A stretch of 64,000 bases of DNA from a candidate division FCPU426 bacterium (GCA_963719085.1 CAVRAL010000001.1:928001-992000); one strand, 5' to 3'; shown: positions 1-64,000, numbered from the stretch's first letter. Made by a program: numbers and translations. The notes: generated by a model from the sequence alone, not told the origin.

Positions 1-192
1 ATTTTTCGCCACGCTGTCCCCTTTCGCGCAACCCGCCAATAGAAAAACACAAACCATCGCCACATGAATTTGTCGAAGCATCTGTTTCTCCTTGTTTCTT
101 TCGGGTTTTATGATAAACGCTCCCCGGAAGATCGTCAAAAAATTTAAGCGATTTAAAACGGGGAACGGCCTCCCAACCCGCCCGTTCCTTTC

Positions 193-221
193 TTGACTTC
201 CCCGTTTCCCTCCTCTAGAAT
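193..221 (+). promoter_or_regulatory. sigma70-type promoter of tRNA-Glu
   Basis: TTGACT (193-198), 17 bp spacer, TAGAAT (216-221), about 40 bp upstream of the tRNA. Confidence 0.75.
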
Positions 222-262
222 CTGCTCTCTTTTGAACAGCTATTGCTTCAAAAACAACATCC

Positions 263-338
263 GACCCCATCGTCTAGAGGCCTAGGACACCTGGTTTTCA
301 TCCAGGCAACACGGGTTCGAATCCCGTTGGGGTCACCA
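263..338 (+). tRNA. tRNA-Glu (TTC)
   Basis: Acceptor GACCCCA/TGGGGTC, anticodon arm CCTGG-TT-TTC-AT-CCAGG, T-loop GGTTCGAATCCC, encoded CCA. Confidence 0.97.
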
Positions 339-375
339 TTTTTACTTCCTTTCACCGCACCCTTGGAGTCCCAAA

Positions 376-1431
376 ATGATAAAAGTTGGCATTTACGGAG
401 CCACCGGTTACATGGGCGGAGAAGCTTTACGGGTCTTGCTGGAGCATCCCGGGGCGCAGGTTTCCTGGATTACCAGCCGCTCGGAAGCCGAACTCGCCGA
501 TTATCACCCCAATCTTTATGACGCCGCCCTCCGCTTTATCCGGCCGGAAAATATAACCCCTTGCGACGTGGTTTTTATGGCCGTACCCTCGGGCGTTTCC
601 ATGGAAGTGGCGCCCAAACTGCTCAAACAAGGCATGAAAGTCATCGACCTGGGATCGGACTTCCGGTTGGGCGACCGCGCGGTTTGGGAAAAAGTTTATA
701 AAAGAAAACACACCAGCTGGCCCCAGGCCCAAAAAGCCGTCTACGGCATCACCGAACTCCATCGGGAAGAGATTAAAAAGACCCAATTGGTCGCCAACCC
801 GGGCTGCTTCGCTTCCGCCGCCATTTTGGGGCTCGCGCCGCTGGTGGAAAACCAGCTGATCGACCTTTCCAAAATCACCGTGGACGGCCTTTCGGGAACC
901 GCCGGCGTGGGTTCCGAACTTTCCCGGCCGGCCCATCACGCTGAAATCGGCAACAACTTGATCCCCTACAACGTGGTCAACCACCGGCACACCTATGAAG
1001 TGGAGCAGGAGTTGACCCGGTTGGTGAAAAAGAAGGTCAGCGTCCATTTCACCCCGATCTACGTCCCCATCATCCGGGGGGTCCTGGATATCTGCCATGT
1101 TTTCCCCAAGCGTAAAATCACCCGTAAAGCCCTGTTGAAGCTTTATCAGGAATACTACGAGGGCGAGTTCTTCGTGAAAATTTACGACCTTCCCCATGAA
1201 AAAGGCGTTTCGTGGCAATACAAGCCTTACCCTTGGGTGAACAGCGTTTCCGGCACCAATTACAACTTGATTGGAATGGACGTGGATGAGGAACGGGGAC
1301 GGATCGTCATTTTCAGCGCCTTGGACAGCATCGGCAAGGGCGGCGCCCACGCCGGGGTCCAGAATATGAACCTGATGTTCGGCCTGGATGAAATGACCGG
1401 CCTGACCCGTTACGGCCTTCATCCTATTTGA
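376..1431 (+). CDS. argC: N-acetyl-gamma-glutamyl-phosphate reductase family (ArgC/LysY-like)
   Basis: GATGYMG Rossmann motif, ANPGC catalytic Cys, HRH motif, C-terminal GLHP. Confidence 0.85.
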   Translation: MIKVGIYGATGYMGGEALRVLLEHPGAQVSWITSRSEAELADYHPNLYDAALRFIRPENITPCDVVFMAVPSGVSMEVAPKLLKQGMKVIDLGSDFRLGDRAVWEKVYKRKHTSWPQAQKAVYGITELHREEIKKTQLVANPGCFASAAILGLAPLVENQLIDLSKITVDGLSGTAGVGSELSRPAHHAEIGNNLIPYNVVNHRHTYEVEQELTRLVKKKVSVHFTPIYVPIIRGVLDICHVFPKRKITRKALLKLYQEYYEGEFFVKIYDLPHEKGVSWQYKPYPWVNSVSGTNYNLIGMDVDEERGRIVIFSALDSIGKGGAHAGVQNMNLMFGLDEMTGLTRYGLHPI

Positions 1432-1459
1432 TTTCAACCGAAAGCAAACCCATACATTC

Positions 1460-1626
1460 GCAATGATCAAAGCGGATGAACGCCGATTTTAATAATTGAA
1501 AATTAAAAAGGATTTAGTTCTCATCGGCGTTTATCGGCGTCCGCGCCGCTTCTCCATATAATGGTTAGCGAAGAGCGGCATTGTCCTGGGAACCTTTGTC
1601 TTCAATACGGGATCCCGGGACATCAG
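1460..1626. repeat. Palindromic intergenic repeat, family A, long form with ~78 nt two-hairpin insert
   Basis: GCAATGATCAAAGCGGATGAACGCCGAT...ATCGGCGTTTATCGGCGT arms; homologous to 7498-7713 and 40010-40160. Confidence 0.8.
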
Positions 1627-1649
1627 CGCTAATGGACTAAGCCTTTCGG

Positions 1650-2033
1650 TCAGCTTTCGCCCCAGTCGATCTTATCCAAGATCGCCCAAACCGATTCGGG
1701 ATCCTGTTCCACCGGCACCCGGTAAAGGGCCGCCCCATTGCAAGGGCCGCTTTCGCACTCCCCGGTTTCAGGCCGGTAAATCGCCCCATGGCTTTTGCAA
1801 ACCACCCAAGCGCCGTCCTCGGATAAAAAATCATTATCGTCATAATCCAAGCCCACCATCCAATGCCGGCACAGGTTTAAATAAGCGTAAAACTCCCCGC
1901 CTTTTCGGATGAGAAAAGCCTCGGTGACCCGGTCGGCGCGGCGGATTTTAAATTTTTTGGTTTGGCCGTCTTTCAGCTCATCGATCCGGGCGATTTTGAC
2001 CCGGCGGGGGCCCGCCTTCTCTTTTTTAGGCAT
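1650..2033 (-). CDS. Rieske [2Fe-2S] ferredoxin
   Basis: CRH and CKSH Rieske ligand motifs. Confidence 0.9.
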   Translation of the reverse strand: MPKKEKAGPRRVKIARIDELKDGQTKKFKIRRADRVTEAFLIRKGGEFYAYLNLCRHWMVGLDYDDNDFLSEDGAWVVCKSHGAIYRPETGECESGPCNGAALYRVPVEQDPESVWAILDKIDWGES

Positions 2034-3606
2034 GGGGTTCTTCCTTTTTCCGCGGCAAGATCGACAGGACCATCAACAGAATCCCCGAAAGGAAAAGGCA
2101 AAAAAACGCGAACCAGTGCCCCCATTTAAAATAAAAAGTCGGTCCCGCCGCGGTTAAAACCGGTTCGGTCAAAAGGGCTTCCTGATAAAGCGGGGTCTGG
2201 CCCAAAAGGCGGCCCAAAGGATCGGTCGCCAGTGAAATTCCCGTGTTGGCGCAGCGGAAGAGCGGTTTGCGTTCTTCCGCCGCCCGGACCACGGCCATCA
2301 TGGCGTGTTGATAGGCGCAGGCCGTGCGGCCATACCAGGCGTCGTTGCTGATGTTGACCAAAACATCCGCCCCCGTATCCAGCGCCGCCCGCCGGATGTC
2401 CCCGGGAAAAATGGCCTCGTAGCAGATCACCGGAGTGAACGAGAAGCGCTCGGTCTCAAAATGGGAATAAGCCGGACCGGGTTGAAAACTCCCCAAATCG
2501 CTCACGACCGGCCCCAAGAAAAATAAATATTTTTGGAACGGCACATACTCGCCGAACGGGACCAAGTGGCGCTTGCGGTAGATTCCCAGGGGCTTCCCGG
2601 CGGCGCCGAAATAAACGGCCGCGTTGTAATCCGCCTCCCCCGCTTTGCCCGTCCGAAGCAAATCCAGGCAGCCCACCAAAATCGGCGTCTTGGCTTGGCG
2701 GACGATTCCCGAAACCGTCGCCAAGTCACCCGGCGTCCAGAGTAAAAAAGAAGGCGCCGCGGTCTCCGGCCACAGGATCAGATCCGGCTTCTCCCGCGCC
2801 GCCGCGTCGGTCCCCCGCGCCAAACGGCGGTAGGTGTCCTCGGCGTAAGTCCGGTTCCATTTGACCGACTGGTCGATATTGGGCTGGACGATCGCCACGT
2901 TTCCCGCCGCCGTCAGCGCGGCGCGATGAACTTCAAAGCCCCCCACCATCCCCAAAAGCGCGGTCAAAACCGCGGGAAACACAAAATATTTTAAGACGAC
3001 GGCGCGAGAGCCTACGGAAGCGCCCTCCCACCATAATAAATAAAGTCCCCGGGCCCCCAAACTGCCCGCCCCCACAATCAAAAAGGTAAGGCCTTCCACG
3101 CCCAAAAATGAGGTCCAAAATAAGAATGAGGGATAAGGCGCGCAAGCGTAGCCGATTTGATCCCAGGGGAAACCCCCAAAAAACCAATTGGCCCGGATGG
3201 TCTCCAATCCCACCCAAAGGACGGGGACGCCCAGCTCAAAGAGCCACGAGGAGCGCAGGCGGGCGCGGGCCCAGGAAAAAAGGAAACCAAAAACCAGAAA
3301 AAAAAGACTGAGGCCAAAGACCAGGGCGGCCCAAGCCGGAAAGCTCAAATATTGGGCCTCGCGCAAAAGCGCGATCCAGTAGAGGATCCCCCCAAATTGG
3401 ACCAGACCGAAGACCCAGCCCAAAAGGGCTCCCCGCTTTAAATCCGCTTGTTGGAGGGCGAGAAAAAAAGGAACCAACGCGACCCACACCAAGGGCGCGC
3501 CCCAGGGAGTCAAACTTTTATCCAGGAAATTGGGGAAAGAAAAGACGACCAGCCATCCGCTCAAAACACAAAGCGCCAAGGAGCCTTTGAGCGAAAATGG
3601 TTTCAT
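2026..3606 (-). CDS. lnt: Apolipoprotein N-acyltransferase
   Basis: N-terminal TM segments; QPNI, WPETA, KRHLVPFGEY, ICYE and NDAWY nitrilase-fold motifs. Confidence 0.95.
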   Translation of the reverse strand: MKPFSLKGSLALCVLSGWLVVFSFPNFLDKSLTPWGAPLVWVALVPFFLALQQADLKRGALLGWVFGLVQFGGILYWIALLREAQYLSFPAWAALVFGLSLFFLVFGFLFSWARARLRSSWLFELGVPVLWVGLETIRANWFFGGFPWDQIGYACAPYPSFLFWTSFLGVEGLTFLIVGAGSLGARGLYLLWWEGASVGSRAVVLKYFVFPAVLTALLGMVGGFEVHRAALTAAGNVAIVQPNIDQSVKWNRTYAEDTYRRLARGTDAAAREKPDLILWPETAAPSFLLWTPGDLATVSGIVRQAKTPILVGCLDLLRTGKAGEADYNAAVYFGAAGKPLGIYRKRHLVPFGEYVPFQKYLFFLGPVVSDLGSFQPGPAYSHFETERFSFTPVICYEAIFPGDIRRAALDTGADVLVNISNDAWYGRTACAYQHAMMAVVRAAEERKPLFRCANTGISLATDPLGRLLGQTPLYQEALLTEPVLTAAGPTFYFKWGHWFAFFCLFLSGILLMVLSILPRKKEEPHA

Positions 3607-3627
3607 GAAATCACTTAAAAAGCGGGT

Positions 3628-4689
3628 TTATTTTTTGCGGGGTTTGGCGGTCGACTCGCGGATGATCAAATCCACGTCAAAAGCCCGGTGCAGGTACTCG
3701 ATCGGGGTCCCGTTCAAGATCGAATGCGCGATATTGACGGAGGCTTTCCCCATCTCTAAAAGCGGCTGATGCAGGGTCGTCAAGGAAGGATCGGCGAGCC
3801 GGGCCACGTAGGTATCGTCAAAACCGATGATCGAGATATCTTCCGGAACTGATTTTCCCTTGTGGCGGGCCGCCTTGATCACGCCGATCGCCATCGTGTC
3901 GGACACGCAGCAAATCGTGGTCAGATCGGGGTTCTTGTCCAACAGCTCCTTGCCCAATTGGTAGCCCGCGTCCAAGGTGAAAGGATCGGGCCGGAAATGG
4001 GAATAAACCACGTTTTGTTCTTGAAAAGGAATGCCGTGGTCGCGTAAGGCGTCCCGGTAGCCGGACAGCCGGTCCTGGCAGATCTTTAAATGCTCCGGGC
4101 CGTTCACGAACCCGATGCGTTTATGATCCAGGGAAATCAGGTAAGCCACCGCCTTATAAATGCCTTTGCGGTCCTCGGCGTGGAGGGTCGGGATTTTTTC
4201 CAAGATATGGTTCGGGCCTTCCATAGCCACCGGCTGCAAAATAATCAAGGGCAGCTCTTCTTTTTGGAATCGTTCCAGAACCGCGTCTTCCATGGGAACG
4301 GACAAGGCGATGACGGCGTCGATGCGGCGTTCGCCCAAAATGCGGTCATAAATATCGTTGAATTCCTCCAAGCTTCCGTTGCAATTATAAATTTTCAAAT
4401 CCACATTGGCGTGACGGCATTCCATCTCAATGCCGCGGATGATTTCGTTGTAATAAGGGGAATCAAACATCGTCCCGAAAATACCGATGGTGTTGGTCCG
4501 GGACATCACCAAACTGCGGGCCGCGACATTGGGATAATAGTTGAATTTTTTGATCGCCTCTAAAACCTTTTCACGGGTTTCAGCGGAGATCCGGGGATTT
4601 TGGTTGATCACCATGGACACCGTGGTGTGGGAAACACCGCAGTATTTGGCGATTTGTTTTAAGGTCGCGCGGGACCGGCTATGGAGCAT
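3628..4689 (-). CDS. LacI-family transcriptional regulator
   Basis: TLKQIAKYCGVSHTTVS HTH, YxPNxxARSL hinge, VPEDISIIGFDD, LIIREST. Confidence 0.95.
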   Translation of the reverse strand: MLHSRSRATLKQIAKYCGVSHTTVSMVINQNPRISAETREKVLEAIKKFNYYPNVAARSLVMSRTNTIGIFGTMFDSPYYNEIIRGIEMECRHANVDLKIYNCNGSLEEFNDIYDRILGERRIDAVIALSVPMEDAVLERFQKEELPLIILQPVAMEGPNHILEKIPTLHAEDRKGIYKAVAYLISLDHKRIGFVNGPEHLKICQDRLSGYRDALRDHGIPFQEQNVVYSHFRPDPFTLDAGYQLGKELLDKNPDLTTICCVSDTMAIGVIKAARHKGKSVPEDISIIGFDDTYVARLADPSLTTLHQPLLEMGKASVNIAHSILNGTPIEYLHRAFDVDLIIRESTAKPRKK

Positions 4690-4723
4690 GATATCGTTTT
4701 AAATACCTCGTTAAAAAAACTGC

Positions 4724-5077
4724 TTAGGGTTTTTGGGGCGCCGTCGTAGCCGGAACCGTGTTGGCGGAAGAAGCCGCCGCGGGCTGTGAACCCTGCGCCG
4801 CCTGGGCCGCTTGCTGCTGTTGGACGATGGTGTCGGCCACCGAACTGGTCTGATTCTCGAACCGGGGGAAAACCGACAGACCCAGGCACAACAACATAAA
4901 GAGAGCGGCTAAAATGGTTGTGAACTTGGTCCAAAAGGTTTTTCCGCTGGTTCCCAAAAGGCTTTGGCCCGTTCCGGCGAAAAGTCCCCCGCCGGCGCTT
5001 TTCGGCTGCTGGATCAGGATGACCCCGATCAAAAGAAAGGCGGTAAAAACAAACAAGGTCATAATAAAGGTGTACAT
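4724..5077 (-). CDS. secG: Preprotein translocase subunit SecG
   Basis: Two TM helices around ILIQQPKSAGGGLF...TKFT; position after tpiA; ATG 5077 with GGAGAG RBS. Confidence 0.9.
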   Translation of the reverse strand: MYTFIMTLFVFTAFLLIGVILIQQPKSAGGGLFAGTGQSLLGTSGKTFWTKFTTILAALFMLLCLGLSVFPRFENQTSSVADTIVQQQQAAQAAQGSQPAAASSANTVPATTAPQKP

Positions 5078-5232
5078 GATTCTCTCCAAAAAAGGTTCCG
5101 GGTTTAATCAAACCCGGGTGTCTAGGTTTCCGGCGAAACCAAACCGAAGCCGTCAGGCGGATTTAAACCGGAGGGTTATTTTAAATTAAACCGGGCGGAA
5201 AGTGCCAAAAAAATTGGGTTTAAAGCGCCAAG

Positions 5233-5985
5233 TTAGTACCGGACCAAGGCCTCAAAAGAATCGGCTTTAAGGCTGGCGCCGCCCACCAAAGCCCCGTCAA
5301 TATCCGGCTGGGCCATCAATTGCTTGATATTCTCGGGCTTCACGCTTCCCCCATATTGAATCCGGAGGGCTTCCGCCGCTCCCGCGTTGTATTTGGCCTT
5401 AACCCATTCCCGGATGAAATGATGCACCTGGTTGGCCTGCTCCGGCGTCGCCGTCTTCCCCGTCCCAATCGCCCAAACCGGCTCATAGGCGATGACCACG
5501 GATGCCAAATCCGCCAGCGAGATATTCTCAAAGCAACCCTTCAACTGGGTCTCAATGACCGCCTCGGTCTTTCCCGATTCCCGCTCCTGAAGGGTTTCCC
5601 CCACGCAAACAATCGCCTTCAAACCATTTTTCAGGACGTTTTTAAGCTTTTGGTTGATCCGGGAGTCGGTGTCGTTGTCATATTGACGGCGCTCCGAATG
5701 ACCCAAAATCACGAACTTCACCCCAACCGCTCGAAGCATGGAAGGACTCACATTGCCGGTAAAGGCGCCCTCGTTTTCCCAGTGGGCGTCTTGGGCGCCG
5801 ACTTGGATTTTGGAAAAGCCCAAAACGCCCGTGACCGCGTCCAGCGACAAGGCGGTGGGGCAAACCACGATTTCCCGGCCTTCGACGTCTTTCAATTTTT
5901 CGTCCAATTGTTTCGCGAAGTCCACGGACTCCTTGACGGTTTTATACATTTTCCAGTTACCGGCGATAATCGGGGTGCGGGCCAT
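5233..5985 (-). CDS. tpiA: Triosephosphate isomerase
   Basis: AGNWKM, GHSERR, AYEPVWAIGTG, YGGSVK. Confidence 0.98.
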   Translation of the reverse strand: MARTPIIAGNWKMYKTVKESVDFAKQLDEKLKDVEGREIVVCPTALSLDAVTGVLGFSKIQVGAQDAHWENEGAFTGNVSPSMLRAVGVKFVILGHSERRQYDNDTDSRINQKLKNVLKNGLKAIVCVGETLQERESGKTEAVIETQLKGCFENISLADLASVVIAYEPVWAIGTGKTATPEQANQVHHFIREWVKAKYNAGAAEALRIQYGGSVKPENIKQLMAQPDIDGALVGGASLKADSFEALVRY

Positions 5986-6026
5986 ATGAGGTTCCTTTCA
6001 AATTTCAAATCAAGAAACTGCGATTT

Positions 6027-6116
6027 ACCACGAAGTTCACAAAGTTCACGAAGTTTAGGCAAAACAATCTACTTTTGATTTTTGTCTCACTTCGTGCACT
6101 TTGTGAACTTCGTGGT
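6027..6116. repeat. 28-bp inverted repeat built from 9-bp CACRAAGTT units (family B)
   Basis: ACCACGAAGTTCACAAAGTTCACGAAGT (6027-6054) versus reverse complement at 6089-6116, 27/28 match. Confidence 0.85.
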
Positions 6117-6124
6117 GAAAAATC

Positions 6125-7327
6125 TTATTTCTTGTCGGTTAACGCGACAATTCCTGGAAGTTGTTTCCCTTCCATGAACTCAAGCGAGGCGCCGCCGCCG
6201 GTGGAGATATGGGACATTTTGGAAGCCAATCCCATTTGGGTCACCGCCGCCACCGAGTCGCCGCCGCCCACGATGGTAATGGCTCCCCGTTCGGAAGCTT
6301 CGGCCATTAATTTGGCGATGGCCAGCGTCCCCTTGGCGAAGGGTTCCATCTCAAAGACTCCGATGGGGCCGTTCCAAAAAATGGTTTTGGCGGTGCGGAT
6401 GAAGGTCGCGTATTTTTCAACGGTATTCGGCCCCGCGTCCAACCCTTCCCAGCCGGGCGCGATGCCTCCCCGGGGGACAATCTTGATGTTCGCTTTGGCG
6501 TCGTATTTATCCGCGACCACGTGGTCGATGGGCAAAAGAAGCGGCACATCGGTATCAATGGATTGCATCATCAGATCCTTGGCCAAATCGATCTTGTCGT
6601 TCTCCACGATCGAATTCCCAATCTCCAATTTCCGGGCTTTCAAAAAGGTATAGGCCATCCCGCCGCCGATGATCAAAACGTCCACGACCTTCATTAAGCT
6701 CTTGATGACCTCAATTTTCGAGGAAACCTTCGACCCGCCCACAATGGCCACGAAAGGCCGCGCCGGGTTGGATAAAGCCCCGCCCAGGTACTGGATTTCT
6801 TTCATCATCAGGAATCCCGCCGCCGACTGGGGGATGAACTTGGTCACGCCCTCCGTGGAAGCGTGGGCCCGGTGGGCGGTGCCAAAGGCGTCGTTCACGT
6901 AAAGATCGGCCAAGGCCGCCAATTTTTTGGCGAAAGCGGGGTCGTTCTTTTCTTCCTCGGGATAAAAACGGATGTTTTCCAACAAGGCCACATCCCCGTT
7001 CTTCATGGCCGCGACTTCCTTCTCGACTTCCGGACCCACCGAATCAGTCAAAGCCTTCACCGGCTTCTTTAAAAGCTCGGACAAGCGTTCGGCCACCGGC
7101 TTCAAGCGCAGCTTCTCGTCCACGCCCTTGGGGCGTCCCAAGTGGGAAACCAAAACCACCTTGGCCCCTTTATCCGAAAGATATTGGATGGTTTTCAGGG
7201 ATTCGCGGATACGGGTATCGTCGGTGATTTTGAGATTCGCGTCGAGCGGGACGTTAAAATCCACCCGGACCAAAACCCTTTTACCCGCCGGGCTTAAATC
7301 TTCCACCGTTAATTTGTTGAGCGCCAA
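6125..7327 (-). CDS. pgk: Phosphoglycerate kinase
   Basis: [36 protein letters not shown] start after AGGAGG. Confidence 0.98.
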
Positions 7328-7348
7328 GATCCGCCTCCTAAAATGTCT

Positions 7349-7716
7349 TTAGAACCTCTAACAAAAATCAAAGGCATCGCAACAATGATGAACGCTGATA
7401 AACGCGGATTTGTAAAAAATCATAGGACTTCGACCATTTTTTATCAGCGTCCATCCGTATCCATCATTGTAAAAAAGGTTTTTGTAAGAGACTCTTAGAA
7501 CCTCCAACAAAATTAAACGTCATTGAACAATGATGTTCCCAGGCTCCATATTGAAGTCAAAAATACCCGGGACACCGCCGCTCTCCCATAACCATGATAT
7601 GGAGAAGCGACGCGGACGCCGATAAACGCAGATTTGAGAAAACATAAAATTGGGCCATTTTTCATCAGCGTTCATCCGCGTTAATCATTGTAAAAAGTCA
7701 TTATTAGAGACTCTCA
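7349..7716. mobile_element. Two tandem MITE-like units (7352-7494, 7498-7713) with imperfect TIRs and TNA flanks, each enclosing a family A palindrome
   Basis: TTA-GAACCTCTAACAAAA...TTTTGTAAGAGACTC-TTA-GAACCTCCAACAAAA...TTATTAGAGACTC-TCA. Confidence 0.65.
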
Positions 7717-8649
7717 CTTCTTTTTTGCCTGCATATCGGTCTTGAAGGCTTCCGCGATCGTGCTCAAAGCGCCCAAGGTTCCGCTGGCTTCCATCGGCAA
7801 AAAGATCTTAGTGGCTTGGCCGTCGGCCACGGTGCCGAGCGTCTCCATGTACTTCAAGGCCAAAATATCCTGGGTCGGATTTCCGTCATGCATGGCCTTG
7901 AAAACGGTGGTGATGGCCTGCGCCTCACCCTCAGCCAAGGCGATTTTTTGGAATTTATTCGCGCTGGCGACCTGTTGGATCGCCGCGGCCTGTCCTTCGG
8001 CGCTCAGGATGGCCGATTGCTTTTCCCCTTCCGCCTTGGTGATGGCGGCCTGCTTGATTCCCTCGGCCTCGATGATGGCGGCCCGCTTGGTGCGCTCCGC
8101 CTTCATTTGGGCGCTCATGGCGTTCACGATATCGGCCGGCGGGTCGATCTTTTGGATTTCCACGCGCGTGACCTTCACGCCCCATTTGTCGGTGGCCTCG
8201 TCCAAAATTTCCCGCAGTTGGGTGTTGATGCGCTCCCGGCTGTTCAAGGTCTCATCCAGCGCCAGTTCCCCGATGGTATTGCGCAGGTTGGTTTGGGCCA
8301 GCTTCAAGGCCGACATCTCGAACTGCTTCACGTTGTAAACCACCTTGAAGGCGTCCGTCACCAAGAAATAAATGACCGCGTCCACGGTCACGACCACGTT
8401 GTCTTTGGTGATAACTTCCTGGGGCGGAACCCCGATGACCTGCTCGCGCATGTCGACTTTGCGCATGGTCTCGATGAAGGGAAACACCACGGTCAAGCCG
8501 GGCTCGCTGGTCTTTAAAAACCGTCCCAAACGCTCCACCAAACCCTTTTCAAAGGGCCGCACGATCTTGATGGCCATGGACACGTAGATAAAAGCGAAAA
8601 TGAAAACAATAAAAACCACCGGACCTTCCAAAGCGCCTAACGCGTCCAT
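7714..8649 (-). CDS. SPFH/band 7 (QmcA/paraslipin-like) membrane protein
   Basis: N-terminal TM, VERLGRF, ITKDNV, WGVKVTRVEI, AEG-rich coiled coil. Confidence 0.93.
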   Translation of the reverse strand: MDALGALEGPVVFIVFIFAFIYVSMAIKIVRPFEKGLVERLGRFLKTSEPGLTVVFPFIETMRKVDMREQVIGVPPQEVITKDNVVVTVDAVIYFLVTDAFKVVYNVKQFEMSALKLAQTNLRNTIGELALDETLNSRERINTQLREILDEATDKWGVKVTRVEIQKIDPPADIVNAMSAQMKAERTKRAAIIEAEGIKQAAITKAEGEKQSAILSAEGQAAAIQQVASANKFQKIALAEGEAQAITTVFKAMHDGNPTQDILALKYMETLGTVADGQATKIFLPMEASGTLGALSTIAEAFKTDMQAKKK

Positions 8650-8673
8650 AAAGCCTCCTGGAAATTAAAAAAG

Positions 8674-9114
8674 TTATTGGGTTGGGTTAATAATTTCGAC
8701 GATTAAAAGATTGGACCTAACTTCTTTCACCCGGACCTCATCGCCCACCGTCAAGGACGGAGACCCTTGCGACTCGACCCGCCAGGACTGGCCTTCCACC
8801 ATGGCATAGCCATGGGTCGGGGGATTCGACAAGAGCTTGGTGACTTTTCCGGTTTGCCCGATGAGTGAGTCCACATTGGCCAAACGGGCGCTTTTACCCG
8901 ATAGCTTGGCGGCCCAACGGCGGGTGACGGCGACGAGCAACACCGAGGAAACGCCAAATAAAATATACTGAATGACGTCGGAAGGAACAAAAAAACTGAC
9001 GATGGCCGTGAGGACTGCCCCCGCGCCTATCCATAGGAAGAAAAAAGAGGTGGTGGCGATTTCCAGGGTGAACAACGCCACCGCCAGAAGTCCCCACCAG
9101 AGCGCAGGAGCCAT
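8674..9114 (-). CDS. NfeD-family membrane protein (partner of SPFH)
   Basis: TM N-terminus, LIGQTGKV...GQSW OB-fold; canonical nfeD-SPFH pairing; ATG 9114. Confidence 0.88.
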   Translation of the reverse strand: MAPALWWGLLAVALFTLEIATTSFFFLWIGAGAVLTAIVSFFVPSDVIQYILFGVSSVLLVAVTRRWAAKLSGKSARLANVDSLIGQTGKVTKLLSNPPTHGYAMVEGQSWRVESQGSPSLTVGDEVRVKEVRSNLLIVEIINPTQ

Positions 9115-9137
9115 GAGCCCGCCTTTTACAGGAAGCT

Positions 9138-10145
9138 TTACTTCTTCGAGGCCATGTATTCCACGAGGTCGACCACGCGGTTGGAATAACCCCATTCGTT
9201 GTCATACCAGGAAAGCACCTTGACCATATTGCCGCCCACCACGTAAGTGGAAAGCAGGTCCACGATCGAGGAATGCGAGTTGCCTTTGAAGTCCAAGGAA
9301 ACCAAGGGTTCGTCGGTCACGTCCAGATACTTGTCCAGTTTCGGGCTCTTGGCCGCTTCTTTCAAAGCGTTGTTCACGTCGTCCTTGGTGACGGTTTTGG
9401 AGACTTCGACCACCAGGTCGACCACCGAAACCACCGGCGTGGGAACGCGGATCGACAATCCGTCCAATTTTCCCTTCATTTCCGGCAGGACCAAACCAAT
9501 GGCCTTGGCGGCTCCCGTGCTGGTCGGGATCATGTTGAGGCTGGCGGCGCGGGCGCGGCGCAGGTCCTTATGCGGAAAGTCCAAGGTGACCTGGTCGTTG
9601 GTGAAGCTGTGGATCGTGGTCATCAAGCCCTTCACGATGCCGAACTTCTCGTGCAAAACCTTGGCGAAAGGCGCCAAGCAGTTGGTCGTGCAGGAAGCGT
9701 TGGAAACCACATGGTGGTTCGCCGGTTCGTATTTATCCTCGTTCACGCCCAAGACGATGGTGATATCCTCGCCCGTGGCCGGCGCCGAGATGATGACTTT
9801 CTTCACGGAATCGCGAAGATGGGCCTTGGCCTTTTCCTTATCGGTGAAGAACCCCGTGGATTCCACCACGAATTCCGCGCCCACGGTTCCCCAAGGAATC
9901 TGGGCCGGATCGCGCTGGGAGAACACTTTGATTTCTTTGCCGTTGACCGTGATGGAGCCTTCGCCGGCCTTGATGTCGGCGTGCAAGTTGCCCAGCACCG
10001 AGTCGTACTTGAGCAAATGAGCCAGGGTTTTGGAATCCGTCAGGTCGTTTACGGCGACGATTTCAATGTTGGGGTTGCTCATCGCGGCGCGATAGACGTT
10101 GCGTCCAATGCGACCGAATCCGTTGATTCCGACTTTAATGGCCAT
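9138..10145 (-). CDS. gap: Type I glyceraldehyde-3-phosphate dehydrogenase
   Basis: [30 protein letters not shown] 10145 with GGAGG RBS. Confidence 0.98.
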
Positions 10146-10213
10146 GCTGTTCCTCCGGTTTTGATCCAAAAAGGGATAAATCAGCCCAATAAAAGGGCCT
10201 TAAATGAAGCGAT

Positions 10214-10242
10214 AAGCTAACACAGGGGGTTTACTGGGTCAA
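10214..10242 (-). promoter_or_regulatory. sigma70-type promoter of the gap operon
   Basis: Minus strand TTGACC-17 bp-TAGCTT with TGn extension. Confidence 0.55.
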
Positions 10243-10270
10243 GGGCCGGGGGTAAAGACTGAAGCGGGAT

Positions 10271-11002
10271 TTAAACCGCTTCCGCCTCAAAATGATGCGG
10301 GGTTCGTCCATAAACAACCGCCTTCACCACCGACACGCCCGCTTGGCGTAAAACCTTCGCGCATTCTTCCAGCGTCGCCCCAGTCGTTAAAACATCATCC
10401 ACTAAAACCACTTGGGAAGCCGGCGGCTGAGAGCCGACATAACGATAGGCGCCCTTGGGATTGGTCAGTCTCTTTTGACGGCTCAAGGACATCTGCGCCG
10501 GGGTTGAAATCGTTTTAACAATAGTTTCTTTTAGGGGTTTACGAACCCGCTTCGCGATCGCGCCCGCCAGCAATCGGGCCGGATGATAACCCCGCTCCCT
10601 TTCTCGTTCGGAACTTAAGGGCACGGGCACAATCGCGTCGACGCCCTCCCAAAAAGAATCGGAACTCTCCGCTGTCATTTTTTCAGCCAAAACTTCCGCT
10701 AAAGCTTCCATCCCTTCAAACTTAAAGGCGTGATGCGCCAACCGCAAAGGGCCCCTATAAGCGCCAAAGGCGCGGGTTTCCGTTAAAAAATAATCACGAT
10801 CCCCGCAATCCCGGCATCGGGGACGGACCGATCCCTCAAACGCTCCTACGGCCAAAGCGATTCCACAATGGCCGCAACGAACGCCTTCGTAAGGTTCAAC
10901 GGAATCAAAACAAGAAGCGCAAAGGACGTTCGAAAGGCCTTCGCGGAAGGGGTCGCCGCAGTAGCGGCAGACTTTAGGAAATAGCGTGTCGATCAAGAAC
11001 AT
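10271..11002 (-). CDS. comF: ComF family protein (double zinc ribbon + PRTase)
   Basis: Four CxxC pairs, PVPL...RERGY, LVDDVLTTGAT. Confidence 0.92.
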   Translation of the reverse strand: MFLIDTLFPKVCRYCGDPFREGLSNVLCASCFDSVEPYEGVRCGHCGIALAVGAFEGSVRPRCRDCGDRDYFLTETRAFGAYRGPLRLAHHAFKFEGMEALAEVLAEKMTAESSDSFWEGVDAIVPVPLSSERERERGYHPARLLAGAIAKRVRKPLKETIVKTISTPAQMSLSRQKRLTNPKGAYRYVGSQPPASQVVLVDDVLTTGATLEECAKVLRQAGVSVVKAVVYGRTPHHFEAEAV

Positions 11003-11017
11003 AAGAAGTTACCTCGC

Positions 11018-14000
11018 CTACTTGACGACCGCCACTTTATCAATTTCCTGGTGGTCGGGCATCTCGGTGGTGATGAGATAGACACCGGAAGCAACTAGAC
11101 TGCCGTTCATATTTTTCCCATCCCACATCAAATCGGGATCCACCAGATGGGTATATACACCAACCGACGCAAAATTTCTGTGGACCAATTGCTTGATGAA
11201 TGTTCCCGCCAAGTTGTAAACCTTGATCGTCACCATTCCCGCTTTGGTGATCGCCAACCGAAAATGAACCGCATTGTTCGCCGTACCGGGACGAATCGCG
11301 TTTAAATCCAAGGCGTTGCTGGCACCTAAGGCAAAAGCAGTTACCACGTTATAAGATGAAAAATGCGCTAGGGCGGTCGGAACATCCGGCGGATTATCAA
11401 AAGCTTGCACTAAATAAGAAAAAGCATTGCCCCCAACAATGGTCTCCGGATCAGAATAAGTCACCAAACCCGCGGAAGGTTGACTAATCCCCGTGGTAAA
11501 GGAAACCGGATAAGTGGCTCCGCCGTCCACCGACTGGTAAACCACGTAGCCGCCTAAGGGATACATGGTGGTCGGGTCAAAAACCGTCACCGGCGGCGCG
11601 GTCAAAGGAACCGCCAAATTCGCGGGGTACCAACTCAAGGTATTCGCGTTCCCGCTTTGGGCAATCGTCACCGTTCCATCATTTACCACCGGCGGTTTGG
11701 CGGGCAACGCGGTTACCGAGGCGCTTAAAGCGGTGCCGCCAGACACCGTATCAATCGTCTCCATTTGATACACATAAAAGGTTTTATCGAGCAAACCCGA
11801 ATCGGTGTAATTATTGCCGGTGATCCCTGTTTTCACGACTTGGAAACTTCCCAAGGTGTCCGCCCCTAGTTTTCTAAAAAGCGTATAGCTTACGGCGCCG
11901 CTGGGCGCGCCTTGGAAATCCCAGCGAAGTTGGACAAGGCCATCCCCTGAAATGGACGTCAAATTTTGAACCGGTTGCGGAACCACCACTTCACTGACCG
12001 AAGCCGAAAACCCGCTTTGGACCCCGCCTCCCGAAATCGCCGCGACTTGATAAAAGTAAGTCCCCGAGTCTGAAACGGCGCTATCCGAGTAGCTGGTGGC
12101 CGCCGCTCCCGGAACTTGGGCGAGTTCCACAAAAGTCGGGGTCGCCGAGGGCGTGGCAACCGCCCGGTACACCACATAACCTGATACCGATCCCGGCGTG
12201 GGCGTCATGACCGGCGAAAACTGGGCCCAGACCAGCTCATTGTGATCCGCCCCCGGAGTCACGCCAAGGGACGGCGGATGAATGGCGATGATCCCCGCGG
12301 TCACCGGCGAGCCTTGGCCCTGGTTGTTATAGGAAGTCATGGAATAGTAATAAGCGGTCGCGGGTACCACTTGACTATCTACGGTGGTAGCGCTGGAGGG
12401 CCCCAGCGGAACAAACAGCGGGGTCGGTGTGGCCCCGGCGGTGGTGGACCGGTAAATTTGATAAGCCGTCACAGAAACATCACCGGCCGGCGCGGCCCAA
12501 GCCAAGGTCACCGCGGAAGGGCCCGCCGATAAGTTAAGCGCCGAAGGCGGATTGGGCCACATCGTGACCGCGGCGTTCCCCACGACGTTTTGATTGGCCG
12601 CGATTCCCAACCGCGAAGGAACCACCCGGTAATAGGTGACATAGCCCTGGGTTAAAGTCGCCGGGTCCGAAAGGAAGGAGGTGGGCGACGATACGGTGCC
12701 GATGAGGTTCTCAAAAGGAAAGCCGGAATCGGTCGAACTATAAATGGTGTAGCTGTCCACGTTGGATGGGTAGGTCAACCCGGATATCCAAACCACCGGC
12801 GGAATCGCAGGGGTCGTTCCCGGTGTGGGTGAAAATCCCGGAGGCGGCGAGAGACTGACCGTCGGGGTCCAAAGCGGCGCCGAAAAAGCGGTAGCGGGCA
12901 TGCTCGCGTCACTGAATCCTTGGTGATTGATGGCGGCCACGCTGTAAGACGAAATGGTTCCGGGAGTTTCCGTGGCCTGCCAAACAAAAATCGGCGTCGG
13001 CGTGGGGCTCAACAGGGTAACCGGTGCCCCGTTATAAGTGGCGATCGGAGTTTGGGTCGCGTTCAAATAAATGGCGTAAGCCGTGACCGCGTCCGTGGTC
13101 GGGTTGGGCGGCCAGTTCAAAGTGGTCTGCGTCACTCCCCCAATCGCGGTCACACCTTGAGGAACGGTTGGCCAAGTTAAGCTGCTTCCTTCCGGAGCCG
13201 GAGTGGAAGGCGGGTAGTTAGGATAAAGCGGGCTTTCGGCGACCAATTGACCGGAGGCGTTCGATCGTGCTGTGATCCGGTAATAGTAAACAATTCCAGG
13301 TGTTAGGGTGGCGTCTGGATAAGTCAGTTGGGTAATCGGCGCTGTGCCAATCAGCGAAAAATTGGCCCCCGAAGTCTCGGAGCGATAAACACCATAAGAA
13401 TCCACTGAACCAAAACCCGGGGTTAAAGTCACGTTCGGCGTGGCATTCCAACTCACCTGCATTTTCCGGCTACCGGATGCCATTACCGCCGTCACAGCGT
13501 AAGAAGGCAACCTAATCCCCGATAAAGTGACCGGCGGCGCGCTGGACCCATGGGCGTTTTGAGCGAAAAGATAATCAAAGACTGAGGAATGCCAAAATGG
13601 GGCTGTTTGAGTAGTCGATTGAGTAAAGGTATAGGTTGCGGGACCAGCGGCGTCGATCGCTAAAGGCGTTGACGTCGGCGTAGCACTCGAAGTGGTTCCA
13701 AAATCCGGACCATAAACTTGATATCCAGTCACTGCGTCGGTCAAAGGATTCGCAAGCCAGCTATAGGTTAAGGAATTCCCGTCGCCGGTTAAAGGTAAAA
13801 GCACGGGCTGGAATGGCCCTGAATTGTTCGGGCCCGCCGTCACTTGATTGGAAGCCGATGACAAATCCGAAGTACTTCCCACCCCATCGATCGCCCCGAC
13901 TTGATAAATGAACCTCGTTCCCGCGGAGGCGCCCGTGATGAAATCATTATAAGAAGATTGGGCGGCTGAAACGGTGGCAATGGGCGTGGGCGTCACGACT

Positions 14001-15517
14001 TGAAACTCCGTCACGGGTTCCCGATAAATCCCATAGTCTTGGATGGGTCCATAAAACCCGGCCGTCGTTCCCGGCCAACTGACGACCACTTCATTGTTCC
14101 CTGTCGGCCCTGTAGCGGTGACCGCCGAAACGGGGGTTGGGGCCAAAGCCAGGGTTTCGGGCGTCGGCACGCCCATAGCCCCCTCATGGCTGGTCGTGTC
14201 GTAGGGCGCGACCCAATAGGAAATGCCATTGGCGCTGGCGTCGGACGTGTCAACCGCTTGAAGTGTCGCCGCGGCCGCCAAGACCACAGCGAAGGGGGTT
14301 GGAGTCGCCGTGGCGGACGCCGCGAAGGTCAAGGTTCCGGTCGGCGTCGGCGCGGTCGGAGGAGGCCCGTTAAGGCTTTTATAAATCCTATAGCCTTGAA
14401 GTCCATAAATGCCGTTCGAGCCTTGGGACCAAGTGATCGTCACGGCGCCGATTGCAGGACCTGGGGTCACCATGATGGGGCTGGAAACCACCGGGCCGTA
14501 AAAAGAGACCGGAGCCAAATTGGAACCGGTGTTGCCGTTGGATCCCATGGCCGATACCGAGTAATCATATGGAAACGCGGCGGAACCCGAAAACGGAACG
14601 GTCGTATCGTCATAAACATAGGTCGGCGTCACGCTGGCCACCGGAACCTGCAAAGTGGCGACGGGCGTGTTGTTTCGCATCACTTGATAAACCGACACCA
14701 CTCCGGACGCCACTTCGGACGCGGCCGGTCCATTCCAAATCAAATGAACACCATAGCCGCCTCCGCCGATAATGGACGCCGACAAGTTGGGCGCCGCCGG
14801 GGCCAAGGTGACCGGTTTGCCGGGAGCGGAAGAAAAATCCGGAACACCGCTGATATTTCCGGCCGAGTCTTGGGCCAAAACCACATAGAAAAAGTAAGAA
14901 TTGGCCGGACTGCTGACCGACGAATCCGTAAATTGATTGGTGACGGCCATGGCATAAGTCACCGGGTCAGCCGTCAAAACCACCGAACCCGGAACCGGCG
15001 AGGGAGTCCCCGTTACCGTGGCGATCGGGACCACATACCGGTAAATTTGGTACTCGGTCACCGGGTAAGTGGAAAGCGGGATTCCCCAGTTGATATTGAC
15101 GGCGTTTGTAAAAAAATTATCCAACTGGACCGATTGGATGATCGTAGGAGGGCTAAAAGGGGTGACCGTGACCGCCGAGGAAGGGCCCAGGCTATTATTG
15201 AACCCGGCCAAAAGATACTGGTAGGTTCTTCCATTGGTGACCTGGCCGTCCACAAAAGCCGGCGTCGCGGCGGCCGACACGATGGCCACCGGCGTCAGCG
15301 TCCCCGTGGGGGTCGGCGCGGCCGAAACATTTCGATAAAGATAATAATCCGTCGCCGCCGGCGTGAGCTCCTGCCAACTGAGGCTGACCGCCCCATCACC
15401 CGCCGCCGCGGTGAAAGCCGAAGGCGTCGGAAGGGTCTGAGCGGCCAAAGGCGCCGCCAAAACCACCGCCAAAAGGATTCCCCGCATGAGGGCTGAAGGT
15501 TTCAAGTCTTGTCCCAT
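11018..15517 (-). CDS. Large secreted fibronectin-III repeat protein with C-terminal FlgD/T9SS-CTD-like domain
   Basis: Signal peptide; repeated LxW...YxxYR...YxD...YxYxV FN3 pattern; TPTP linkers; C-terminal KVYNLAG...WDGKNMNGSLVASGVY...KVAVVK. Confidence 0.8.
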   Translation of the reverse strand: MGQDLKPSALMRGILLAVVLAAPLAAQTLPTPSAFTAAAGDGAVSLSWQELTPAATDYYLYRNVSAAPTPTGTLTPVAIVSAAATPAFVDGQVTNGRTYQYLLAGFNNSLGPSSAVTVTPFSPPTIIQSVQLDNFFTNAVNINWGIPLSTYPVTEYQIYRYVVPIATVTGTPSPVPGSVVLTADPVTYAMAVTNQFTDSSVSSPANSYFFYVVLAQDSAGNISGVPDFSSAPGKPVTLAPAAPNLSASIIGGGGYGVHLIWNGPAASEVASGVVSVYQVMRNNTPVATLQVPVASVTPTYVYDDTTVPFSGSAAFPYDYSVSAMGSNGNTGSNLAPVSFYGPVVSSPIMVTPGPAIGAVTITWSQGSNGIYGLQGYRIYKSLNGPPPTAPTPTGTLTFAASATATPTPFAVVLAAAATLQAVDTSDASANGISYWVAPYDTTSHEGAMGVPTPETLALAPTPVSAVTATGPTGNNEVVVSWPGTTAGFYGPIQDYGIYREPVTEFQVVTPTPIATVSAAQSSYNDFITGASAGTRFIYQVGAIDGVGSTSDLSSASNQVTAGPNNSGPFQPVLLPLTGDGNSLTYSWLANPLTDAVTGYQVYGPDFGTTSSATPTSTPLAIDAAGPATYTFTQSTTQTAPFWHSSVFDYLFAQNAHGSSAPPVTLSGIRLPSYAVTAVMASGSRKMQVSWNATPNVTLTPGFGSVDSYGVYRSETSGANFSLIGTAPITQLTYPDATLTPGIVYYYRITARSNASGQLVAESPLYPNYPPSTPAPEGSSLTWPTVPQGVTAIGGVTQTTLNWPPNPTTDAVTAYAIYLNATQTPIATYNGAPVTLLSPTPTPIFVWQATETPGTISSYSVAAINHQGFSDASMPATAFSAPLWTPTVSLSPPPGFSPTPGTTPAIPPVVWISGLTYPSNVDSYTIYSSTDSGFPFENLIGTVSSPTSFLSDPATLTQGYVTYYRVVPSRLGIAANQNVVGNAAVTMWPNPPSALNLSAGPSAVTLAWAAPAGDVSVTAYQIYRSTTAGATPTPLFVPLGPSSATTVDSQVVPATAYYYSMTSYNNQGQGSPVTAGIIAIHPPSLGVTPGADHNELVWAQFSPVMTPTPGSVSGYVVYRAVATPSATPTFVELAQVPGAAATSYSDSAVSDSGTYFYQVAAISGGGVQSGFSASVSEVVVPQPVQNLTSISGDGLVQLRWDFQGAPSGAVSYTLFRKLGADTLGSFQVVKTGITGNNYTDSGLLDKTFYVYQMETIDTVSGGTALSASVTALPAKPPVVNDGTVTIAQSGNANTLSWYPANLAVPLTAPPVTVFDPTTMYPLGGYVVYQSVDGGATYPVSFTTGISQPSAGLVTYSDPETIVGGNAFSYLVQAFDNPPDVPTALAHFSSYNVVTAFALGASNALDLNAIRPGTANNAVHFRLAITKAGMVTIKVYNLAGTFIKQLVHRNFASVGVYTHLVDPDLMWDGKNMNGSLVASGVYLITTEMPDHQEIDKVAVVK

Positions 15518-18500
15518 TTAAAACCGGGCCTCCCCGCTGACGGTGGCCTCGACTAAGTCGTATCCCAATGTGGGCGCGTAGTAATTGTTCAAATGCTCGT
15601 AGGTAAAACCAATCCCCACCCGAAGGTTCTTCAACGCGTTGTAATTAAGGGACAGTGTACCATTGTACCTTTGGGTCACAAGCTGGTTATAGCTGTAGGA
15701 CGATTGATTGTTGATCAGCTCCGCCAAAAGCACGAGCCGGGCTTCCAAGGGATTTTCCAACTTGATCTTCCAATGGGTGAAGGGGACGTGGATGGTCTGG
15801 TTGTCCAGGAATTTTTGGTTGTACTCGATCGAATACTGGTCATCCTGCATCGAGGTATAAACGCCCTGGGAAGTTTGATCCCCCCGGGTGTATTGAATGC
15901 GGATATTGCCCTGGGCCCCCTTATCGATGTCATAAGGCAGGACGAGGGAGATCACGTCGCTGTTGGAGAGCAAAAACGGGTTGTTGTTGCTGTCATATTG
16001 ATAGTTTTGGGTGCGGGTGAATTGGACTTGGGCGGAGTTGATGTTGAGATTGATCAAGGGCAAGGTGAACAGCTTTTTGCTCCAAACCGTGGTGAAGCCG
16101 AAGGTATTGATATCCTGCGTGGTGGGATTGGTCCCCAAGGCCACTACGGACAAGGTCTCGCCCCAGGACCCCGTGGGACGCATATCCCACCCATCCAAAA
16201 TATTGAAACTGGCGTTCAAGCGGTCGGTGATGGTCTCGCTCCCCAAGTAATCCTGCGTCACGGGCCGCGACACCAGCCAAGTTTGGTCAAAATCCAAGGG
16301 CTGGCTCGCTTGGAAACTATTCGGGTTGATCGATTGAATGGTGGCGTTGGAACTTTCGGTGCGGCCCGCGTCCACGGACAGGTTGGTTTTTTGCAGGAAA
16401 GGAAGCCAGCTGGCCGGCGTGAAGCTGAGCAGGTAATTGATGCTGTTGGCGTTGGTGAATTGGGGCTGGGGAAAAGAAACATAGTCATATTGGACGCTGC
16501 CCGTGTAATTCACCGAGGGGATCAGGCCCGGAATGCCGCGGTAAACCACACCGGCCGTCGGTTGATAGCGGTTCTGGAAAGGCGTGTAATTTTGATAGAA
16601 CATCGTGGTCGGCATTCCCGGCGTATTGGTGTTGCCCACCGCGTCGACCAGGGTGAGGGTATAGCCGGGGGAAATCACCAGGTTCTTAATCAACTCGGTG
16701 GTGTTGGTCCAGCCATAAACCTGGTTGCGCGTGGTCCGGTCGTAATTATAAAGGTCCGGGAAAGTGACCCCTTCCGCGATATTAAAATCCTGGCTGTCAT
16801 GGGTGATCGAAAAAGTCTCGGTGAATTGATTCGTACCGATGGGAATGGAAAATATCTGATTCGGGGCGTCGTAAGTGGAGGCCAAGGCCACGATCTGCTC
16901 GGCTTTGTTGGTATTGCCCTGCACTCCAGGCTGACTCAAATAAACATCCTCGTACCGGTCTTTTTCCTCGTTGGTGCTTTCGGAAATACGCACCGAAGTG
17001 AACCGGCCAAAGCTCGGCCCCAAATCCTTCGTATAGCCGATGCTTCCCGTGGTGCTGTCCACATAGCTGTTGGGCAAAAGCTCGAAATTGGGATTGGACG
17101 TGTCCGCCGCCTCCGTGTAAGTGTCCTGATGGGTGTAAGAAAACTGGGTGACCAGCGGCTGGGAGAAAAGACTGACAGCGTTGGAGGAATAATCCGCGCC
17201 CAATTGAGTGGAATGCTGGAACCGGGTCGCCTGTTGATCCAACTGGGTGAATCCCGAGTCCACTTCCCGGTAGCGGGCGTTGATCGTGGCGAAATTGTCC
17301 CCCACCAGCAAGGTCGCGTTGGCGCGGCGGGCCACGCCCGCGCGGCTGATGGGATTGGTGGTGCGCAGGTTGTTGATCCACAGCTCGTTGGTCGTCGCCG
17401 TCGGGGCGTTGGGCGACAGAACCCCGAAGGAGATCTGGCTGACCCGGTTGATGAACGGTGTTCCAAAAGTGCTTCGATTACCGTCCGAACCGTCCAGGTC
17501 GATGATCACGGATTTCCAAAGGAGATTCTGATAAGCCGTGGTCAAGGGGATATTGTATTGATAGTAATCCTGCTGGTCGTTCCCCAAGCGCACGAAAAGC
17601 ACATCCCCCGGGCTAAAGGAAACCGCCTCCAGGTCAAATCGCATTTGGCTGTAAATGGTGAAATCCAGGGTTTGGCTGAAAGTGCGGGTGGCATAATAAA
17701 TTGGGCGTCCATTGATGTTGCCGGGAGGATCGAAATCCGTCGAGGATAAGTTGTAATTGATTTGAAGGGCGCTTTCCTTGGCCGTGATGGAGCTTTGATC
17801 TTCCCCTTGGGTGAGGGTCACAAACCGCAGGGTCGGGTTGTAGCTGGAATTGATCGGCTGGTTGACCGTGGTGACGTCGAATTTCGACGTGTTCACCGTC
17901 ACCCCCTGGTCCACATTGGCCGTCGGGTCTACTTGCAATTGCCAAAGATTATGTGTAAAGGCCATGCTTTCTAAAAGAAAGTAACCATCTTGGGCCGCCG
18001 CCGAATTTCCAGTGGTCCACAACCGCACCGAACGTACCACTTGGGAATTAGGCACTCCTACCGAATGGAAGAAATAATTGACGCCCGCATCCGTGGTGTT
18101 GGTGCTGTCGGGCGGCGGCGCTGTATTGGCCGGGAGATTTACTGGAATTTTCACTTCTTTCCAACCGTTCCAGTTCGCGTGAATCCCATACTCAAAATAA
18201 GCGTCCGCGCCGTCCAAGGTGTTGTCACTGTTCTGGTCTTCGGTGATAAAAACGTCAGTACCCACACCTTCCTGTGTAGAAGTGGTCTCAGTGGAAATTC
18301 CCGTAATGGCCTGCAAGATTCCCGGGCCTGCCAATGGATTCGTGAAATAAAAACTGGGAATGCCATAAGCGGGGTTGGGATGCGCCTGATTCGGGATAGT
18401 AACCCCATTAGCGTCAACCGTCGTATCCTGGTCCAATATCCCATTGCCATTGGTGTCCTCGGCAAAAGAACCAAAATCCGCCATGATCCACTTGTCCTGG

Positions 18501-21364
18501 CCGTCGTTGTAAATCCAAGACTCAAAAAAGACCGTGTTTGAAAGATCAGTTCCCAAGGTCGATAAGGTTTGCTTTAACCCCGCCCAGCGCTGGTTGGTTA
18601 AGTTTGAATAGGGAAACTCAAGTACACTCACGATGTCGGTCCCGACTTTAGTGGTCGCGTAAATATGTCCGCCGGCCCCAGGAACCGTAACTCCTGGAGG
18701 CGACGTCGTGCCATTTGTCATCTCTTGCTCCGAAATGGTTTGGAATTGGAAGCCGTTGTTATAATTAAAGAACCGGGCCCGGTTATTGGTCGAGGCATTT
18801 GAGCTTCCATCGTAAGTGGTCGGACCCAAAAACGCCGGAACCGATTCGGGAGGCGGCGAAACCAGCCAGGAAGTGGCGTTCACCGAAAGGTTGGTCGCGC
18901 TGTCGATTCCATCCATGTTGTCGATCATGGCCACGCCGGTCTCGCCTTCGGTGTCGAAAGTATTGGGATCGTAAAAGCTCTTGGCTACTTCCCCGGACAA
19001 CTGCAGGCTCAGGGGCGGGGTCCAGTTTTCCAAGCCCGGGATGAGGCTGGTCAAGGCCTTCACCGAATTGCGGTCCACGTCGAAGCGGGCGTCGGCGTCA
19101 ATGATGGCCAGGTCATTGGGCTCACTGCCGATTTGGGGGACATCGGTAGGCTGTTGGGTGCCGCTATAGAGGAAGGTCGACCCCAGGAAAAAATGGTCGG
19201 TCACGTCATATTCGGCCCGGGTGCCGAGAATATTTTCCTGCGCGAAGGCGCCGAAGGGTGAGTACTCATAAGTGACTACGACCTGGCTGTCCGGCAGGAG
19301 GATGTTCTTGTTCACGAAGTCGAGGTTTCCCGAGGTGTAATCGAAAGAATAATCCGTATCCCGGTGCAAAAGCCGGCCGTCCAAGTAAACCGTTTCGCTC
19401 CCGAGCAGGATGTTGAAACGGCCCATGTTGAAGAAATTCTGCCGGGTGTCATAGACCAATTGCATGCGGTAAAGGCTGGTCGGGACCGTGGTTTGGCTGT
19501 AAACGTCGTTGGGCCCCGTGCCGTTGGTATTGTCCGGCGGAGGATTGGCGAAAGGCCTCTCGGGGAAGGACGCGTTCTGGGTGTCGGTCACGACGAGCAG
19601 GTTCAAATCGGTGTTCACATTGACGCTCCAACGGGCCCCCACCGCCGTGCCGGTCTGGACCACGCTGTTTGTTCCCTGGTTGATGATTTGGAACGAGAAA
19701 TTGGGATCCTGGTTGGGCGGCACGATGGGAACGGTGCCCAAGCTGAAATAATTCAACAAGTAAAGCGCGCTGACATCGGCCGGATTGGAATTGTCTTTGA
19801 TCAAATGGGGCTGATTGGGTCCCGGCTTCATCATCCCGCCCGGAGGCACGGTAAGGTTCGGGTTGTTGATGGGCTGGTTCAAGTCCAGGATATTGCCGTT
19901 GACGTCTTCCCCGACCCTTTGCCCATCCTGCTGGACGAAAGCCACCGCGATGCGGGAGCTGATGTTCACCGGCGTGATGAAGGTCACGATGCCCGTGGTG
20001 TAATCAATGGTGTAATCCCGGCCCGGTAAAAATTTTTGGAAGGGACCGATATAATTCGCGCTCTGGGGCGGTAATTGGCCCGTGCCCGGATCGACCCAAA
20101 TCTGTTCCGTGCCGTTTTGCGGCAGGTCCACGTTCACCACTTGGCCGTTCAGGGTTTGATTATTCACCGACTTCGTCATCATGAAATATTTATAAGGGAT
20201 AAATTGAATGTCGTTGAGGGTCAGGTTGACCTGCACCTGGTTGCCCTTGAAAACCTTGGTCTCCGAGAGCCCCTTGGTTTGGGCGAAAAAGGAAGTCACC
20301 CGCAAGTCATCGAATTTCAGTTTGGACTGGATGCCGAAAAGCTGCTTATTGAACCCGGCGAACTCCGTGTTGGGAAGCACCAGATTGAGGTCGCCGAAAG
20401 ACACTTCCTGTACCGGGCTGTTCTCGTCCCCGTGATACACGATTGAGATTTGCTGCTGGGTCTGGTCCAATCCCCCGGTCCGGTTGACGTCGCTGTAATC
20501 CACGTGCACATCCACGTTTTGCCCCACCTTGCCGTCCAAGTTCACGACCAATTCCTGGTTCACATTGGTGGAATTGGAATTGGCCGAGAGCCCGTTCAGG
20601 CCGTCCGGGCGGTCGAAATGCTGGAAAGTAAAATCAGCCTCGATCTGCTTATAGCCCTGGATCGACAATTGGCTGTCGGCGGGAAGCTGGAATTTGAAGA
20701 GATTCTGGTCGGGAATCTTCAACTCGGTTTCTTCCGCCGGGGTGGGGGTCGGCGTGGGCGTTTCCAGAACCCCCGGGGGCGCAGGAATGTCCAACCCCTG
20801 GGGCGTCACGGCCAACTCGTCCGAAAAGGCGCTCACATTTCCCTGGGCGTCGATGGAGGCCACGACGTAAAAATAATCATCCCCGTTCTCGGGCGCGGGC
20901 AAGTTCGTGCCCGCCCCGTCGAGAAAATAAGGCGCGTTCAGCGGCTTGGGATTGAGCAATCGATAACCAAACCCCGGCATGCGGGAGCGGTAAACCTCGT
21001 AACCCACCACCGGGCCTTGGGCCGGGGCGGCGTTCCAAGAAAGATAAACCCCCTCTTTCAAAAGTAAGTTCGCGAGCCCGGTGGGCGGCGGCACCGACGA
21101 CGCGGCAGCCGTGGCGGCCGCGCCGGTCACGCTGGCCGGGCCCGCGGTCGCGACCGGTACTTGAAGCACTTGCTTTTCCTGGGTGGTCGCGGTGGGAACC
21201 GCGTAATCGTTATTAGCTGTTTGCGAAAAAACCGCCGGGGGCAAAAACAACAAACCGCCCGCCAAGACAAGCCATAGCGCGGCCCCCGAACCTCCGCGCG
21301 GAAAGCCGGAAGCCGTCGGACCCGGCAAAAACCCTAGGATGAGCGTTAACTTCTTTTTCAGCAT
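15518..21364 (-). CDS. SprA/Sov-like very large outer membrane beta-barrel with N-terminal FN3 domain
   Basis: DYTIDYTTG and DYSFDYTSG repeats, LSGEVAKS...GVAMIDNMDG, alternating beta-strands in the C-terminal third, terminal Phe. Confidence 0.7.
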   Translation of the reverse strand: MLKKKLTLILGFLPGPTASGFPRGGSGAALWLVLAGGLLFLPPAVFSQTANNDYAVPTATTQEKQVLQVPVATAGPASVTGAAATAAASSVPPPTGLANLLLKEGVYLSWNAAPAQGPVVGYEVYRSRMPGFGYRLLNPKPLNAPYFLDGAGTNLPAPENGDDYFYVVASIDAQGNVSAFSDELAVTPQGLDIPAPPGVLETPTPTPTPAEETELKIPDQNLFKFQLPADSQLSIQGYKQIEADFTFQHFDRPDGLNGLSANSNSTNVNQELVVNLDGKVGQNVDVHVDYSDVNRTGGLDQTQQQISIVYHGDENSPVQEVSFGDLNLVLPNTEFAGFNKQLFGIQSKLKFDDLRVTSFFAQTKGLSETKVFKGNQVQVNLTLNDIQFIPYKYFMMTKSVNNQTLNGQVVNVDLPQNGTEQIWVDPGTGQLPPQSANYIGPFQKFLPGRDYTIDYTTGIVTFITPVNISSRIAVAFVQQDGQRVGEDVNGNILDLNQPINNPNLTVPPGGMMKPGPNQPHLIKDNSNPADVSALYLLNYFSLGTVPIVPPNQDPNFSFQIINQGTNSVVQTGTAVGARWSVNVNTDLNLLVVTDTQNASFPERPFANPPPDNTNGTGPNDVYSQTTVPTSLYRMQLVYDTRQNFFNMGRFNILLGSETVYLDGRLLHRDTDYSFDYTSGNLDFVNKNILLPDSQVVVTYEYSPFGAFAQENILGTRAEYDVTDHFFLGSTFLYSGTQQPTDVPQIGSEPNDLAIIDADARFDVDRNSVKALTSLIPGLENWTPPLSLQLSGEVAKSFYDPNTFDTEGETGVAMIDNMDGIDSATNLSVNATSWLVSPPPESVPAFLGPTTYDGSSNASTNNRARFFNYNNGFQFQTISEQEMTNGTTSPPGVTVPGAGGHIYATTKVGTDIVSVLEFPYSNLTNQRWAGLKQTLSTLGTDLSNTVFFESWIYNDGQDKWIMADFGSFAEDTNGNGILDQDTTVDANGVTIPNQAHPNPAYGIPSFYFTNPLAGPGILQAITGISTETTSTQEGVGTDVFITEDQNSDNTLDGADAYFEYGIHANWNGWKEVKIPVNLPANTAPPPDSTNTTDAGVNYFFHSVGVPNSQVVRSVRLWTTGNSAAAQDGYFLLESMAFTHNLWQLQVDPTANVDQGVTVNTSKFDVTTVNQPINSSYNPTLRFVTLTQGEDQSSITAKESALQINYNLSSTDFDPPGNINGRPIYYATRTFSQTLDFTIYSQMRFDLEAVSFSPGDVLFVRLGNDQQDYYQYNIPLTTAYQNLLWKSVIIDLDGSDGNRSTFGTPFINRVSQISFGVLSPNAPTATTNELWINNLRTTNPISRAGVARRANATLLVGDNFATINARYREVDSGFTQLDQQATRFQHSTQLGADYSSNAVSLFSQPLVTQFSYTHQDTYTEAADTSNPNFELLPNSYVDSTTGSIGYTKDLGPSFGRFTSVRISESTNEEKDRYEDVYLSQPGVQGNTNKAEQIVALASTYDAPNQIFSIPIGTNQFTETFSITHDSQDFNIAEGVTFPDLYNYDRTTRNQVYGWTNTTELIKNLVISPGYTLTLVDAVGNTNTPGMPTTMFYQNYTPFQNRYQPTAGVVYRGIPGLIPSVNYTGSVQYDYVSFPQPQFTNANSINYLLSFTPASWLPFLQKTNLSVDAGRTESSNATIQSINPNSFQASQPLDFDQTWLVSRPVTQDYLGSETITDRLNASFNILDGWDMRPTGSWGETLSVVALGTNPTTQDINTFGFTTVWSKKLFTLPLINLNINSAQVQFTRTQNYQYDSNNNPFLLSNSDVISLVLPYDIDKGAQGNIRIQYTRGDQTSQGVYTSMQDDQYSIEYNQKFLDNQTIHVPFTHWKIKLENPLEARLVLLAELINNQSSYSYNQLVTQRYNGTLSLNYNALKNLRVGIGFTYEHLNNYYAPTLGYDLVEATVSGEARF

Positions 21365-21395
21365 ATGGAAAACCGAGCCTCTTTTTCGAACGTCC

Positions 21396-22145
21396 TCAAT
21401 CCAGCCCCAACTTTTCCCTCAGATCGTCCAGCCGCTCCCGGCTGATCGGAAGCCGGGTTTTCGCGGCGTCGGACAAAACCGCCAAATACTTCCGGTCCCC
21501 CTCGTGTTCCAGTTCCTTGAGATAATCCAAATTAATCAGCGCGCTGCGGTGGACGCGAAGAAACTTCCGGGGATCCAGCCGCTTGGAAAGCGTGTCCAGG
21601 CTGTCGTCGACTAAAAGTTCCTGGCCTTCCACCAGAATCACCACGTAATGGTCGCGGGCCACCACCGCCGAAATGAGCGCGGGATCAAAAACCCGGTACT
21701 TGGCGCCGCACTTGACGGCCATCCGGCGCTTGGCTTGTCCCTCCTCCATTTTTTCGTAAAAACGCGCCATCTCCTCGAAGGCCGCGGGACGCCGGCGCTT
21801 GCGGATTTTTTCCACGGTCTCCGCCAGCCTTTCGGGGGCCACGGGCTTGACCAGATAATCGGCCGCGGACAGCTCAAAGGCTTTCAAAGCGTGCTCGCTG
21901 TAAGCCGTGACGAAAACCACGCTGGGGCCCTCGCCGGCCCAGGCCTGGGCCGTTTCCAACCCATTCAGTTCGGGCATCTCAATGTCCAAAAAAACCAAAT
22001 CCGGTTTTAAATCCTGGGTCGCCTGCAGCGCCTCCAAACCATTGGAGGCCTCCCCCACCACTTGGAGGTCGGAAAACCCGGAAATCATCCGGGCCAACCG
22101 GGATCTGGCCGGCGCCTCGTCATCCACAATCAGTACCCGGATCAT
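21396..22145 (-). CDS. LytTR-family response regulator
   Basis: REC domain (VDDE, FLDIEMP, KP) plus FLRVHRSALIN LytTR domain. Confidence 0.95.
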   Translation of the reverse strand: MIRVLIVDDEAPARSRLARMISGFSDLQVVGEASNGLEALQATQDLKPDLVFLDIEMPELNGLETAQAWAGEGPSVVFVTAYSEHALKAFELSAADYLVKPVAPERLAETVEKIRKRRRPAAFEEMARFYEKMEEGQAKRRMAVKCGAKYRVFDPALISAVVARDHYVVILVEGQELLVDDSLDTLSKRLDPRKFLRVHRSALINLDYLKELEHEGDRKYLAVLSDAAKTRLPISRERLDDLREKLGLD

Positions 22146-23290
22146 ATCGCCTCTTTTTTCAAATCCGGGATGAGCCCCGGAAAATGCACCACCATCCGCG
22201 TCCCGTGGGGGGACCGGGGAAGAACCTCGATCGTGCCGACCTGGGAGTAGCTCAACTCCAAACGTTTGCGGCAGTTTTCAAGCGCCGTCCCCGAACCCCG
22301 GTAGGAGGAGTTTCCAAAACCCACGCCGTCATCCTCCACCCACACTTTGAGGCCCAAGCCTTCCCGCTCCCAACCCACCCACAAACTTCCGCCCTGGGCC
22401 CTCGACGAAAGCCCATGCTTGACCGCGTTCTCCACTAAGGGCTGTAAAATAAGCACCGGCACCTGGATCGTTTCTTTTTCCCGCTCATCCCCCTTTTGGA
22501 TCGCGACTTTAAGGCGGGATCCGAATCGGGCCTGCTCGATTTCCAAGTAATCCCGGCAGAAATCAAGCTCTTGGGCCAAGGAGTGGACGCTTTTACGGCT
22601 GGCCGCTAAAACCGCTTGGAAAAGTCCCGAAAGTTTAACGACCACCCTTTCGGCCTGGGCGGGATCGGCCGGGATCAAGGCCGCCACCGTGTTCAAGGTA
22701 TTAAATAGGAAATGCGGGTTCATCTGGTCCTTCAACTTGGTCAAAAGGGCCTGGAGCCTTTCCTTTTCCATTTCCTCGGTTTTCAACTGCCCTGCGGCCA
22801 CCGCGTCCCGCAAGTCCTGCCAGGAGATAAAAAAGAAACAAATGAGCAGCAACAGCCAACCGCCGAATATTTCTTTGCCGTAGTAAAACCATTGAAAGCG
22901 GGGCTCGATAGCGGGCCCGATATAAATCCAATTAATCAAGGACACCATCAAGTGAAGGGCCAGAATGAGGCCCGGGGGAATCAAAAAAGCCAGGAACAAC
23001 AGGTACCAACCCATCCCGTGCCGCGGCCGGTCGCGGCCCGACCAGGAAATCCAACCCCGCTCCATTTCCAAATAAAGCCGGATCGCTCCCATGCCGAACA
23101 AACAAACCAGCGTGGCCTCAAGAAAATCCCATCCCCACCGGAAAAAGATGGAATCAATGGATTTTTCCCCGGAAAAGAAGCTGACTCCCAGCGTCCAGAG
23201 GGGATTCACGATGAGCAAAAGCTTCAGGAAAGAACGGCCATAATCCCGCGCGAAGTCCAGTGAAAGAAATTTTTTCCATCCTTGGGGCAT
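22142..23290 (-). CDS. LytS/YehU-type membrane sensor histidine kinase
   Basis: TM N-terminus, QMNPHFLFNTLN, QPLVENAVKHG, DDGVG; start uncertain (23290 or up to 23395). Confidence 0.92.
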   Translation of the reverse strand: MPQGWKKFLSLDFARDYGRSFLKLLLIVNPLWTLGVSFFSGEKSIDSIFFRWGWDFLEATLVCLFGMGAIRLYLEMERGWISWSGRDRPRHGMGWYLLFLAFLIPPGLILALHLMVSLINWIYIGPAIEPRFQWFYYGKEIFGGWLLLLICFFFISWQDLRDAVAAGQLKTEEMEKERLQALLTKLKDQMNPHFLFNTLNTVAALIPADPAQAERVVVKLSGLFQAVLAASRKSVHSLAQELDFCRDYLEIEQARFGSRLKVAIQKGDEREKETIQVPVLILQPLVENAVKHGLSSRAQGGSLWVGWEREGLGLKVWVEDDGVGFGNSSYRGSGTALENCRKRLELSYSQVGTIEVLPRSPHGTRMVVHFPGLIPDLKKEAI

Positions 23291-23456
23291 GCCCCATCCT
23301 TTCTTGTCAACCCGGCGGACCGTCCGCGAATCGCCCCAAATCATAGCAATATTCCCCAAAAGACGATGACTCATTTTCGCCCGCCCCCGGCCCATTTATT
23401 CAAACGCCCCTTACTAAATATCCCACAAAAAAAGGAGCTTTAAAAAAGAAACCCCG

Positions 23457-23507
23457 AACCGCCGGAAAACCCGCCCCAACCGCCGGAACACGGCGTTTGG
23501 AACCGCC
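23457..23507 (-). promoter_or_regulatory. Candidate LytTR operator: direct repeats with 21-bp period
   Basis: AACCGCCGGAA at 23457-23467 and 23478-23488, partial AACCGCC at 23501. Confidence 0.55.
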
Positions 23508-23565
23508 CCCCTCCGGCCCTTGGGCTGTGTTATACTCGGGCCCGAAATTATCCAAGGAAACCTCA

Positions 23566-24708
23566 TTGAAAATCGCCCAACGCTATATTCTTTGGGAAAT
23601 CGCGCCCTCATTCCTGATCAGCGTTTCCGCCCTCACCTTCATCTTCATCCTCAACAAGGTTTTCGTGCTTTTGGATCTGGTCATTAATAAAAAAGTCCCC
23701 TTGGGGGACACCTTGGTGCTTTATTTCAGCCTCATTCCCTTCGTGCTTTCTTTAACCGTTCCCATGGCCATGATGATCGCCACACTGATGGCCTACGGCC
23801 GCTTGAGCTCGGACATGGAAATCACGGCCTTCAAAAGCGGCGGAGTCCATTTGTTCCAGCTGATTTATCCCGTGCTTCTTTTCTCGGTGGTCATGACCGC
23901 CGGCATGCTTTATTTCAACGCCTTCATACTCCCCACCGCCAATTTCGCCTTCAAAAAAACCCATTTTAAAATCCTGGAAAACCAGGCCAACGTGGCCGTC
24001 CAGGAAAAAACTTTCATCAATCTTTTCGACGGCTATCAGTTTTATATCGACCAACTCGATCCCAGCGGGCTCTTCAAGGACGTCAAGGTTTTCAACCGGG
24101 TTTCTTCCACGGCCCCCTTGCAGACCACAGTGGCCCAAAGCGGCTGGCTGGACACCAATCAAAAAACCTTCCAACTTTTTTTCCACCTCAACCAAGGCGT
24201 CATTATGTGGGACAACATCAATTACCATAGTTACGACCGCCTCTACTTCGATAAATATCTCATCCATTTGAACATGGAAAATCAGCTGGCCCATTTATCC
24301 GACGTTAAAAAAGACTATGAGGAAATGAACTTGGGCGAGTTGTCCGATGAGATCGCCACCTCCAATGATCCCAACCGGATCCTTTACCTGAAAGCCGAAT
24401 ACCAAAAAAGGCTGGCCTTGCCCTTCGCCTGCCTGGCCCTGACTTGGTTTTGCGCCCCCCTGGGACTCTGGACCCGATCCAAGGGTTTCATGGCCTTTGT
24501 GATCGGCATCTCCATGATCTTTATTTATTACTTACTTTTGGTTTTGGGGCAGGTTTTAAGCCAAAGGGGCGAGCTCAACCCGATCGTGGGGTTGTGGGGG
24601 GCCAACGCGACCCTGGCGTCCATTGGATTTATCCTCTACTATCTGGTCGCTTTCGAGAACCAGGCTTTCCGGTGGCCGATCTCTCATCGTAAAAGAAGGG
24701 CCTCGTGA
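23566..24708 (+). CDS. lptF: LPS export ABC permease LptF
   Basis: GRLSSDMEITAFKSGG, KRLALPFAC, 3+3 TM layout; TTG 23566 with AAGGA RBS and TGTTATACT -10 upstream. Confidence 0.88.
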   Translation: MKIAQRYILWEIAPSFLISVSALTFIFILNKVFVLLDLVINKKVPLGDTLVLYFSLIPFVLSLTVPMAMMIATLMAYGRLSSDMEITAFKSGGVHLFQLIYPVLLFSVVMTAGMLYFNAFILPTANFAFKKTHFKILENQANVAVQEKTFINLFDGYQFYIDQLDPSGLFKDVKVFNRVSSTAPLQTTVAQSGWLDTNQKTFQLFFHLNQGVIMWDNINYHSYDRLYFDKYLIHLNMENQLAHLSDVKKDYEEMNLGELSDEIATSNDPNRILYLKAEYQKRLALPFACLALTWFCAPLGLWTRSKGFMAFVIGISMIFIYYLLLVLGQVLSQRGELNPIVGLWGANATLASIGFILYYLVAFENQAFRWPISHRKRRAS

Positions 24709-25790
24709 AAATCATTTCCCGCTATATCCTGAGCCAATTCCTGCTCCCCTTTCTGCTTTCGCTTTTCGCCTTTTCCGTGATCATTTTAATCATCCAGGTT
24801 TTCGATGAACTGCATTATGTCATGCAGCAAAAACCGGGCTTTTGGATCACCTTGGAATACTACCTTTTAAAAATTCCGGGGCTGCTTTTGGAAATTATCC
24901 CCATCGCGGTGCTGATGGCCGTTCTTTTCTCGCTCAGCAACCTGGCCAAGTTGAATGAACTGATGGCCATGCGGGCCGGCGGAGCCAGTATTTTCCTGGT
25001 GGCGCGGCCCATCCTGTTTTGCGGCGTGGTGGTTTTTGGACTGACCATCCTTTTCAACGAGTTGATCGTCCCCAAGGCCAATTCACTTGACCGCCAGATC
25101 CGCTGGGACGACATTGAGCGCCGCCCCCAAACCCCAACCACCGCCAAGTCGAATCTGTCGCTGATGGGATCGGACAATCAGATGATCCATATCGGTCATT
25201 TCGACGGCCCCACGAACACGATGAGCGACATTATTGTCTTGAGCTTCGACAATGGAATCCATTTGAAATCCCGCATCGACGCCAAACAAGCCGTTTACCA
25301 AAATGGTCAGTGGTTTTTCCAAAACGGTTATTTCAGGATTTTCGACGACACGGGCGCCGAGCTATCCTGCAAGCCCTTCGACCGCGCGCCATTCAACTTG
25401 GATGAAAAACCCGGGGATCTGCTCAAGGACGAGGAAGAAGGCGCGGTCGTTAACATCGTGCAGCTTTATTACAATATCCAGCATCTGAAGGAAAACGGCG
25501 CGGATTATCACAAGGAATTAATTGAGCTTCACAAAAAAATCGCGTTCCCTTTCGCCTGCGTCATCCTGGCGCTTCTTGGGGTGTCCTGGGGCTGGAGCAT
25601 GGGCAAGTACAGCGGCGTGGCGGCGAGCTTTGGGATCTGCCTGATCGTCGCCTTTATTTATATCGGCGGCATGCAGGTTTTTCAGACGCTGGGAACCTCT
25701 GGGACCCTTTCGCCCTTCGTTTCCATGTGGACCGCCAATGTCCTGTTCGGCTTAGGGGGAATCTGGCTGCTGCTTCGAAAGAACCGCTGA
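24705..25790 (+). CDS. lptG: LPS export ABC permease LptG
   Basis: NELMAMRAGGAS, HKKIAFPFAC; overlaps the lptF stop (GTGA). Confidence 0.88.
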   Translation: MKIISRYILSQFLLPFLLSLFAFSVIILIIQVFDELHYVMQQKPGFWITLEYYLLKIPGLLLEIIPIAVLMAVLFSLSNLAKLNELMAMRAGGASIFLVARPILFCGVVVFGLTILFNELIVPKANSLDRQIRWDDIERRPQTPTTAKSNLSLMGSDNQMIHIGHFDGPTNTMSDIIVLSFDNGIHLKSRIDAKQAVYQNGQWFFQNGYFRIFDDTGAELSCKPFDRAPFNLDEKPGDLLKDEEEGAVVNIVQLYYNIQHLKENGADYHKELIELHKKIAFPFACVILALLGVSWGWSMGKYSGVAASFGICLIVAFIYIGGMQVFQTLGTSGTLSPFVSMWTANVLFGLGGIWLLLRKNR

Positions 25791-25800
25791 CGGCGGCCGC

Positions 25801-26610
25801 TTAAACCGCCTGAAGAAACAACCCCGCGCGGTCGGCGAAAGCCACGGTCTTTTCTTGATCCAGCAAAAAGGTTTTGCCCGCCTCCACGACCAAACCGGCG
25901 GAATGAATTTTCGCCAAATGTTCCAAAGTTTTCAAACCCACCGTGGGAATATCAAACCGCCAATCCTGGCGGGGGCTCGCCGTTTTGATCAGGATGACGC
26001 CCTTGCCGGCCAGGGTTCCCGCGCGCCGGATCGCCTCATTCGTGCCCTCCAAGGCTTCCACGGCCACCACCGCCCCGCCTTTTAAAAGCAGGGTCTGGCC
26101 CACCGCCGCCTTCGCCAATTGTCGGGCCATGGCCAAACCATACCGGATGGTTTTTTGCTCGAACGCCGAGGGTTTTCGCCGGGTCATTCCGCCGCGCGCC
26201 GCGATCAAATCGTCCATCAAAAAACGCGCGTCCATCAACCGCACGCCGTCGCGGCCCAGTTCAAAGGCGATTTCTTTCAGCAGGGCTTCCCCGGAGCGGT
26301 TTTTGGCCCGGGCTAAAAGCGCCAGCGCCCTAAAATCAAACCGCAGATTCGAGAACAATCGGCCGTGCCGCACCCGGCCGTGCATCACGGCCTGGCGCAC
26401 CTTTTCTTTTTTGAAAAAGGAAATGAGTTTCCCCAATTGCCCGATGGAGATCCATTCCACCGCGTCCCCCAGCCGTTCCAGGCTCGGCGAGGCTTCGCCG
26501 CGCAAGGCGGCGATTTTAAGCGGGTGACCCGCCTGCCGGGCGCGGGCCGCGAAAAGAAACGGCAATTCGCCGGCCCCCGCGATCAATCCAATGGTGGGAG
26601 GGGTTTTCAC
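25801..26610 (-). CDS. lpxI: UDP-2,3-diacylglucosamine pyrophosphatase LpxI
   Basis: GLIAGAGELP, GQT, AVEALEGT, QDWRFDIPTVG; follows lpxA. Confidence 0.9.
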   Translation of the reverse strand: MKTPPTIGLIAGAGELPFLFAARARQAGHPLKIAALRGEASPSLERLGDAVEWISIGQLGKLISFFKKEKVRQAVMHGRVRHGRLFSNLRFDFRALALLARAKNRSGEALLKEIAFELGRDGVRLMDARFLMDDLIAARGGMTRRKPSAFEQKTIRYGLAMARQLAKAAVGQTLLLKGGAVVAVEALEGTNEAIRRAGTLAGKGVILIKTASPRQDWRFDIPTVGLKTLEHLAKIHSAGLVVEAGKTFLLDQEKTVAFADRAGLFLQAV

Positions 26611-26618
26611 TATCCGGA

Positions 26619-27392
26619 TTACCGGACGATTCCGCGCTGGGATTGGGTGAGGAACTCGACCAAGGTTTTGATCTCCTCCAAAGGCGGAAAATCCCGGTTC
26701 AGCGCCGTGACGGCCTCTTGAAGCGTTAGGTTACTTCGGAAAATCACCTTATGGGCTTTCTTCAAGTGATCAATGGTTTCTTTGGGGAAATTCGCCCGCT
26801 CCAACCCGACCTGGTTGATCCCGGCGATATGCAGGGGTTCCCCGCCCGCGATCATGTACGGCACCACGTCTTGAACCGCCCGGAAGCCGCCGCCGATCAT
26901 GGCGTATTTTCCCACCCGCACGAATTGATGCACCGGGGTGACGCCCCCGATATTGGCGTAATCATCGATCCGGGCATGGCCGCCCAGGGTCGCCAAATTC
27001 GCCAGCTTCACATGGTTGCCGACCACGCAGTTGTGGCCCACATGGCTTTGGATCATGAGCCAATTGTCGTTCCCGATTACGGTCTTGGTGCCTTCGCCCG
27101 TGCCGGGATTGATGGTGGCGTATTCCCGGATCAGGTTGTTATCCCCGATCTCCAGCCAGGTTCGCTCGCCCGCGTATTTGACGTCCTGGGGCTCGCTGCC
27201 AACCACCGCACCCGTGAAGATACGGTTATTTTTGCCTAAAATCGTGTTGCCCGTGATGACCGCGTGCGGACCCACGGACGTGCCGTCGCCTATGGTGACG
27301 TTGCCGTCGACAATGGCGTAAGGGCCGATTGTCACGCCCGCGCCTAACCGGGCTTTGGGATCCACGATGGCCGTCGGATGAATTTGAGACAT
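26619..27392 (-). CDS. lpxA: UDP-N-acetylglucosamine O-acyltransferase
   Basis: IHPTAIVD, hexapeptide repeats, PQDVKY, HVGHNC, VHQF. Confidence 0.96.
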   Translation of the reverse strand: MSQIHPTAIVDPKARLGAGVTIGPYAIVDGNVTIGDGTSVGPHAVITGNTILGKNNRIFTGAVVGSEPQDVKYAGERTWLEIGDNNLIREYATINPGTGEGTKTVIGNDNWLMIQSHVGHNCVVGNHVKLANLATLGGHARIDDYANIGGVTPVHQFVRVGKYAMIGGGFRAVQDVVPYMIAGGEPLHIAGINQVGLERANFPKETIDHLKKAHKVIFRSNLTLQEAVTALNRDFPPLEEIKTLVEFLTQSQRGIVR

Positions 27393-28732
27393 TAGACCAT
27401 CTCCCCGCTTTGTCCCTTATCCACCAGGGCGCAGGTGATCTCGGCCTCCGCCACCACTTGACCGTCCACCAGCGCCTTGGCCGCCAGTTTGCAGATTTTC
27501 GTGCGGAGGACGATCACATCCACTTCCAAGCGCAGCTGATCCCCGGGGTTGACCGGCCTTCGAAACCGCGCCCCGTTGATGCCAGCCAGGTATTGGATTT
27601 TGCTGTTGTCCCCGTCCCGGGCGGCCAAAACCGCGACGCCGCCGACCTGGGCCAAGGCTTCCAAAATCAAAACTCCCGGCATGACCGGGTGGCCAGGAAA
27701 ATGACCCTGAAAAAAAGTCTCGTTCATCGAGACATTTTTAAGCCCCACCGCCCTTTTACCGGGTTCCAATTCCAGGATCCGATCCACTAAAAGAAAAGGA
27801 TAGCGGTGCGGCAAAAGCTTTTGAATCTCGATGATATCAAGCATGGTTTCTCCCTTTTTCTGGTTCGACGGCCCGGCGGCGGCGCTTTTTTTCCCGAATT
27901 TTTCCTCCAAGGCCTTCGCCAACTCCACATGAAAACGGTGGCCGGCTTTTTTCACCGTAATCTTGCCTACCAATGGCCGGTTGAGCAGGGTCAAATCGCC
28001 CAAAAGATCCATGGTTTTATGCCGGACAAACTCATCCACGAACCGAAGCGGTCCGTTCAAAACCCCTTTTTCCCCCACCACCAAGGCGCAATCCAAATCG
28101 CCGCCCTTGATGAGTCCTTGCTGGCGCAAAGCTTCCACTTCCTTCTCAAAGCAAAAGGTGCGGGCCGGGGCCAACTCTTTCTCAAAGTTTCCCGGCGTAA
28201 TCGCGACCTGGACCTGTTGATGCTCCAATCCCGGATTCGGAAAGGAAATGGTCACATCCAAAAGGAGGCCGTCAAAAGGCTCCGCTTTCAAAAACACGTC
28301 CCCAAATTGAAGCTCCAGGGTTTCGGTAATGACCAAGGGATCCACCTTGTCCCCCTGCTCCACCCAACCGGCCTGATCCAGCGCCCGGCAAAAGGAAACC
28401 GCGCTTCCATCCATGATGGGCATTTCCTCGCCGGTCATCTCAACTTTTAAGTTGTTGAGGCCCAAGCCCTGGACGGACGCGAGGAAATGCTCAATGGTAT
28501 GGATCTTGGCGTTTTTCTCTCCCGTCAAAGTCGTTCCCCGGGCCGTGCTGGTGACCCCATAGGGCGTCAGGAGGATCTCCGCGCCGAGATCTTTTCGGAA
28601 AAAGCGGATCCCGCTTCCCGCCGGGGCCGGCGAAACGGTCACCGCGCATTCGGAGCCCGTATGAAGCCCCTTGCCTTGGAAGGAAAAAGCTTTTTTGATC
28701 GTGCGTTGTTGGGGAAATGTTTTAAGCGTCAT
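27392..28732 (-). CDS. lpxC-fabZ: Bifunctional LpxC-FabZ fusion
   Basis: Lpx[20 protein letters not shown]; Fab[28 protein letters not shown]. Confidence 0.95.
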
Positions 28733-29765
28733 GTTTTTTCACGCCTTGGATTTTTTCGATGGCTTTTTCCAACTGACGAACGCGTTTCAGCAAGACGGGC
28801 AATTGGCGGTAAGCCGCCACATTTTTCATTTCTTCCGCCATCGGCGCCGAAGGCGAGCCCCAATAAAGGCCCTTCGCCGGGATGTCTTCCATGACTCCCG
28901 TGCGGGTCGCCAGGGTGACTCCGTCCCCGATTTCCAAATGGCCCGCCAAACCTACCTGGCCGCCCATCATGGTAAAGTCGCCCACGGTGGTGGAGCCCGC
29001 GATTCCGGTTTGGGCCGCGATCACGCCATGGCGGCCGATGACTACGTTATGGCCGACCTGAATCAGGTTGTCTAGTTTGGTGCCTTCGCCGATCCGCGTG
29101 GTTCCCAGCACGGCCCGATCCACGCAAACATTCGCGCCCAGTTCCACATCATCCTCAATCACCACGTTTCCCACCTGGGGAATCTTGACGTACTTTTCCT
29201 TGTCTTTGGCGAAGCCAAACCCATCGGACCCGATGACCACCCCGGGTTGAAGAATCACCCGGTTCCCGATCCGGCAATTTTCCCGGATCGTGACATTGGG
29301 GTAAATCAGGCAATCCGCGCCAACCACCGCTTCGTCTCCCAGGAATACCCCCGGAAAAAGGACGCTTCGCGCGCCCACTTGGGCGCCCGCCGAAACCGTA
29401 ACGCCCGCGTAGATCGCGGCGGACGGATCCACCCGGGCCGACGGATGGACCTGGGCTCCGGCACGGATCCCCGGTTCATGGCTTGGGCCGGGATGAAAAA
29501 GCGAAATAGCTTTGGCTAAAACCAAATAAGGATTGGGCACCAACACATAGGCTTTATTGACCCCCGGCATTTCCTTTTCGCAAAGAATCGCCGAAGCGCC
29601 CGTGGATTGGGCGAAGGAAGCGTAGCGGGAATGGGTCACAAAGGTCAGATCCCCCTCGCGGGCCGACGCCAAAGGCGCGATGCCCCGCAAAGACGTTTGG
29701 GGGTCTCCAATAAAGGAGCCCCCCAATTTTTCCGCCAATTCTTTTAAGGAAAAAGACCGGCCCAT
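28722..29765 (-). CDS. lpxD: UDP-3-O-acyl-glucosamine N-acyltransferase
   Basis: [23 protein letters not shown], hexapeptide repeats. Confidence 0.96.
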
Positions 29766-29768
29766 CAA

Positions 29769-30308
29769 TTAATTCGCGGGCGAGGCTGATCCACTATCGG
29801 ACGCGGCCGGGGCCGACGCCGGAAATTGTTTGGCGACCTCGTCGGTCAAATCCACCGGGTTATTGACGAGGATGGTTTTTTCCGAATCCAACACCACGTC
29901 GTAACCCTTGGCTTGCGCGACCTTCACGATAATGGCCTTGATCTGGACCAACAGATCATCGGTCATTTGATCCTGCTGGGCTTTCAACGCGGCCATAACC
30001 TGGTTGCTATCCTGTGTGTAATCCTCGTATTTTTTCTTCAGGATATATTCCTTGTCCGATTTTTGCGAAGGAGTCAAAACCGAGGCTTGTTTATCGAAAT
30101 CATCGCTCAGTTTTTGCAAATCCTGTTTTTCTTTCAGAATGCCCTTTTGCTTATCCGCCGCCAAGGCCGTGAATTTATCCTGGGCGTCTTTGGTGCCCGG
30201 ATATTCATTAAACAGCTTGGCCAAATCAACGGTCGCCATCTTGAAATCTTTCGCGAAAGACGTGGAAGCCAGCAAAAACAAGCAGGTGATCAAACTAAGA
30301 ATACGCAT
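29769..30308 (-). CDS. skp: OmpH/Skp periplasmic chaperone
   Basis: Signal peptide, helical coiled coil, KGYDVVLD...DLTDEV; upstream of lpxD; ATG 30308 with AAGGAG. Confidence 0.88.
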   Translation of the reverse strand: MRILSLITCLFLLASTSFAKDFKMATVDLAKLFNEYPGTKDAQDKFTALAADKQKGILKEKQDLQKLSDDFDKQASVLTPSQKSDKEYILKKKYEDYTQDSNQVMAALKAQQDQMTDDLLVQIKAIIVKVAQAKGYDVVLDSEKTILVNNPVDLTDEVAKQFPASAPAASDSGSASPAN

Positions 30309-30497
30309 GAACAACTCCTTAAAAATAGTATCGGCCCTGAGGTCATCCCATCTTGAAGTTGGACGAAGCAGGAGCTCGCCAAGTTTCCCCCGCCGCAAAA
30401 TTCACGGGATAAGAATTCAGCCGATTCGGGCCAGAGGCACGAGGCAGGATTCTAACACGAGGTTTCCTCTGGAACAATCCAGGGAAAAGAGCCTCTT

Positions 30498-30893
30498 TTA
30501 AGCGAACCCGTTCTTTTGAAGGAATTTTACGAGGATTTCATCATCCTGCGGACGCAAAAGGGTAAATTTTAAGCCGTATTCATAGCGGCCTTGGGAGGGA
30601 AAATTGTGATAATTCGACCGCACCACTTCCGCCTGACCCAAAAGGGGCGCTTCAATCGTTTCAAGGGGGAATTCAATCTCAACCAATGAATTGACTTCGA
30701 GATAGTTTTTGGTGGAAAGAAAAAAGCCTGTCCGGCTGAGGTTGGCCATCAAATTATTGCCGTTATGCAGGTTTTCCTCGGGCGCTTCCCCGCTGGGAGA
30801 GCGTAACAAGCGGAACCGGATATGAAAGTGGACAGGAAAACGGGGGGCCACCCGTTGATCAGAAGGGTTCGGTAAAGTCATGGGTTGTTCCAA
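30498..30893 (-). CDS. Stand-alone PilZ domain protein
   Basis: RVAPR (RxxxR) and NLSRTG ([D/N]xSxxG) motifs, VVR and YGLKF strands. Confidence 0.85.
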   Translation of the reverse strand: MEQPMTLPNPSDQRVAPRFPVHFHIRFRLLRSPSGEAPEENLHNGNNLMANLSRTGFFLSTKNYLEVNSLVEIEFPLETIEAPLLGQAEVVRSNYHNFPSQGRYEYGLKFTLLRPQDDEILVKFLQKNGFA

Positions 30894-30908
30894 CGGCTCC
30901 GGAAAAGC

Positions 30909-31931
30909 CTATAGAAAAAGCAAAACCGCCGTGACGACCGCTGTCGCGCCAACCGCCAGAACTTTCATCATCCCCGAAGGCTTATTTTTTTTCGCCTCGA
31001 GATTGCTGACCTTCATCGCGTCAAAGGGACGCCCGTAACTCCACAAATCCTCTTCCTGAATGTTGGGCTTGGTTTGGCTGACCGCCCCGTTTGCCGCTAT
31101 TTGGCTGGGGGCCGTCTGTCCCGCCATCACCGGGAAAGTCACCCGGCCCAATTGCGGATTATAAAGGCCGTCATAAATCGTTTTAGCGATCAGGTTGGGA
31201 TCGGTTTGTCTAAAATCGTTATCGGGCAAAACCATCGATTTCGGGGAGTAGTTCACGATGTTGTAGTTCAAGTTGTTGTAGATGTGGTTGTTCGAGATAG
31301 TCGGCGTCCCGAAATCTTTCAGGTAAAACCCGTACTTGTTGTTGTAGATCTCATTATTCGAAATCACCGGGCTCGAGGTATCCGAGATCAACACAAAACC
31401 CACACCATTGGCGGTGATGCGGTTATGAATAATTTGGGGGCTGGAATTAAGTGCGATTTCCACGCCGCTTTGGGCTCCATAGATGGCGCAGCCGGTGATC
31501 ATGGGCGAGGCCGCGTTACAAACCACCCGGCCGCCTTTAATTAAACAAGCCTGCAAAATGGAGTTCGCCGGGTCGCTGCCATAAAAGTAAATCGCGCCCC
31601 ACAAGGTTCCGTTGGTATCCGGCATAAAGGAGATCGGCTGGGTATTATCGGCCACCGCCCTCAATCCGCCTTCCACCACCAAATTGGGTCCATCCCCCGG
31701 CTTGCCCGAGGTATTGGCCACAAAATGGATCTCAGTTCCCGGGGCGATGGTCAAAACCGCGCCCTTGGCGACCGTAATGTCATTTTGAATGATGTAAGGA
31801 TTGCCGTCGGGGGACCAGGTCGTGTTGACGCCGATGGAATCGTGAATATAAGTGGGACCCGCCGCCTGAACCTGGGAAAAAGTCAACGAAATCAAAAGCG
31901 CGCAAAAGCCAGACCCTAAAATTTTCCGCAA
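30909..31931 (-). CDS. Secreted right-handed parallel beta-helix protein
   Basis: Signal peptide; repeated SPxIxxNxIxxN units; hydrophobic C-terminal tail. Confidence 0.75.
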   Translation of the reverse strand: MRKILGSGFCALLISLTFSQVQAAGPTYIHDSIGVNTTWSPDGNPYIIQNDITVAKGAVLTIAPGTEIHFVANTSGKPGDGPNLVVEGGLRAVADNTQPISFMPDTNGTLWGAIYFYGSDPANSILQACLIKGGRVVCNAASPMITGCAIYGAQSGVEIALNSSPQIIHNRITANGVGFVLISDTSSPVISNNEIYNNKYGFYLKDFGTPTISNNHIYNNLNYNIVNYSPKSMVLPDNDFRQTDPNLIAKTIYDGLYNPQLGRVTFPVMAGQTAPSQIAANGAVSQTKPNIQEEDLWSYGRPFDAMKVSNLEAKKNKPSGMMKVLAVGATAVVTAVLLFL

Positions 31932-32185
31932 AGGAAGCCTCTTGTTGGTTGAGGTGAATGAAAGCGAAAGTTAGTCTAACAAAAGCTTTAAGCTTTGCAA
32001 AGTTTTTTGATTTCGGGGCCTACTAACGGCAAACTCCGCGCGCACTTTAGAAATAAAGAAGCGATAAAGCCCCTTAGGTTTTCCGTTAAAGCGGAATAAA
32101 CTCGGCGGGAACATCAACACCCAAACCACCAATTCGCTTAGGGCCGGGTTGACAATTTATTTTAAGCTTACTTTTAAAAGGTAAT

Positions 32186-32581
32186 TTAGAAAGTCCCATA
32201 GATGGAAACGGCCGCGGGGAACGCGCCGATGGTGGAAGCTTGATTGAAAATAGCGCCATTTTCCTTGATGGTAACGGTCAAGGCACTGCTCGCGTCCGAA
32301 CCATTGTTCTGGGCGTAAAGATAGACATAGGTACCCATATAAGTGCCTTCGGTAATCGTCGCCGGAAGGCTTATGGTCCAAGGCAAACTAACCCCCAGCG
32401 TGGCGGCGTTGCTTTGAATCGGTGAGGCATAGGTAATTGAAGCGGAATTAGTGACTCCCCCGCTTCCGGTCACGTCGTATTCGAGCGTCACGTGTTTGGG
32501 CCCGCAACTGGAACCGCTCAGCGTCAGGCTCAACCCCAGTACCATGCCCCAAGCCAATAAAAAAAAGAAAGTCCGGTTCAT
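32186..32581 (-). CDS. Putative lipoprotein (MmpS-like beta-sandwich)
   Basis: Signal-like N-terminus ending SSC; YDVTGS...SITY...VSLPW pattern. Confidence 0.55.
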   Translation of the reverse strand: MNRTFFFLLAWGMVLGLSLTLSGSSCGPKHVTLEYDVTGSGGVTNSASITYASPIQSNAATLGVSLPWTISLPATITEGTYMGTYVYLYAQNNGSDASSALTVTIKENGAIFNQASTIGAFPAAVSIYGTF

Positions 32582-32588
32582 TCGAATC

Positions 32589-33635
32589 TTATTTCAAACT
32601 CTTGATATCGATGACAAATCGGTACTTCACGTCGCCTTTGACCACTCGATCATAGGCTTCGTTGACTTTATCCACCGAAATGACCTCGACATCCGAACCA
32701 ATCTTTTTAAGACCGCAGAAATCCAGCATCTCCTGGGTTTCACGGATTCCGCCGATGAGCGATCCCGCCAAACGATGGCGTTTGCCGATCAAGGCGAAAG
32801 CCGTGACCGGTGCCGGCGCCGTGGGCACGCCCACCAAGACCAAGGTGGCGTCCCGCTTTAATAAGTTCAAATACTGATTGAGGTCGATATTGGCCGCCAC
32901 CGTGTTGATCATGAAATCAAAAGTGTTGGCGTGCTTTTCGAAAGTTTTCGGGTCTTTCGTGTTGGCAAAATGCTTGGCGCCCAGACGCTCGGCATCGGCC
33001 TGCTTGTTGTCGGAAGTACTCAGAACCGTGACCTCGGCTCCCATCGCCGCCGCCAGTTTGACCGCCATGTGGCCCAAACCGCCCAGTCCCACCACGGCGA
33101 CCTTGTCGCCGGCTTTGACTTTCCATGTCCGCAAGGGCGAATAGGTGGTAATCCCGGCGCACAAAAGCGGCGCGGCGGCTTCCAACGGAATACCCTCAGG
33201 AATGCGGAGGACATATTTCTCATCGACCACGATCTGGGCCGAGTACCCGCCATAGGTCGGGGTTTTGCCGTCTTTCTCAAAGCTGTTGTAGGTAAAGTTA
33301 GAACCCTTTTCGCAATATTGCTCTTCCCCGGCCTTGCAAGCTTCACACTCGCGGCAGGAATCCACGAAACATCCCACACCCACCGTGTCCCCCACTTTGA
33401 ACTTCGAAACAGAGGCTCCGACCTTGGTCACCTTGCCCACGATCTCGTGGCCCGGAACCATCGGGAAGGTTCCCGGTCCCCATTCCTCGCGGACCTGATG
33501 GATGTCCGAGTGGCAGATACCGGCGTAGAGGATGTCAATCACAACGTCCGGCGCGCCCGGTTCCCGGCGTTCAATCGTATGAGGGCCCAAAGGGGCTTTA
33601 GCGGTTTTCGCGGCGTAAGCTTTGACTGTCGGCAT
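32589..33635 (-). CDS. Zn-dependent NADP alcohol/aldehyde dehydrogenase (CAD/YahK/AdhC-like)
   Basis: GICHSD, GHEIVG, structural Zn cysteines, GLGGLG, KYRFVID; ATG 33635 with GGAGG. Confidence 0.93.
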
Positions 33636-33684
33636 GAATATCCTCCGGAAGATGGTTGATTTTGGAAGGCTAACACTGAAGCGG

Positions 33685-33969
33685 TTAAAAAAGCAAAGGG
33701 ATACAAAAATAAAACCAATCAATGAGAAATTCGTTCAAAGTGTTTAGATCGAAAACCCCGACCGAATGGCTTTTTAAATACTTTTCAAATTCAACAGCCT
33801 TTAAATCATCGTCGAACCAGACAACCACTTCCAGTTTCCATGGCTTAAATTTTGACGTATGGGGCGACTTGCCGGTGTTGTGTTCCGTCAGCCGTTTCTT
33901 GAAGTCTTGCGAAGAACCTACATAGGTTTGGTCAGGGTGTTGAATACTGCGAATAATATCGACGTACAT
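33685..33969 (-). pseudogene. Small GIY-YIG nuclease, probably decayed
   Basis: YVG, RLTEHN, EFEKYLKS present; first motif Tyr appears as Asp; restoring 1 nt near 33762 gives the family-like tail SGRGFRSKHF. Confidence 0.65.
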
Positions 33970-34032
33970 GAATGAGTCCTACTATTAACCATAGCCCCTT
34001 TAGGGGCCTAATAAAAAAAGCGAGGCAAAATC

Positions 34033-34152
34033 GCCCCGCTTCGTTCCCTCACAAGGGAACTACGCCGGGCAGTCTCCGCATAACGCTACCGTTTGGTAAC
34101 GCGAATACCGAAGACTGGCTTGCCAGGCGTAGCCCCCCATAGGGGCGGAGAC
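34033..34152. repeat. Inverted pair of CTACGCC.GGCA hairpin repeats (family C) between GIY-YIG and the tmRNA 3' end
   Basis: CTTCG-hairpin-CTACGCCGGGCA and TGCCAGGCGTAGC-hairpin-GCGGAG. Confidence 0.6.
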
Positions 34153-34495
34153 TGGTGGAGGTGGTGGGAATCGAACCCACGTCCTGAAAAACATCCGTAA
34201 AGGGCCCTACGTGCGTAGCTCCGGAATGAATCTCGCTCTCCGCTCGCTCCCGAGCGGCCGGCGGAGAGCCAGTCCCATTGGTTCTCGTCCGTTCGTCGGT
34301 GGAACAAACCCGTCACGGACCAGCCTACTGCTTACGTTCCATCCCCTTAATAGGCATCAAGGGTGAAACGCTAACCGCTTTAAGCGGCCAGAGCTAACTG
34401 GTTATCGGCAGTTAAACCGTTGCCATGTTTGACGAGCGATGGCGCCTCGACACGCTCCCTAAAGTTCAGTTCCCCAGTCGAAACCGGTCACCCCC
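34153..34495 (-). ncRNA. ssrA: tmRNA, tag peptide ADNQLALAA
   Basis: 5' GGGGGTGACCGGTTTCGAC; 3' GGTTCGATTCCCACCACCTCCACCA; tag ORF GCC GAT AAC CAG TTA GCT CTG GCC GCT TAA at 34409-34380. Confidence 0.96.
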
Positions 34496-34537
34496 ATGAA
34501 ATGTTCCACGAAATGTCCAAAACAGACATTTCATGAT

Positions 34538-34676
34538 CCCCTGTTCTGTCTGGCGCAGCGTTAGCGGAGCCGGACGTTTTGAACAGGGGGCACAAAAATT
34601 ATCCTACAGAAGCTTGAAATGTCCCCCGAAGCCCCCACGCAGCGTTAGCGGAGTGGAAATGGGGCGAAGGGGGACA
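34538..34676. repeat. Two long hairpins sharing the core CGCAGCGTTAGCGGAG (family C-related)
   Basis: Identical 16-mer at 34554-34569 and 34638-34653, each within a different outer stem. Confidence 0.7.
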
Positions 34677-34722
34677 CTTTGTCTCTCGAGGAAAACTCAG
34701 TCCTCGAGAGCAGCTGTTCATC

Positions 34723-35019
34723 CTAAGGTTTAATCCCGATTTTCTCAAGGATGGCGGGCACATCTTCCAAAGAAACCTGCTTGAACCAGACATTCTCAGG
34801 ATAAAACAGCACATTCGCCCCTTGCTCGCAGACGTCCAAGCAATAGGTTTTAGACACCCGGATCTTTCCGGCCAGCCCCGCCTTTTTGACAGCGTCCTTA
34901 AAGGCCGCGGCAAGTTCCTTCCCGCAAAAGCTGGATCCACAAGCCACGCGCTCCCCTGCCGGACGCTCATTGACGCAAACCATTAGATACTTTTCAAATT
35001 CGGGTTTTGAGGATTCCAA
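34723..35019 (-). CDS. Thioredoxin-like [2Fe-2S] ferredoxin
   Basis: VCVNER...CG...CLDVCEQG...YPENVWF. Confidence 0.85.
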   Translation of the reverse strand: MESSKPEFEKYLMVCVNERPAGERVACGSSFCGKELAAAFKDAVKKAGLAGKIRVSKTYCLDVCEQGANVLFYPENVWFKQVSLEDVPAILEKIGIKP

Positions 35020-35054
35020 TCTTTGCCTCCAATGAAATGATAAGAGGCAAAGAT

Positions 35055-35132
35055 TGCCTGGCGTAGCTCAGCGAAGCCGGGCACATCGAACGACACCCCT
35101 CACCCTAGCCCTCTCCCGCAAGGGGCGAGGGG
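35055..35132. repeat. Family C repeat plus CCCCTCACCCTAGCCCTCTCCC...GGGGCGAGGG REP-like palindrome
   Basis: TGCCTGGCGTAGCTCAGCGAAGCCGGG at ~35055-35081; second element 35096-35132. Confidence 0.65.
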
Positions 35133-35145
35133 ATAAAAAAGCAAC

Positions 35146-35559
35146 CTATTCCCCCATGACCTTAATCAAAAGACGTTTCTTGCGTTGGCCGTCAAACTCG
35201 GCGTAATAGACCTGCTGCCAGGGCCCCAAGTCCAATTTTCCCGCGGTCACGGGCACTACGACCTCATGATGCACCAAAAGGCTTTTCAAATGGGAATCCC
35301 CGTTGGTTTCGCCGGTTTGGTGATGCCGGTAGCCTTCTTTATAAGGAGCCAGCTTTTCCAGCCACTCGTCAATGTCGGCGATGAGCCCGCTTTCGGCGTC
35401 ATTCACGTAAACCCCGGCGGTGATATGCATGGCGGAAACCAAAATCATGCCCTCTTGAATGCCGCTCTTCTTGAGGGCCTTCTCGACTTCACCCGTAATG
35501 TTGATGTATTCGCGGTGGTTTTTGGTGTTGAACCAAAGGTACTCGGTGTGAAATTTCAC
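35146..35559 (-). CDS. yjbQ: YjbQ/UPF0047 family protein
   Basis: HITAG, YRHH, NGDSHLK, LGPWQ, EFDG; GTG 35559 with GAGG RBS. Confidence 0.9.
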
Positions 35560-35572
35560 AAAAACCTCAATC

Positions 35573-35668
35573 AAAGGCATTTTGCATTGATGAACGTAGA
35601 TGGACGCAGATTTTCAAAAGATTCATAATCCATTTTTATCGGCGTTCATCTGCGTTCATCATTGTAAA
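35573..35668. repeat. Palindromic repeat family A (short form)
   Basis: GCATTGATGAACGTAGATGGACGCAGAT...ATCGGCGTTCATCTGCGTTCATCATTGT. Confidence 0.8.
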
Positions 35669-35679
35669 AAAAATTTTGC

Positions 35680-36096
35680 TTAAATGCTTGGGGAGATCGG
35701 TTCTTCCTCAAATTGGGACGAAGCGTCCAAGACCCAAGACCGCATGGAAGCGAACTTGCCCTTTTGGATCGACATGATCACATAGGAGAACCCGGGCCAA
35801 GCGGCTTGGCGATCCGTCTCCGACGCCTTGTCCGGATGATCGGGATGCGAATGAAAGATGCCGAGGACATCCAGACCCTTTTGACGAGCCAAGGCTTCCC
35901 CCTTGAGGTAATCCTTCGGGTCCATGTCATAGCGGGTTTCGGGTTTGAGCTTATTCAGGTTTCCGCATTCGAAAACCTCAGTGACAACCCGTTCAGGCGA
36001 GGACTTGCCCAACATTAATCCGCAGATTTCATGCGGGAAACCCCGTTCCCCAATACCCGTCATCTCGGCTTCAGCTTTTTTCTCAAAACGGATCAT
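35680..36096 (-). CDS. JAB/Mov34 (M67) metallopeptidase, Mec-like
   Basis: PHEICG, FHSHPDHP...SETD JAMM motif; ATGA overlap with cysM. Confidence 0.9.
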   Translation of the reverse strand: MIRFEKKAEAEMTGIGERGFPHEICGLMLGKSSPERVVTEVFECGNLNKLKPETRYDMDPKDYLKGEALARQKGLDVLGIFHSHPDHPDKASETDRQAAWPGFSYVIMSIQKGKFASMRSWVLDASSQFEEEPISPSI

Positions 36097-37025
36097 GAAA
36101 CACCCTGTTCCCACACGCGAGTGGAAAGATATTTATCCCCCGAATCCGGGAAAACCGTCACGATACAGCCTTGCTTGATTTCCTTGGCCAATTTTATGCA
36201 GCCGTCCATGGCGCCGCCGCTGGAAAGGCCCACTAAAAGCCCTTCCTTCCGCGCCAAGCGCTGAACCCACTCGTAAGATTCTTCCGTGTCCATGGCGATC
36301 TTAAAGTCAAAACCATGGGTGTCGTAAATGCCGGGCACAATGGAAGAAGCCATGTGTTTCAAACCTTCCAAACCGTGGAAAGGCTCCGCCGGTTCCAATG
36401 CCACAATTTTCACGGAGGGTTTGAGCTCCCTGAGCCGTTTGCCCGTTCCCATCAAGGTTCCGCTGGTTCCGATCCCCGCCGCGAAGTGGGTGATCTCATC
36501 CCCCACGCATTCCATAATTTCCTCAGCCGTGGTCAGGTAATGGGCTTTGGGGTTTTCGGGGTTGTTGTACTGATCGGGAACATAATATTTTTCGGGGCTC
36601 CGCTTATACATTTCACGGGCCAGCCGGATCGCCCCGTCGGAACCGTCCATCGGACTGGAATATTCCACCTGGGCGTTAAAAGATTTGAGAATGCGTTTGC
36701 GCTCATCACTGACATTGGCCGGCATGGCAAGCAATACCTTATAGCCCAGGGCCGCGCCGATCATGGCGTAAGCGATGCCCGTGTTGCCCGAGGTCGCGTC
36801 CAAGATAATTTTATCGTGGGTGAGCAGACCCGAGCGGATACCTTCCTGGATCATGCGGACCGCCGGACGGTCCTTGACCGAACCGCCGGGATTAAACGAT
36901 TCGAGCTTGGCGAAAAGCTTAACGCCGGCGACCCCGTGCGAATGGATCTGAACCAGCGGGGTTCGCCCCACCAATTCGGTGACTCGCTCGTAAATCCTGG
37001 GTGCGGCGGCGGATGCCAAGCTCAA
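36093..37025 (-). CDS. cysM: PLP-dependent cysteine synthase (CysM-like)
   Basis: NPGGSVKDR, ATSGNTG, GIGTSGT, PDSGDKYLS. Confidence 0.9.
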   Translation of the reverse strand: MSLASAAAPRIYERVTELVGRTPLVQIHSHGVAGVKLFAKLESFNPGGSVKDRPAVRMIQEGIRSGLLTHDKIILDATSGNTGIAYAMIGAALGYKVLLAMPANVSDERKRILKSFNAQVEYSSPMDGSDGAIRLAREMYKRSPEKYYVPDQYNNPENPKAHYLTTAEEIMECVGDEITHFAAGIGTSGTLMGTGKRLRELKPSVKIVALEPAEPFHGLEGLKHMASSIVPGIYDTHGFDFKIAMDTEESYEWVQRLARKEGLLVGLSSGGAMDGCIKLAKEIKQGCIVTVFPDSGDKYLSTRVWEQGVS

Positions 37026-37036
37026 TGCGTCCTCGA

Positions 37037-38371
<1,335 letters not shown>

Positions 38372-38411
38372 CTATCCCCCGGCTCCACGGCAAGGACAAC
38401 AACACAAAAAC

Positions 38412-38648
38412 AAAGGCATTTTGCATTGATCAAGGCGGATAAATGCGGATGATACTTTTTGGAACTGCATACTTGGCAAACAAGACTTGTCTTGGCCGTC
38501 ATTGCGGTGAAATTGCTTCATCGCTAAAACCATTGAACGATGTTCCGCCCAATGACGTAGGGACGGTTTACCTATAGCGCTTTCCCCAATGCGTAGTTCT
38601 GTATTTTTTATCGGCTTTCATCCGCCTTGATCAATGCAAAATGCCTTT
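38412..38648. repeat. Family A element with perfect 29-bp inverted arms and a foldback interior
   Basis: AAAGGCATTTTGCATTGATCAAGGCGGAT (38412-38440) is the exact reverse complement of 38620-38648. Confidence 0.85.
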
Positions 38649-38661
38649 TTTGCGGTGAATT

Positions 38662-39972
38662 TTAAAAAGAGTCCAGGTGATTGAAGACCAATCCCGTAAC
38701 GAGCTTGGGATAAAAGTACGTGGATTTTTGGGGCATGCGTTCTTGTTTCATCGCCACATCCCGCAATTGATCGATCCGGGTGGGGTTCAGGAAAAAGACC
38801 AAGCCAAAATCCCGTTTTTTAAGCCTTTGAACCGCTTCCTCGGCTTTGCTGGTGAAAGAAATCTCATGCTCCACCTTTTCCTTGGTGATGCCGAAAAAGG
38901 GTTCCAATACCAGGCGGTGCAAAAGCGTGACATCCAAACCCTTTTGCGCGTCCGACAAGCCCTTCAATAAGTCCGACCCCTTAACCGCCGGTGAAAATTG
39001 AAGCGCGAACAGCTTTTTGCCGTCAAAGGAAAAACCAATCGTCGGGCGCTTAGCGCCCATCTTGGCCAGCCAATTCCAAGGCGCGGAGCCGGCGAGGCTT
39101 TTCCCGTAGGGATGGATCTCCCCCAAGGACGACAATCGGCTCAAAAGAAGCGAAGGCGAATCGGCGAACTTATGCGGCAACATGCGGTGGGTGGGCAGGA
39201 TGACCAAACCCGGATCCCTCATGGCCACAAACATCATCATCACGTGATCGAAAGGACGGCTCCCCAGCTTCCCACCCTTGCCCTTGCCGCGAAAAGCCTG
39301 GTAAGCCAAGGCGGTTTCATAGCGGTGATGGCCATCGGCGATAAAAAGGGTTTCCGATTTCATCTTTTGCCGCAAAGCCGCGATCCATTTGGGATCAGAA
39401 ACTTTCCAGACCTTGTTGACGATCTCTTGCGGATAAGCCACCGTCATGTCAGGCTTGCGGGCCGTCACCTTTTTCAAAAGCGCGCCCACGCCCTTTTGAT
39501 CGGGGTAAAGCGAAAAGATACAGCTGAAATTAGCGTGACAGGCCTTCATCAGTTTAAGGCGATCCGCCTTCGGGCCGCTGAGCGTGTGCTCGTGGGCCAA
39601 GATACCGCCTTTTTTTCCGCCGAAGGGCGTGAGCTGGGACAGCCCCACGAAGCCCGTGCGCTGATAAGTTTTTCCCTCAATCTTAAAAACCTGCTGGTAG
39701 ATGTAAATCGAGGGCGTTTCGTCGCGCTTCAAGGATTCGGATTTTTGCCAGGCTTTAAAATGCCTCTGCGCGGCCGAATAATCGGAAGCCTTGTGTTGTT
39801 CGTGGCTGGGATTGCCGATAATCAACCGGATCACGTTGAGGGGGCTGCTTTTTTGCAGTTCCTTTTTTTGCGCCGTGGAAATGACATCATAGGGGGGCGC
39901 CAAAACCTTGCTCAGATTCGACGATTTTCCTAAAGCGTAACGGACCGCGCGAAAAGGCCTGATTTGTGCCAT
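38662..39972 (-). CDS. DUF1015 family protein
   Basis: IRPFRA, PPYDVI, HEHT, IADGHHRYETA, MPQKSTYFYPKL. Confidence 0.92.
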   Translation of the reverse strand: MAQIRPFRAVRYALGKSSNLSKVLAPPYDVISTAQKKELQKSSPLNVIRLIIGNPSHEQHKASDYSAAQRHFKAWQKSESLKRDETPSIYIYQQVFKIEGKTYQRTGFVGLSQLTPFGGKKGGILAHEHTLSGPKADRLKLMKACHANFSCIFSLYPDQKGVGALLKKVTARKPDMTVAYPQEIVNKVWKVSDPKWIAALRQKMKSETLFIADGHHRYETALAYQAFRGKGKGGKLGSRPFDHVMMMFVAMRDPGLVILPTHRMLPHKFADSPSLLLSRLSSLGEIHPYGKSLAGSAPWNWLAKMGAKRPTIGFSFDGKKLFALQFSPAVKGSDLLKGLSDAQKGLDVTLLHRLVLEPFFGITKEKVEHEISFTSKAEEAVQRLKKRDFGLVFFLNPTRIDQLRDVAMKQERMPQKSTYFYPKLVTGLVFNHLDSF

Positions 39973-40009
39973 GGTTTTTCCTTATTTGATTTCCACACAA
40001 GACTTATTT

Positions 40010-40160
40010 AGCATTGATAAACGCAGATGGACGCCGATAAAGATAGATTTTAATCCGCGTTCATCTGCGTGCGCGTCGCTTCTCCAAATAATAGTTAAGG
40101 TAAGCGACATTGTCCCGGGCTTTCAGAAAATGATAAGGAGGCCCGGGGCATCATTGCAAA
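40010..40160. repeat. Palindromic repeat family A, long form with two-hairpin insert
   Basis: GCATTGATAAACGCAGATGGACGCCGAT arm; GTCGCTTCTCCA...AGCGAC and TGTCCCGGG...CCCGGGGCA insert. Confidence 0.8.
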
Positions 40161-40176
40161 TTGCATTGAATGAATC

Positions 40177-40635
40177 TTAGCTTTTTTTGGAGTGCAGCTT
40201 TTTGACCACATCCAGAAACGCGTCGATATTGTTGAATTGAAGGTAAACGCTGGCGAAACGGACATAAGCCACATCGTCCAAATCCTGAAGCCGGCGCACC
40301 ACCATCTCCCCCACTTCGGTGGAGTTGATTTCCTTCGCCGCCCGTTCCATCAGGTTGTTCTCAATGTCATCCACCAGCGACTCAATGCGCTCCGAGGAAA
40401 CCGGGCGCTTCTCAACCGCCTTGCGGATGCCCGCCACGATCTTCAAACGGTCAAAGGGCTCCCGGCGTCCGTCGCGCTTGACCACCATCGGAAGAATTTC
40501 CTCGATCTGCTCGTAGGTGGTAAACCGTTTTTCGCACTTGAGGCATTCCCGGCGGCGGCGGATGGCGGACCCGCCCTTGCTTGGCCTGGAATCCATCACT
40601 TTATCTTCTTGGTGACCACAAAAGGGGCACTTCAT
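40177..40635 (-). CDS. nrdR: Transcriptional repressor NrdR
   Basis: MKCPFC, DSR, RRRREC, RFTTYE, ATP cone, VAYVRFASVY. Confidence 0.97.
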   Translation of the reverse strand: MKCPFCGHQEDKVMDSRPSKGGSAIRRRRECLKCEKRFTTYEQIEEILPMVVKRDGRREPFDRLKIVAGIRKAVEKRPVSSERIESLVDDIENNLMERAAKEINSTEVGEMVVRRLQDLDDVAYVRFASVYLQFNNIDAFLDVVKKLHSKKS

Positions 40636-40747
40636 GAATGGAACCTCAACCTGTGGTATAGAGTAGCGACGGGCGGAATTATACCACAGGCCGCCGAAAA
40701 TCCACGCGGAACAATGCGTAAGACCTTCGGAAGATCGAAAATCTTTA

Positions 40748-41614
40748 TTAAGGAATGATTTCGGTTCCCACGCCGGAAGGCGTGAAAATTTCTAATAGAA
40801 GCGCGTGGGGCTTGGTGCCGTCAATGATATGGGTCTTATGGACGCCCTTTTTGAGGGCCGTCAAACAGGCTTCCACCTTGGGGATCATGCCACCCGAAAT
40901 GACGCCCTTCTTAATCAACTGGGGCACGTCTTTGGCCTTGAGCGACGACAAAAGGCTTTTGGGATCCTCTTTTTTCCCGCAGATACCCGGCACATCGGTT
41001 AAAAAAATCAATTTTTCAGCCTTCACGGCGCCCGCGATGGCGCCCGCCGCCTCATCCGCGTTCACGTTATAAGTCTGTCCTTTGGGCCCCATCCCCAAGG
41101 GAGCGATCACGGGAATAAACTGCTCCCGGTCTAAAATATCCAATATAGAAGTGTTCACCCGGGATACCTTGCCGACAAACCCCAAGTCTTTCCCCGACTT
41201 CGACTTGACCTTGGACGCTTGGAGCATGGCGCCGTCTTTGCCCGACAAACCCACGGCCTGCCCGCCTAATTGATGGATGACGCTGACAAGCTCTTTATTG
41301 ATTTTCCCCCCCAAGACCATTTCCACCACTTCCATGGTAGGAAGATCGGTGACCCGAAGCCCATCCACGAATTGGGACCGGATCCCCAGCTTTTCCGTGA
41401 TCCGGGAAATATCCTTGCCGCCCCCATGGACCACCACGGGTTTCATGCCGACAAACTTCATCAGCACCACGTCTTGCAGGGTATTTTTGAGTTCTTCCGC
41501 GCCGGCCCGGGTACTGCCGCCGTATTTGACCACTACGGTGGCGCCATACCATTTTCGGATATAGGGAAAAGCCTCAATCAGAATCTGGGCTTTCTGTTGG
41601 GAATCGTTGATCAA
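40748..41614 (-). CDS. argB: Acetylglutamate kinase
   Basis: VVKYGG, VHGGG, GLRVTD, NVNAD, GGMIPKV, LLLEIFT. Confidence 0.95.
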   Translation of the reverse strand: MINDSQQKAQILIEAFPYIRKWYGATVVVKYGGSTRAGAEELKNTLQDVVLMKFVGMKPVVVHGGGKDISRITEKLGIRSQFVDGLRVTDLPTMEVVEMVLGGKINKELVSVIHQLGGQAVGLSGKDGAMLQASKVKSKSGKDLGFVGKVSRVNTSILDILDREQFIPVIAPLGMGPKGQTYNVNADEAAGAIAGAVKAEKLIFLTDVPGICGKKEDPKSLLSSLKAKDVPQLIKKGVISGGMIPKVEACLTALKKGVHKTHIIDGTKPHALLLEIFTPSGVGTEIIP

Positions 41615-41630
41615 GGCGTCGCTCCAGACT

Positions 41631-44012
41631 TTAAGTGGCGGTTGGGGTATCGGCGGGCGCCGCGGGCACGGCAGGCGGCTCAGGAGCCGTGATGATCGCG
41701 CCCGGGGGGGCGGACTCCGCGTTCGGGAATTCCTTATAGTCGCATTCCTTGTTGGGACAGGAGATGTGCGGGCCTAAAGTTTTCGTGTACTTATCCACCA
41801 GGTACAAGCCATGACACGAGGGGCAAGGCCGGTTCACCGGTTTATACCAGGAAATAAATTTACAATCCGGATAGCGGTTGCAGCCGTAAAACACTCCCCG
41901 GCGCGAGCCTCTCGACACCACTTCCCCGCCGCAGCCTAAGGGGCAGGGGATCTTCAGCGAAATCGGCTTGGCGGTCTTGCATTCGGGATACTTGGAACAG
42001 GCCAAAAATTTCCCGAAGCGGCCCATCTTGACCACCATGTCGCTTCCGCACTTCGGGCACTTCTCGTCCGTCGCCGTGTCCGTGTCGATTTGAATGGACC
42101 CGTCCGAGGTTTCCTTCAAGCTTTTGGTGTTTTGGCACTCCGGGTAACTGGCGCAAGCCAAGAACTTTCCATGCCGTCCCCATTTGACGATCATCATCTT
42201 GCCGCATTTTTCACAAGGAATATCGGTGACCTGCTCAATTTTACTTTTTTCCTCGCCAATCAGTTTTTCCGCCTCCGCTAAGGTATCCTTAAAGGGAATA
42301 TAAAAATCGCTGATGACGTTGCGCCATTCCTGTTCCCCGGCTTCCACATGGTCAAGCTCGGTTTCCATCTTGGCGGTAAAGGCGTAATCCAGGATGGTCG
42401 GGAAATTTTTCATCAGGATTTCCAAAACCAAGTTTCCCAATTCGGCCAAAAAGAAACGCCCATTCTCTTTTTTCACGTAATGGCGTGTTTGGATGGTTTC
42501 CAAAGTAGGCGCGTAAGTGGAAGGCCGGCCGATGCCCAATTCTTCCAAAGTCTTCACCATGGAAGCGTCCGTAAACCGGGGTGGCGGCTGGGTAAAATGC
42601 TGCTCGGGGACGGGCACTTGCCATAGCATCGGCTGGCCTTCGGCGATGCCCGAAAGCTTATTGGGGTTCATTTGCTTCTCGTCGCCTTCGCCCTCTTTTT
42701 TGTCCTCATCCGCGGCTTCTTCGTAAACTTTGGTATAGCCCTCAAACAAGGTTTCGGTCCCCGAGGCCCTAAAAACAGCGTCGGCCCCGCTGATTTCCAC
42801 GCTGGTTTCCCGGTACAAGGCGTTGCTCATTTGGCTGGCTAAAAAATCCTCCCAAATCAGCTTATAAAGCTTGAATTGTTCCGGGGTCAAAAAAACCTTC
42901 ATTTGATCGGGGGTGCGGAAAACCGATGTCGGCCGGATCGCCTCGTGGGCGTCCTGGATCTTATTTTTACTGGAAGTGTCCCGGTCCCCGGGGCTCAAAT
43001 ATTTATCCCCGTAGGTCTCGGCGATGAACTTGGCCGCTTCCGCCTTCGCCTCGGGGGAAACGCGCTTGGAATCCGTCCTCATATAAGTAATCAATCCCAT
43101 GGGACCGGAGTCGCCGATCTCCACGCCTTCATAGAGGCCCTGGGCGATCGACATGGTTTTGCGGGCGCCAAAGCGCAGCTGCTTATAGGCTTCCTGTTGT
43201 AATTTGGAAGTCGTGAAAGGCATGGGGGGCTTTTTAGACTTTTCCCGGTGTAAAACCGCCGAAACCTTGAAATCGGCGCTCTTGAGCCGCTCAATGAGGG
43301 CCAGGGTTTCTTCCTGGGTTTTCAAATCGGGCTTTTCGCCGGCCACCTTGGCCAGTTTGGTGCGGATCAGCCGCTTATCCTCGGTCAAGAAATCGGCTTC
43401 CAGGGTCCAATATTCCACCGGCTTGAAACCCTCGATTTCCTTTTCCCGCTCATAGATAAGCCGAAGCGCCACGGATTGAACCCGACCGGCCGAAAGACCC
43501 CGGCGGATATTTTTCCATAATAAAGGACTGATCCCGTAACCCACCAAGCGGTCCAAAACGCGCCGCGCCTGTTGGGCGTTCACCATGTTTAAATCCACTT
43601 CACTGGGCGTCAGGATCGCCTCTTCAATGGCGTTTTTCGTGATTTCATTCAGCCGGAGCCTAAAAAGCGGCGGCGTATTTTCGGTGGCGCTCAAAAAATT
43701 CTTAATATGCCAACCAATGGCCTCCCCTTCCCGGTCCGGGTCGGTCGCCAGATAGACAATGGTTGATTTTTGAGCGGCTTTTTTCAGTTCTTTGATGATC
43801 GAGGCTTTTCCACGGATAGGAATGTATTGGGGCTCAAAATTGGCGTCGACGGCCACGCCTAATTTGCTCTTGGGCAGATCGATCAAGTGCCCCTTGGAGG
43901 CCAGCACGATAAAATCCGAACCCAAATATTTATTAATGGTCTTCGCCTTGGAAGGCGACTCCACGATCACCAGTTTTTTGGTGTTTTCTTTTTTCTTCCT
44001 GGCCTTTGCCAC
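41631..44012 (-). CDS. topA: DNA topoisomerase I with C-terminal Zn ribbons
   Basis: IVESPSKAKTI, DPDREGE, SAGRVQS, ITYMRTDS, GIGRPSTY; GTG 44012 with GGGGAG. Confidence 0.97.
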   Translation of the reverse strand: MAKARKKKENTKKLVIVESPSKAKTINKYLGSDFIVLASKGHLIDLPKSKLGVAVDANFEPQYIPIRGKASIIKELKKAAQKSTIVYLATDPDREGEAIGWHIKNFLSATENTPPLFRLRLNEITKNAIEEAILTPSEVDLNMVNAQQARRVLDRLVGYGISPLLWKNIRRGLSAGRVQSVALRLIYEREKEIEGFKPVEYWTLEADFLTEDKRLIRTKLAKVAGEKPDLKTQEETLALIERLKSADFKVSAVLHREKSKKPPMPFTTSKLQQEAYKQLRFGARKTMSIAQGLYEGVEIGDSGPMGLITYMRTDSKRVSPEAKAEAAKFIAETYGDKYLSPGDRDTSSKNKIQDAHEAIRPTSVFRTPDQMKVFLTPEQFKLYKLIWEDFLASQMSNALYRETSVEISGADAVFRASGTETLFEGYTKVYEEAADEDKKEGEGDEKQMNPNKLSGIAEGQPMLWQVPVPEQHFTQPPPRFTDASMVKTLEELGIGRPSTYAPTLETIQTRHYVKKENGRFFLAELGNLVLEILMKNFPTILDYAFTAKMETELDHVEAGEQEWRNVISDFYIPFKDTLAEAEKLIGEEKSKIEQVTDIPCEKCGKMMIVKWGRHGKFLACASYPECQNTKSLKETSDGSIQIDTDTATDEKCPKCGSDMVVKMGRFGKFLACSKYPECKTAKPISLKIPCPLGCGGEVVSRGSRRGVFYGCNRYPDCKFISWYKPVNRPCPSCHGLYLVDKYTKTLGPHISCPNKECDYKEFPNAESAPPGAIITAPEPPAVPAAPADTPTAT

Positions 44013-44061
44013 GAAAAACTCCCCGGAGCGGACTTGAGCTGATTCGGACCGCCGATTCGCA

Positions 44062-44090
44062 AGAATAGGTAGAGGAGATATTTTTGTCAA
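44062..44090 (-). promoter_or_regulatory. sigma70-type promoter of topA
   Basis: Minus strand TTGACA-17 bp-TATTCT. Confidence 0.6.
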
Positions 44091-44195
44091 GTTTTCTCAA
44101 TAAACAGCGTGACACACCCGCGTCCTTTCAGAGGCCGTCTAACGCGGTTATTTCGTTTTAAAGTCAGGGGAAAGTTCAAATTCAGCGGGGGAAAA

Positions 44196-45314
44196 TCACA
44201 ACCTTAAATAACAGTGGCCGGGCGCCTGCTCCACCAATCCCTTGATTTCCAAAACCAGCAATAGCTCGTTCAAACGCCGGGAGGGCAAGCCCACCGATCG
44301 GCTTAAGGCGTCCACGTGCAAGGGATCGTTTCCCATTTGTTCCAAAACAATTTTTTCCTCATCGGTGACTTCCGCCGAAGCCTGCGGCGCCGTTCCCGGA
44401 GCGAGGAAGGGCTGGGAGCGGTAAATTTTCTCGGCCTTGCGGTCCTGCAACTCGTCGAAAATATCCTGCACCCCCACCACCAAACGGGCGCCTTGCTGGA
44501 TCAGCGAATGGGTTCCCTCGGACTGCGTGTGGTTGACGGGCCCGGGAACGGCGAAAACCGGTTTGCCTTGCTCCATAGCGTGGTCCACCGTGATAAAAGA
44601 ACCGCTGTTTTTGTTGGCTTCCACGACCAAAACCCCTTTGGAAGCGCCGCTGATCAGGCGGTTGCGCTGGGGAAAGTGAAGGGCCAGGGGTTTTCCCGCC
44701 AAGGGATACTCGCTGAACAAAGCGCCTTGCTCCGCGATCCGTTCGGCCAATTTTTTGTTTTCCGGCGGATAAAGATTTAAAAGACCGCTGCCCAAAAAAG
44801 CCAGCGTCCGGCCGGCCGAAAAGCGAAGCGCCCCTTGATGCGCCAAGGAATCAATCCCCCGGGCCAATCCGGAAACGACCGTGTACCCGGAGCGGGCCAA
44901 ATCATAAGCCAGGCGTCCCGCCACATCCCTTCCATAAGAACTAGGTTGACGGCATCCGATCACCGCCAGCGCCTTTTCATCCTGGGGCAGGTAGGAGCCT
45001 CTCATCCACAAAACAAAGGGCGGGTCATAAAGCGTCTTTAACGCCTTGGGGAAAGCCTCGTCATTCTCGACTAATAAAGAAATACCGGCCGCCTCAGCCT
45101 TTTCGATTTCCCGGTTACCCCGTTCTTCGGGATTTTCAAGCGCGAGAACCTTGCGGGCCACCGCGATTGTCCAAGTGGGCAGATAGGAAAGTCGGTCTTC
45201 GGCGGCCCCAAAAACATCGCTTAAATTGGGGAAAGAAAGCCTCAAGGCGGCCAGCCGGCGGGGCCCCACCACACCCGTCAAATGAAGGGCCAAAAGGGTT
45301 TGCCGTTCGTTCAT
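44196..45314 (-). CDS. dprA: DNA-protecting protein DprA
   Basis: VSGLARGID, FPQRNRLISG, VVEA...SGS, C-terminal winged helix. Confidence 0.96.
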   Translation of the reverse strand: MNERQTLLALHLTGVVGPRRLAALRLSFPNLSDVFGAAEDRLSYLPTWTIAVARKVLALENPEERGNREIEKAEAAGISLLVENDEAFPKALKTLYDPPFVLWMRGSYLPQDEKALAVIGCRQPSSYGRDVAGRLAYDLARSGYTVVSGLARGIDSLAHQGALRFSAGRTLAFLGSGLLNLYPPENKKLAERIAEQGALFSEYPLAGKPLALHFPQRNRLISGASKGVLVVEANKNSGSFITVDHAMEQGKPVFAVPGPVNHTQSEGTHSLIQQGARLVVGVQDIFDELQDRKAEKIYRSQPFLAPGTAPQASAEVTDEEKIVLEQMGNDPLHVDALSRSVGLPSRRLNELLLVLEIKGLVEQAPGHCYLRL

Positions 45315-45318
45315 ACGC

Positions 45319-46434
45319 TTAATCCGATAAAACCGCTTTGTTGGGACCGGCTTGTTGAGCTTGTTGAAGAAGCGTCATGGCCTTCTCATACAGCCCTTTC
45401 GGATCGGTCGAATTTTCCGGGTACGACGAGGCGCTGAGGTTGATGTAAACCGCGGGGGTGGTCCCAAGAATTTGTTTGAAAAATTTGAACACGCGCTTGG
45501 CGATGATCCCGCAGGTATTGGTAGCGGTATCCGGAAGCACGATGGCGTATTGATTGGGCGATACGCGGCAAAGCACGTCCACCCGCCTTAAACTTTTAAT
45601 GAGCACTTCGGCGATATGGGCCGCCACTAAATTTTCATCGGGCCGGGCTTCGCCTTCGGTGAAGCCCACGCTTAAGATCAGCAGGCACATATTCCGGGAA
45701 TAACGACGGGCCCGTTCCACCTCAATGCCCAGGCTTTCATCAAAATAGCTTCGATTATAAAGCCGGGTCACCGAGTCCACCAAATGCGTCGAACGGTTCG
45801 GAACTCCCGGCAGCAATTGCTGTTCCTCCTCGACGATCTCTTCGAGGGAGCGCGCTTTGGCCGAAGCCGCATTGGACGCGCTGGGCGCGGCCGCGGATGG
45901 AGCGACGGGCGGCGGCGCGGCGGCGGGCGGGGCCATCTTGGCCTTCGCGATTTTTTCCACCGTGCCGCTTAAAAGTTCTTTCCACATGGTCCAAACCTGG
46001 CTCACATCCTGCACCAAGGGCAAGGCGTAAGTCCTGGAATCCACATGGCCGCAGCCCAAAAGCAAATATTCTTTTCCCGGGGTGTTGTAAACCATGAACA
46101 TGGCGCTTTTGGGTTTTTGCATCCTCAGCGAGCCATATTGATTAAAGGTGGGCTTCCCCGTGATATCGGTGTAAACCTTGATCGGCAAACGGGTGAGGGC
46201 CACTTTTTCCTCCGGTCCCAACCGGTATAGGCTGGCGTCCATCACATCAGCGTTGCCCGCGAAAGTGATCGGAATCAGTTCCTCTTCCGGCGTGGCGGCG
46301 GCCGCCACAAAAACCGTATCGAACTGATATTGGGTCATAATTTCAGAGCAGGCGTCTTTTAGATTATCGGCGGAAGGAGGATTTTTTTTACAGGCAAGAA
46401 TGAGTTTGTCTAATAGTTCGGAAGCCGTTGGCAT
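45319..46434 (-). CDS. Degenerate GGDEF-domain protein with intact RxxD I-site
   Basis: DSVTRLYNR...EVERARRY; LRRVDVLCRV-SPNQY in place of GGDEF; uncharacterised N-terminal domain and Ala/Pro linker. Confidence 0.75.
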   Translation of the reverse strand: MPTASELLDKLILACKKNPPSADNLKDACSEIMTQYQFDTVFVAAAATPEEELIPITFAGNADVMDASLYRLGPEEKVALTRLPIKVYTDITGKPTFNQYGSLRMQKPKSAMFMVYNTPGKEYLLLGCGHVDSRTYALPLVQDVSQVWTMWKELLSGTVEKIAKAKMAPPAAAPPPVAPSAAAPSASNAASAKARSLEEIVEEEQQLLPGVPNRSTHLVDSVTRLYNRSYFDESLGIEVERARRYSRNMCLLILSVGFTEGEARPDENLVAAHIAEVLIKSLRRVDVLCRVSPNQYAIVLPDTATNTCGIIAKRVFKFFKQILGTTPAVYINLSASSYPENSTDPKGLYEKAMTLLQQAQQAGPNKAVLSD

Positions 46435-46595
46435 AAAATCCCCGCTGATAAAAGTGTCGAAAAGTAAAAGCGCCCAAATGAAGCGACAATCATGTTAACA
46501 CGCGAAGCCCCGGGGACCCTTCGAATTAAGAAGGCTGCCTCCGTTTTCAGCCGGCTTATATCGTTATCACGTTTAAACTGGGGATTGGTAAACCT

Positions 46596-47210
46596 TTACT
46601 TGACCTTGATGGCTTGAAAAATGGCCCGCAGGGAAACCGCGTCCGGCACCAATATGAAATACCCGCCGATCACCTCTTGGGCATCAATGAATTTAGTCTC
46701 AATGCAAATCACCTTGACCCCCTCTTCCATGCCTTGGGTGATGGTGGAAAGCAAAGCTCCCGCCATGTCGAAAACCAGGGTGGGTACCGAGATTAAAAGA
46801 AGCATGCCTAAAAACTCATTAAGGGCGCTCAAATAAGCTCCCGTTAAAATGTTCCCCGCTTCTTTTATCGCCGAGTGGCCCATCTCATTAAGTATTTTGC
46901 TGGTTCCCACCGGCTGTTTTAAAAGCATATCAGCCAAATGCAAAGCCGAGTCCCGGGGAAACAACAGGATAATTTTTCCGGTCGCGTCCCCCAAGATGGA
47001 AAGCGTCAAACCCGCCACCAAGGTATTGGGATCCCCCATCAATAGCGGGATCTCCGAAAGGGGCAAAATGGTCGCGTTGGGCACCGTGATATTGATCCGC
47101 TTTCCTAATAATTGGGAAAGCGCGGTGGCGCCATGGCCCGCCCCGATATTTCCCACTTCTTTGAGCGCGTCAATTTGGGCGGGCGTTAATTCATCGAGAT
47201 TGAGCAACAT
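46596..47210 (-). CDS. cheC: CheC-family phosphatase
   Basis: DALKEVGNIGAG and SAIKEAGNILTG (both ExxN sites). Confidence 0.92.
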   Translation of the reverse strand: MLLNLDELTPAQIDALKEVGNIGAGHGATALSQLLGKRINITVPNATILPLSEIPLLMGDPNTLVAGLTLSILGDATGKIILLFPRDSALHLADMLLKQPVGTSKILNEMGHSAIKEAGNILTGAYLSALNEFLGMLLLISVPTLVFDMAGALLSTITQGMEEGVKVICIETKFIDAQEVIGGYFILVPDAVSLRAIFQAIKVK

Positions 47211-49254
47211 GATTCCCTTTCTTAAGGCGTTTGAGATTCTCCAATTGGTTCCGCTTTTCCTTCAAATCCTCAATCAAACTGGAAACGTCCAAAATCAGGG
47301 CGATCCGCCCCGTTCCCAATATGGTCGCGCCCGCGAAACCCCGAATTCCCTTGAGCACCCGATCCAAAGGCTTAATGGCGACTTCCTGCTGGCCCAAAAC
47401 CTCATCCACGATAATCCCGACCCGGGCGTCCCCCACTTCCGCGATCAAGACCGTCTCCACCGAGCGGGAAACCCCCGAAGCGGCCTCCGGCATTTCCAGA
47501 AGCTCGGTTAAATAATATAGAGGAATGACCTCGCCCCTCAACAATAATGCCTCTTGTTGTTGAATATATTTTTTGTCCAAGGGCGTGATGTCCAAAGTTT
47601 CCACGATCCCCACCACCGGAACCGCGAACCGCTCGTCGCCGCTGCGGATCAAAAGCGCCTTAATGATGGCCAAGGTCAGGGGAAACCGAAGTGAAAAGGT
47701 GGTTCCCTGCCCCTTTCGGCTGTGAATCCGAAAGGTTCCGCCCATGGACTCCACTTTCGTTTTCGCCACATCCACGCCCACCCCGCGGCCCGATATCTCA
47801 CTGGCCGATTCCACGGTGGAAAAACCCGGCAAGGCGATCAACCGGACGGCTTCCTCGTCGTTCAACCTTTGAGCCTCATCCCGCGAGATAAGCCCTTTGG
47901 AAACCGCCTTGTTTTTGATGACGTCCGGATCGATCCCCCGCCCGTCATCGGCGACCGAGATGACCACGAAGGACCGCTCGCGCTTGGCTTCCAAACGGAT
48001 CACGCCGTAGGATTCTTTGCCCTCCCGTTCCCGGTCATTGGGGCTCTCGATGCCGTGATCCACCGCGTTTCTCAAAAGATGGACCAAGGGCTCGCCCATT
48101 TCCTCAATAACGGTGCGGTCCAGCTCCACCTCCACGCCGTTCATCTCCAGATCCACATCCTTGCCCAAATTTTTCGCCAGATCCCGCACCATCCTGGGAA
48201 ACCGGTCGAAAATTTGCTTCACCGGCATCAATCGAACCTTGGTGATCTCATCCTGCAGCTCGTCCGTGATGTGATTGAGCTGGGAAAGCGGGTCCGTTAA
48301 ATCTTTCACGTCATTGGAAGCCACCACTTGCTCAAACCGGATCTTGGCGATCACCAGTTCCTGAACCAGGGACATCAATTTGTCGAGCTTGGTCGTATGC
48401 ACCCGCACCGTGGGAAGCACGAATGATTTTTCGTCCGGCATGGGCTCGGCCATGGAACTGAGTGAGCCGCTAGGTTGGGAAGTTTCCGAAACTGCGGCGC
48501 CGGGGTTCCAAACCTCCACTTGGGCCGCCTGGACCTCGGATATTTTCATCAAGCTTTCCCGAATCACCTCGGGTTTTCGATCCGTGATCACCAAAAGCTT
48601 AAACTGGCTCTCAAACTGCCCCTTCTCGATGGCCTCCGGGTCCGGGGCGGCTTTCACGATCTCCCCCTGGTCATTGACCGCGCGCAGGATCATAAAGGCC
48701 CGCACCTCTTTAAAAGCGCTTTGCGGGTCCACCTCCATCAAAATCTCCAAAACGTGAAACCCGCTCATTTTCGCCTGGGAAAGAATGTCCATTTCCTCTT
48801 TTGAAAACGTGAAACCGGACCCGGATATTTTCGCCGCTCCCGGCTCCGCCTTCGACGCCGAATCCGTCTCGGGCGCTTCCGAAACCTTCTTGAGGGTTTC
48901 CAAGATCGCGTCCAGCCCCTCGCCGGATAAATAATCTTGGGACATGAGGGTCCGCACCCAGCTTTCCAGGCGGTCCAAGCAGGCGAACAAAACATCCACC
49001 AAAGAAGACGAGAGCTTTTTTTCCCCCGACCGCACGGGTTCCAACACGCTTTCCATGTGGTGGGTCAAGGTCGCCATAGGCTCATAGCCCATGGTGGCCG
49101 ACATGCCTTTTAACGTGTGGGCTGCCCGGAAAATTTCATTGATGGACTGGGCATGCCCGGGGTTTTTCTCTAACTCCACGAGGGCATTATTGAGGTTGGA
49201 GAGATATTCTTTCGCTTCCGTGAGGAAGGCGTCTTTGTAGTCGCTGTTTTCCAA
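47191..49254 (-). CDS. cheA: Chemotaxis histidine kinase CheA
   Basis: Hpt FRAAHTLKG, P2, HLLRNAVDHGIE, DDGRG, SGRGVGVD, C-terminal CheW domain. Confidence 0.97.
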   Translation of the reverse strand: MENSDYKDAFLTEAKEYLSNLNNALVELEKNPGHAQSINEIFRAAHTLKGMSATMGYEPMATLTHHMESVLEPVRSGEKKLSSSLVDVLFACLDRLESWVRTLMSQDYLSGEGLDAILETLKKVSEAPETDSASKAEPGAAKISGSGFTFSKEEMDILSQAKMSGFHVLEILMEVDPQSAFKEVRAFMILRAVNDQGEIVKAAPDPEAIEKGQFESQFKLLVITDRKPEVIRESLMKISEVQAAQVEVWNPGAAVSETSQPSGSLSSMAEPMPDEKSFVLPTVRVHTTKLDKLMSLVQELVIAKIRFEQVVASNDVKDLTDPLSQLNHITDELQDEITKVRLMPVKQIFDRFPRMVRDLAKNLGKDVDLEMNGVEVELDRTVIEEMGEPLVHLLRNAVDHGIESPNDREREGKESYGVIRLEAKRERSFVVISVADDGRGIDPDVIKNKAVSKGLISRDEAQRLNDEEAVRLIALPGFSTVESASEISGRGVGVDVAKTKVESMGGTFRIHSRKGQGTTFSLRFPLTLAIIKALLIRSGDERFAVPVVGIVETLDITPLDKKYIQQQEALLLRGEVIPLYYLTELLEMPEAASGVSRSVETVLIAEVGDARVGIIVDEVLGQQEVAIKPLDRVLKGIRGFAGATILGTGRIALILDVSSLIEDLKEKRNQLENLKRLKKGNHVAQSR

Positions 49255-49313
49255 AACTTCCCCCGCGCTCGATCATGGGATGACCCAGGGGATATTTTAG
49301 GGTTTTAAACGAT

Positions 49314-50399
49314 TTAACGGGATAAAAAAGACAGAATCTCGCCGGCGATGTCAGGAATGGGCAGCTGCCGGTCCACCACTCCGCTGTCCACCGCGGCTTT
49401 GGGCATGCCATAGACCACGCAGCTTTCGGCGTCTTGGGCGAAAGTCCTTCCACCGGCTTCGTGGATATTCTTTAAACCGGCGGCGCCATCCCGGCCCATT
49501 CCGGTCAAAATGACCCCCAAACAATGTTTGCCGGACGCTTTGGCGACCGATTGCATCATGACGTCCGCCGAAGGGCGCACCCCCATTCGCGGCGGCGAGT
49601 CATTGAGCGCGATCCGATAATTGCCCGGCCCGCCTTGAACCGTCAAATGACGCCCGGCCGGCGCCACGTAACCGAAACCGGTTAAGACCGACTGACCTTC
49701 CTCGGCTTCCACCACATTCAGGGCGCCGCATTCATCCAACCGGCGGGCCAAGGCCTTGGTGAAACCCGTGGAGATGTGCTGCACAATGACCAAAGCCGCC
49801 GGGAAGCCGGTGGGAATCTTCGTTAAAAGCTCGTGCAGCGCCCGCGGCCCCCCGGTGGAGGAGGCCACCGCCACCAGCGTGTGCGCCGGAGCCGAGACTT
49901 CCAAAAGCTGTCCATGGCTGGGCTTGGGGTCCTTTTTGGGCTCCAACCCGCTCATCTCGCCCTCACTGCGTTTGCGGGGATGGGACAGCGAAGCGACCTT
50001 TACTTTTTCAATTAACTCGTTCTTGATGCTTTCCAAATCCGTGATGGGAATCCCGGAAGGTTTTCCCACGCATTCCACGGCGCCAATTTCCAGGGCGCGG
50101 ATGGTGGTTTCCATCCCCTTGCCCGTGTGGGCCGACAACATGACCACGGGAACCGGATCCTCCACAATGATCCGCCGCAGCGCGGAGAGGCCGTCCATGT
50201 GGGGCATTTCCACATCCATCGTGATGACATCGGGTTTGAGCAGCTTATTCTTCTCAATAGCTTCCAGACCCGTTTTGGCCGTGTCCACGACGGTGATTCC
50301 CTGCTTGGGATCATCCAAAATTTTTACCAGGATTTTGCGCATGAAAAAGGAGTCGTCCACGACGAGAACGCGAATCAGGTGAGGGGGTTGTGCCAACAT
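49314..50399 (-). CDS. cheB: Chemotaxis methylesterase CheB (REC + esterase)
   Basis: REC domain; SSTGGP, VQH, TGMGRDG catalytic triad. Confidence 0.96.
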   Translation of the reverse strand: MLAQPPHLIRVLVVDDSFFMRKILVKILDDPKQGITVVDTAKTGLEAIEKNKLLKPDVITMDVEMPHMDGLSALRRIIVEDPVPVVMLSAHTGKGMETTIRALEIGAVECVGKPSGIPITDLESIKNELIEKVKVASLSHPRKRSEGEMSGLEPKKDPKPSHGQLLEVSAPAHTLVAVASSTGGPRALHELLTKIPTGFPAALVIVQHISTGFTKALARRLDECGALNVVEAEEGQSVLTGFGYVAPAGRHLTVQGGPGNYRIALNDSPPRMGVRPSADVMMQSVAKASGKHCLGVILTGMGRDGAAGLKNIHEAGGRTFAQDAESCVVYGMPKAAVDSGVVDRQLPIPDIAGEILSFLSR

Positions 50400-50434
50400 A
50401 GCTTAGTTCCGCCAGGCGTCAAATTGAGTTGCGT

Positions 50435-50797
50435 TCAGCCCAAAACCCGCTTGATCGCCTCGTGAACCCGGGGCGTTTGAAAAGGCTTAATGATAAAATC
50501 CCGGGCGCCGGCCTGGATCGCGTCAATCACCATGGCCTGCTGGCCCATGGCGCTGACCATGATGATCTTCGCCTCGGGGTCAAAACCGCGTATCTGTTTG
50601 ACCGCCTCGATTCCGTCCATGTCGGGCATCACAATATCCATGGTCACCAAATCCGGACGCACCTGTTGATATAACGCCGCCGCTTCCGAACCCGTTCCCG
50701 CCTCGCCCGCCAGTTTAAAATCATCCTTGATGATGATGCTTTTCAGGATTGCCCTCATAAAAGGCGAGTCATCCACAATCAAGACATTAACGGGCAT
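50435..50797 (-). CDS. cheY: CheY-like response regulator
   Basis: VDDS, MDIVMP, SAMGQQ, KPF. Confidence 0.92.
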   Translation of the reverse strand: MPVNVLIVDDSPFMRAILKSIIIKDDFKLAGEAGTGSEAAALYQQVRPDLVTMDIVMPDMDGIEAVKQIRGFDPEAKIIMVSAMGQQAMVIDAIQAGARDFIIKPFQTPRVHEAIKRVLG

Positions 50798-51314
50798 TCA
50801 CGCGCTCCTCGGTGAGTAACGACCACTCAAAATCGGCCAAATTCTTGATTTCTTCCAGATTAAAGACCCGCTCCAAGTTCAGCATAAGAATAAAACTATT
50901 TTTCGACTCCACCACGCCGGACAAAAATTTCGCGTCGATCGTCAAAAAATTCCGGGACGGCGCCAAACGTCTGCTCAGGGCCACCCTTTGCACTTCCAGC
51001 ACCTTGTCCACCAGCAATCCCACGATTTGGTCGCCGACTTCCACGATCATAATCCGCGCGTCCATCGTCAATTCACAGGCGGGCAGGCCAAAGCGTCTTT
51101 TAAAGTCCAGGACCGAGACAATTTTTCCCCTCAAGTTGATGATGCCGGAGAGAAACCGGGGAGCCTTGGGCATCCGGGTAATCTCAATGACGCGGATGAT
51201 TTCCCGAACCCGCTCAATCTCAATCCCAAACTCGGCGCCCGCCAAATGAAAAACGACCAACTTGAATTCCTTCTCGTTTTCCGGGACCGGCATCGTTTCC
51301 ATGTAAGACGACAT
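50787..51314 (-). CDS. cheW: CheW coupling protein
   Basis: VREII...PKAP...GIINLRGKIV...VGLLVDKV. Confidence 0.93.
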   Translation of the reverse strand: MSSYMETMPVPENEKEFKLVVFHLAGAEFGIEIERVREIIRVIEITRMPKAPRFLSGIINLRGKIVSVLDFKRRFGLPACELTMDARIMIVEVGDQIVGLLVDKVLEVQRVALSRRLAPSRNFLTIDAKFLSGVVESKNSFILMLNLERVFNLEEIKNLADFEWSLLTEERVNAR

Positions 51315-51330
51315 ATTGAGGCCCTTTATC

Positions 51331-51816
51331 TCACAACCAAAATTCCGGCTGGTTTAATTTCTTTATTTTAATCCGGCCGTCCGCCAATGAAAATTGGATG
51401 GTCCGCCCGAATTCACCGCCCAAATCCTCGCCCACAATCGGAATGGAGAGAGTCCGCAGCTTTTCCCGGGCCGCCGTCGCGTTCCGGACCCCGATCGGGA
51501 CCGGATGGGAAACAATATGCTTAAACATGTTCGCCCCGCCCACCAGTTTGGCCTGCAGCCGGCCAATGTCGCTGCCCAACCCCTTCAGTTCCCGTACCAA
51601 TTGGTCAATCGCCGTATCCGCGTATTTCCCCGGGATGAAGCCCCGGGTGAAAAGCGCGCTGGAGGGAAGCATCACATGGGCCAGTCCGCCGTTTTTTTTA
51701 TCCCGGTCGAACAAGGTCACTCCCACGCAGGACCCCAGGCCGTAAGCCACAAAAGAATCCGGGAATTGAGCGACTTTCACCTCGGCAATCCCGACCGCCC
51801 ATTCTTTTTCACCCAT
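51331..51816 (-). CDS. cheD: Chemoreceptor glutamine deamidase CheD
   Basis: GLGSCVG, AHVMLP, KYAD, GGANMF, EDLGG. Confidence 0.94.
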   Translation of the reverse strand: MGEKEWAVGIAEVKVAQFPDSFVAYGLGSCVGVTLFDRDKKNGGLAHVMLPSSALFTRGFIPGKYADTAIDQLVRELKGLGSDIGRLQAKLVGGANMFKHIVSHPVPIGVRNATAAREKLRTLSIPIVGEDLGGEFGRTIQFSLADGRIKIKKLNQPEFWL

Positions 51817-52441
51817 TGCCGGGGAGTCCCAAGGTATTGGCGAAGGCCTTAAAAAGCCGCTCCAGGCTTCCCGCTTCGGGCAAAAGCAAAAATTTGCTCG
51901 TCATTTTTTTGTTCTGGGCGATGAGTTCGGTCTCGATCACGATGGCCAAATCCTCTTTTTCCTCGAGTTCCACCAGCACGCTGTCCAAAATCGCCTGCGC
52001 CATGTCCATCACCAACTCGGGAACCCCGTGCAAAATTTGAACGTTGATGAAGCGAAAAAGGGCGCTCAAATAAGCCCCGGTCAATATGCTTCCCAGTTCC
52101 CGCAGCGCGGATTTCTCAATGTCCGAAAGTCCGTCGGGTCCGGGAATAGCGGTAAAATTGGGCAGGAGCATCCGGGTCAACTCATTGATCTGATCAAGGG
52201 GGAAAAAAACCAAAACCAATCCGGTGACGTCGCCGTAAACCGGAAGACAAACTGAGGCCACGTTGGAATCGGATCCACCCAGAAATTCCGCGATGGCGTC
52301 CGTGGGCAAAACACAAACTTTCGAAACCGACAAGTCAATCCGCTGGCCCGTCAGCTGGGACAGGGCGGTCGCCGCGTTGCCGGCTCCCACGTTCCCCACT
52401 TCACGGAGTGCGTCCAGTTGAAACTCATTAAGCGATGGCAC
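51809..52441 (-). CDS. cheC: Second CheC-family phosphatase
   Basis: DALREVGNVGAG; second site ELGS (N to S); GTG 52441 with GGAG RBS. Confidence 0.9.
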   Translation of the reverse strand: MPSLNEFQLDALREVGNVGAGNAATALSQLTGQRIDLSVSKVCVLPTDAIAEFLGGSDSNVASVCLPVYGDVTGLVLVFFPLDQINELTRMLLPNFTAIPGPDGLSDIEKSALRELGSILTGAYLSALFRFINVQILHGVPELVMDMAQAILDSVLVELEEKEDLAIVIETELIAQNKKMTSKFLLLPEAGSLERLFKAFANTLGLPGNG

Positions 52442-52461
52442 AAACCCACTCCAAGTTGTTT

Positions 52462-52824
52462 TTAATTGAGGGTTTTCTTGACCGCTTCCAAGACATTGGA
52501 GGGTTGAAACGGCTTGACGATGAAATCCTTGGCTCCCGCCTGAATGGCCTCCACGACCAAAGACTGCTGGCCCATGGAGCTGCACATAAGAACTTTGGCC
52601 GCCGGGTTCGCCTTCACAATCTCCCGAACCGCGTCGATCCCGCCCATTTCGGGCATGATGATATCCATGATGACCAGATCGGGTTTGAGGGTTTTATAAA
52701 GCTCAATCCCCTTGGCGCCGTTTTCCGCCTCGCCGACGATCTCGTATCCCGCGCCCGCCAAAATATTTTTCAACATCATCCTCATGAAGGATGCGTCATC
52801 GACCAGCAGAACTCGTTGAGCCAC
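52462..52824 (-). CDS. cheY: Second CheY-like response regulator
   Basis: VDDASFMR, MDIIMP, SMGQQ, KPF. Confidence 0.93.
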   Translation of the reverse strand: MAQRVLLVDDASFMRMMLKNILAGAGYEIVGEAENGAKGIELYKTLKPDLVIMDIIMPEMGGIDAVREIVKANPAAKVLMCSSMGQQSLVVEAIQAGAKDFIVKPFQPSNVLEAVKKTLN

Positions 52825-52852
52825 GTCTTCCTCCTCGACTTAATGTACCGGC

Positions 52853-53191
52853 TTAGAGAGCGTTTTCACCCTGCTCTCCCGTTCGAACCCGAATGACGTT
52901 ATCTAAAGGCATCAAGAAAAATTTCCCGTCGCCAATCCGACCCGTCCGAACCGTATCTAAAAGCAGCTCAACCACCTTCTCAATTTCATCGTCCAGCAAA
53001 GCGATCTCAATCCGGATACGAGGCTGGTATTGTACCTTATAATCCGCCCCGCGAATGGAATCCACTTGAACTTTTTGATAGCCATAACCCGAGGCCTCCG
53101 AAAGGGTTACCCCTCGGACTCCCGCCTCCCAAAGAACCTTCTTTACTTGTTCCAGTTTCTTGGGAGAAATAACGCAGATTAGTAATTTCAT
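52853..53191 (-). CDS. P-II family signal transduction protein (divergent GlnB/GlnK)
   Basis: 112 aa, GYGYQK, RGADY (Tyr51), TGRIGDGK, IRVRTGE. Confidence 0.93.
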   Translation of the reverse strand: MKLLICVISPKKLEQVKKVLWEAGVRGVTLSEASGYGYQKVQVDSIRGADYKVQYQPRIRIEIALLDDEIEKVVELLLDTVRTGRIGDGKFFLMPLDNVIRVRTGEQGENAL

Positions 53192-53197
53192 TTGGGC

Positions 53198-55414
53198 CTA
53201 TTTAATCAGTTTGGTGTTCCCCGCGCTCGGGGAAGTCTGCAATTGCCGCTTCCAAACCTCGATTTGCTGCATCACGTCCCGCGCCTGACTGGCCTTGTCC
53301 ACATCATCGCCCGGGGAGTCCAAATACTTTTGAAACTGGTCCAACGCCTCATCCCACCAGGATTTGTACCGGTAGACCTGGCCCAAATAAAAATGGACAT
53401 CGGGGTAATTCGGCCGCAAATCATTGGTCTTTTTCAACTCCACCAACGCCTCGTCCCACCATTGACGCTCAATATAAACTTTTCCCAATTGCAGGTGGGC
53501 CTCCGGCGACGAAGGATTCACCGAAACCGCTTTGGCCAGTATTTTAACGGCGTCGTCATAGGATTTTAAATTAATAAAGGTTTCGCCCAGTTGCTCCAGG
53601 GCCTGCTGGTACTTGGGATTCAGCCGGAGGGCTTCCTGGAACTCCCGGGCCCCTTCCTGGTTCTGCCCCGTATTTTTGTAGACCATGCCCAACTCAAAAT
53701 GAAGGGTCGGATTATCCGGATCGGCCATGATTTGTTTGATCAAGGCGTCCGAAGCCTCGGTCAACACCATCCTCTTTTTCAGGGCCACAGCCAAATTGTT
53801 TTGCGCCGTTTTGTACTCCGGCTCAATCTCAACCGACTTTTTAAAAGCGTCGATGGCCTTCTCATATTGGCCTTGCTTAAAATAAACCACACCCATGTTG
53901 TTATAGGCTTTCGCGTATTTGGGATTGTAGGTGATCGCCAACTCATAATGCTGGATCGCCTCTTTGGAAAGTCCGGCGTTTTTGTAGGCCACGCCCAAGC
54001 TGTTATGGATGATGGGATTGCGGGGATCAAACTCCAGGGCTTTTTTATACTCGATCACCGCTTCCTCGAAACGTCCCTTATCGGCCAAGGCCAGCCCCAA
54101 ATAAGTCAAAGCCTCGGCGCTGGAAGCGATCGACACATTCAGCTCGATCGCCTGGTTGATTTCCCGGATCGCCTCGTCGAATAGGTTCACCTTGTAATAA
54201 TAAACGCCCAAATAGTAATGGGCTTCCGCGTTATCCGGGTCAATCTCCAAGGCCTCCCGGACTTCCCGGGTGGCTTTTTCACTTTCCCCCATCTTGAAAA
54301 AAGTCACGCCCAACTCAAAGTGGGCCATGCTGGAATGGGGAACCAACTCGATGGCTTTTTTAAACTGTTGGGCCGCCTCATCCGCCCGTCCCAGTTCCCG
54401 TTGGGCGATCCCCAACTGCATATAGTTCTCCAGATGATCCGGTCCCAAGCTGACGGCTTTTTGATGGGTCATCAAAGCGTCTTCCAGCATCCCCTTTTGC
54501 AGATAAACTTCCCCCAAATGCCGGTAAAGCCGGTCATCGGTGGGCGCCGCCTCAATGGCCCGCTTGTATTCCCGGACCGCCTCCTCCAATAAACCTTTCC
54601 CCCGATAGGCGGCGGCCAAACTCAAATAAGTGTCGATCTGGGGCGTCTCATCCCGGACCTGGTTGGAAGTCCTTTCGGCGATTTTTTCTTCCAAACTTTT
54701 AGAACGCTCAATGGCCAGAAGCGCCTGGGCGCCCTGCCCAAAATTCGGGTTCAGGTCCACGGCCTTCTTAAATTCCCTCTCGGCGTCTTCCAGCATGTTT
54801 TTATCGCCGAAAACAAAGCTCAGGTTATAGTGCGCGATCGCGAAATCCGGACTGAGCGAAATGGCCTTTTTGAACTCAATCATGGCCTCATTCACCATGG
54901 CCTTTTTGTAATAAATCTCCCCCAGATTGTTGTGCAGGTCCGCGAAATAAGGATTTTTTTCGATGGCTTTTTTAAATTCGGTAACGGCCGCGTCCAGATT
55001 GCCCAGGCATTTTTGGGAGACGCCGAGATAATTGCGGGCGAAGGGATGGGCCTCGTTCAGTTCCAAAGTCCGGTTATATTCCCCGATCGCCGACTCATAT
55101 TGGCCGGTGTAGCGATAGGCGTTCGCCAAGTTGTAATGCGCTTCCGGATCCATGGGAAACATTTGGGAGGATTTTTTAAAGGCCTCAATCGAGCGGTCGT
55201 AAAGGCCCGTATGGCGGTTGACCGACTTTAAATTCTCCAGCGCCTGGGTGTTTTCCGGCTCCACTTCCAAGGCGGTTTTAAATTCCTTGATTGATTCGGC
55301 GTACATGCCCTTGGAATAGTAAAAGACGCCCAGATTGTTGTGGGTCGACGCGTCGCCCTGGTCCACGCCATGGGCCATTTCACGGATCATTCGGGTTTCA
55401 GGTTGGGATGGCAT
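53198..55414 (-). CDS. Large cytoplasmic TPR-repeat protein
   Basis: Continuous 34-aa TPR pattern (AHYNLG...A...F.KA..L.P); no signal peptide. Confidence 0.9.
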   Translation of the reverse strand: MPSQPETRMIREMAHGVDQGDASTHNNLGVFYYSKGMYAESIKEFKTALEVEPENTQALENLKSVNRHTGLYDRSIEAFKKSSQMFPMDPEAHYNLANAYRYTGQYESAIGEYNRTLELNEAHPFARNYLGVSQKCLGNLDAAVTEFKKAIEKNPYFADLHNNLGEIYYKKAMVNEAMIEFKKAISLSPDFAIAHYNLSFVFGDKNMLEDAEREFKKAVDLNPNFGQGAQALLAIERSKSLEEKIAERTSNQVRDETPQIDTYLSLAAAYRGKGLLEEAVREYKRAIEAAPTDDRLYRHLGEVYLQKGMLEDALMTHQKAVSLGPDHLENYMQLGIAQRELGRADEAAQQFKKAIELVPHSSMAHFELGVTFFKMGESEKATREVREALEIDPDNAEAHYYLGVYYYKVNLFDEAIREINQAIELNVSIASSAEALTYLGLALADKGRFEEAVIEYKKALEFDPRNPIIHNSLGVAYKNAGLSKEAIQHYELAITYNPKYAKAYNNMGVVYFKQGQYEKAIDAFKKSVEIEPEYKTAQNNLAVALKKRMVLTEASDALIKQIMADPDNPTLHFELGMVYKNTGQNQEGAREFQEALRLNPKYQQALEQLGETFINLKSYDDAVKILAKAVSVNPSSPEAHLQLGKVYIERQWWDEALVELKKTNDLRPNYPDVHFYLGQVYRYKSWWDEALDQFQKYLDSPGDDVDKASQARDVMQQIEVWKRQLQTSPSAGNTKLIK

Positions 55415-56039
55415 CGCGAACCTCAGAAAGCGTTGTTTTTAAATTTTGTTCATCCACCAAAATGTCCGGATTCAAAACCGAATACAGGTCTTCCTTGATT
55501 TTTCCAAGGCAATAATAAATCTCGGTGTTCTTCCCGTAGAGATAAGTCGGAACGGGCTCGATTTGATCCACCTTGAAGCGCCTCACTTCCAAAACCTGAT
55601 CCACCCACAAGATAAAGTAATAGCCCTTTCGCTCCAAAACGATAAACCATCCCTTGGACTCGCTCCCCAAATCTTCCTTGGCCAAAATCTGGCGGAAGGA
55701 CAAAACCGGTAATAGATTGCCGCGCAGCGAAAAAACCCCGGCCCAATGCGGCTGGGACAAGGCCGTTGGGATCAAGGCGCCAAACTTCAAGACTTCCCGG
55801 ACGCGGTAGGTCTCCACCCCGTAAAACTCATTCTCGATCCGAAAGGTCAAAACCAGCATCCCCTCCATGACTTGGAGGATATCCTGTTCCAGCACAAACC
55901 CCAAGCGCACCAAAACTTTCCCGATCGGCTCCCGGGTTTTCTTTTGTTCCACCAGGGCCACTTGGATTTGCCGGGAAGTGATTTTCCCGGCCTGCCGTAA
56001 AAGTTCTCCCAGGGATTTTTCCTGGACCCGCATCGCCAT
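55398..56039 (-). CDS. MshEN-like N-terminal domain fused to CheW
   Basis: SLGELLRQAGKITSRQIQVALVEQ-5aa-PIGKVLVRLGFV followed by VREV...GVFSLRG...VDQV CheW fold. Confidence 0.8.
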   Translation of the reverse strand: MAMRVQEKSLGELLRQAGKITSRQIQVALVEQKKTREPIGKVLVRLGFVLEQDILQVMEGMLVLTFRIENEFYGVETYRVREVLKFGALIPTALSQPHWAGVFSLRGNLLPVLSFRQILAKEDLGSESKGWFIVLERKGYYFILWVDQVLEVRRFKVDQIEPVPTYLYGKNTEIYYCLGKIKEDLYSVLNPDILVDEQNLKTTLSEVRDAIPT

Positions 56040-57214
56040 CAGACTGTTCCTTTTACAATTTTCAAATTATTTTTCAAAATCTCGTTGGACGCGTCCACTT
56101 CCAAAGCCTTTTCCCAATGCGAGACCGCCTGGGGCTTATCCCCCATTTTCAAATAAATGTTCCCCAGCTTGGACAAAGCGTCCACATGGCGGGGATTCAG
56201 CACGATCAGTTTCCGAAACTCGGTCAAAGCCTCGTCGAATTTTCCAAGCTTGTAGTAAATGGTCCCCAAATTATCCAAGATCAACACGTCATTCGGATCC
56301 AAATCCTGGGCCTGTTTATATTCCTCCAAAGCCCGCTCCATCTCGCCCTGCTTGTCATAGATATATCCCATGACATTATGAATGCTGGCGTCCTGCGGAT
56401 TGAGCTCGATGACCTTTTGATACATCTTCAAAGCTTCCTCGTGCTGAAGCCGGCTGGCGTAAATCATCCCCATCTTGATATAGGTTTCGGAGCTCCCCGG
56501 GTTCTTCTGTTGAGCCACATTTAAAAAAGCCATGGCCTTGTCATAATGGCCCATCGCCATATAAGTCTGGCCCAACTTCAAATCCACTTCCGGCTCATTC
56601 GGATTCAAGGCTAAAGCCTCTTGGTAAGACGCGATGGCCTTCTCATTTTGGCCGTTCTTTTGATAAAGATTGCCTAAAATCGCGTGGACCACCGAATGCC
56701 GGGGATTAATCCCCAGGGACTTCTCATAATATTGAATCGCTTCCTCGTTTTGGCCGCTCTGCTCGTAAACATCCCCCAATTTGAAATAAATCTCGGAGTT
56801 ATTCGCGTTGATCTCAATGGACTTCATGTATTGATCAATCGCATCCTTTAATCGCCCCGCCTTCACCAACACATTTCCCAGTTGGTTGTAAAGGGCCGCG
56901 TCCTTGGGGTTCAGCTCAATGGCCTTTTCCAATTCCGAAATCGAATCCTCAAATCGGTTTAAAAACTCTAATAAAGTCCCCAATTTCAGCCGGGCGTTAA
57001 GATTCATGGGATTCAACTCGAGAGATTTGCGGTAATAACTTTCCGCCTCCGAATATTGCCCCATCTGGCCGTAAAGACTGGCCAAATGAAACAAAACCTC
57101 CCCATCCTGCGGACTTAGCTCCAGCGCCCTTTTAAACTCACCGACCGCATCGGCATACCTTTTAGAAATGGAAAAAGCCATCCCTAAGTTGATATGATCT
57201 TGCGCCTTATCCAA
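56039..57214 (-). CDS. TPR-repeat protein
   Basis: About 11 tandem TPR units (…IELNP…LG..Y). Confidence 0.9.
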   Translation of the reverse strand: MDKAQDHINLGMAFSISKRYADAVGEFKRALELSPQDGEVLFHLASLYGQMGQYSEAESYYRKSLELNPMNLNARLKLGTLLEFLNRFEDSISELEKAIELNPKDAALYNQLGNVLVKAGRLKDAIDQYMKSIEINANNSEIYFKLGDVYEQSGQNEEAIQYYEKSLGINPRHSVVHAILGNLYQKNGQNEKAIASYQEALALNPNEPEVDLKLGQTYMAMGHYDKAMAFLNVAQQKNPGSSETYIKMGMIYASRLQHEEALKMYQKVIELNPQDASIHNVMGYIYDKQGEMERALEEYKQAQDLDPNDVLILDNLGTIYYKLGKFDEALTEFRKLIVLNPRHVDALSKLGNIYLKMGDKPQAVSHWEKALEVDASNEILKNNLKIVKGTV

Positions 57215-57249
57215 CGTCCATCCTCCACCGATAAAATTGCGGCTTCAGC

Positions 57250-58077
57250 TCAAACCTTTTTGCCCAGCGCCAGCTGATAAAAGCGGCTGCGGATATCCAC
57301 ACAGCGATAAAGCTCCCGAGCGGGCCCCAATAAAGTCTCCGTCAAACCCAAAACCAAAAAACCGTCCAATCGTAAAACCCGCGAAAAATGCTCATATAGT
57401 TTTTGCTGCTGGGGCGCGGTCAAATAAATCAAAAAATTACGGCACACAATAAGGTCAAAACCCCAATAATCCGAAGGCCATTCCCCCAATAAGTCGTGTT
57501 GAGAAAATCTTATGTTTTTTTGGAGTCCGGGTTGAATCTTAAACTTGGCCCCCTCCACCCGGAACATTTTCCCGATTACTTTTTTCGAAAGCTTCCCGAC
57601 GCTTTCACTCGGATACTCCCCCAACCGCGCGGTCCGAAGGCTGGCCCCGTCCACATCCGTGGCCAATATCTCGTAAGAAAATCCCGGAAAATCCTTTAAG
57701 CCCTCGCTCAAAAGAAAAGCCAAAGAGTAGGGTTCCTCACCCGTACTGCAGGCCGCCGACCAAATTCTTATTCTTTTATCCACCGCCGTCCGGACGATCT
57801 CCGGAATCACTTTTTCCTGCAGGGACTTGTAAATTTCGGCGTCCCGAAAAAACTCCGTCACGTGGATGGTCAATCGGTCCAGAAGATGGGTGGCCTCTTC
57901 CGGATTCTGGGTTATAAAATGAAAGTAATCCCGATAAGTGCCGGCGTGCGTCGCCCTCATCCGAACCGCGACACGCCTTTTAACATAATTGACTTTATAA
58001 TTGAGTCCATCAAAACCCTTGATCTTTAAAACCAACTCAAGAATCTTGGGAAAGTAAGCCTCATCCTCCAGAATCAT
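57250..58077 (-). CDS. cheR: Chemotaxis methyltransferase CheR
   Basis: TEFFRD, IWSAACSTGEEPYS, ATDVD, HDLL, CRNFLIYL. Confidence 0.96.
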   Translation of the reverse strand: MILEDEAYFPKILELVLKIKGFDGLNYKVNYVKRRVAVRMRATHAGTYRDYFHFITQNPEEATHLLDRLTIHVTEFFRDAEIYKSLQEKVIPEIVRTAVDKRIRIWSAACSTGEEPYSLAFLLSEGLKDFPGFSYEILATDVDGASLRTARLGEYPSESVGKLSKKVIGKMFRVEGAKFKIQPGLQKNIRFSQHDLLGEWPSDYWGFDLIVCRNFLIYLTAPQQQKLYEHFSRVLRLDGFLVLGLTETLLGPARELYRCVDIRSRFYQLALGKKV

Positions 58078-58123
58078 TCCTCAACCTGTTTTTCTTTCAC
58101 GCGCCGCGGCAAAAAGCTCGATC

Positions 58124-58993
58124 TCAAGGCTGATACCAGGCCTCGAACCCTTTTTGAATCGGCTCCGTGCTGTTTAAAATCTGCGCCATGGAATAGTTGG
58201 GGCCCGCATAAAAGACCTGGGCCAGCCCAAAGGGTTGGTGCACGTCCTCCGCCAACCAGCCGGTTTCACTTTTTTGCCGGAGCCTGAAAGTCTGGCCTTC
58301 CACCACGCCGTCTTTTTGACCCGCGGTCAAAACAATCCAATCATTTTGCGCATAATAGCTCAGTGAGGGTTTTCCCTCGGCGACATAACTATGGATAGGT
58401 TGAGCCGGCAGGGTTTTCCGGCGTTGGGCTTGTTTCCAACGCACAATCTCATCACTGTAGGACTTCACCGAATCCCCCGCTTTAAACGGGGCAAAGCTTT
58501 CCTTGGTTTCCGCCAAGCACCTTGTTTTTTGGATTTCAATCACCTGAAGAATGGCCAAGTTTTCCACCCGGCGGCCCACGAACCCGGCATGATCCTCGTT
58601 AATGTTTCCCGCTATCCGATAAACCACCAAAAAATCCCCGGGCTTCACGATCGCGTTCGAAAGTTCCACATAAGTCTTCTGCGGAGTCGAAAACTCCATT
58701 TTTTCGGAGAAGTCACCGGCGATTTTCCCCAACTGCGGAATTTTCGAGTCGTCCTGCGTTAGATAACCCGCGGAAACAAAATAATAAAATCCCACATTAT
58801 CTGAAATGCGGACGCGTTCCGCCGCCGCGCTTGAACCGTCCCCCGCCGTTTCCACGGCATCGTCATCCGCCGCCGTCGCGGTCGCGGTGGGCGTGTCCGC
58901 CGCCGCGGCTTTGGGGGGCAGGCAACTCCCCAACGCCAAAATCAGGCCGGCGAAAAGAAAAAAATTCCAAGTCTTAGTAAAATCAATGCGCAT
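58124..58993 (-). CDS. Exported TsaP-like protein lacking LysM
   Basis: Signal peptide, Ala/Thr linker, duplicated beta modules (GKIAG...KPGD..VVYR; AQNDWIVL.AGQKDGVVEG...FGLAQV) resembling the TsaP C-terminal region. Confidence 0.5.
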   Translation of the reverse strand: MRIDFTKTWNFFLFAGLILALGSCLPPKAAAADTPTATATAADDDAVETAGDGSSAAAERVRISDNVGFYYFVSAGYLTQDDSKIPQLGKIAGDFSEKMEFSTPQKTYVELSNAIVKPGDFLVVYRIAGNINEDHAGFVGRRVENLAILQVIEIQKTRCLAETKESFAPFKAGDSVKSYSDEIVRWKQAQRRKTLPAQPIHSYVAEGKPSLSYYAQNDWIVLTAGQKDGVVEGQTFRLRQKSETGWLAEDVHQPFGLAQVFYAGPNYSMAQILNSTEPIQKGFEAWYQP

Positions 58994-59381
58994 GGTTCAC
59001 CTCGTCGGAAAGATCTTTCGCTTTCGCGGTCCATTCGGTCTCTGAGGAATAATGGTCAAAGATAATTTGCAGGTAATTATTGGCCAACTTAGGCGCCCCC
59101 GTCGTCTCGTCTTGAATCTCAGCGCAATGATAGAGCCCGGCCGCGCAAAGGTCCCCTTGCTCCGGATAAAGCTCATAAAGCTTCATGTAGGTCACGATCG
59201 CCGTTTGGTTATCCCCTAAAATGTCGCACCAGCGGGCGGCGTAATAAAGGGCCTTCGGCGCGTTCGGATCCTTGGGGTTATCTTGAACCCATTTCTCCGC
59301 TTGATCCGCCAGCATGGAGGAATTCAGCGCCACAAAAAAAACGCCGATCAAAATAATCGCGAAAAAAATCATCTTGCCCAT
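58983..59381 (-). CDS. Small membrane-anchored TPR-like protein
   Basis: N-terminal hydrophobic segment; APKALYYAA, YELYP helical repeats. Confidence 0.6.
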   Translation of the reverse strand: MGKMIFFAIILIGVFFVALNSSMLADQAEKWVQDNPKDPNAPKALYYAARWCDILGDNQTAIVTYMKLYELYPEQGDLCAAGLYHCAEIQDETTGAPKLANNYLQIIFDHYSSETEWTAKAKDLSDEVNHAH

Positions 59382-59404
59382 GACCCAGCCTTTCTAAATT
59401 GAAA

Positions 59405-61708
59405 TCAACTCATTTTCGAGAAAATACCGCTCAACGTGTTTCGTTTAATCTTGGCTTCTTCGAGCTTTTTTTGCGCCCTTTCATTGGACGGTTCCAACTC
59501 CAGGATTTGACTCCACAGCCGAACCGCTTTGTCCAAATCGTTCGAGTCAAAGGCCTCTTTACCTTGCGTATAAAGCGTCTCAATATTTTGGCTGATCTGG
59601 GCCTTCAAGGCCCCCAACTGCCTGACCGCGTCCGGGTGTCCCGGCGAGAGCCGCAAGACCTTCGAGAATTCCCTTTGGGCCGCTAAAAGTTCCCCGGCCT
59701 GCTGGGCGTTGACTCCCTCTTGGAATAAGTCTTGGATCTGCTGCTCAAGCATTTGCTGGGATTTTTGAAGATAAGCGGTCAAATAAGCGTTGGCCTCGGC
59801 TTTCCCCAAGGCTTTCTTGAAAAAATCGATGGCGGTTTGAAAATCACTGCGCACATAACTGCGAACGCCTTGTTCGAACAAAGCCAAAATGGCCGCCTTA
59901 TCGGGATTCGCGTCCACGCCTTCCACGCCGAAGGACAAAAGCTTGGTGAGCCCCTGCTGAAGGTAACGGGCCACATCCTCCATTTCGGAGTTGATCTCAT
60001 AAGCTTGGTTCCAAGAAACCAAGGCCCCCAACAAATCCCCCGCTTTGTACAGCTCAATCGCGGATTGGTTTAAGTTGATGGCTTTGGTTTTGGCCAAGGC
60101 TTTTTGACCCGCGATTTTTATTTCCCGATGTAAAACTTTGGCCGTCTCATTATCCGGATCCAAAACCAGCGCCTGCTCCACTTCGGACAAGGCCTTTTCG
60201 TATTCGCCCTTTTGATTGGCGATCTGGGCTTCCTGGATCACAATACGGGCTTTTTCCCGGTTGGCCATCTCCTCGCCGATCGCCTTAATGTAGGCTTGGG
60301 CCTGCTTATTTTCGGGGTCAATTTCGAGGGCCTTTTGAAACTCAATAATGGCGGATTGATGTTTCTTTTCCCGATAGAGTTGGAGCGCGGCCTTGATATT
60401 GGAAGTCGCGTCCTTTTTCTTCTCGCTCTTATCGTCCATTTCACGAAGCCGGGCCATGAGAACGTTGGCCTCTTTATGGTCGGGTGATTCCTGCAAAATT
60501 CTTTTAAGTTCGCCCCGGCTCTCATCGTATCGTTTGCGGTCGTATAGGTCTTGAGCCCGCTTCAACCAGCCTCCGATACGCTCCTTGGACTGGCTGTTTT
60601 CCATTTGGGAAATCAAGGATTGGGCCGAGGCCCTCGAGGAAGAAATGCCTTTCAATCCCAAATCAAGCTCTCCGGGCGAAGTGGCCTGTTCCATGGCGCT
60701 TTCACGGGTGATCGCCCCGGTCCGCACCAAAGAAATCAAGGACTGGTCGAAGGTTTGCATTCCGTACTGGCTCTGGCCTTCGGCGATAAAGCTCCGGATA
60801 TGGCTGATCTTGTTATCCGCGATCAGCGATTTAATCGTTTGATTGACAATCATGATTTCGCAAGCCGGCACAACCCCTATGCCGTCGGCCTTGCTGACCA
60901 AACGCTGGGAAATGACGGCCTTCAAGGTATTGGAAAGCTGGATTCGAACTTGGTTTTGTTGTTCCGGGGAGAAAAAGTCCAAAATACGTTCCATGGTTTG
61001 GATCGTATCCATCGTATGCAGGGTCGATAAAACCAAATGGCCCGTTTCCGCCGCCGAAATGGCCGCCGACACCGTTTCCACATCCCGCATTTCACCCACC
61101 AGGATGATATCCGGATCCTGGCGCAAAACATATTTCAACGCCGAACGGAAGCTTTCGGTGTCCAAACCGACTTCCCGCTGGGTAATGCTTGATTTTTTAT
61201 CCGGATGGACAAACTCGATCGGGTCTTCCACCGTCACGATATGGGCGTGCCGGTTCTCATTCATTTCGTTGATCATGGCGGCCAGCGTGGTCGACTTCCC
61301 CGAACCCGTGATGCCGGTGACCAGGATAAGCCCCCGCTGTTCCATGGCGATCTGTTTCAAAACCGCCGTGGGCATTCCAATCTCTTCGATTTTCGGAATT
61401 TTTTGCGGGATCACCCGCATGATGATTTCGGGAAGGCCCCTTTGCCACATGGAGTTCGTTCGAAAACGGGCCAACCCCTCGACGGCGTAAGCCAAGTCGA
61501 CTTCGCGGTGATCCTCAAAAAAGAGCTTTTGTTGTTTTTCGTCCATCAGAATGGAAGCGACTTCCGCTATTTCCTGCGCGGCAAGGGGCGTCTCGCCCTG
61601 GGGGGTTAAATCACCATCAATACGAAACAGAGGGACGGAACCGGCCTTTAAATGGACGTCGGAGGCCTTCTTTTCGACCATAGAATAGAGGATTTGTTGT
61701 AGGTCCAT
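59405..61708 (-). CDS. pilT: PilT/PilU-family retraction ATPase fused to a C-terminal TPR region
   Basis: ASDVHL, GITGSGKST, EDPIE, VGEMRD, GHLVLSTLHT, GMQTFDQ, then ~400 aa of TPRs; ATG 61708. Confidence 0.9.
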   Translation of the reverse strand: MDLQQILYSMVEKKASDVHLKAGSVPLFRIDGDLTPQGETPLAAQEIAEVASILMDEKQQKLFFEDHREVDLAYAVEGLARFRTNSMWQRGLPEIIMRVIPQKIPKIEEIGMPTAVLKQIAMEQRGLILVTGITGSGKSTTLAAMINEMNENRHAHIVTVEDPIEFVHPDKKSSITQREVGLDTESFRSALKYVLRQDPDIILVGEMRDVETVSAAISAAETGHLVLSTLHTMDTIQTMERILDFFSPEQQNQVRIQLSNTLKAVISQRLVSKADGIGVVPACEIMIVNQTIKSLIADNKISHIRSFIAEGQSQYGMQTFDQSLISLVRTGAITRESAMEQATSPGELDLGLKGISSSRASAQSLISQMENSQSKERIGGWLKRAQDLYDRKRYDESRGELKRILQESPDHKEANVLMARLREMDDKSEKKKDATSNIKAALQLYREKKHQSAIIEFQKALEIDPENKQAQAYIKAIGEEMANREKARIVIQEAQIANQKGEYEKALSEVEQALVLDPDNETAKVLHREIKIAGQKALAKTKAINLNQSAIELYKAGDLLGALVSWNQAYEINSEMEDVARYLQQGLTKLLSFGVEGVDANPDKAAILALFEQGVRSYVRSDFQTAIDFFKKALGKAEANAYLTAYLQKSQQMLEQQIQDLFQEGVNAQQAGELLAAQREFSKVLRLSPGHPDAVRQLGALKAQISQNIETLYTQGKEAFDSNDLDKAVRLWSQILELEPSNERAQKKLEEAKIKRNTLSGIFSKMS

Positions 61709-61807
61709 AGCTATCCGCCCAAGAGTGAGATAACGAATCGCATTATAACAATTCCAGGCCAAGAAACGGCTTTATTTTAAGGAGAAAGGCTTCGCCCGGC
61801 CCAATGG

Positions 61808-64000
61808 TTACAGACCGGCACCCGTGGGGTCTTGTGAAAGAATTTCAGATATTTCAAAGGCTTTTTGCGCTAAATAAGTCAAACCCGCCGCTTCATAACT
61901 TTCGGCTAATTGCGCGTAATAAATCGCGGGACGCGGCGGATGAGGAACAGCGGATGGCTTGAACCCCAAAGACTCCGGATTGACCGCTTTCAAAACATCA
62001 CTTCCGCCCCCCACCAATGAGGATAAAACCCGATAAGAAGCCGCCGCCTGGTTCGCGTAACCTTGCTGTTCGTAAAGCCGGGTTAAATTAAACCAACTGG
62101 AAACTGAACGCGGATTTAATTCCACCGCTTGCTTTAATAGACCCACCGCCAATTCCCAATGGCCTCCCTGGTTGACTAAGTAGGCCAACTCACCGCAAGC
62201 CCGCGTGTCCATCGGGTAAAAACAAAGCCCCTTGTCCAACCAGGCAAGCCCCTCCATCGGACGTCCTTGCTCCCGAAACCAATCCGCGACCTCAAAAAAC
62301 TGTTCTCCGTAGTCGTAAAAAATCCCCGTTGAGGAAAAATCCCGGTCAGCCGAATTCCAGCAGGCGGACAATCCCCGCGTTCTTTCAGCGTTCAACCCGT
62401 GCTCAAGCGCCAGGGGGGCAAATTGGAATCTCCGGCCTTGCGGAATCCACCGAGTGGCCGCCCCGGCCGGCACCCAGTTCCCTGGAATTTGGCCCAGAAC
62501 CGGTTCCAAATCGCGCGTCCCTAACGCGTAATAAACCCCGCCGGCGCCATCCCCTTTTTGAAGCAACCAACCCCATCGGCCCACGAGCGACTTTTCTTTT
62601 TTCCAATCCACACCCCAGTCAGGCCGCGCCTCGGTGATTTGATCCCATCCCCATCCATGAACCAGAAAAATATCAGGCGTCACCAAAATGTCCCGGCGAA
62701 GACCAAGCACAAACTGATCATAAAACAAAGGCATGACATACTGATCCGTACCAGCGGCCAACACCGAGTTTCGAGGGGCGAGCTTTAAGACGTTTTTCCC
62801 AAAATCACCGGCCAAGGTATAAAACCGCTTGTTTTCCAGATGAAAGACCGAAAAACCCCAAAATCCAAGCGTGATTCCAAACAAAATAAAGACCGCCGCC
62901 CCCGCCCGTCTTCCATAAGACCGAAAAAGCTTTTCGAATAAAATCAAAAAACCCCAAAACCCCAACAAGGCCCAAACACCTGAAACCGGAACTAAATAAA
63001 CATTCAATAAATAATCGATGCTTTGCGGCTCATGGACACTGGCAATCGCGGCCACCAGGGGGAAATAAAGCGACAAAAGCGAAAAACCCCAGCCCAACTT
63101 TTCCCGGAAAATAAAATAAATCCCAACACAGGCCAACAGGAAAAAACCCGGACACCAGTAGAACCATAAAACCTTAAGAATTTCCCGGGAGGACTCCAGG
63201 TAAAACGAGAGGAGATGAAAATAGGATTCGGTCCCCTTCACCAATCCGCGAGAGACCACCCAAAAGAATTCTCGAGGCGTTGTGGGATCTCCCCAACAGG
63301 GAAAAGGCGCTTTGCACGCCCGGAGCGGGAGATAAAGATAGGGTGAAATACCGATCCCCAAACTGGTCAAGGCCCATGCCAGTTTTTTGAAGGAAAAGGT
63401 CCAATGGGAGGTCCAAAACCAAAATCCCAAAAAGGGAATAAATAAAATGACCGTCTGCCAATGATTGGTCAGGCCTAACGCCCACAAGAAAAGCAGCAAA
63501 TAGCCTTCCGGTTCGTTTAAGCCTTTTTTTCCATGGCGCACCCGCCACCAAACCCAGAAACTGGCTAAAACTAAAGTCAGGGTATAAACGGCGCCCTTCG
63601 CGCTTAAGGCCTGGGCGAAAAAACCACGGTTAAATACGAGAAGAAGACCGGTGCCCATGGCCAAACCCGGGGCGATCCAAACGGACTTTGAAAACCCCCG
63701 GCGGTCCTGGACCAGCCGGAGCGCGGTCTTAGCGGTTAAAAGAACCGCGCCCAAACCCAACAGGGCGGAAAAAAGGTTATAACGAAAAGCGATGGATCCG
63801 ACCGGAACGAACGAGAACAACCGTCCGAGTAAATCAAAAAGCGGATAACCCGGCGGATGGGGCAATCCCAACGTCCAGGAGCCGGCGATCATTTCCCCGC
63901 TGTCGTCCGACATCAGATCCGGATTTTCCGCCCGCAAAAGGATTTCCCAGAGACACAGGAAAAAAAAGGGCCAAAAAAACCGGCGCCAGGGAAGCTTGGA
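61808..64000 (-). CDS. DUF2723 (TMEM260-like GT-C) membrane protein with C-terminal TPR; 5' end beyond the window
   Basis: DSGEM...LGLPHPPGYPL, YLYLPLRA, WGDP; frame is open to the window edge. Confidence 0.8.
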   Translation of the reverse strand, partial: SKLPWRRFFWPFFFLCLWEILLRAENPDLMSDDSGEMIAGSWTLGLPHPPGYPLFDLLGRLFSFVPVGSIAFRYNLFSALLGLGAVLLTAKTALRLVQDRRGFSKSVWIAPGLAMGTGLLLVFNRGFFAQALSAKGAVYTLTLVLASFWVWWRVRHGKKGLNEPEGYLLLFLWALGLTNHWQTVILFIPFLGFWFWTSHWTFSFKKLAWALTSLGIGISPYLYLPLRACKAPFPCWGDPTTPREFFWVVSRGLVKGTESYFHLLSFYLESSREILKVLWFYWCPGFFLLACVGIYFIFREKLGWGFSLLSLYFPLVAAIASVHEPQSIDYLLNVYLVPVSGVWALLGFWGFLILFEKLFRSYGRRAGAAVFILFGITLGFWGFSVFHLENKRFYTLAGDFGKNVLKLAPRNSVLAAGTDQYVMPLFYDQFVLGLRRDILVTPDIFLVHGWGWDQITEARPDWGVDWKKEKSLVGRWGWLLQKGDGAGGVYYALGTRDLEPVLGQIPGNWVPAGAATRWIPQGRRFQFAPLALEHGLNAERTRGLSACWNSADRDFSSTGIFYDYGEQFFEVADWFREQGRPMEGLAWLDKGLCFYPMDTRACGELAYLVNQGGHWELAVGLLKQAVELNPRSVSSWFNLTRLYEQQGYANQAAASYRVLSSLVGGGSDVLKAVNPESLGFKPSAVPHPPRPAIYYAQLAESYEAAGLTYLAQKAFEISEILSQDPTGAGL

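Follow-up and report, generated by a model that had tools for sequence, protein, structure and literature searches.

Do the closely packed minus-strand genes between positions 44196 and 61708 encode a single signalling system? They lie in a 64,000-nucleotide stretch of DNA from an uncultured candidate division FCPU426 bacterium, here called the window, and were originally predicted to form a single chemosensory system that lacks receptors and belongs to an apparently undescribed class, in which P-II and c-di-GMP act through TPR scaffolds to drive retraction by a PilT-TPR protein, possibly with DNA uptake through DprA. We find that the interval is composed of three modules and is not a single system. 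Judged by its composition, the chemosensory (che) block appears to be F1-like (Thermotoga/Bacillus-like) and not a new class. The module structure and the reading as an F1-type variant, taken together, are in our view probable, a judgement that excludes any particular output. The unusual element is an insert of TPR, MshEN-CheW, TPR and P-II genes within an otherwise known F1-like gene set.

Gene content and organization of the locus

All 18 genes named in the original prediction are present and on the minus strand, as judged by ORF calls, Pfam and NCBIfam matches and, for p289, by fold; every coordinate given below refers to that strand. The first module, which may represent a pilus-type envelope and motor set, comprises a TMEM260-like glycosyltransferase with a C-terminal TPR (TMEM260-TPR; 61808..63937, Pfam PF11028 4.4e-25), the PilT-TPR protein, in which a PilT-family ATPase is joined to about 400 residues of TPR repeats (59405..61708), the small protein s132, in which a membrane helix at the N-terminus precedes a short TPR-like domain (58983..59381), and p289, a TsaP-like lipoprotein with two beta domains and without LysM (58124..58993). 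The PilT-TPR ORF covers 59405-61762, of which Met19 (61708) is the likely start, giving 767 aa.

The second module would be the 13-gene chemosensory block from CheR to CheC2, together with a degenerate-GGDEF gene. It opens with the CheR methyltransferase (57250..58077; Pfam CheR 2.7e-51 plus CheR_N), followed by the insert: the all-TPR, cytoplasmic TPR391 (56039..57214; Pfam TPR families), MshEN-CheW (55398..56039), the large all-TPR protein TPR738 (53198..55414; Pfam) and a divergent P-II protein (52853..53191; Pfam P-II 1.1e-22). Next come the single-domain response regulator CheY1 (52462..52824; Pfam REC 1.4e-31), the phosphatase CheC1 (51809..~52440; Pfam CheC 1.1e-17), CheD (51331..51816; Pfam CheD 1.4e-28), the plain CheW2 (50787..51314; Pfam CheW 1.9e-33), a second single-domain regulator, CheY2 (50435..50797; Pfam REC 3.7e-32), the CheB methylesterase with REC (49314..50399; Pfam CheB_methylest 1.1e-62 plus REC), CheA (47191..49254), in which Pfam recovers P1 (Hpt), P2, P3 dimerisation, P4 HATPase and P5 CheW domains, and the second phosphatase CheC2 (46596..47210; Pfam CheC 1.5e-23, CheC_Thtogales 2.9e-49). 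The start of CheC1 is uncertain; its listed ORF reaches 52585, and the CheC_Thtogales alignment begins at residue 52. The degenerate GGDEF protein (45319..46434; Pfam GGDEF 1.8e-14) retains an intact RxxD inhibitory site. The third module, dprA-topA-AAK-nrdR, is best interpreted as housekeeping synteny, with DprA (44196..45314; Pfam) as a neighbour outside the system.

Intergenic spacing ranges from -20 to +59 nt, with the exceptions of 161 nt (CheC2/GGDEF) and 105 nt (DprA/TopA). The P-II gene is separated from the preceding gene by 6 nt and overlaps it by 4 nt in the three relatives checked. Scans for promoter-like sites (17 against 12.9 +/- 3.6 expected) and terminator-like sites (47 against 34.5 +/- 5.5 expected) gave numbers near chance.

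Conservation and the three modules

The order from TMEM260-TPR to the GGDEF gene is retained gene for gene in three related loci at 41-90% amino-acid identity, and is therefore conserved far beyond chance. On a wider scale the core, including the insert of TPR391, MshEN-CheW, TPR738 and divergent P-II, is conserved in 14 of the 23 families of the phylum examined, a count that overstates the phyletic signal because related genomes are not independent. The core order is retained in families f1, f2, f10, f11, f15, f16, f17, f18, f20, f22 and f23; f8 and f9 retain it with CheA-CheC2 at a second locus, and in f21 only the CheY-to-CheC2 portion was found. TPR391 occurs in all cluster copies examined. 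TPR738 is found in f1, f2, f8, f9, f11, f15-f18, f20, f22 and f23 and is missing in f10, while CheY1 identity across the phylum is 62-88%.

The module boundaries become visible in g2, a sister genus of the same family. Two of its genomes, G046 and G044, have TMEM260-TPR, PilT-TPR, s132, p289, DprA, TopA, AAK and NrdR, with zero che genes; G046, which is 99% complete, has no CheA match at E<=1e-60. CheA was likewise searched for in five che-less genomes with the H-kinase_dim model, which gave no match, a short model that also missed G001, where CheA-like matches exist. In the order formed by f1 and f2, the degenerate GGDEF gene goes together with the che block: the gene occurs in 27 of 32 genomes of that order and in none of the three of the che-less genus. 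As TMEM260-TPR still stands upstream of PilT-TPR in g2, it belongs to the PilT-TPR module and not to the che block. With the che block and the GGDEF gene gone, PilT-TPR, s132 and p289 directly abut DprA-TopA-AAK-NrdR, and we therefore regard dprA as a housekeeping neighbour; the proposed connection to DprA or DNA uptake is not supported.

Chemosensory class and receptors

According to PMC10746217, the F1 class is marked by CheC and CheD, its cognate receptors are of the 44H type, and its gene order is not fixed. Two CheC proteins and CheD, which are F1 auxiliary proteins, are present in our cluster by Pfam and NCBIfam, and the best NCBIfam models of CheA, CheY and CheC are archaeal or of Thermotogales (CheY_Halo in the case of CheY1; for CheA, CheA_Halo with 539.6 bits versus 360.3 for the E. 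coli-type model). We assign the F1 type from the gene composition, the length of the receptor arm and the named models that match best, rather than from class HMMs.

Within the interval there is indeed neither an MCP nor a flagellar gene; genome-wide this does not hold, as six MCPs and a flagellar motor and hook gene set are encoded. In other families a 44H MCP is situated between CheD and CheW inside the cluster, and the best match of this in-cluster receptor in the present genome is an orphan 44H MCP at C1:559576-560838. The C-terminal arm following the hairpin Glu measures exactly 154 residues, i.e., 22 heptads and hence 44H, both in the MCP inside the G087 cluster and in the orphan, a call from our own arm-length count rather than from class HMMs. 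The description of the system as receptor-less is contradicted by these receptors, and that of an undescribed class by the combination of CheC, CheD, 44H receptor and CheA P1-P5, which is the F1 make-up (PMC10746217).

With the F1 systems of Thermotoga maritima and Bacillus subtilis the cluster has CheA P1-P5, CheW, CheY, CheB, CheR, CheC, CheD and a 44H receptor in common. It differs from them in the conserved insert of two TPR proteins, MshEN-type CheW and P-II, in the TsaP-like lipoprotein at its 5' end and in its persistence in relatives without flagellar genes. The Tfp class (Pil-Chp, Tax) is defined by a ChpA-like kinase that combines multiple Hpt domains with a receiver. Pfam finds one Hpt, a P2 and no REC in our CheA. 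The cluster shares with the Tfp class a possible pilus output and, in four families, the nearby PilT-family ATPase; it lacks the multi-Hpt/REC kinase and contains CheC and CheD. The genome has three other che systems, which lie beside receptors of TonB type and YfiR-like proteins and whose CheAs have no P2; we found no further F-type chemosensory system in this genome.

Putative inputs of internal state

Pfam and NCBIfam confirm that the chemosensory operon includes a P-II protein and modules of c-di-GMP type. The P-II protein scores 80.7 bits with PF00543 (cut-off 25), and 108.9 and 98.8 bits with the NCBIfam equivalogs, below their cut-offs of 181 and 202; it is 34-37% identical to the three other P-II genes of the genome. 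The nucleotide-site residues RTGRxGDGK, R101, R103 and TGE are identical in all 17 orthologues. Canonical GlnB/GlnK T-loops carry R38 and Y51; in the 17 orthologues the loop varies, with no Arg at position 38 in any of them and no conservation of Tyr51. The protein thus shares with GlnB/GlnK the fold family, the length and the B-loop and C-terminal nucleotide-site residues, but it has a variable T-loop, falls under both equivalog cut-offs and is encoded in a che operon instead of adjoining amtB or glnA. Only three of the 80 loci kept from a metagenome scan with the P-II alignment were che-linked, the others being ordinary P-II contexts. No report of P-II in a che operon, or as a component of a chemotaxis pathway, was found in the literature searched.

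MshEN-CheW combines a 53-residue MshEN-type module (residues 10-59; NF053729 53.9 bits, cut-off 38) with a CheW domain (residues 63-197; Pfam CheW 2.2e-20). The module shares with the MshEN of MshE-type ATPases the two-motif layout, here a pair of 24-residue motifs joined by a 5-residue linker, as seen in all 16 orthologues, and an NCBIfam domain score above the cut-off; it differs from them by its fusion to CheW and by the first residue of motif 1, which in all 16 orthologues is Ser (preceded by Lys or Arg) instead of Arg. In PMC12943098 this position is Arg, namely R9 of Vibrio cholerae MshE. Because this pivotal Arg is Ser and the last Gln of motif 2 is replaced by Met or another residue, binding of c-di-GMP by MshEN-CheW is not assured from its sequence. 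MshEN fusions to CheA and CheX have been reported (PMC5013675), in a passage that does not name a fusion to CheW. Among the best 150 matches of a profile search with MshEN-CheW, most were multi-CheW proteins and six were single full-length matches of 203-221 aa. The ESM Atlas contains CheW clusters of 201-216 aa labelled Goldiibacteriota and FCPU426, which we note as a lead.

The GGDEF protein carries SPNQY at the site where diguanylate cyclases have their GG[DE]EF active site. In 11 of 11 aligned orthologues the RRVD I-site is invariant and the GGDEF position degenerate. An HD-GYP gene stands immediately upstream of CheR in six of the eight loci checked within f15-f23 (in f15, f18, f22 and f23, and in neither f17 nor f20).

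Pilus-type neighbours

PilT-TPR matches the PilT/PilU subfamily profile (TIGR01420, 463.5 bits, cut-off 319), its best PDB matches are PilT chains (about 350 bits), and Walker A (GITGSGKST) and Walker B are present. The retraction ATPase PilT has the C-terminal motif AIRNLIRE, in place of which PilT-TPR reads TIKSLIAD. The full-length fusion occurs in 16 of the 23 families, adjoins the che block in only four of them (f1, f2, f10, f11) and stands on its own in nine other sampled families (f3, f13, f15, f16, f18, f20-f23), where contexts vary; the neighbours at four such loci include no conserved partner. Families f8 and f9 have the system without PilT-TPR; conversely, f3, f12 and f13 have PilT-TPR without the system.

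The s132 protein shows a weak YbgF-type TPR match (TIGR02795, E 2e-6, below cut-off), and at ten loci of other families the same position is taken by proteins of 128-162 aa that likewise have this N-terminal helix. The p289 lipoprotein (lipobox LGSC) has no Pfam family at E<=0.01. For its AF2 model (pLDDT 80.6) the only PDB match of Foldseek at E<=1e-3 is TsaP, 6ve2_O (E 6.7e-5, probability 1.00, TMq 0.52, TMt 0.64, 16% identity), in agreement with the TsaP-like fold proposed earlier. TsaP itself, a secretin-associated protein of type IV pili, carries an N-terminal LysM peptidoglycan-binding domain; p289, in contrast, lacks LysM and is a lipoprotein. By hhalign (99.0%, E 6.6e-18) it is homologous to the proteins of about 390 aa that precede CheR in other families, and a TsaP-like lipoprotein is found at the 5' end of the cluster in ten families. 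The ESM Atlas lists FlgT_C-like clusters for p289, which we likewise note as a lead.

PilM occurs in 23 of 23 families. For a protein of about 700 aa following CheC2 in other families, a "PilM-like" pilus label was considered and rejected: its FtsA score exceeds its PilM score, and both are below the respective cut-offs.

Flagellar genes and the output of the system

A full flagellar motor, rod and hook gene set is located at C1:506-549 kb, and the orphan 44H MCP lies about 11 kb past the last flagellar gene found. No Flagellin_N match was detected in this genome or in any of the 31 genomes of its family, nor did phmmer with relatives' flagellins find anything in this genome. The N-terminal stretch LSDGEVSALL of FliM resembles the CheY-binding peptide.

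From the protein families, 44H receptors encoded elsewhere in the genome would form arrays with CheA and the two CheWs; CheA would phosphorylate CheY1, CheY2 and CheB, with receptor adaptation by CheR, CheB and CheD and removal of phosphate by CheC1 and CheC2. The insert TPR391/MshEN-CheW/TPR738/P-II may feed internal state to the array: c-di-GMP could enter at two points, the MshEN module carried by one of the CheWs and the degenerate GGDEF protein with its I-site, and P-II, with its nucleotide site conserved and its T-loop changed, could convey adenylate, perhaps 2-oxoglutarate, status. The output would be a motility apparatus reached through CheY-P. The system may act on pili, either alongside flagella or in their place. 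For an involvement of type IV pili the balance tilts slightly to the negative side; a flagellar-type motor as the only target is a tenable but lesser possibility, and another cellular function is unlikely.

How do the competing explanations compare? Tight same-strand packing from PilT-TPR to DprA, the recurrence of the PilT-TPR...che...DprA/TopA order in f10 (G034, G036), the TsaP fold of p289 and the maintenance of the cluster in relatives without flagellar genes all speak for the single receptor-less system of the original prediction. This explanation is nevertheless very improbable, and its "receptor-less", "new class" and DprA parts are already largely refuted: against it stand the six MCPs and the in-cluster 44H MCP of other families, the F1-like make-up, the clean absence of the che block in g2, where PilT-TPR/s132/p289 and DprA-TopA remain, and the families in which PilT-TPR occurs alone. 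An ordinary F1 flagellar chemotaxis system, whose extras only tune swimming and whose proximity to pilus-like genes is fortuitous or reflects the use of their products in the flagellar motor, is doubtful. It would account for the F1 make-up with 44H receptor, the motor, rod and hook genes, the FliM N-terminus, the orphan receptor near the flagellar genes and the lack of another F-type system, and co-option of pilus proteins into flagellar motors is known in Campylobacterota (PMC11870540). Yet seven genomes of f8 and f9 (G019, G025, G026, G028, G030, G031, G033; 87-100% complete) have a CheA orthologue and no FliM or Flagellin_N match, and in the two checked, G033 and G019, FliG and FlhA are missing as well, with the entire che block retained. 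Conversely, g2, f3, f12, f13 and f14 possess a strong-FliM gene set without the system, and the family of this genome has no flagellin match.

A function other than taxis, such as c-di-GMP-linked surface behaviour or matrix production, would fit the recurrence of c-di-GMP parts around the block (MshEN-CheW, the degenerate GGDEF in f1 and f2, HD-GYP upstream of CheR) and the independence of the system from either flagellar gene set. We regard it as decidedly unlikely, as the block encodes neither an output enzyme nor a DNA-binding regulator that carries a receiver domain, its two response regulators are CheYs with a single domain each, and a pair of CheC phosphatases together with CheD is typical of taxis systems. 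Against our overall reading, with its possible pilus output, stand the absence of a CheA orthologue from all 13 pilus-only genomes of f4-f7, the mismatched distribution of PilT-TPR (f8, f9 versus f3, f12, f13) and the other three che systems of the genome, with their TonB-type receptor and YfiR-like neighbours and P2-less CheAs. The specific proposal that P-II and c-di-GMP act directly on the array, with a dedicated CheW and the TPR proteins as scaffolds, and that the F1-derived pathway steers type IV pilus retraction, is an unlikely, speculative extension of the F1-type-variant reading. Such control would run through PilT-TPR, through a secretin partner resembling TsaP or through the FtsA/PilM-like protein, and the lineage concerned has a flagellar-type motor without a recognisable flagellin.

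Significance

The literature searched contains no description of this cluster, and a Geobacter che paper does not mention TPR, P-II or PilT. P-II proteins are classic sensors of energy and carbon/nitrogen balance, and in known cases c-di-GMP acts on the motor through YcgR, on CheR through MapZ or on the PilZ domain of a receptor. A CheW with a c-di-GMP-receptor module would place the second messenger at the receptor array itself. If pilus retraction were controlled by P-II and c-di-GMP, it would constitute a metabolic-state-gated pilus taxis of a kind not described. The conservation of the cluster in 14 families, together with its gain and loss relative to two flagellar gene sets and universal pili, offers a testable case of the rewiring of an F1 system.

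Gene content of the region

An unbroken minus-strand run occupies positions 44196-61762 of the window. It comprises PilT-TPR (a PilT-family ATPase fused to TPR repeats), s132 (a small protein with an N-terminal membrane helix and a TPR-like domain), the TsaP-like lipoprotein p289, CheR, the all-TPR protein TPR391, MshEN-CheW (an MshEN-type module fused to a CheW domain), a second all-TPR protein (TPR738), P-II and CheY1, and continues with CheC1, CheD, CheW2, CheY2, CheB, CheA, CheC2, a degenerate GGDEF protein and DprA. A TMEM260-like/TPR protein precedes PilT-TPR, and TopA, an amino-acid kinase (AAK) and NrdR follow DprA. Genes in the run overlap by at most 20 nt or lie at most 59 nt apart, apart from two wider gaps at CheC2/GGDEF (161 nt) and DprA/TopA (105 nt). 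The PilT part of PilT-TPR scores 463.5 bits against an NCBIfam PilT/PilU subfamily cut-off of 319, and its closest solved structures are PilT chains. p289 has a lipobox; no Pfam family was found for it, and the sole significant solved match of its AF2 model (pLDDT 80.6) is TsaP in the PilQ-TsaP complex 6ve2 (E 6.7e-5). Every gene named in the original prediction was identified by ORFs, Pfam, NCBIfam and the AF2 fold match; the observation is confirmed, and its interpretation is partly supported.

Elsewhere in the window, a small PilZ-domain protein (30498-30893, minus strand) lies beside a beta-helix/NosD-like protein, downstream of an lpx/skp lipid A gene run, and is possibly another c-di-GMP receptor. 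Two very large ORFs, 1499 and 1948 aa long, lie side by side (11018-21364, minus strand) and directly follow a histidine kinase and its LytTR response regulator (21396-23395, minus strand); fn3 is the sole match in one of them, and the other has no Pfam family.

Receptors, pili and flagellar genes in the genome

The absence of receptor and flagellar genes, part of the original prediction, holds for the interval but not for the genome (3.04 Mb, 99% complete), which has six MCP genes and a long flagellar cluster (fliF-G-H-I-J, motAB, fliL-M-N-O-P-R, flhB-A-F-G, flgF/G-A-H-I-J, flgM-N-K, fliK, flgD, flgE). The motor, rod and hook gene set of this cluster is complete and lies outside the window, at G000:C1:506000-549000 (G000 being the source genome, C1 and C4 its contigs). 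A full type IVa pilus cluster (pilB with MshEN, pilT, pilC, a pilin gene, pilD, pilMNO, an unnamed ORF and the secretin gene pilQ) is likewise present, with two further pilT/U genes besides it. Four more CheA-like genes are spread over three other che loci with TonB-type receptors, YfiR-like proteins and CHASE8 or 4HB receptors, and the CheAs there lack a P2 domain. Two of these loci, G000:C1:1116000-1127000 and G000:C4:1221000-1231000, each combine a CHASE8 MCP with a TonB-dependent receptor and with a protein or domain of YfiR-like type (DUF4154), an unusual grouping that recurs. At G000:C4:809100-813300, two CheA-like genes in tandem (568 and 539 aa) encode HATPase and CheW domains but no Hpt; after them come CheW, a 4HB MCP and a PAS histidine kinase of large size.

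Neither Flagellin_N nor Flagellin_C (Pfam) matched in the source genome, and phmmer with flagellins from two relatives found nothing among its ORFs of at least 60 aa. Across 99 genomes from 23 families of the phylum, Flagellin_N matches 13, none of them among the 31 of the own family (f1). In twelve of these 13 a second FliM matches weakly or, for G035, FliM does not match; the remaining one, G003, has a weak flagellin match. The phylum thus seems to have two flagellar-type gene sets, and the set present in the source genome lacks a recognisable filament protein. A further genome, G074 (f13; single contig, 96% complete), has a strong FliM match and PilT-TPR, and matched neither CheA at E<=1e-60 nor H-kinase_dim, a short model that also missed G001, which has CheA-like matches; G074 may have a motor but no chemotaxis kinase of any sort.

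Conservation of the che block

In the same 99 genomes we sought the order CheR, TPR391, MshEN-CheW, TPR738, P-II, CheY, CheC, CheD, (MCP), CheW, CheY, CheB, CheA, CheC. Gene order is conserved in relatives, in line with the original prediction, and was recovered in multiple families: it is kept in f1, f2, f15, f16, f17, f18, f20, f22 and f23, in f10 without TPR738, and in f11 up to P-II, where the contig ends. Only the CheY-to-CheC2 portion was found in f21, and in f8 and f9 the block is split, with CheR to CheB at one locus and CheA-CheC2 at another. A CheA orthologue at E<=1e-130 is present in 64 of the 99 genomes; at this level none was found in f3, f4-f7, f12-f14 and f19, where G081 (f19) has a partial match cut by the contig end.

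The surroundings of the block vary between families. Cluster-bearing families besides f1, f2, f8 and f9 carry a gene of 424-433 aa between CheD and CheW, the copy of which in G087 is an MCP (Pfam); its best match in the source genome is an orphan HAMP-MCP of 420 aa (C1:559576-560838; 38-40% identity). In f10, f15, f17, f18, f20, f22 and f23, CheR is preceded by two proteins, one small and membrane-anchored and one of ~390 aa, of which f11 shows the latter only; p289 is a homologue of the ~390-aa proteins (hhalign 99.0%, E 6.6e-18). An HD-GYP gene stands between the ~390-aa protein and CheR at six of eight loci checked in f15-f23 (f15, f18, f22 and f23; f17 and f20 are without it). Ten families (f2, f8, f9, f10, f15, f17, f18, f20, f22, f23) have a ~700-aa FtsA/PilM-like actin-fold protein after CheC2, for example at L086:17735-19849 and L084:17697-19838. 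In f8 and f9 it forms a separate trio with CheA and CheC, and f1 is without it at the position downstream of CheC2.

Chemosensory class and the conserved insert

CheA has domains P1 to P5 (Pfam); the NCBIfam haloarchaeal CheA model gives it 539.6 bits and the E. coli-type model 360.3. Among solved structures it matches best the CheA chains 3ja6 and 1b3q, of 379 residues (347 bits), which score above the full-length 6s1k (315 bits); these are structures of Thermotoga and E. coli proteins. The F1 class is marked by CheC and CheD, and its cognate receptor type is 44H, according to the text of PMC10746217. In both the in-cluster MCP of G087 and the orphan MCP of the source genome exactly 154 residues follow the hairpin Glu of ARAGExGRGF, which equals 22 heptads per arm, or 44H. 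Judged by make-up, the che block appears to be an F1-type system. The proposal of a new chemosensory class is not upheld, because CheC, CheD, a 44H receptor and CheA P1-P5 are an F1-type make-up, an outcome that the proposal itself had named as counting against it.

Within the insert, which is the unusual part of the block, the P-II shares 34-37% identity with the three other P-II proteins of the genome and falls below both NCBIfam equivalog cut-offs. In GlnB/GlnK, residues of the B-loop, C-terminus and T-loop take part in the binding of nucleotides and targets. All 17 orthologues have an invariant B-loop, RTGRxGDGK, and invariant R101, R103 and TGE at the C-terminus; the T-loop is variable, position 38 never being Arg and position 51 being Tyr in f1 and f2 only. 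In three relatives checked, the P-II gene shares 4 nt with the gene before it, this being TPR738 in G087 and G078 and MshEN-CheW in G034 (f10, without TPR738); in the source genome a 6-nt gap separates it from TPR738.

The N-terminal module of MshEN-CheW (213 aa) reaches 53.9 bits on the NCBIfam model of an MshE-related c-di-GMP domain (cut-off 38). Its two 24-residue motifs with a five-residue joiner are kept in 16/16 orthologues and match the MshEN layout as described in the text of PMC12943098; in these orthologues Ser stands where motif 1 should begin with Arg, and motif 2 does not retain its final Gln. Published MshEN fusions include those to CheA and CheX, and the passage of PMC5013675 on them names none to CheW. 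The degenerate GGDEF protein has SPNQY at the GGDEF position and retains RRVD five residues upstream. RRVD is kept in all 11 orthologues and the active-site position is variable, which points to the pattern of a c-di-GMP receptor, not of a cyclase.

Modularity and output

In G046 (99% complete) and G044, of sister genus g2 within f1, TMEM260-TPR, PilT-TPR, s132, p289, DprA, TopA, AAK and NrdR follow each other with nothing between, and a genome-wide CheA search of G046 gave zero matches at E<=1e-60. In f10, too, the che genes sit between PilT-TPR on the upstream side and DprA or TopA on the downstream side, so that g2 shows a clean secondary loss of the block. Of the genomes of the order, 27 of 32 have the degenerate GGDEF gene, versus none of three of g2; it therefore forms one unit with the che block. 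From gene content and order the region appears to consist of three modules: the che block with the GGDEF gene, PilT-TPR/s132/p289, and the housekeeping pair dprA-topA, which stays put. This speaks against the original reading as a single system, because the first module is gone from g2 while the other two remain; the suggested link to DNA uptake via DprA is without support, dprA-topA being unmoved when the che block is absent.

The evidence on output is split between pili and a flagellar-type motor. A motor as the target is favoured by the F1 make-up, by the che block being the sole F-type system in the genome, and by the stretch LSDGEVSALL at the N-terminus of FliM in the source genome, which we liken to a CheY-binding motif. 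It also agrees with the lack of a CheA orthologue in all 13 genomes of f4-f7, where PilM is present and FliM is not. Several findings speak against an exclusively flagellar role. Seven genomes (G019, G025, G026, G028, G030, G031, G033; 87-100% complete) have a CheA orthologue and no FliM or Flagellin_N match; in two of them, G033 and G019 (each 100% complete), FliG and FlhA are missing as well, yet the CheR to CheB block is whole. Conversely, g2, f3, f12, f13 and f14 match FliM strongly and have no CheA orthologue. PilM was found in all 23 families, so pili could serve as a target throughout.

PilT-TPR itself shows no fixed association with the che system: f8 and f9 lack it, f3, f12 and f13 have it, and in nine families it stands alone in varied contexts. 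Since pilus-derived proteins serve flagellar motors in Campylobacterota, as stated in the text of PMC11870540, the TsaP-like neighbour p289 does not decide the output. The finding is an F1-type chemosensory operon with a conserved P-II/MshEN-CheW/TPR insert, the output of which may be pili or the flagellar-type motor.
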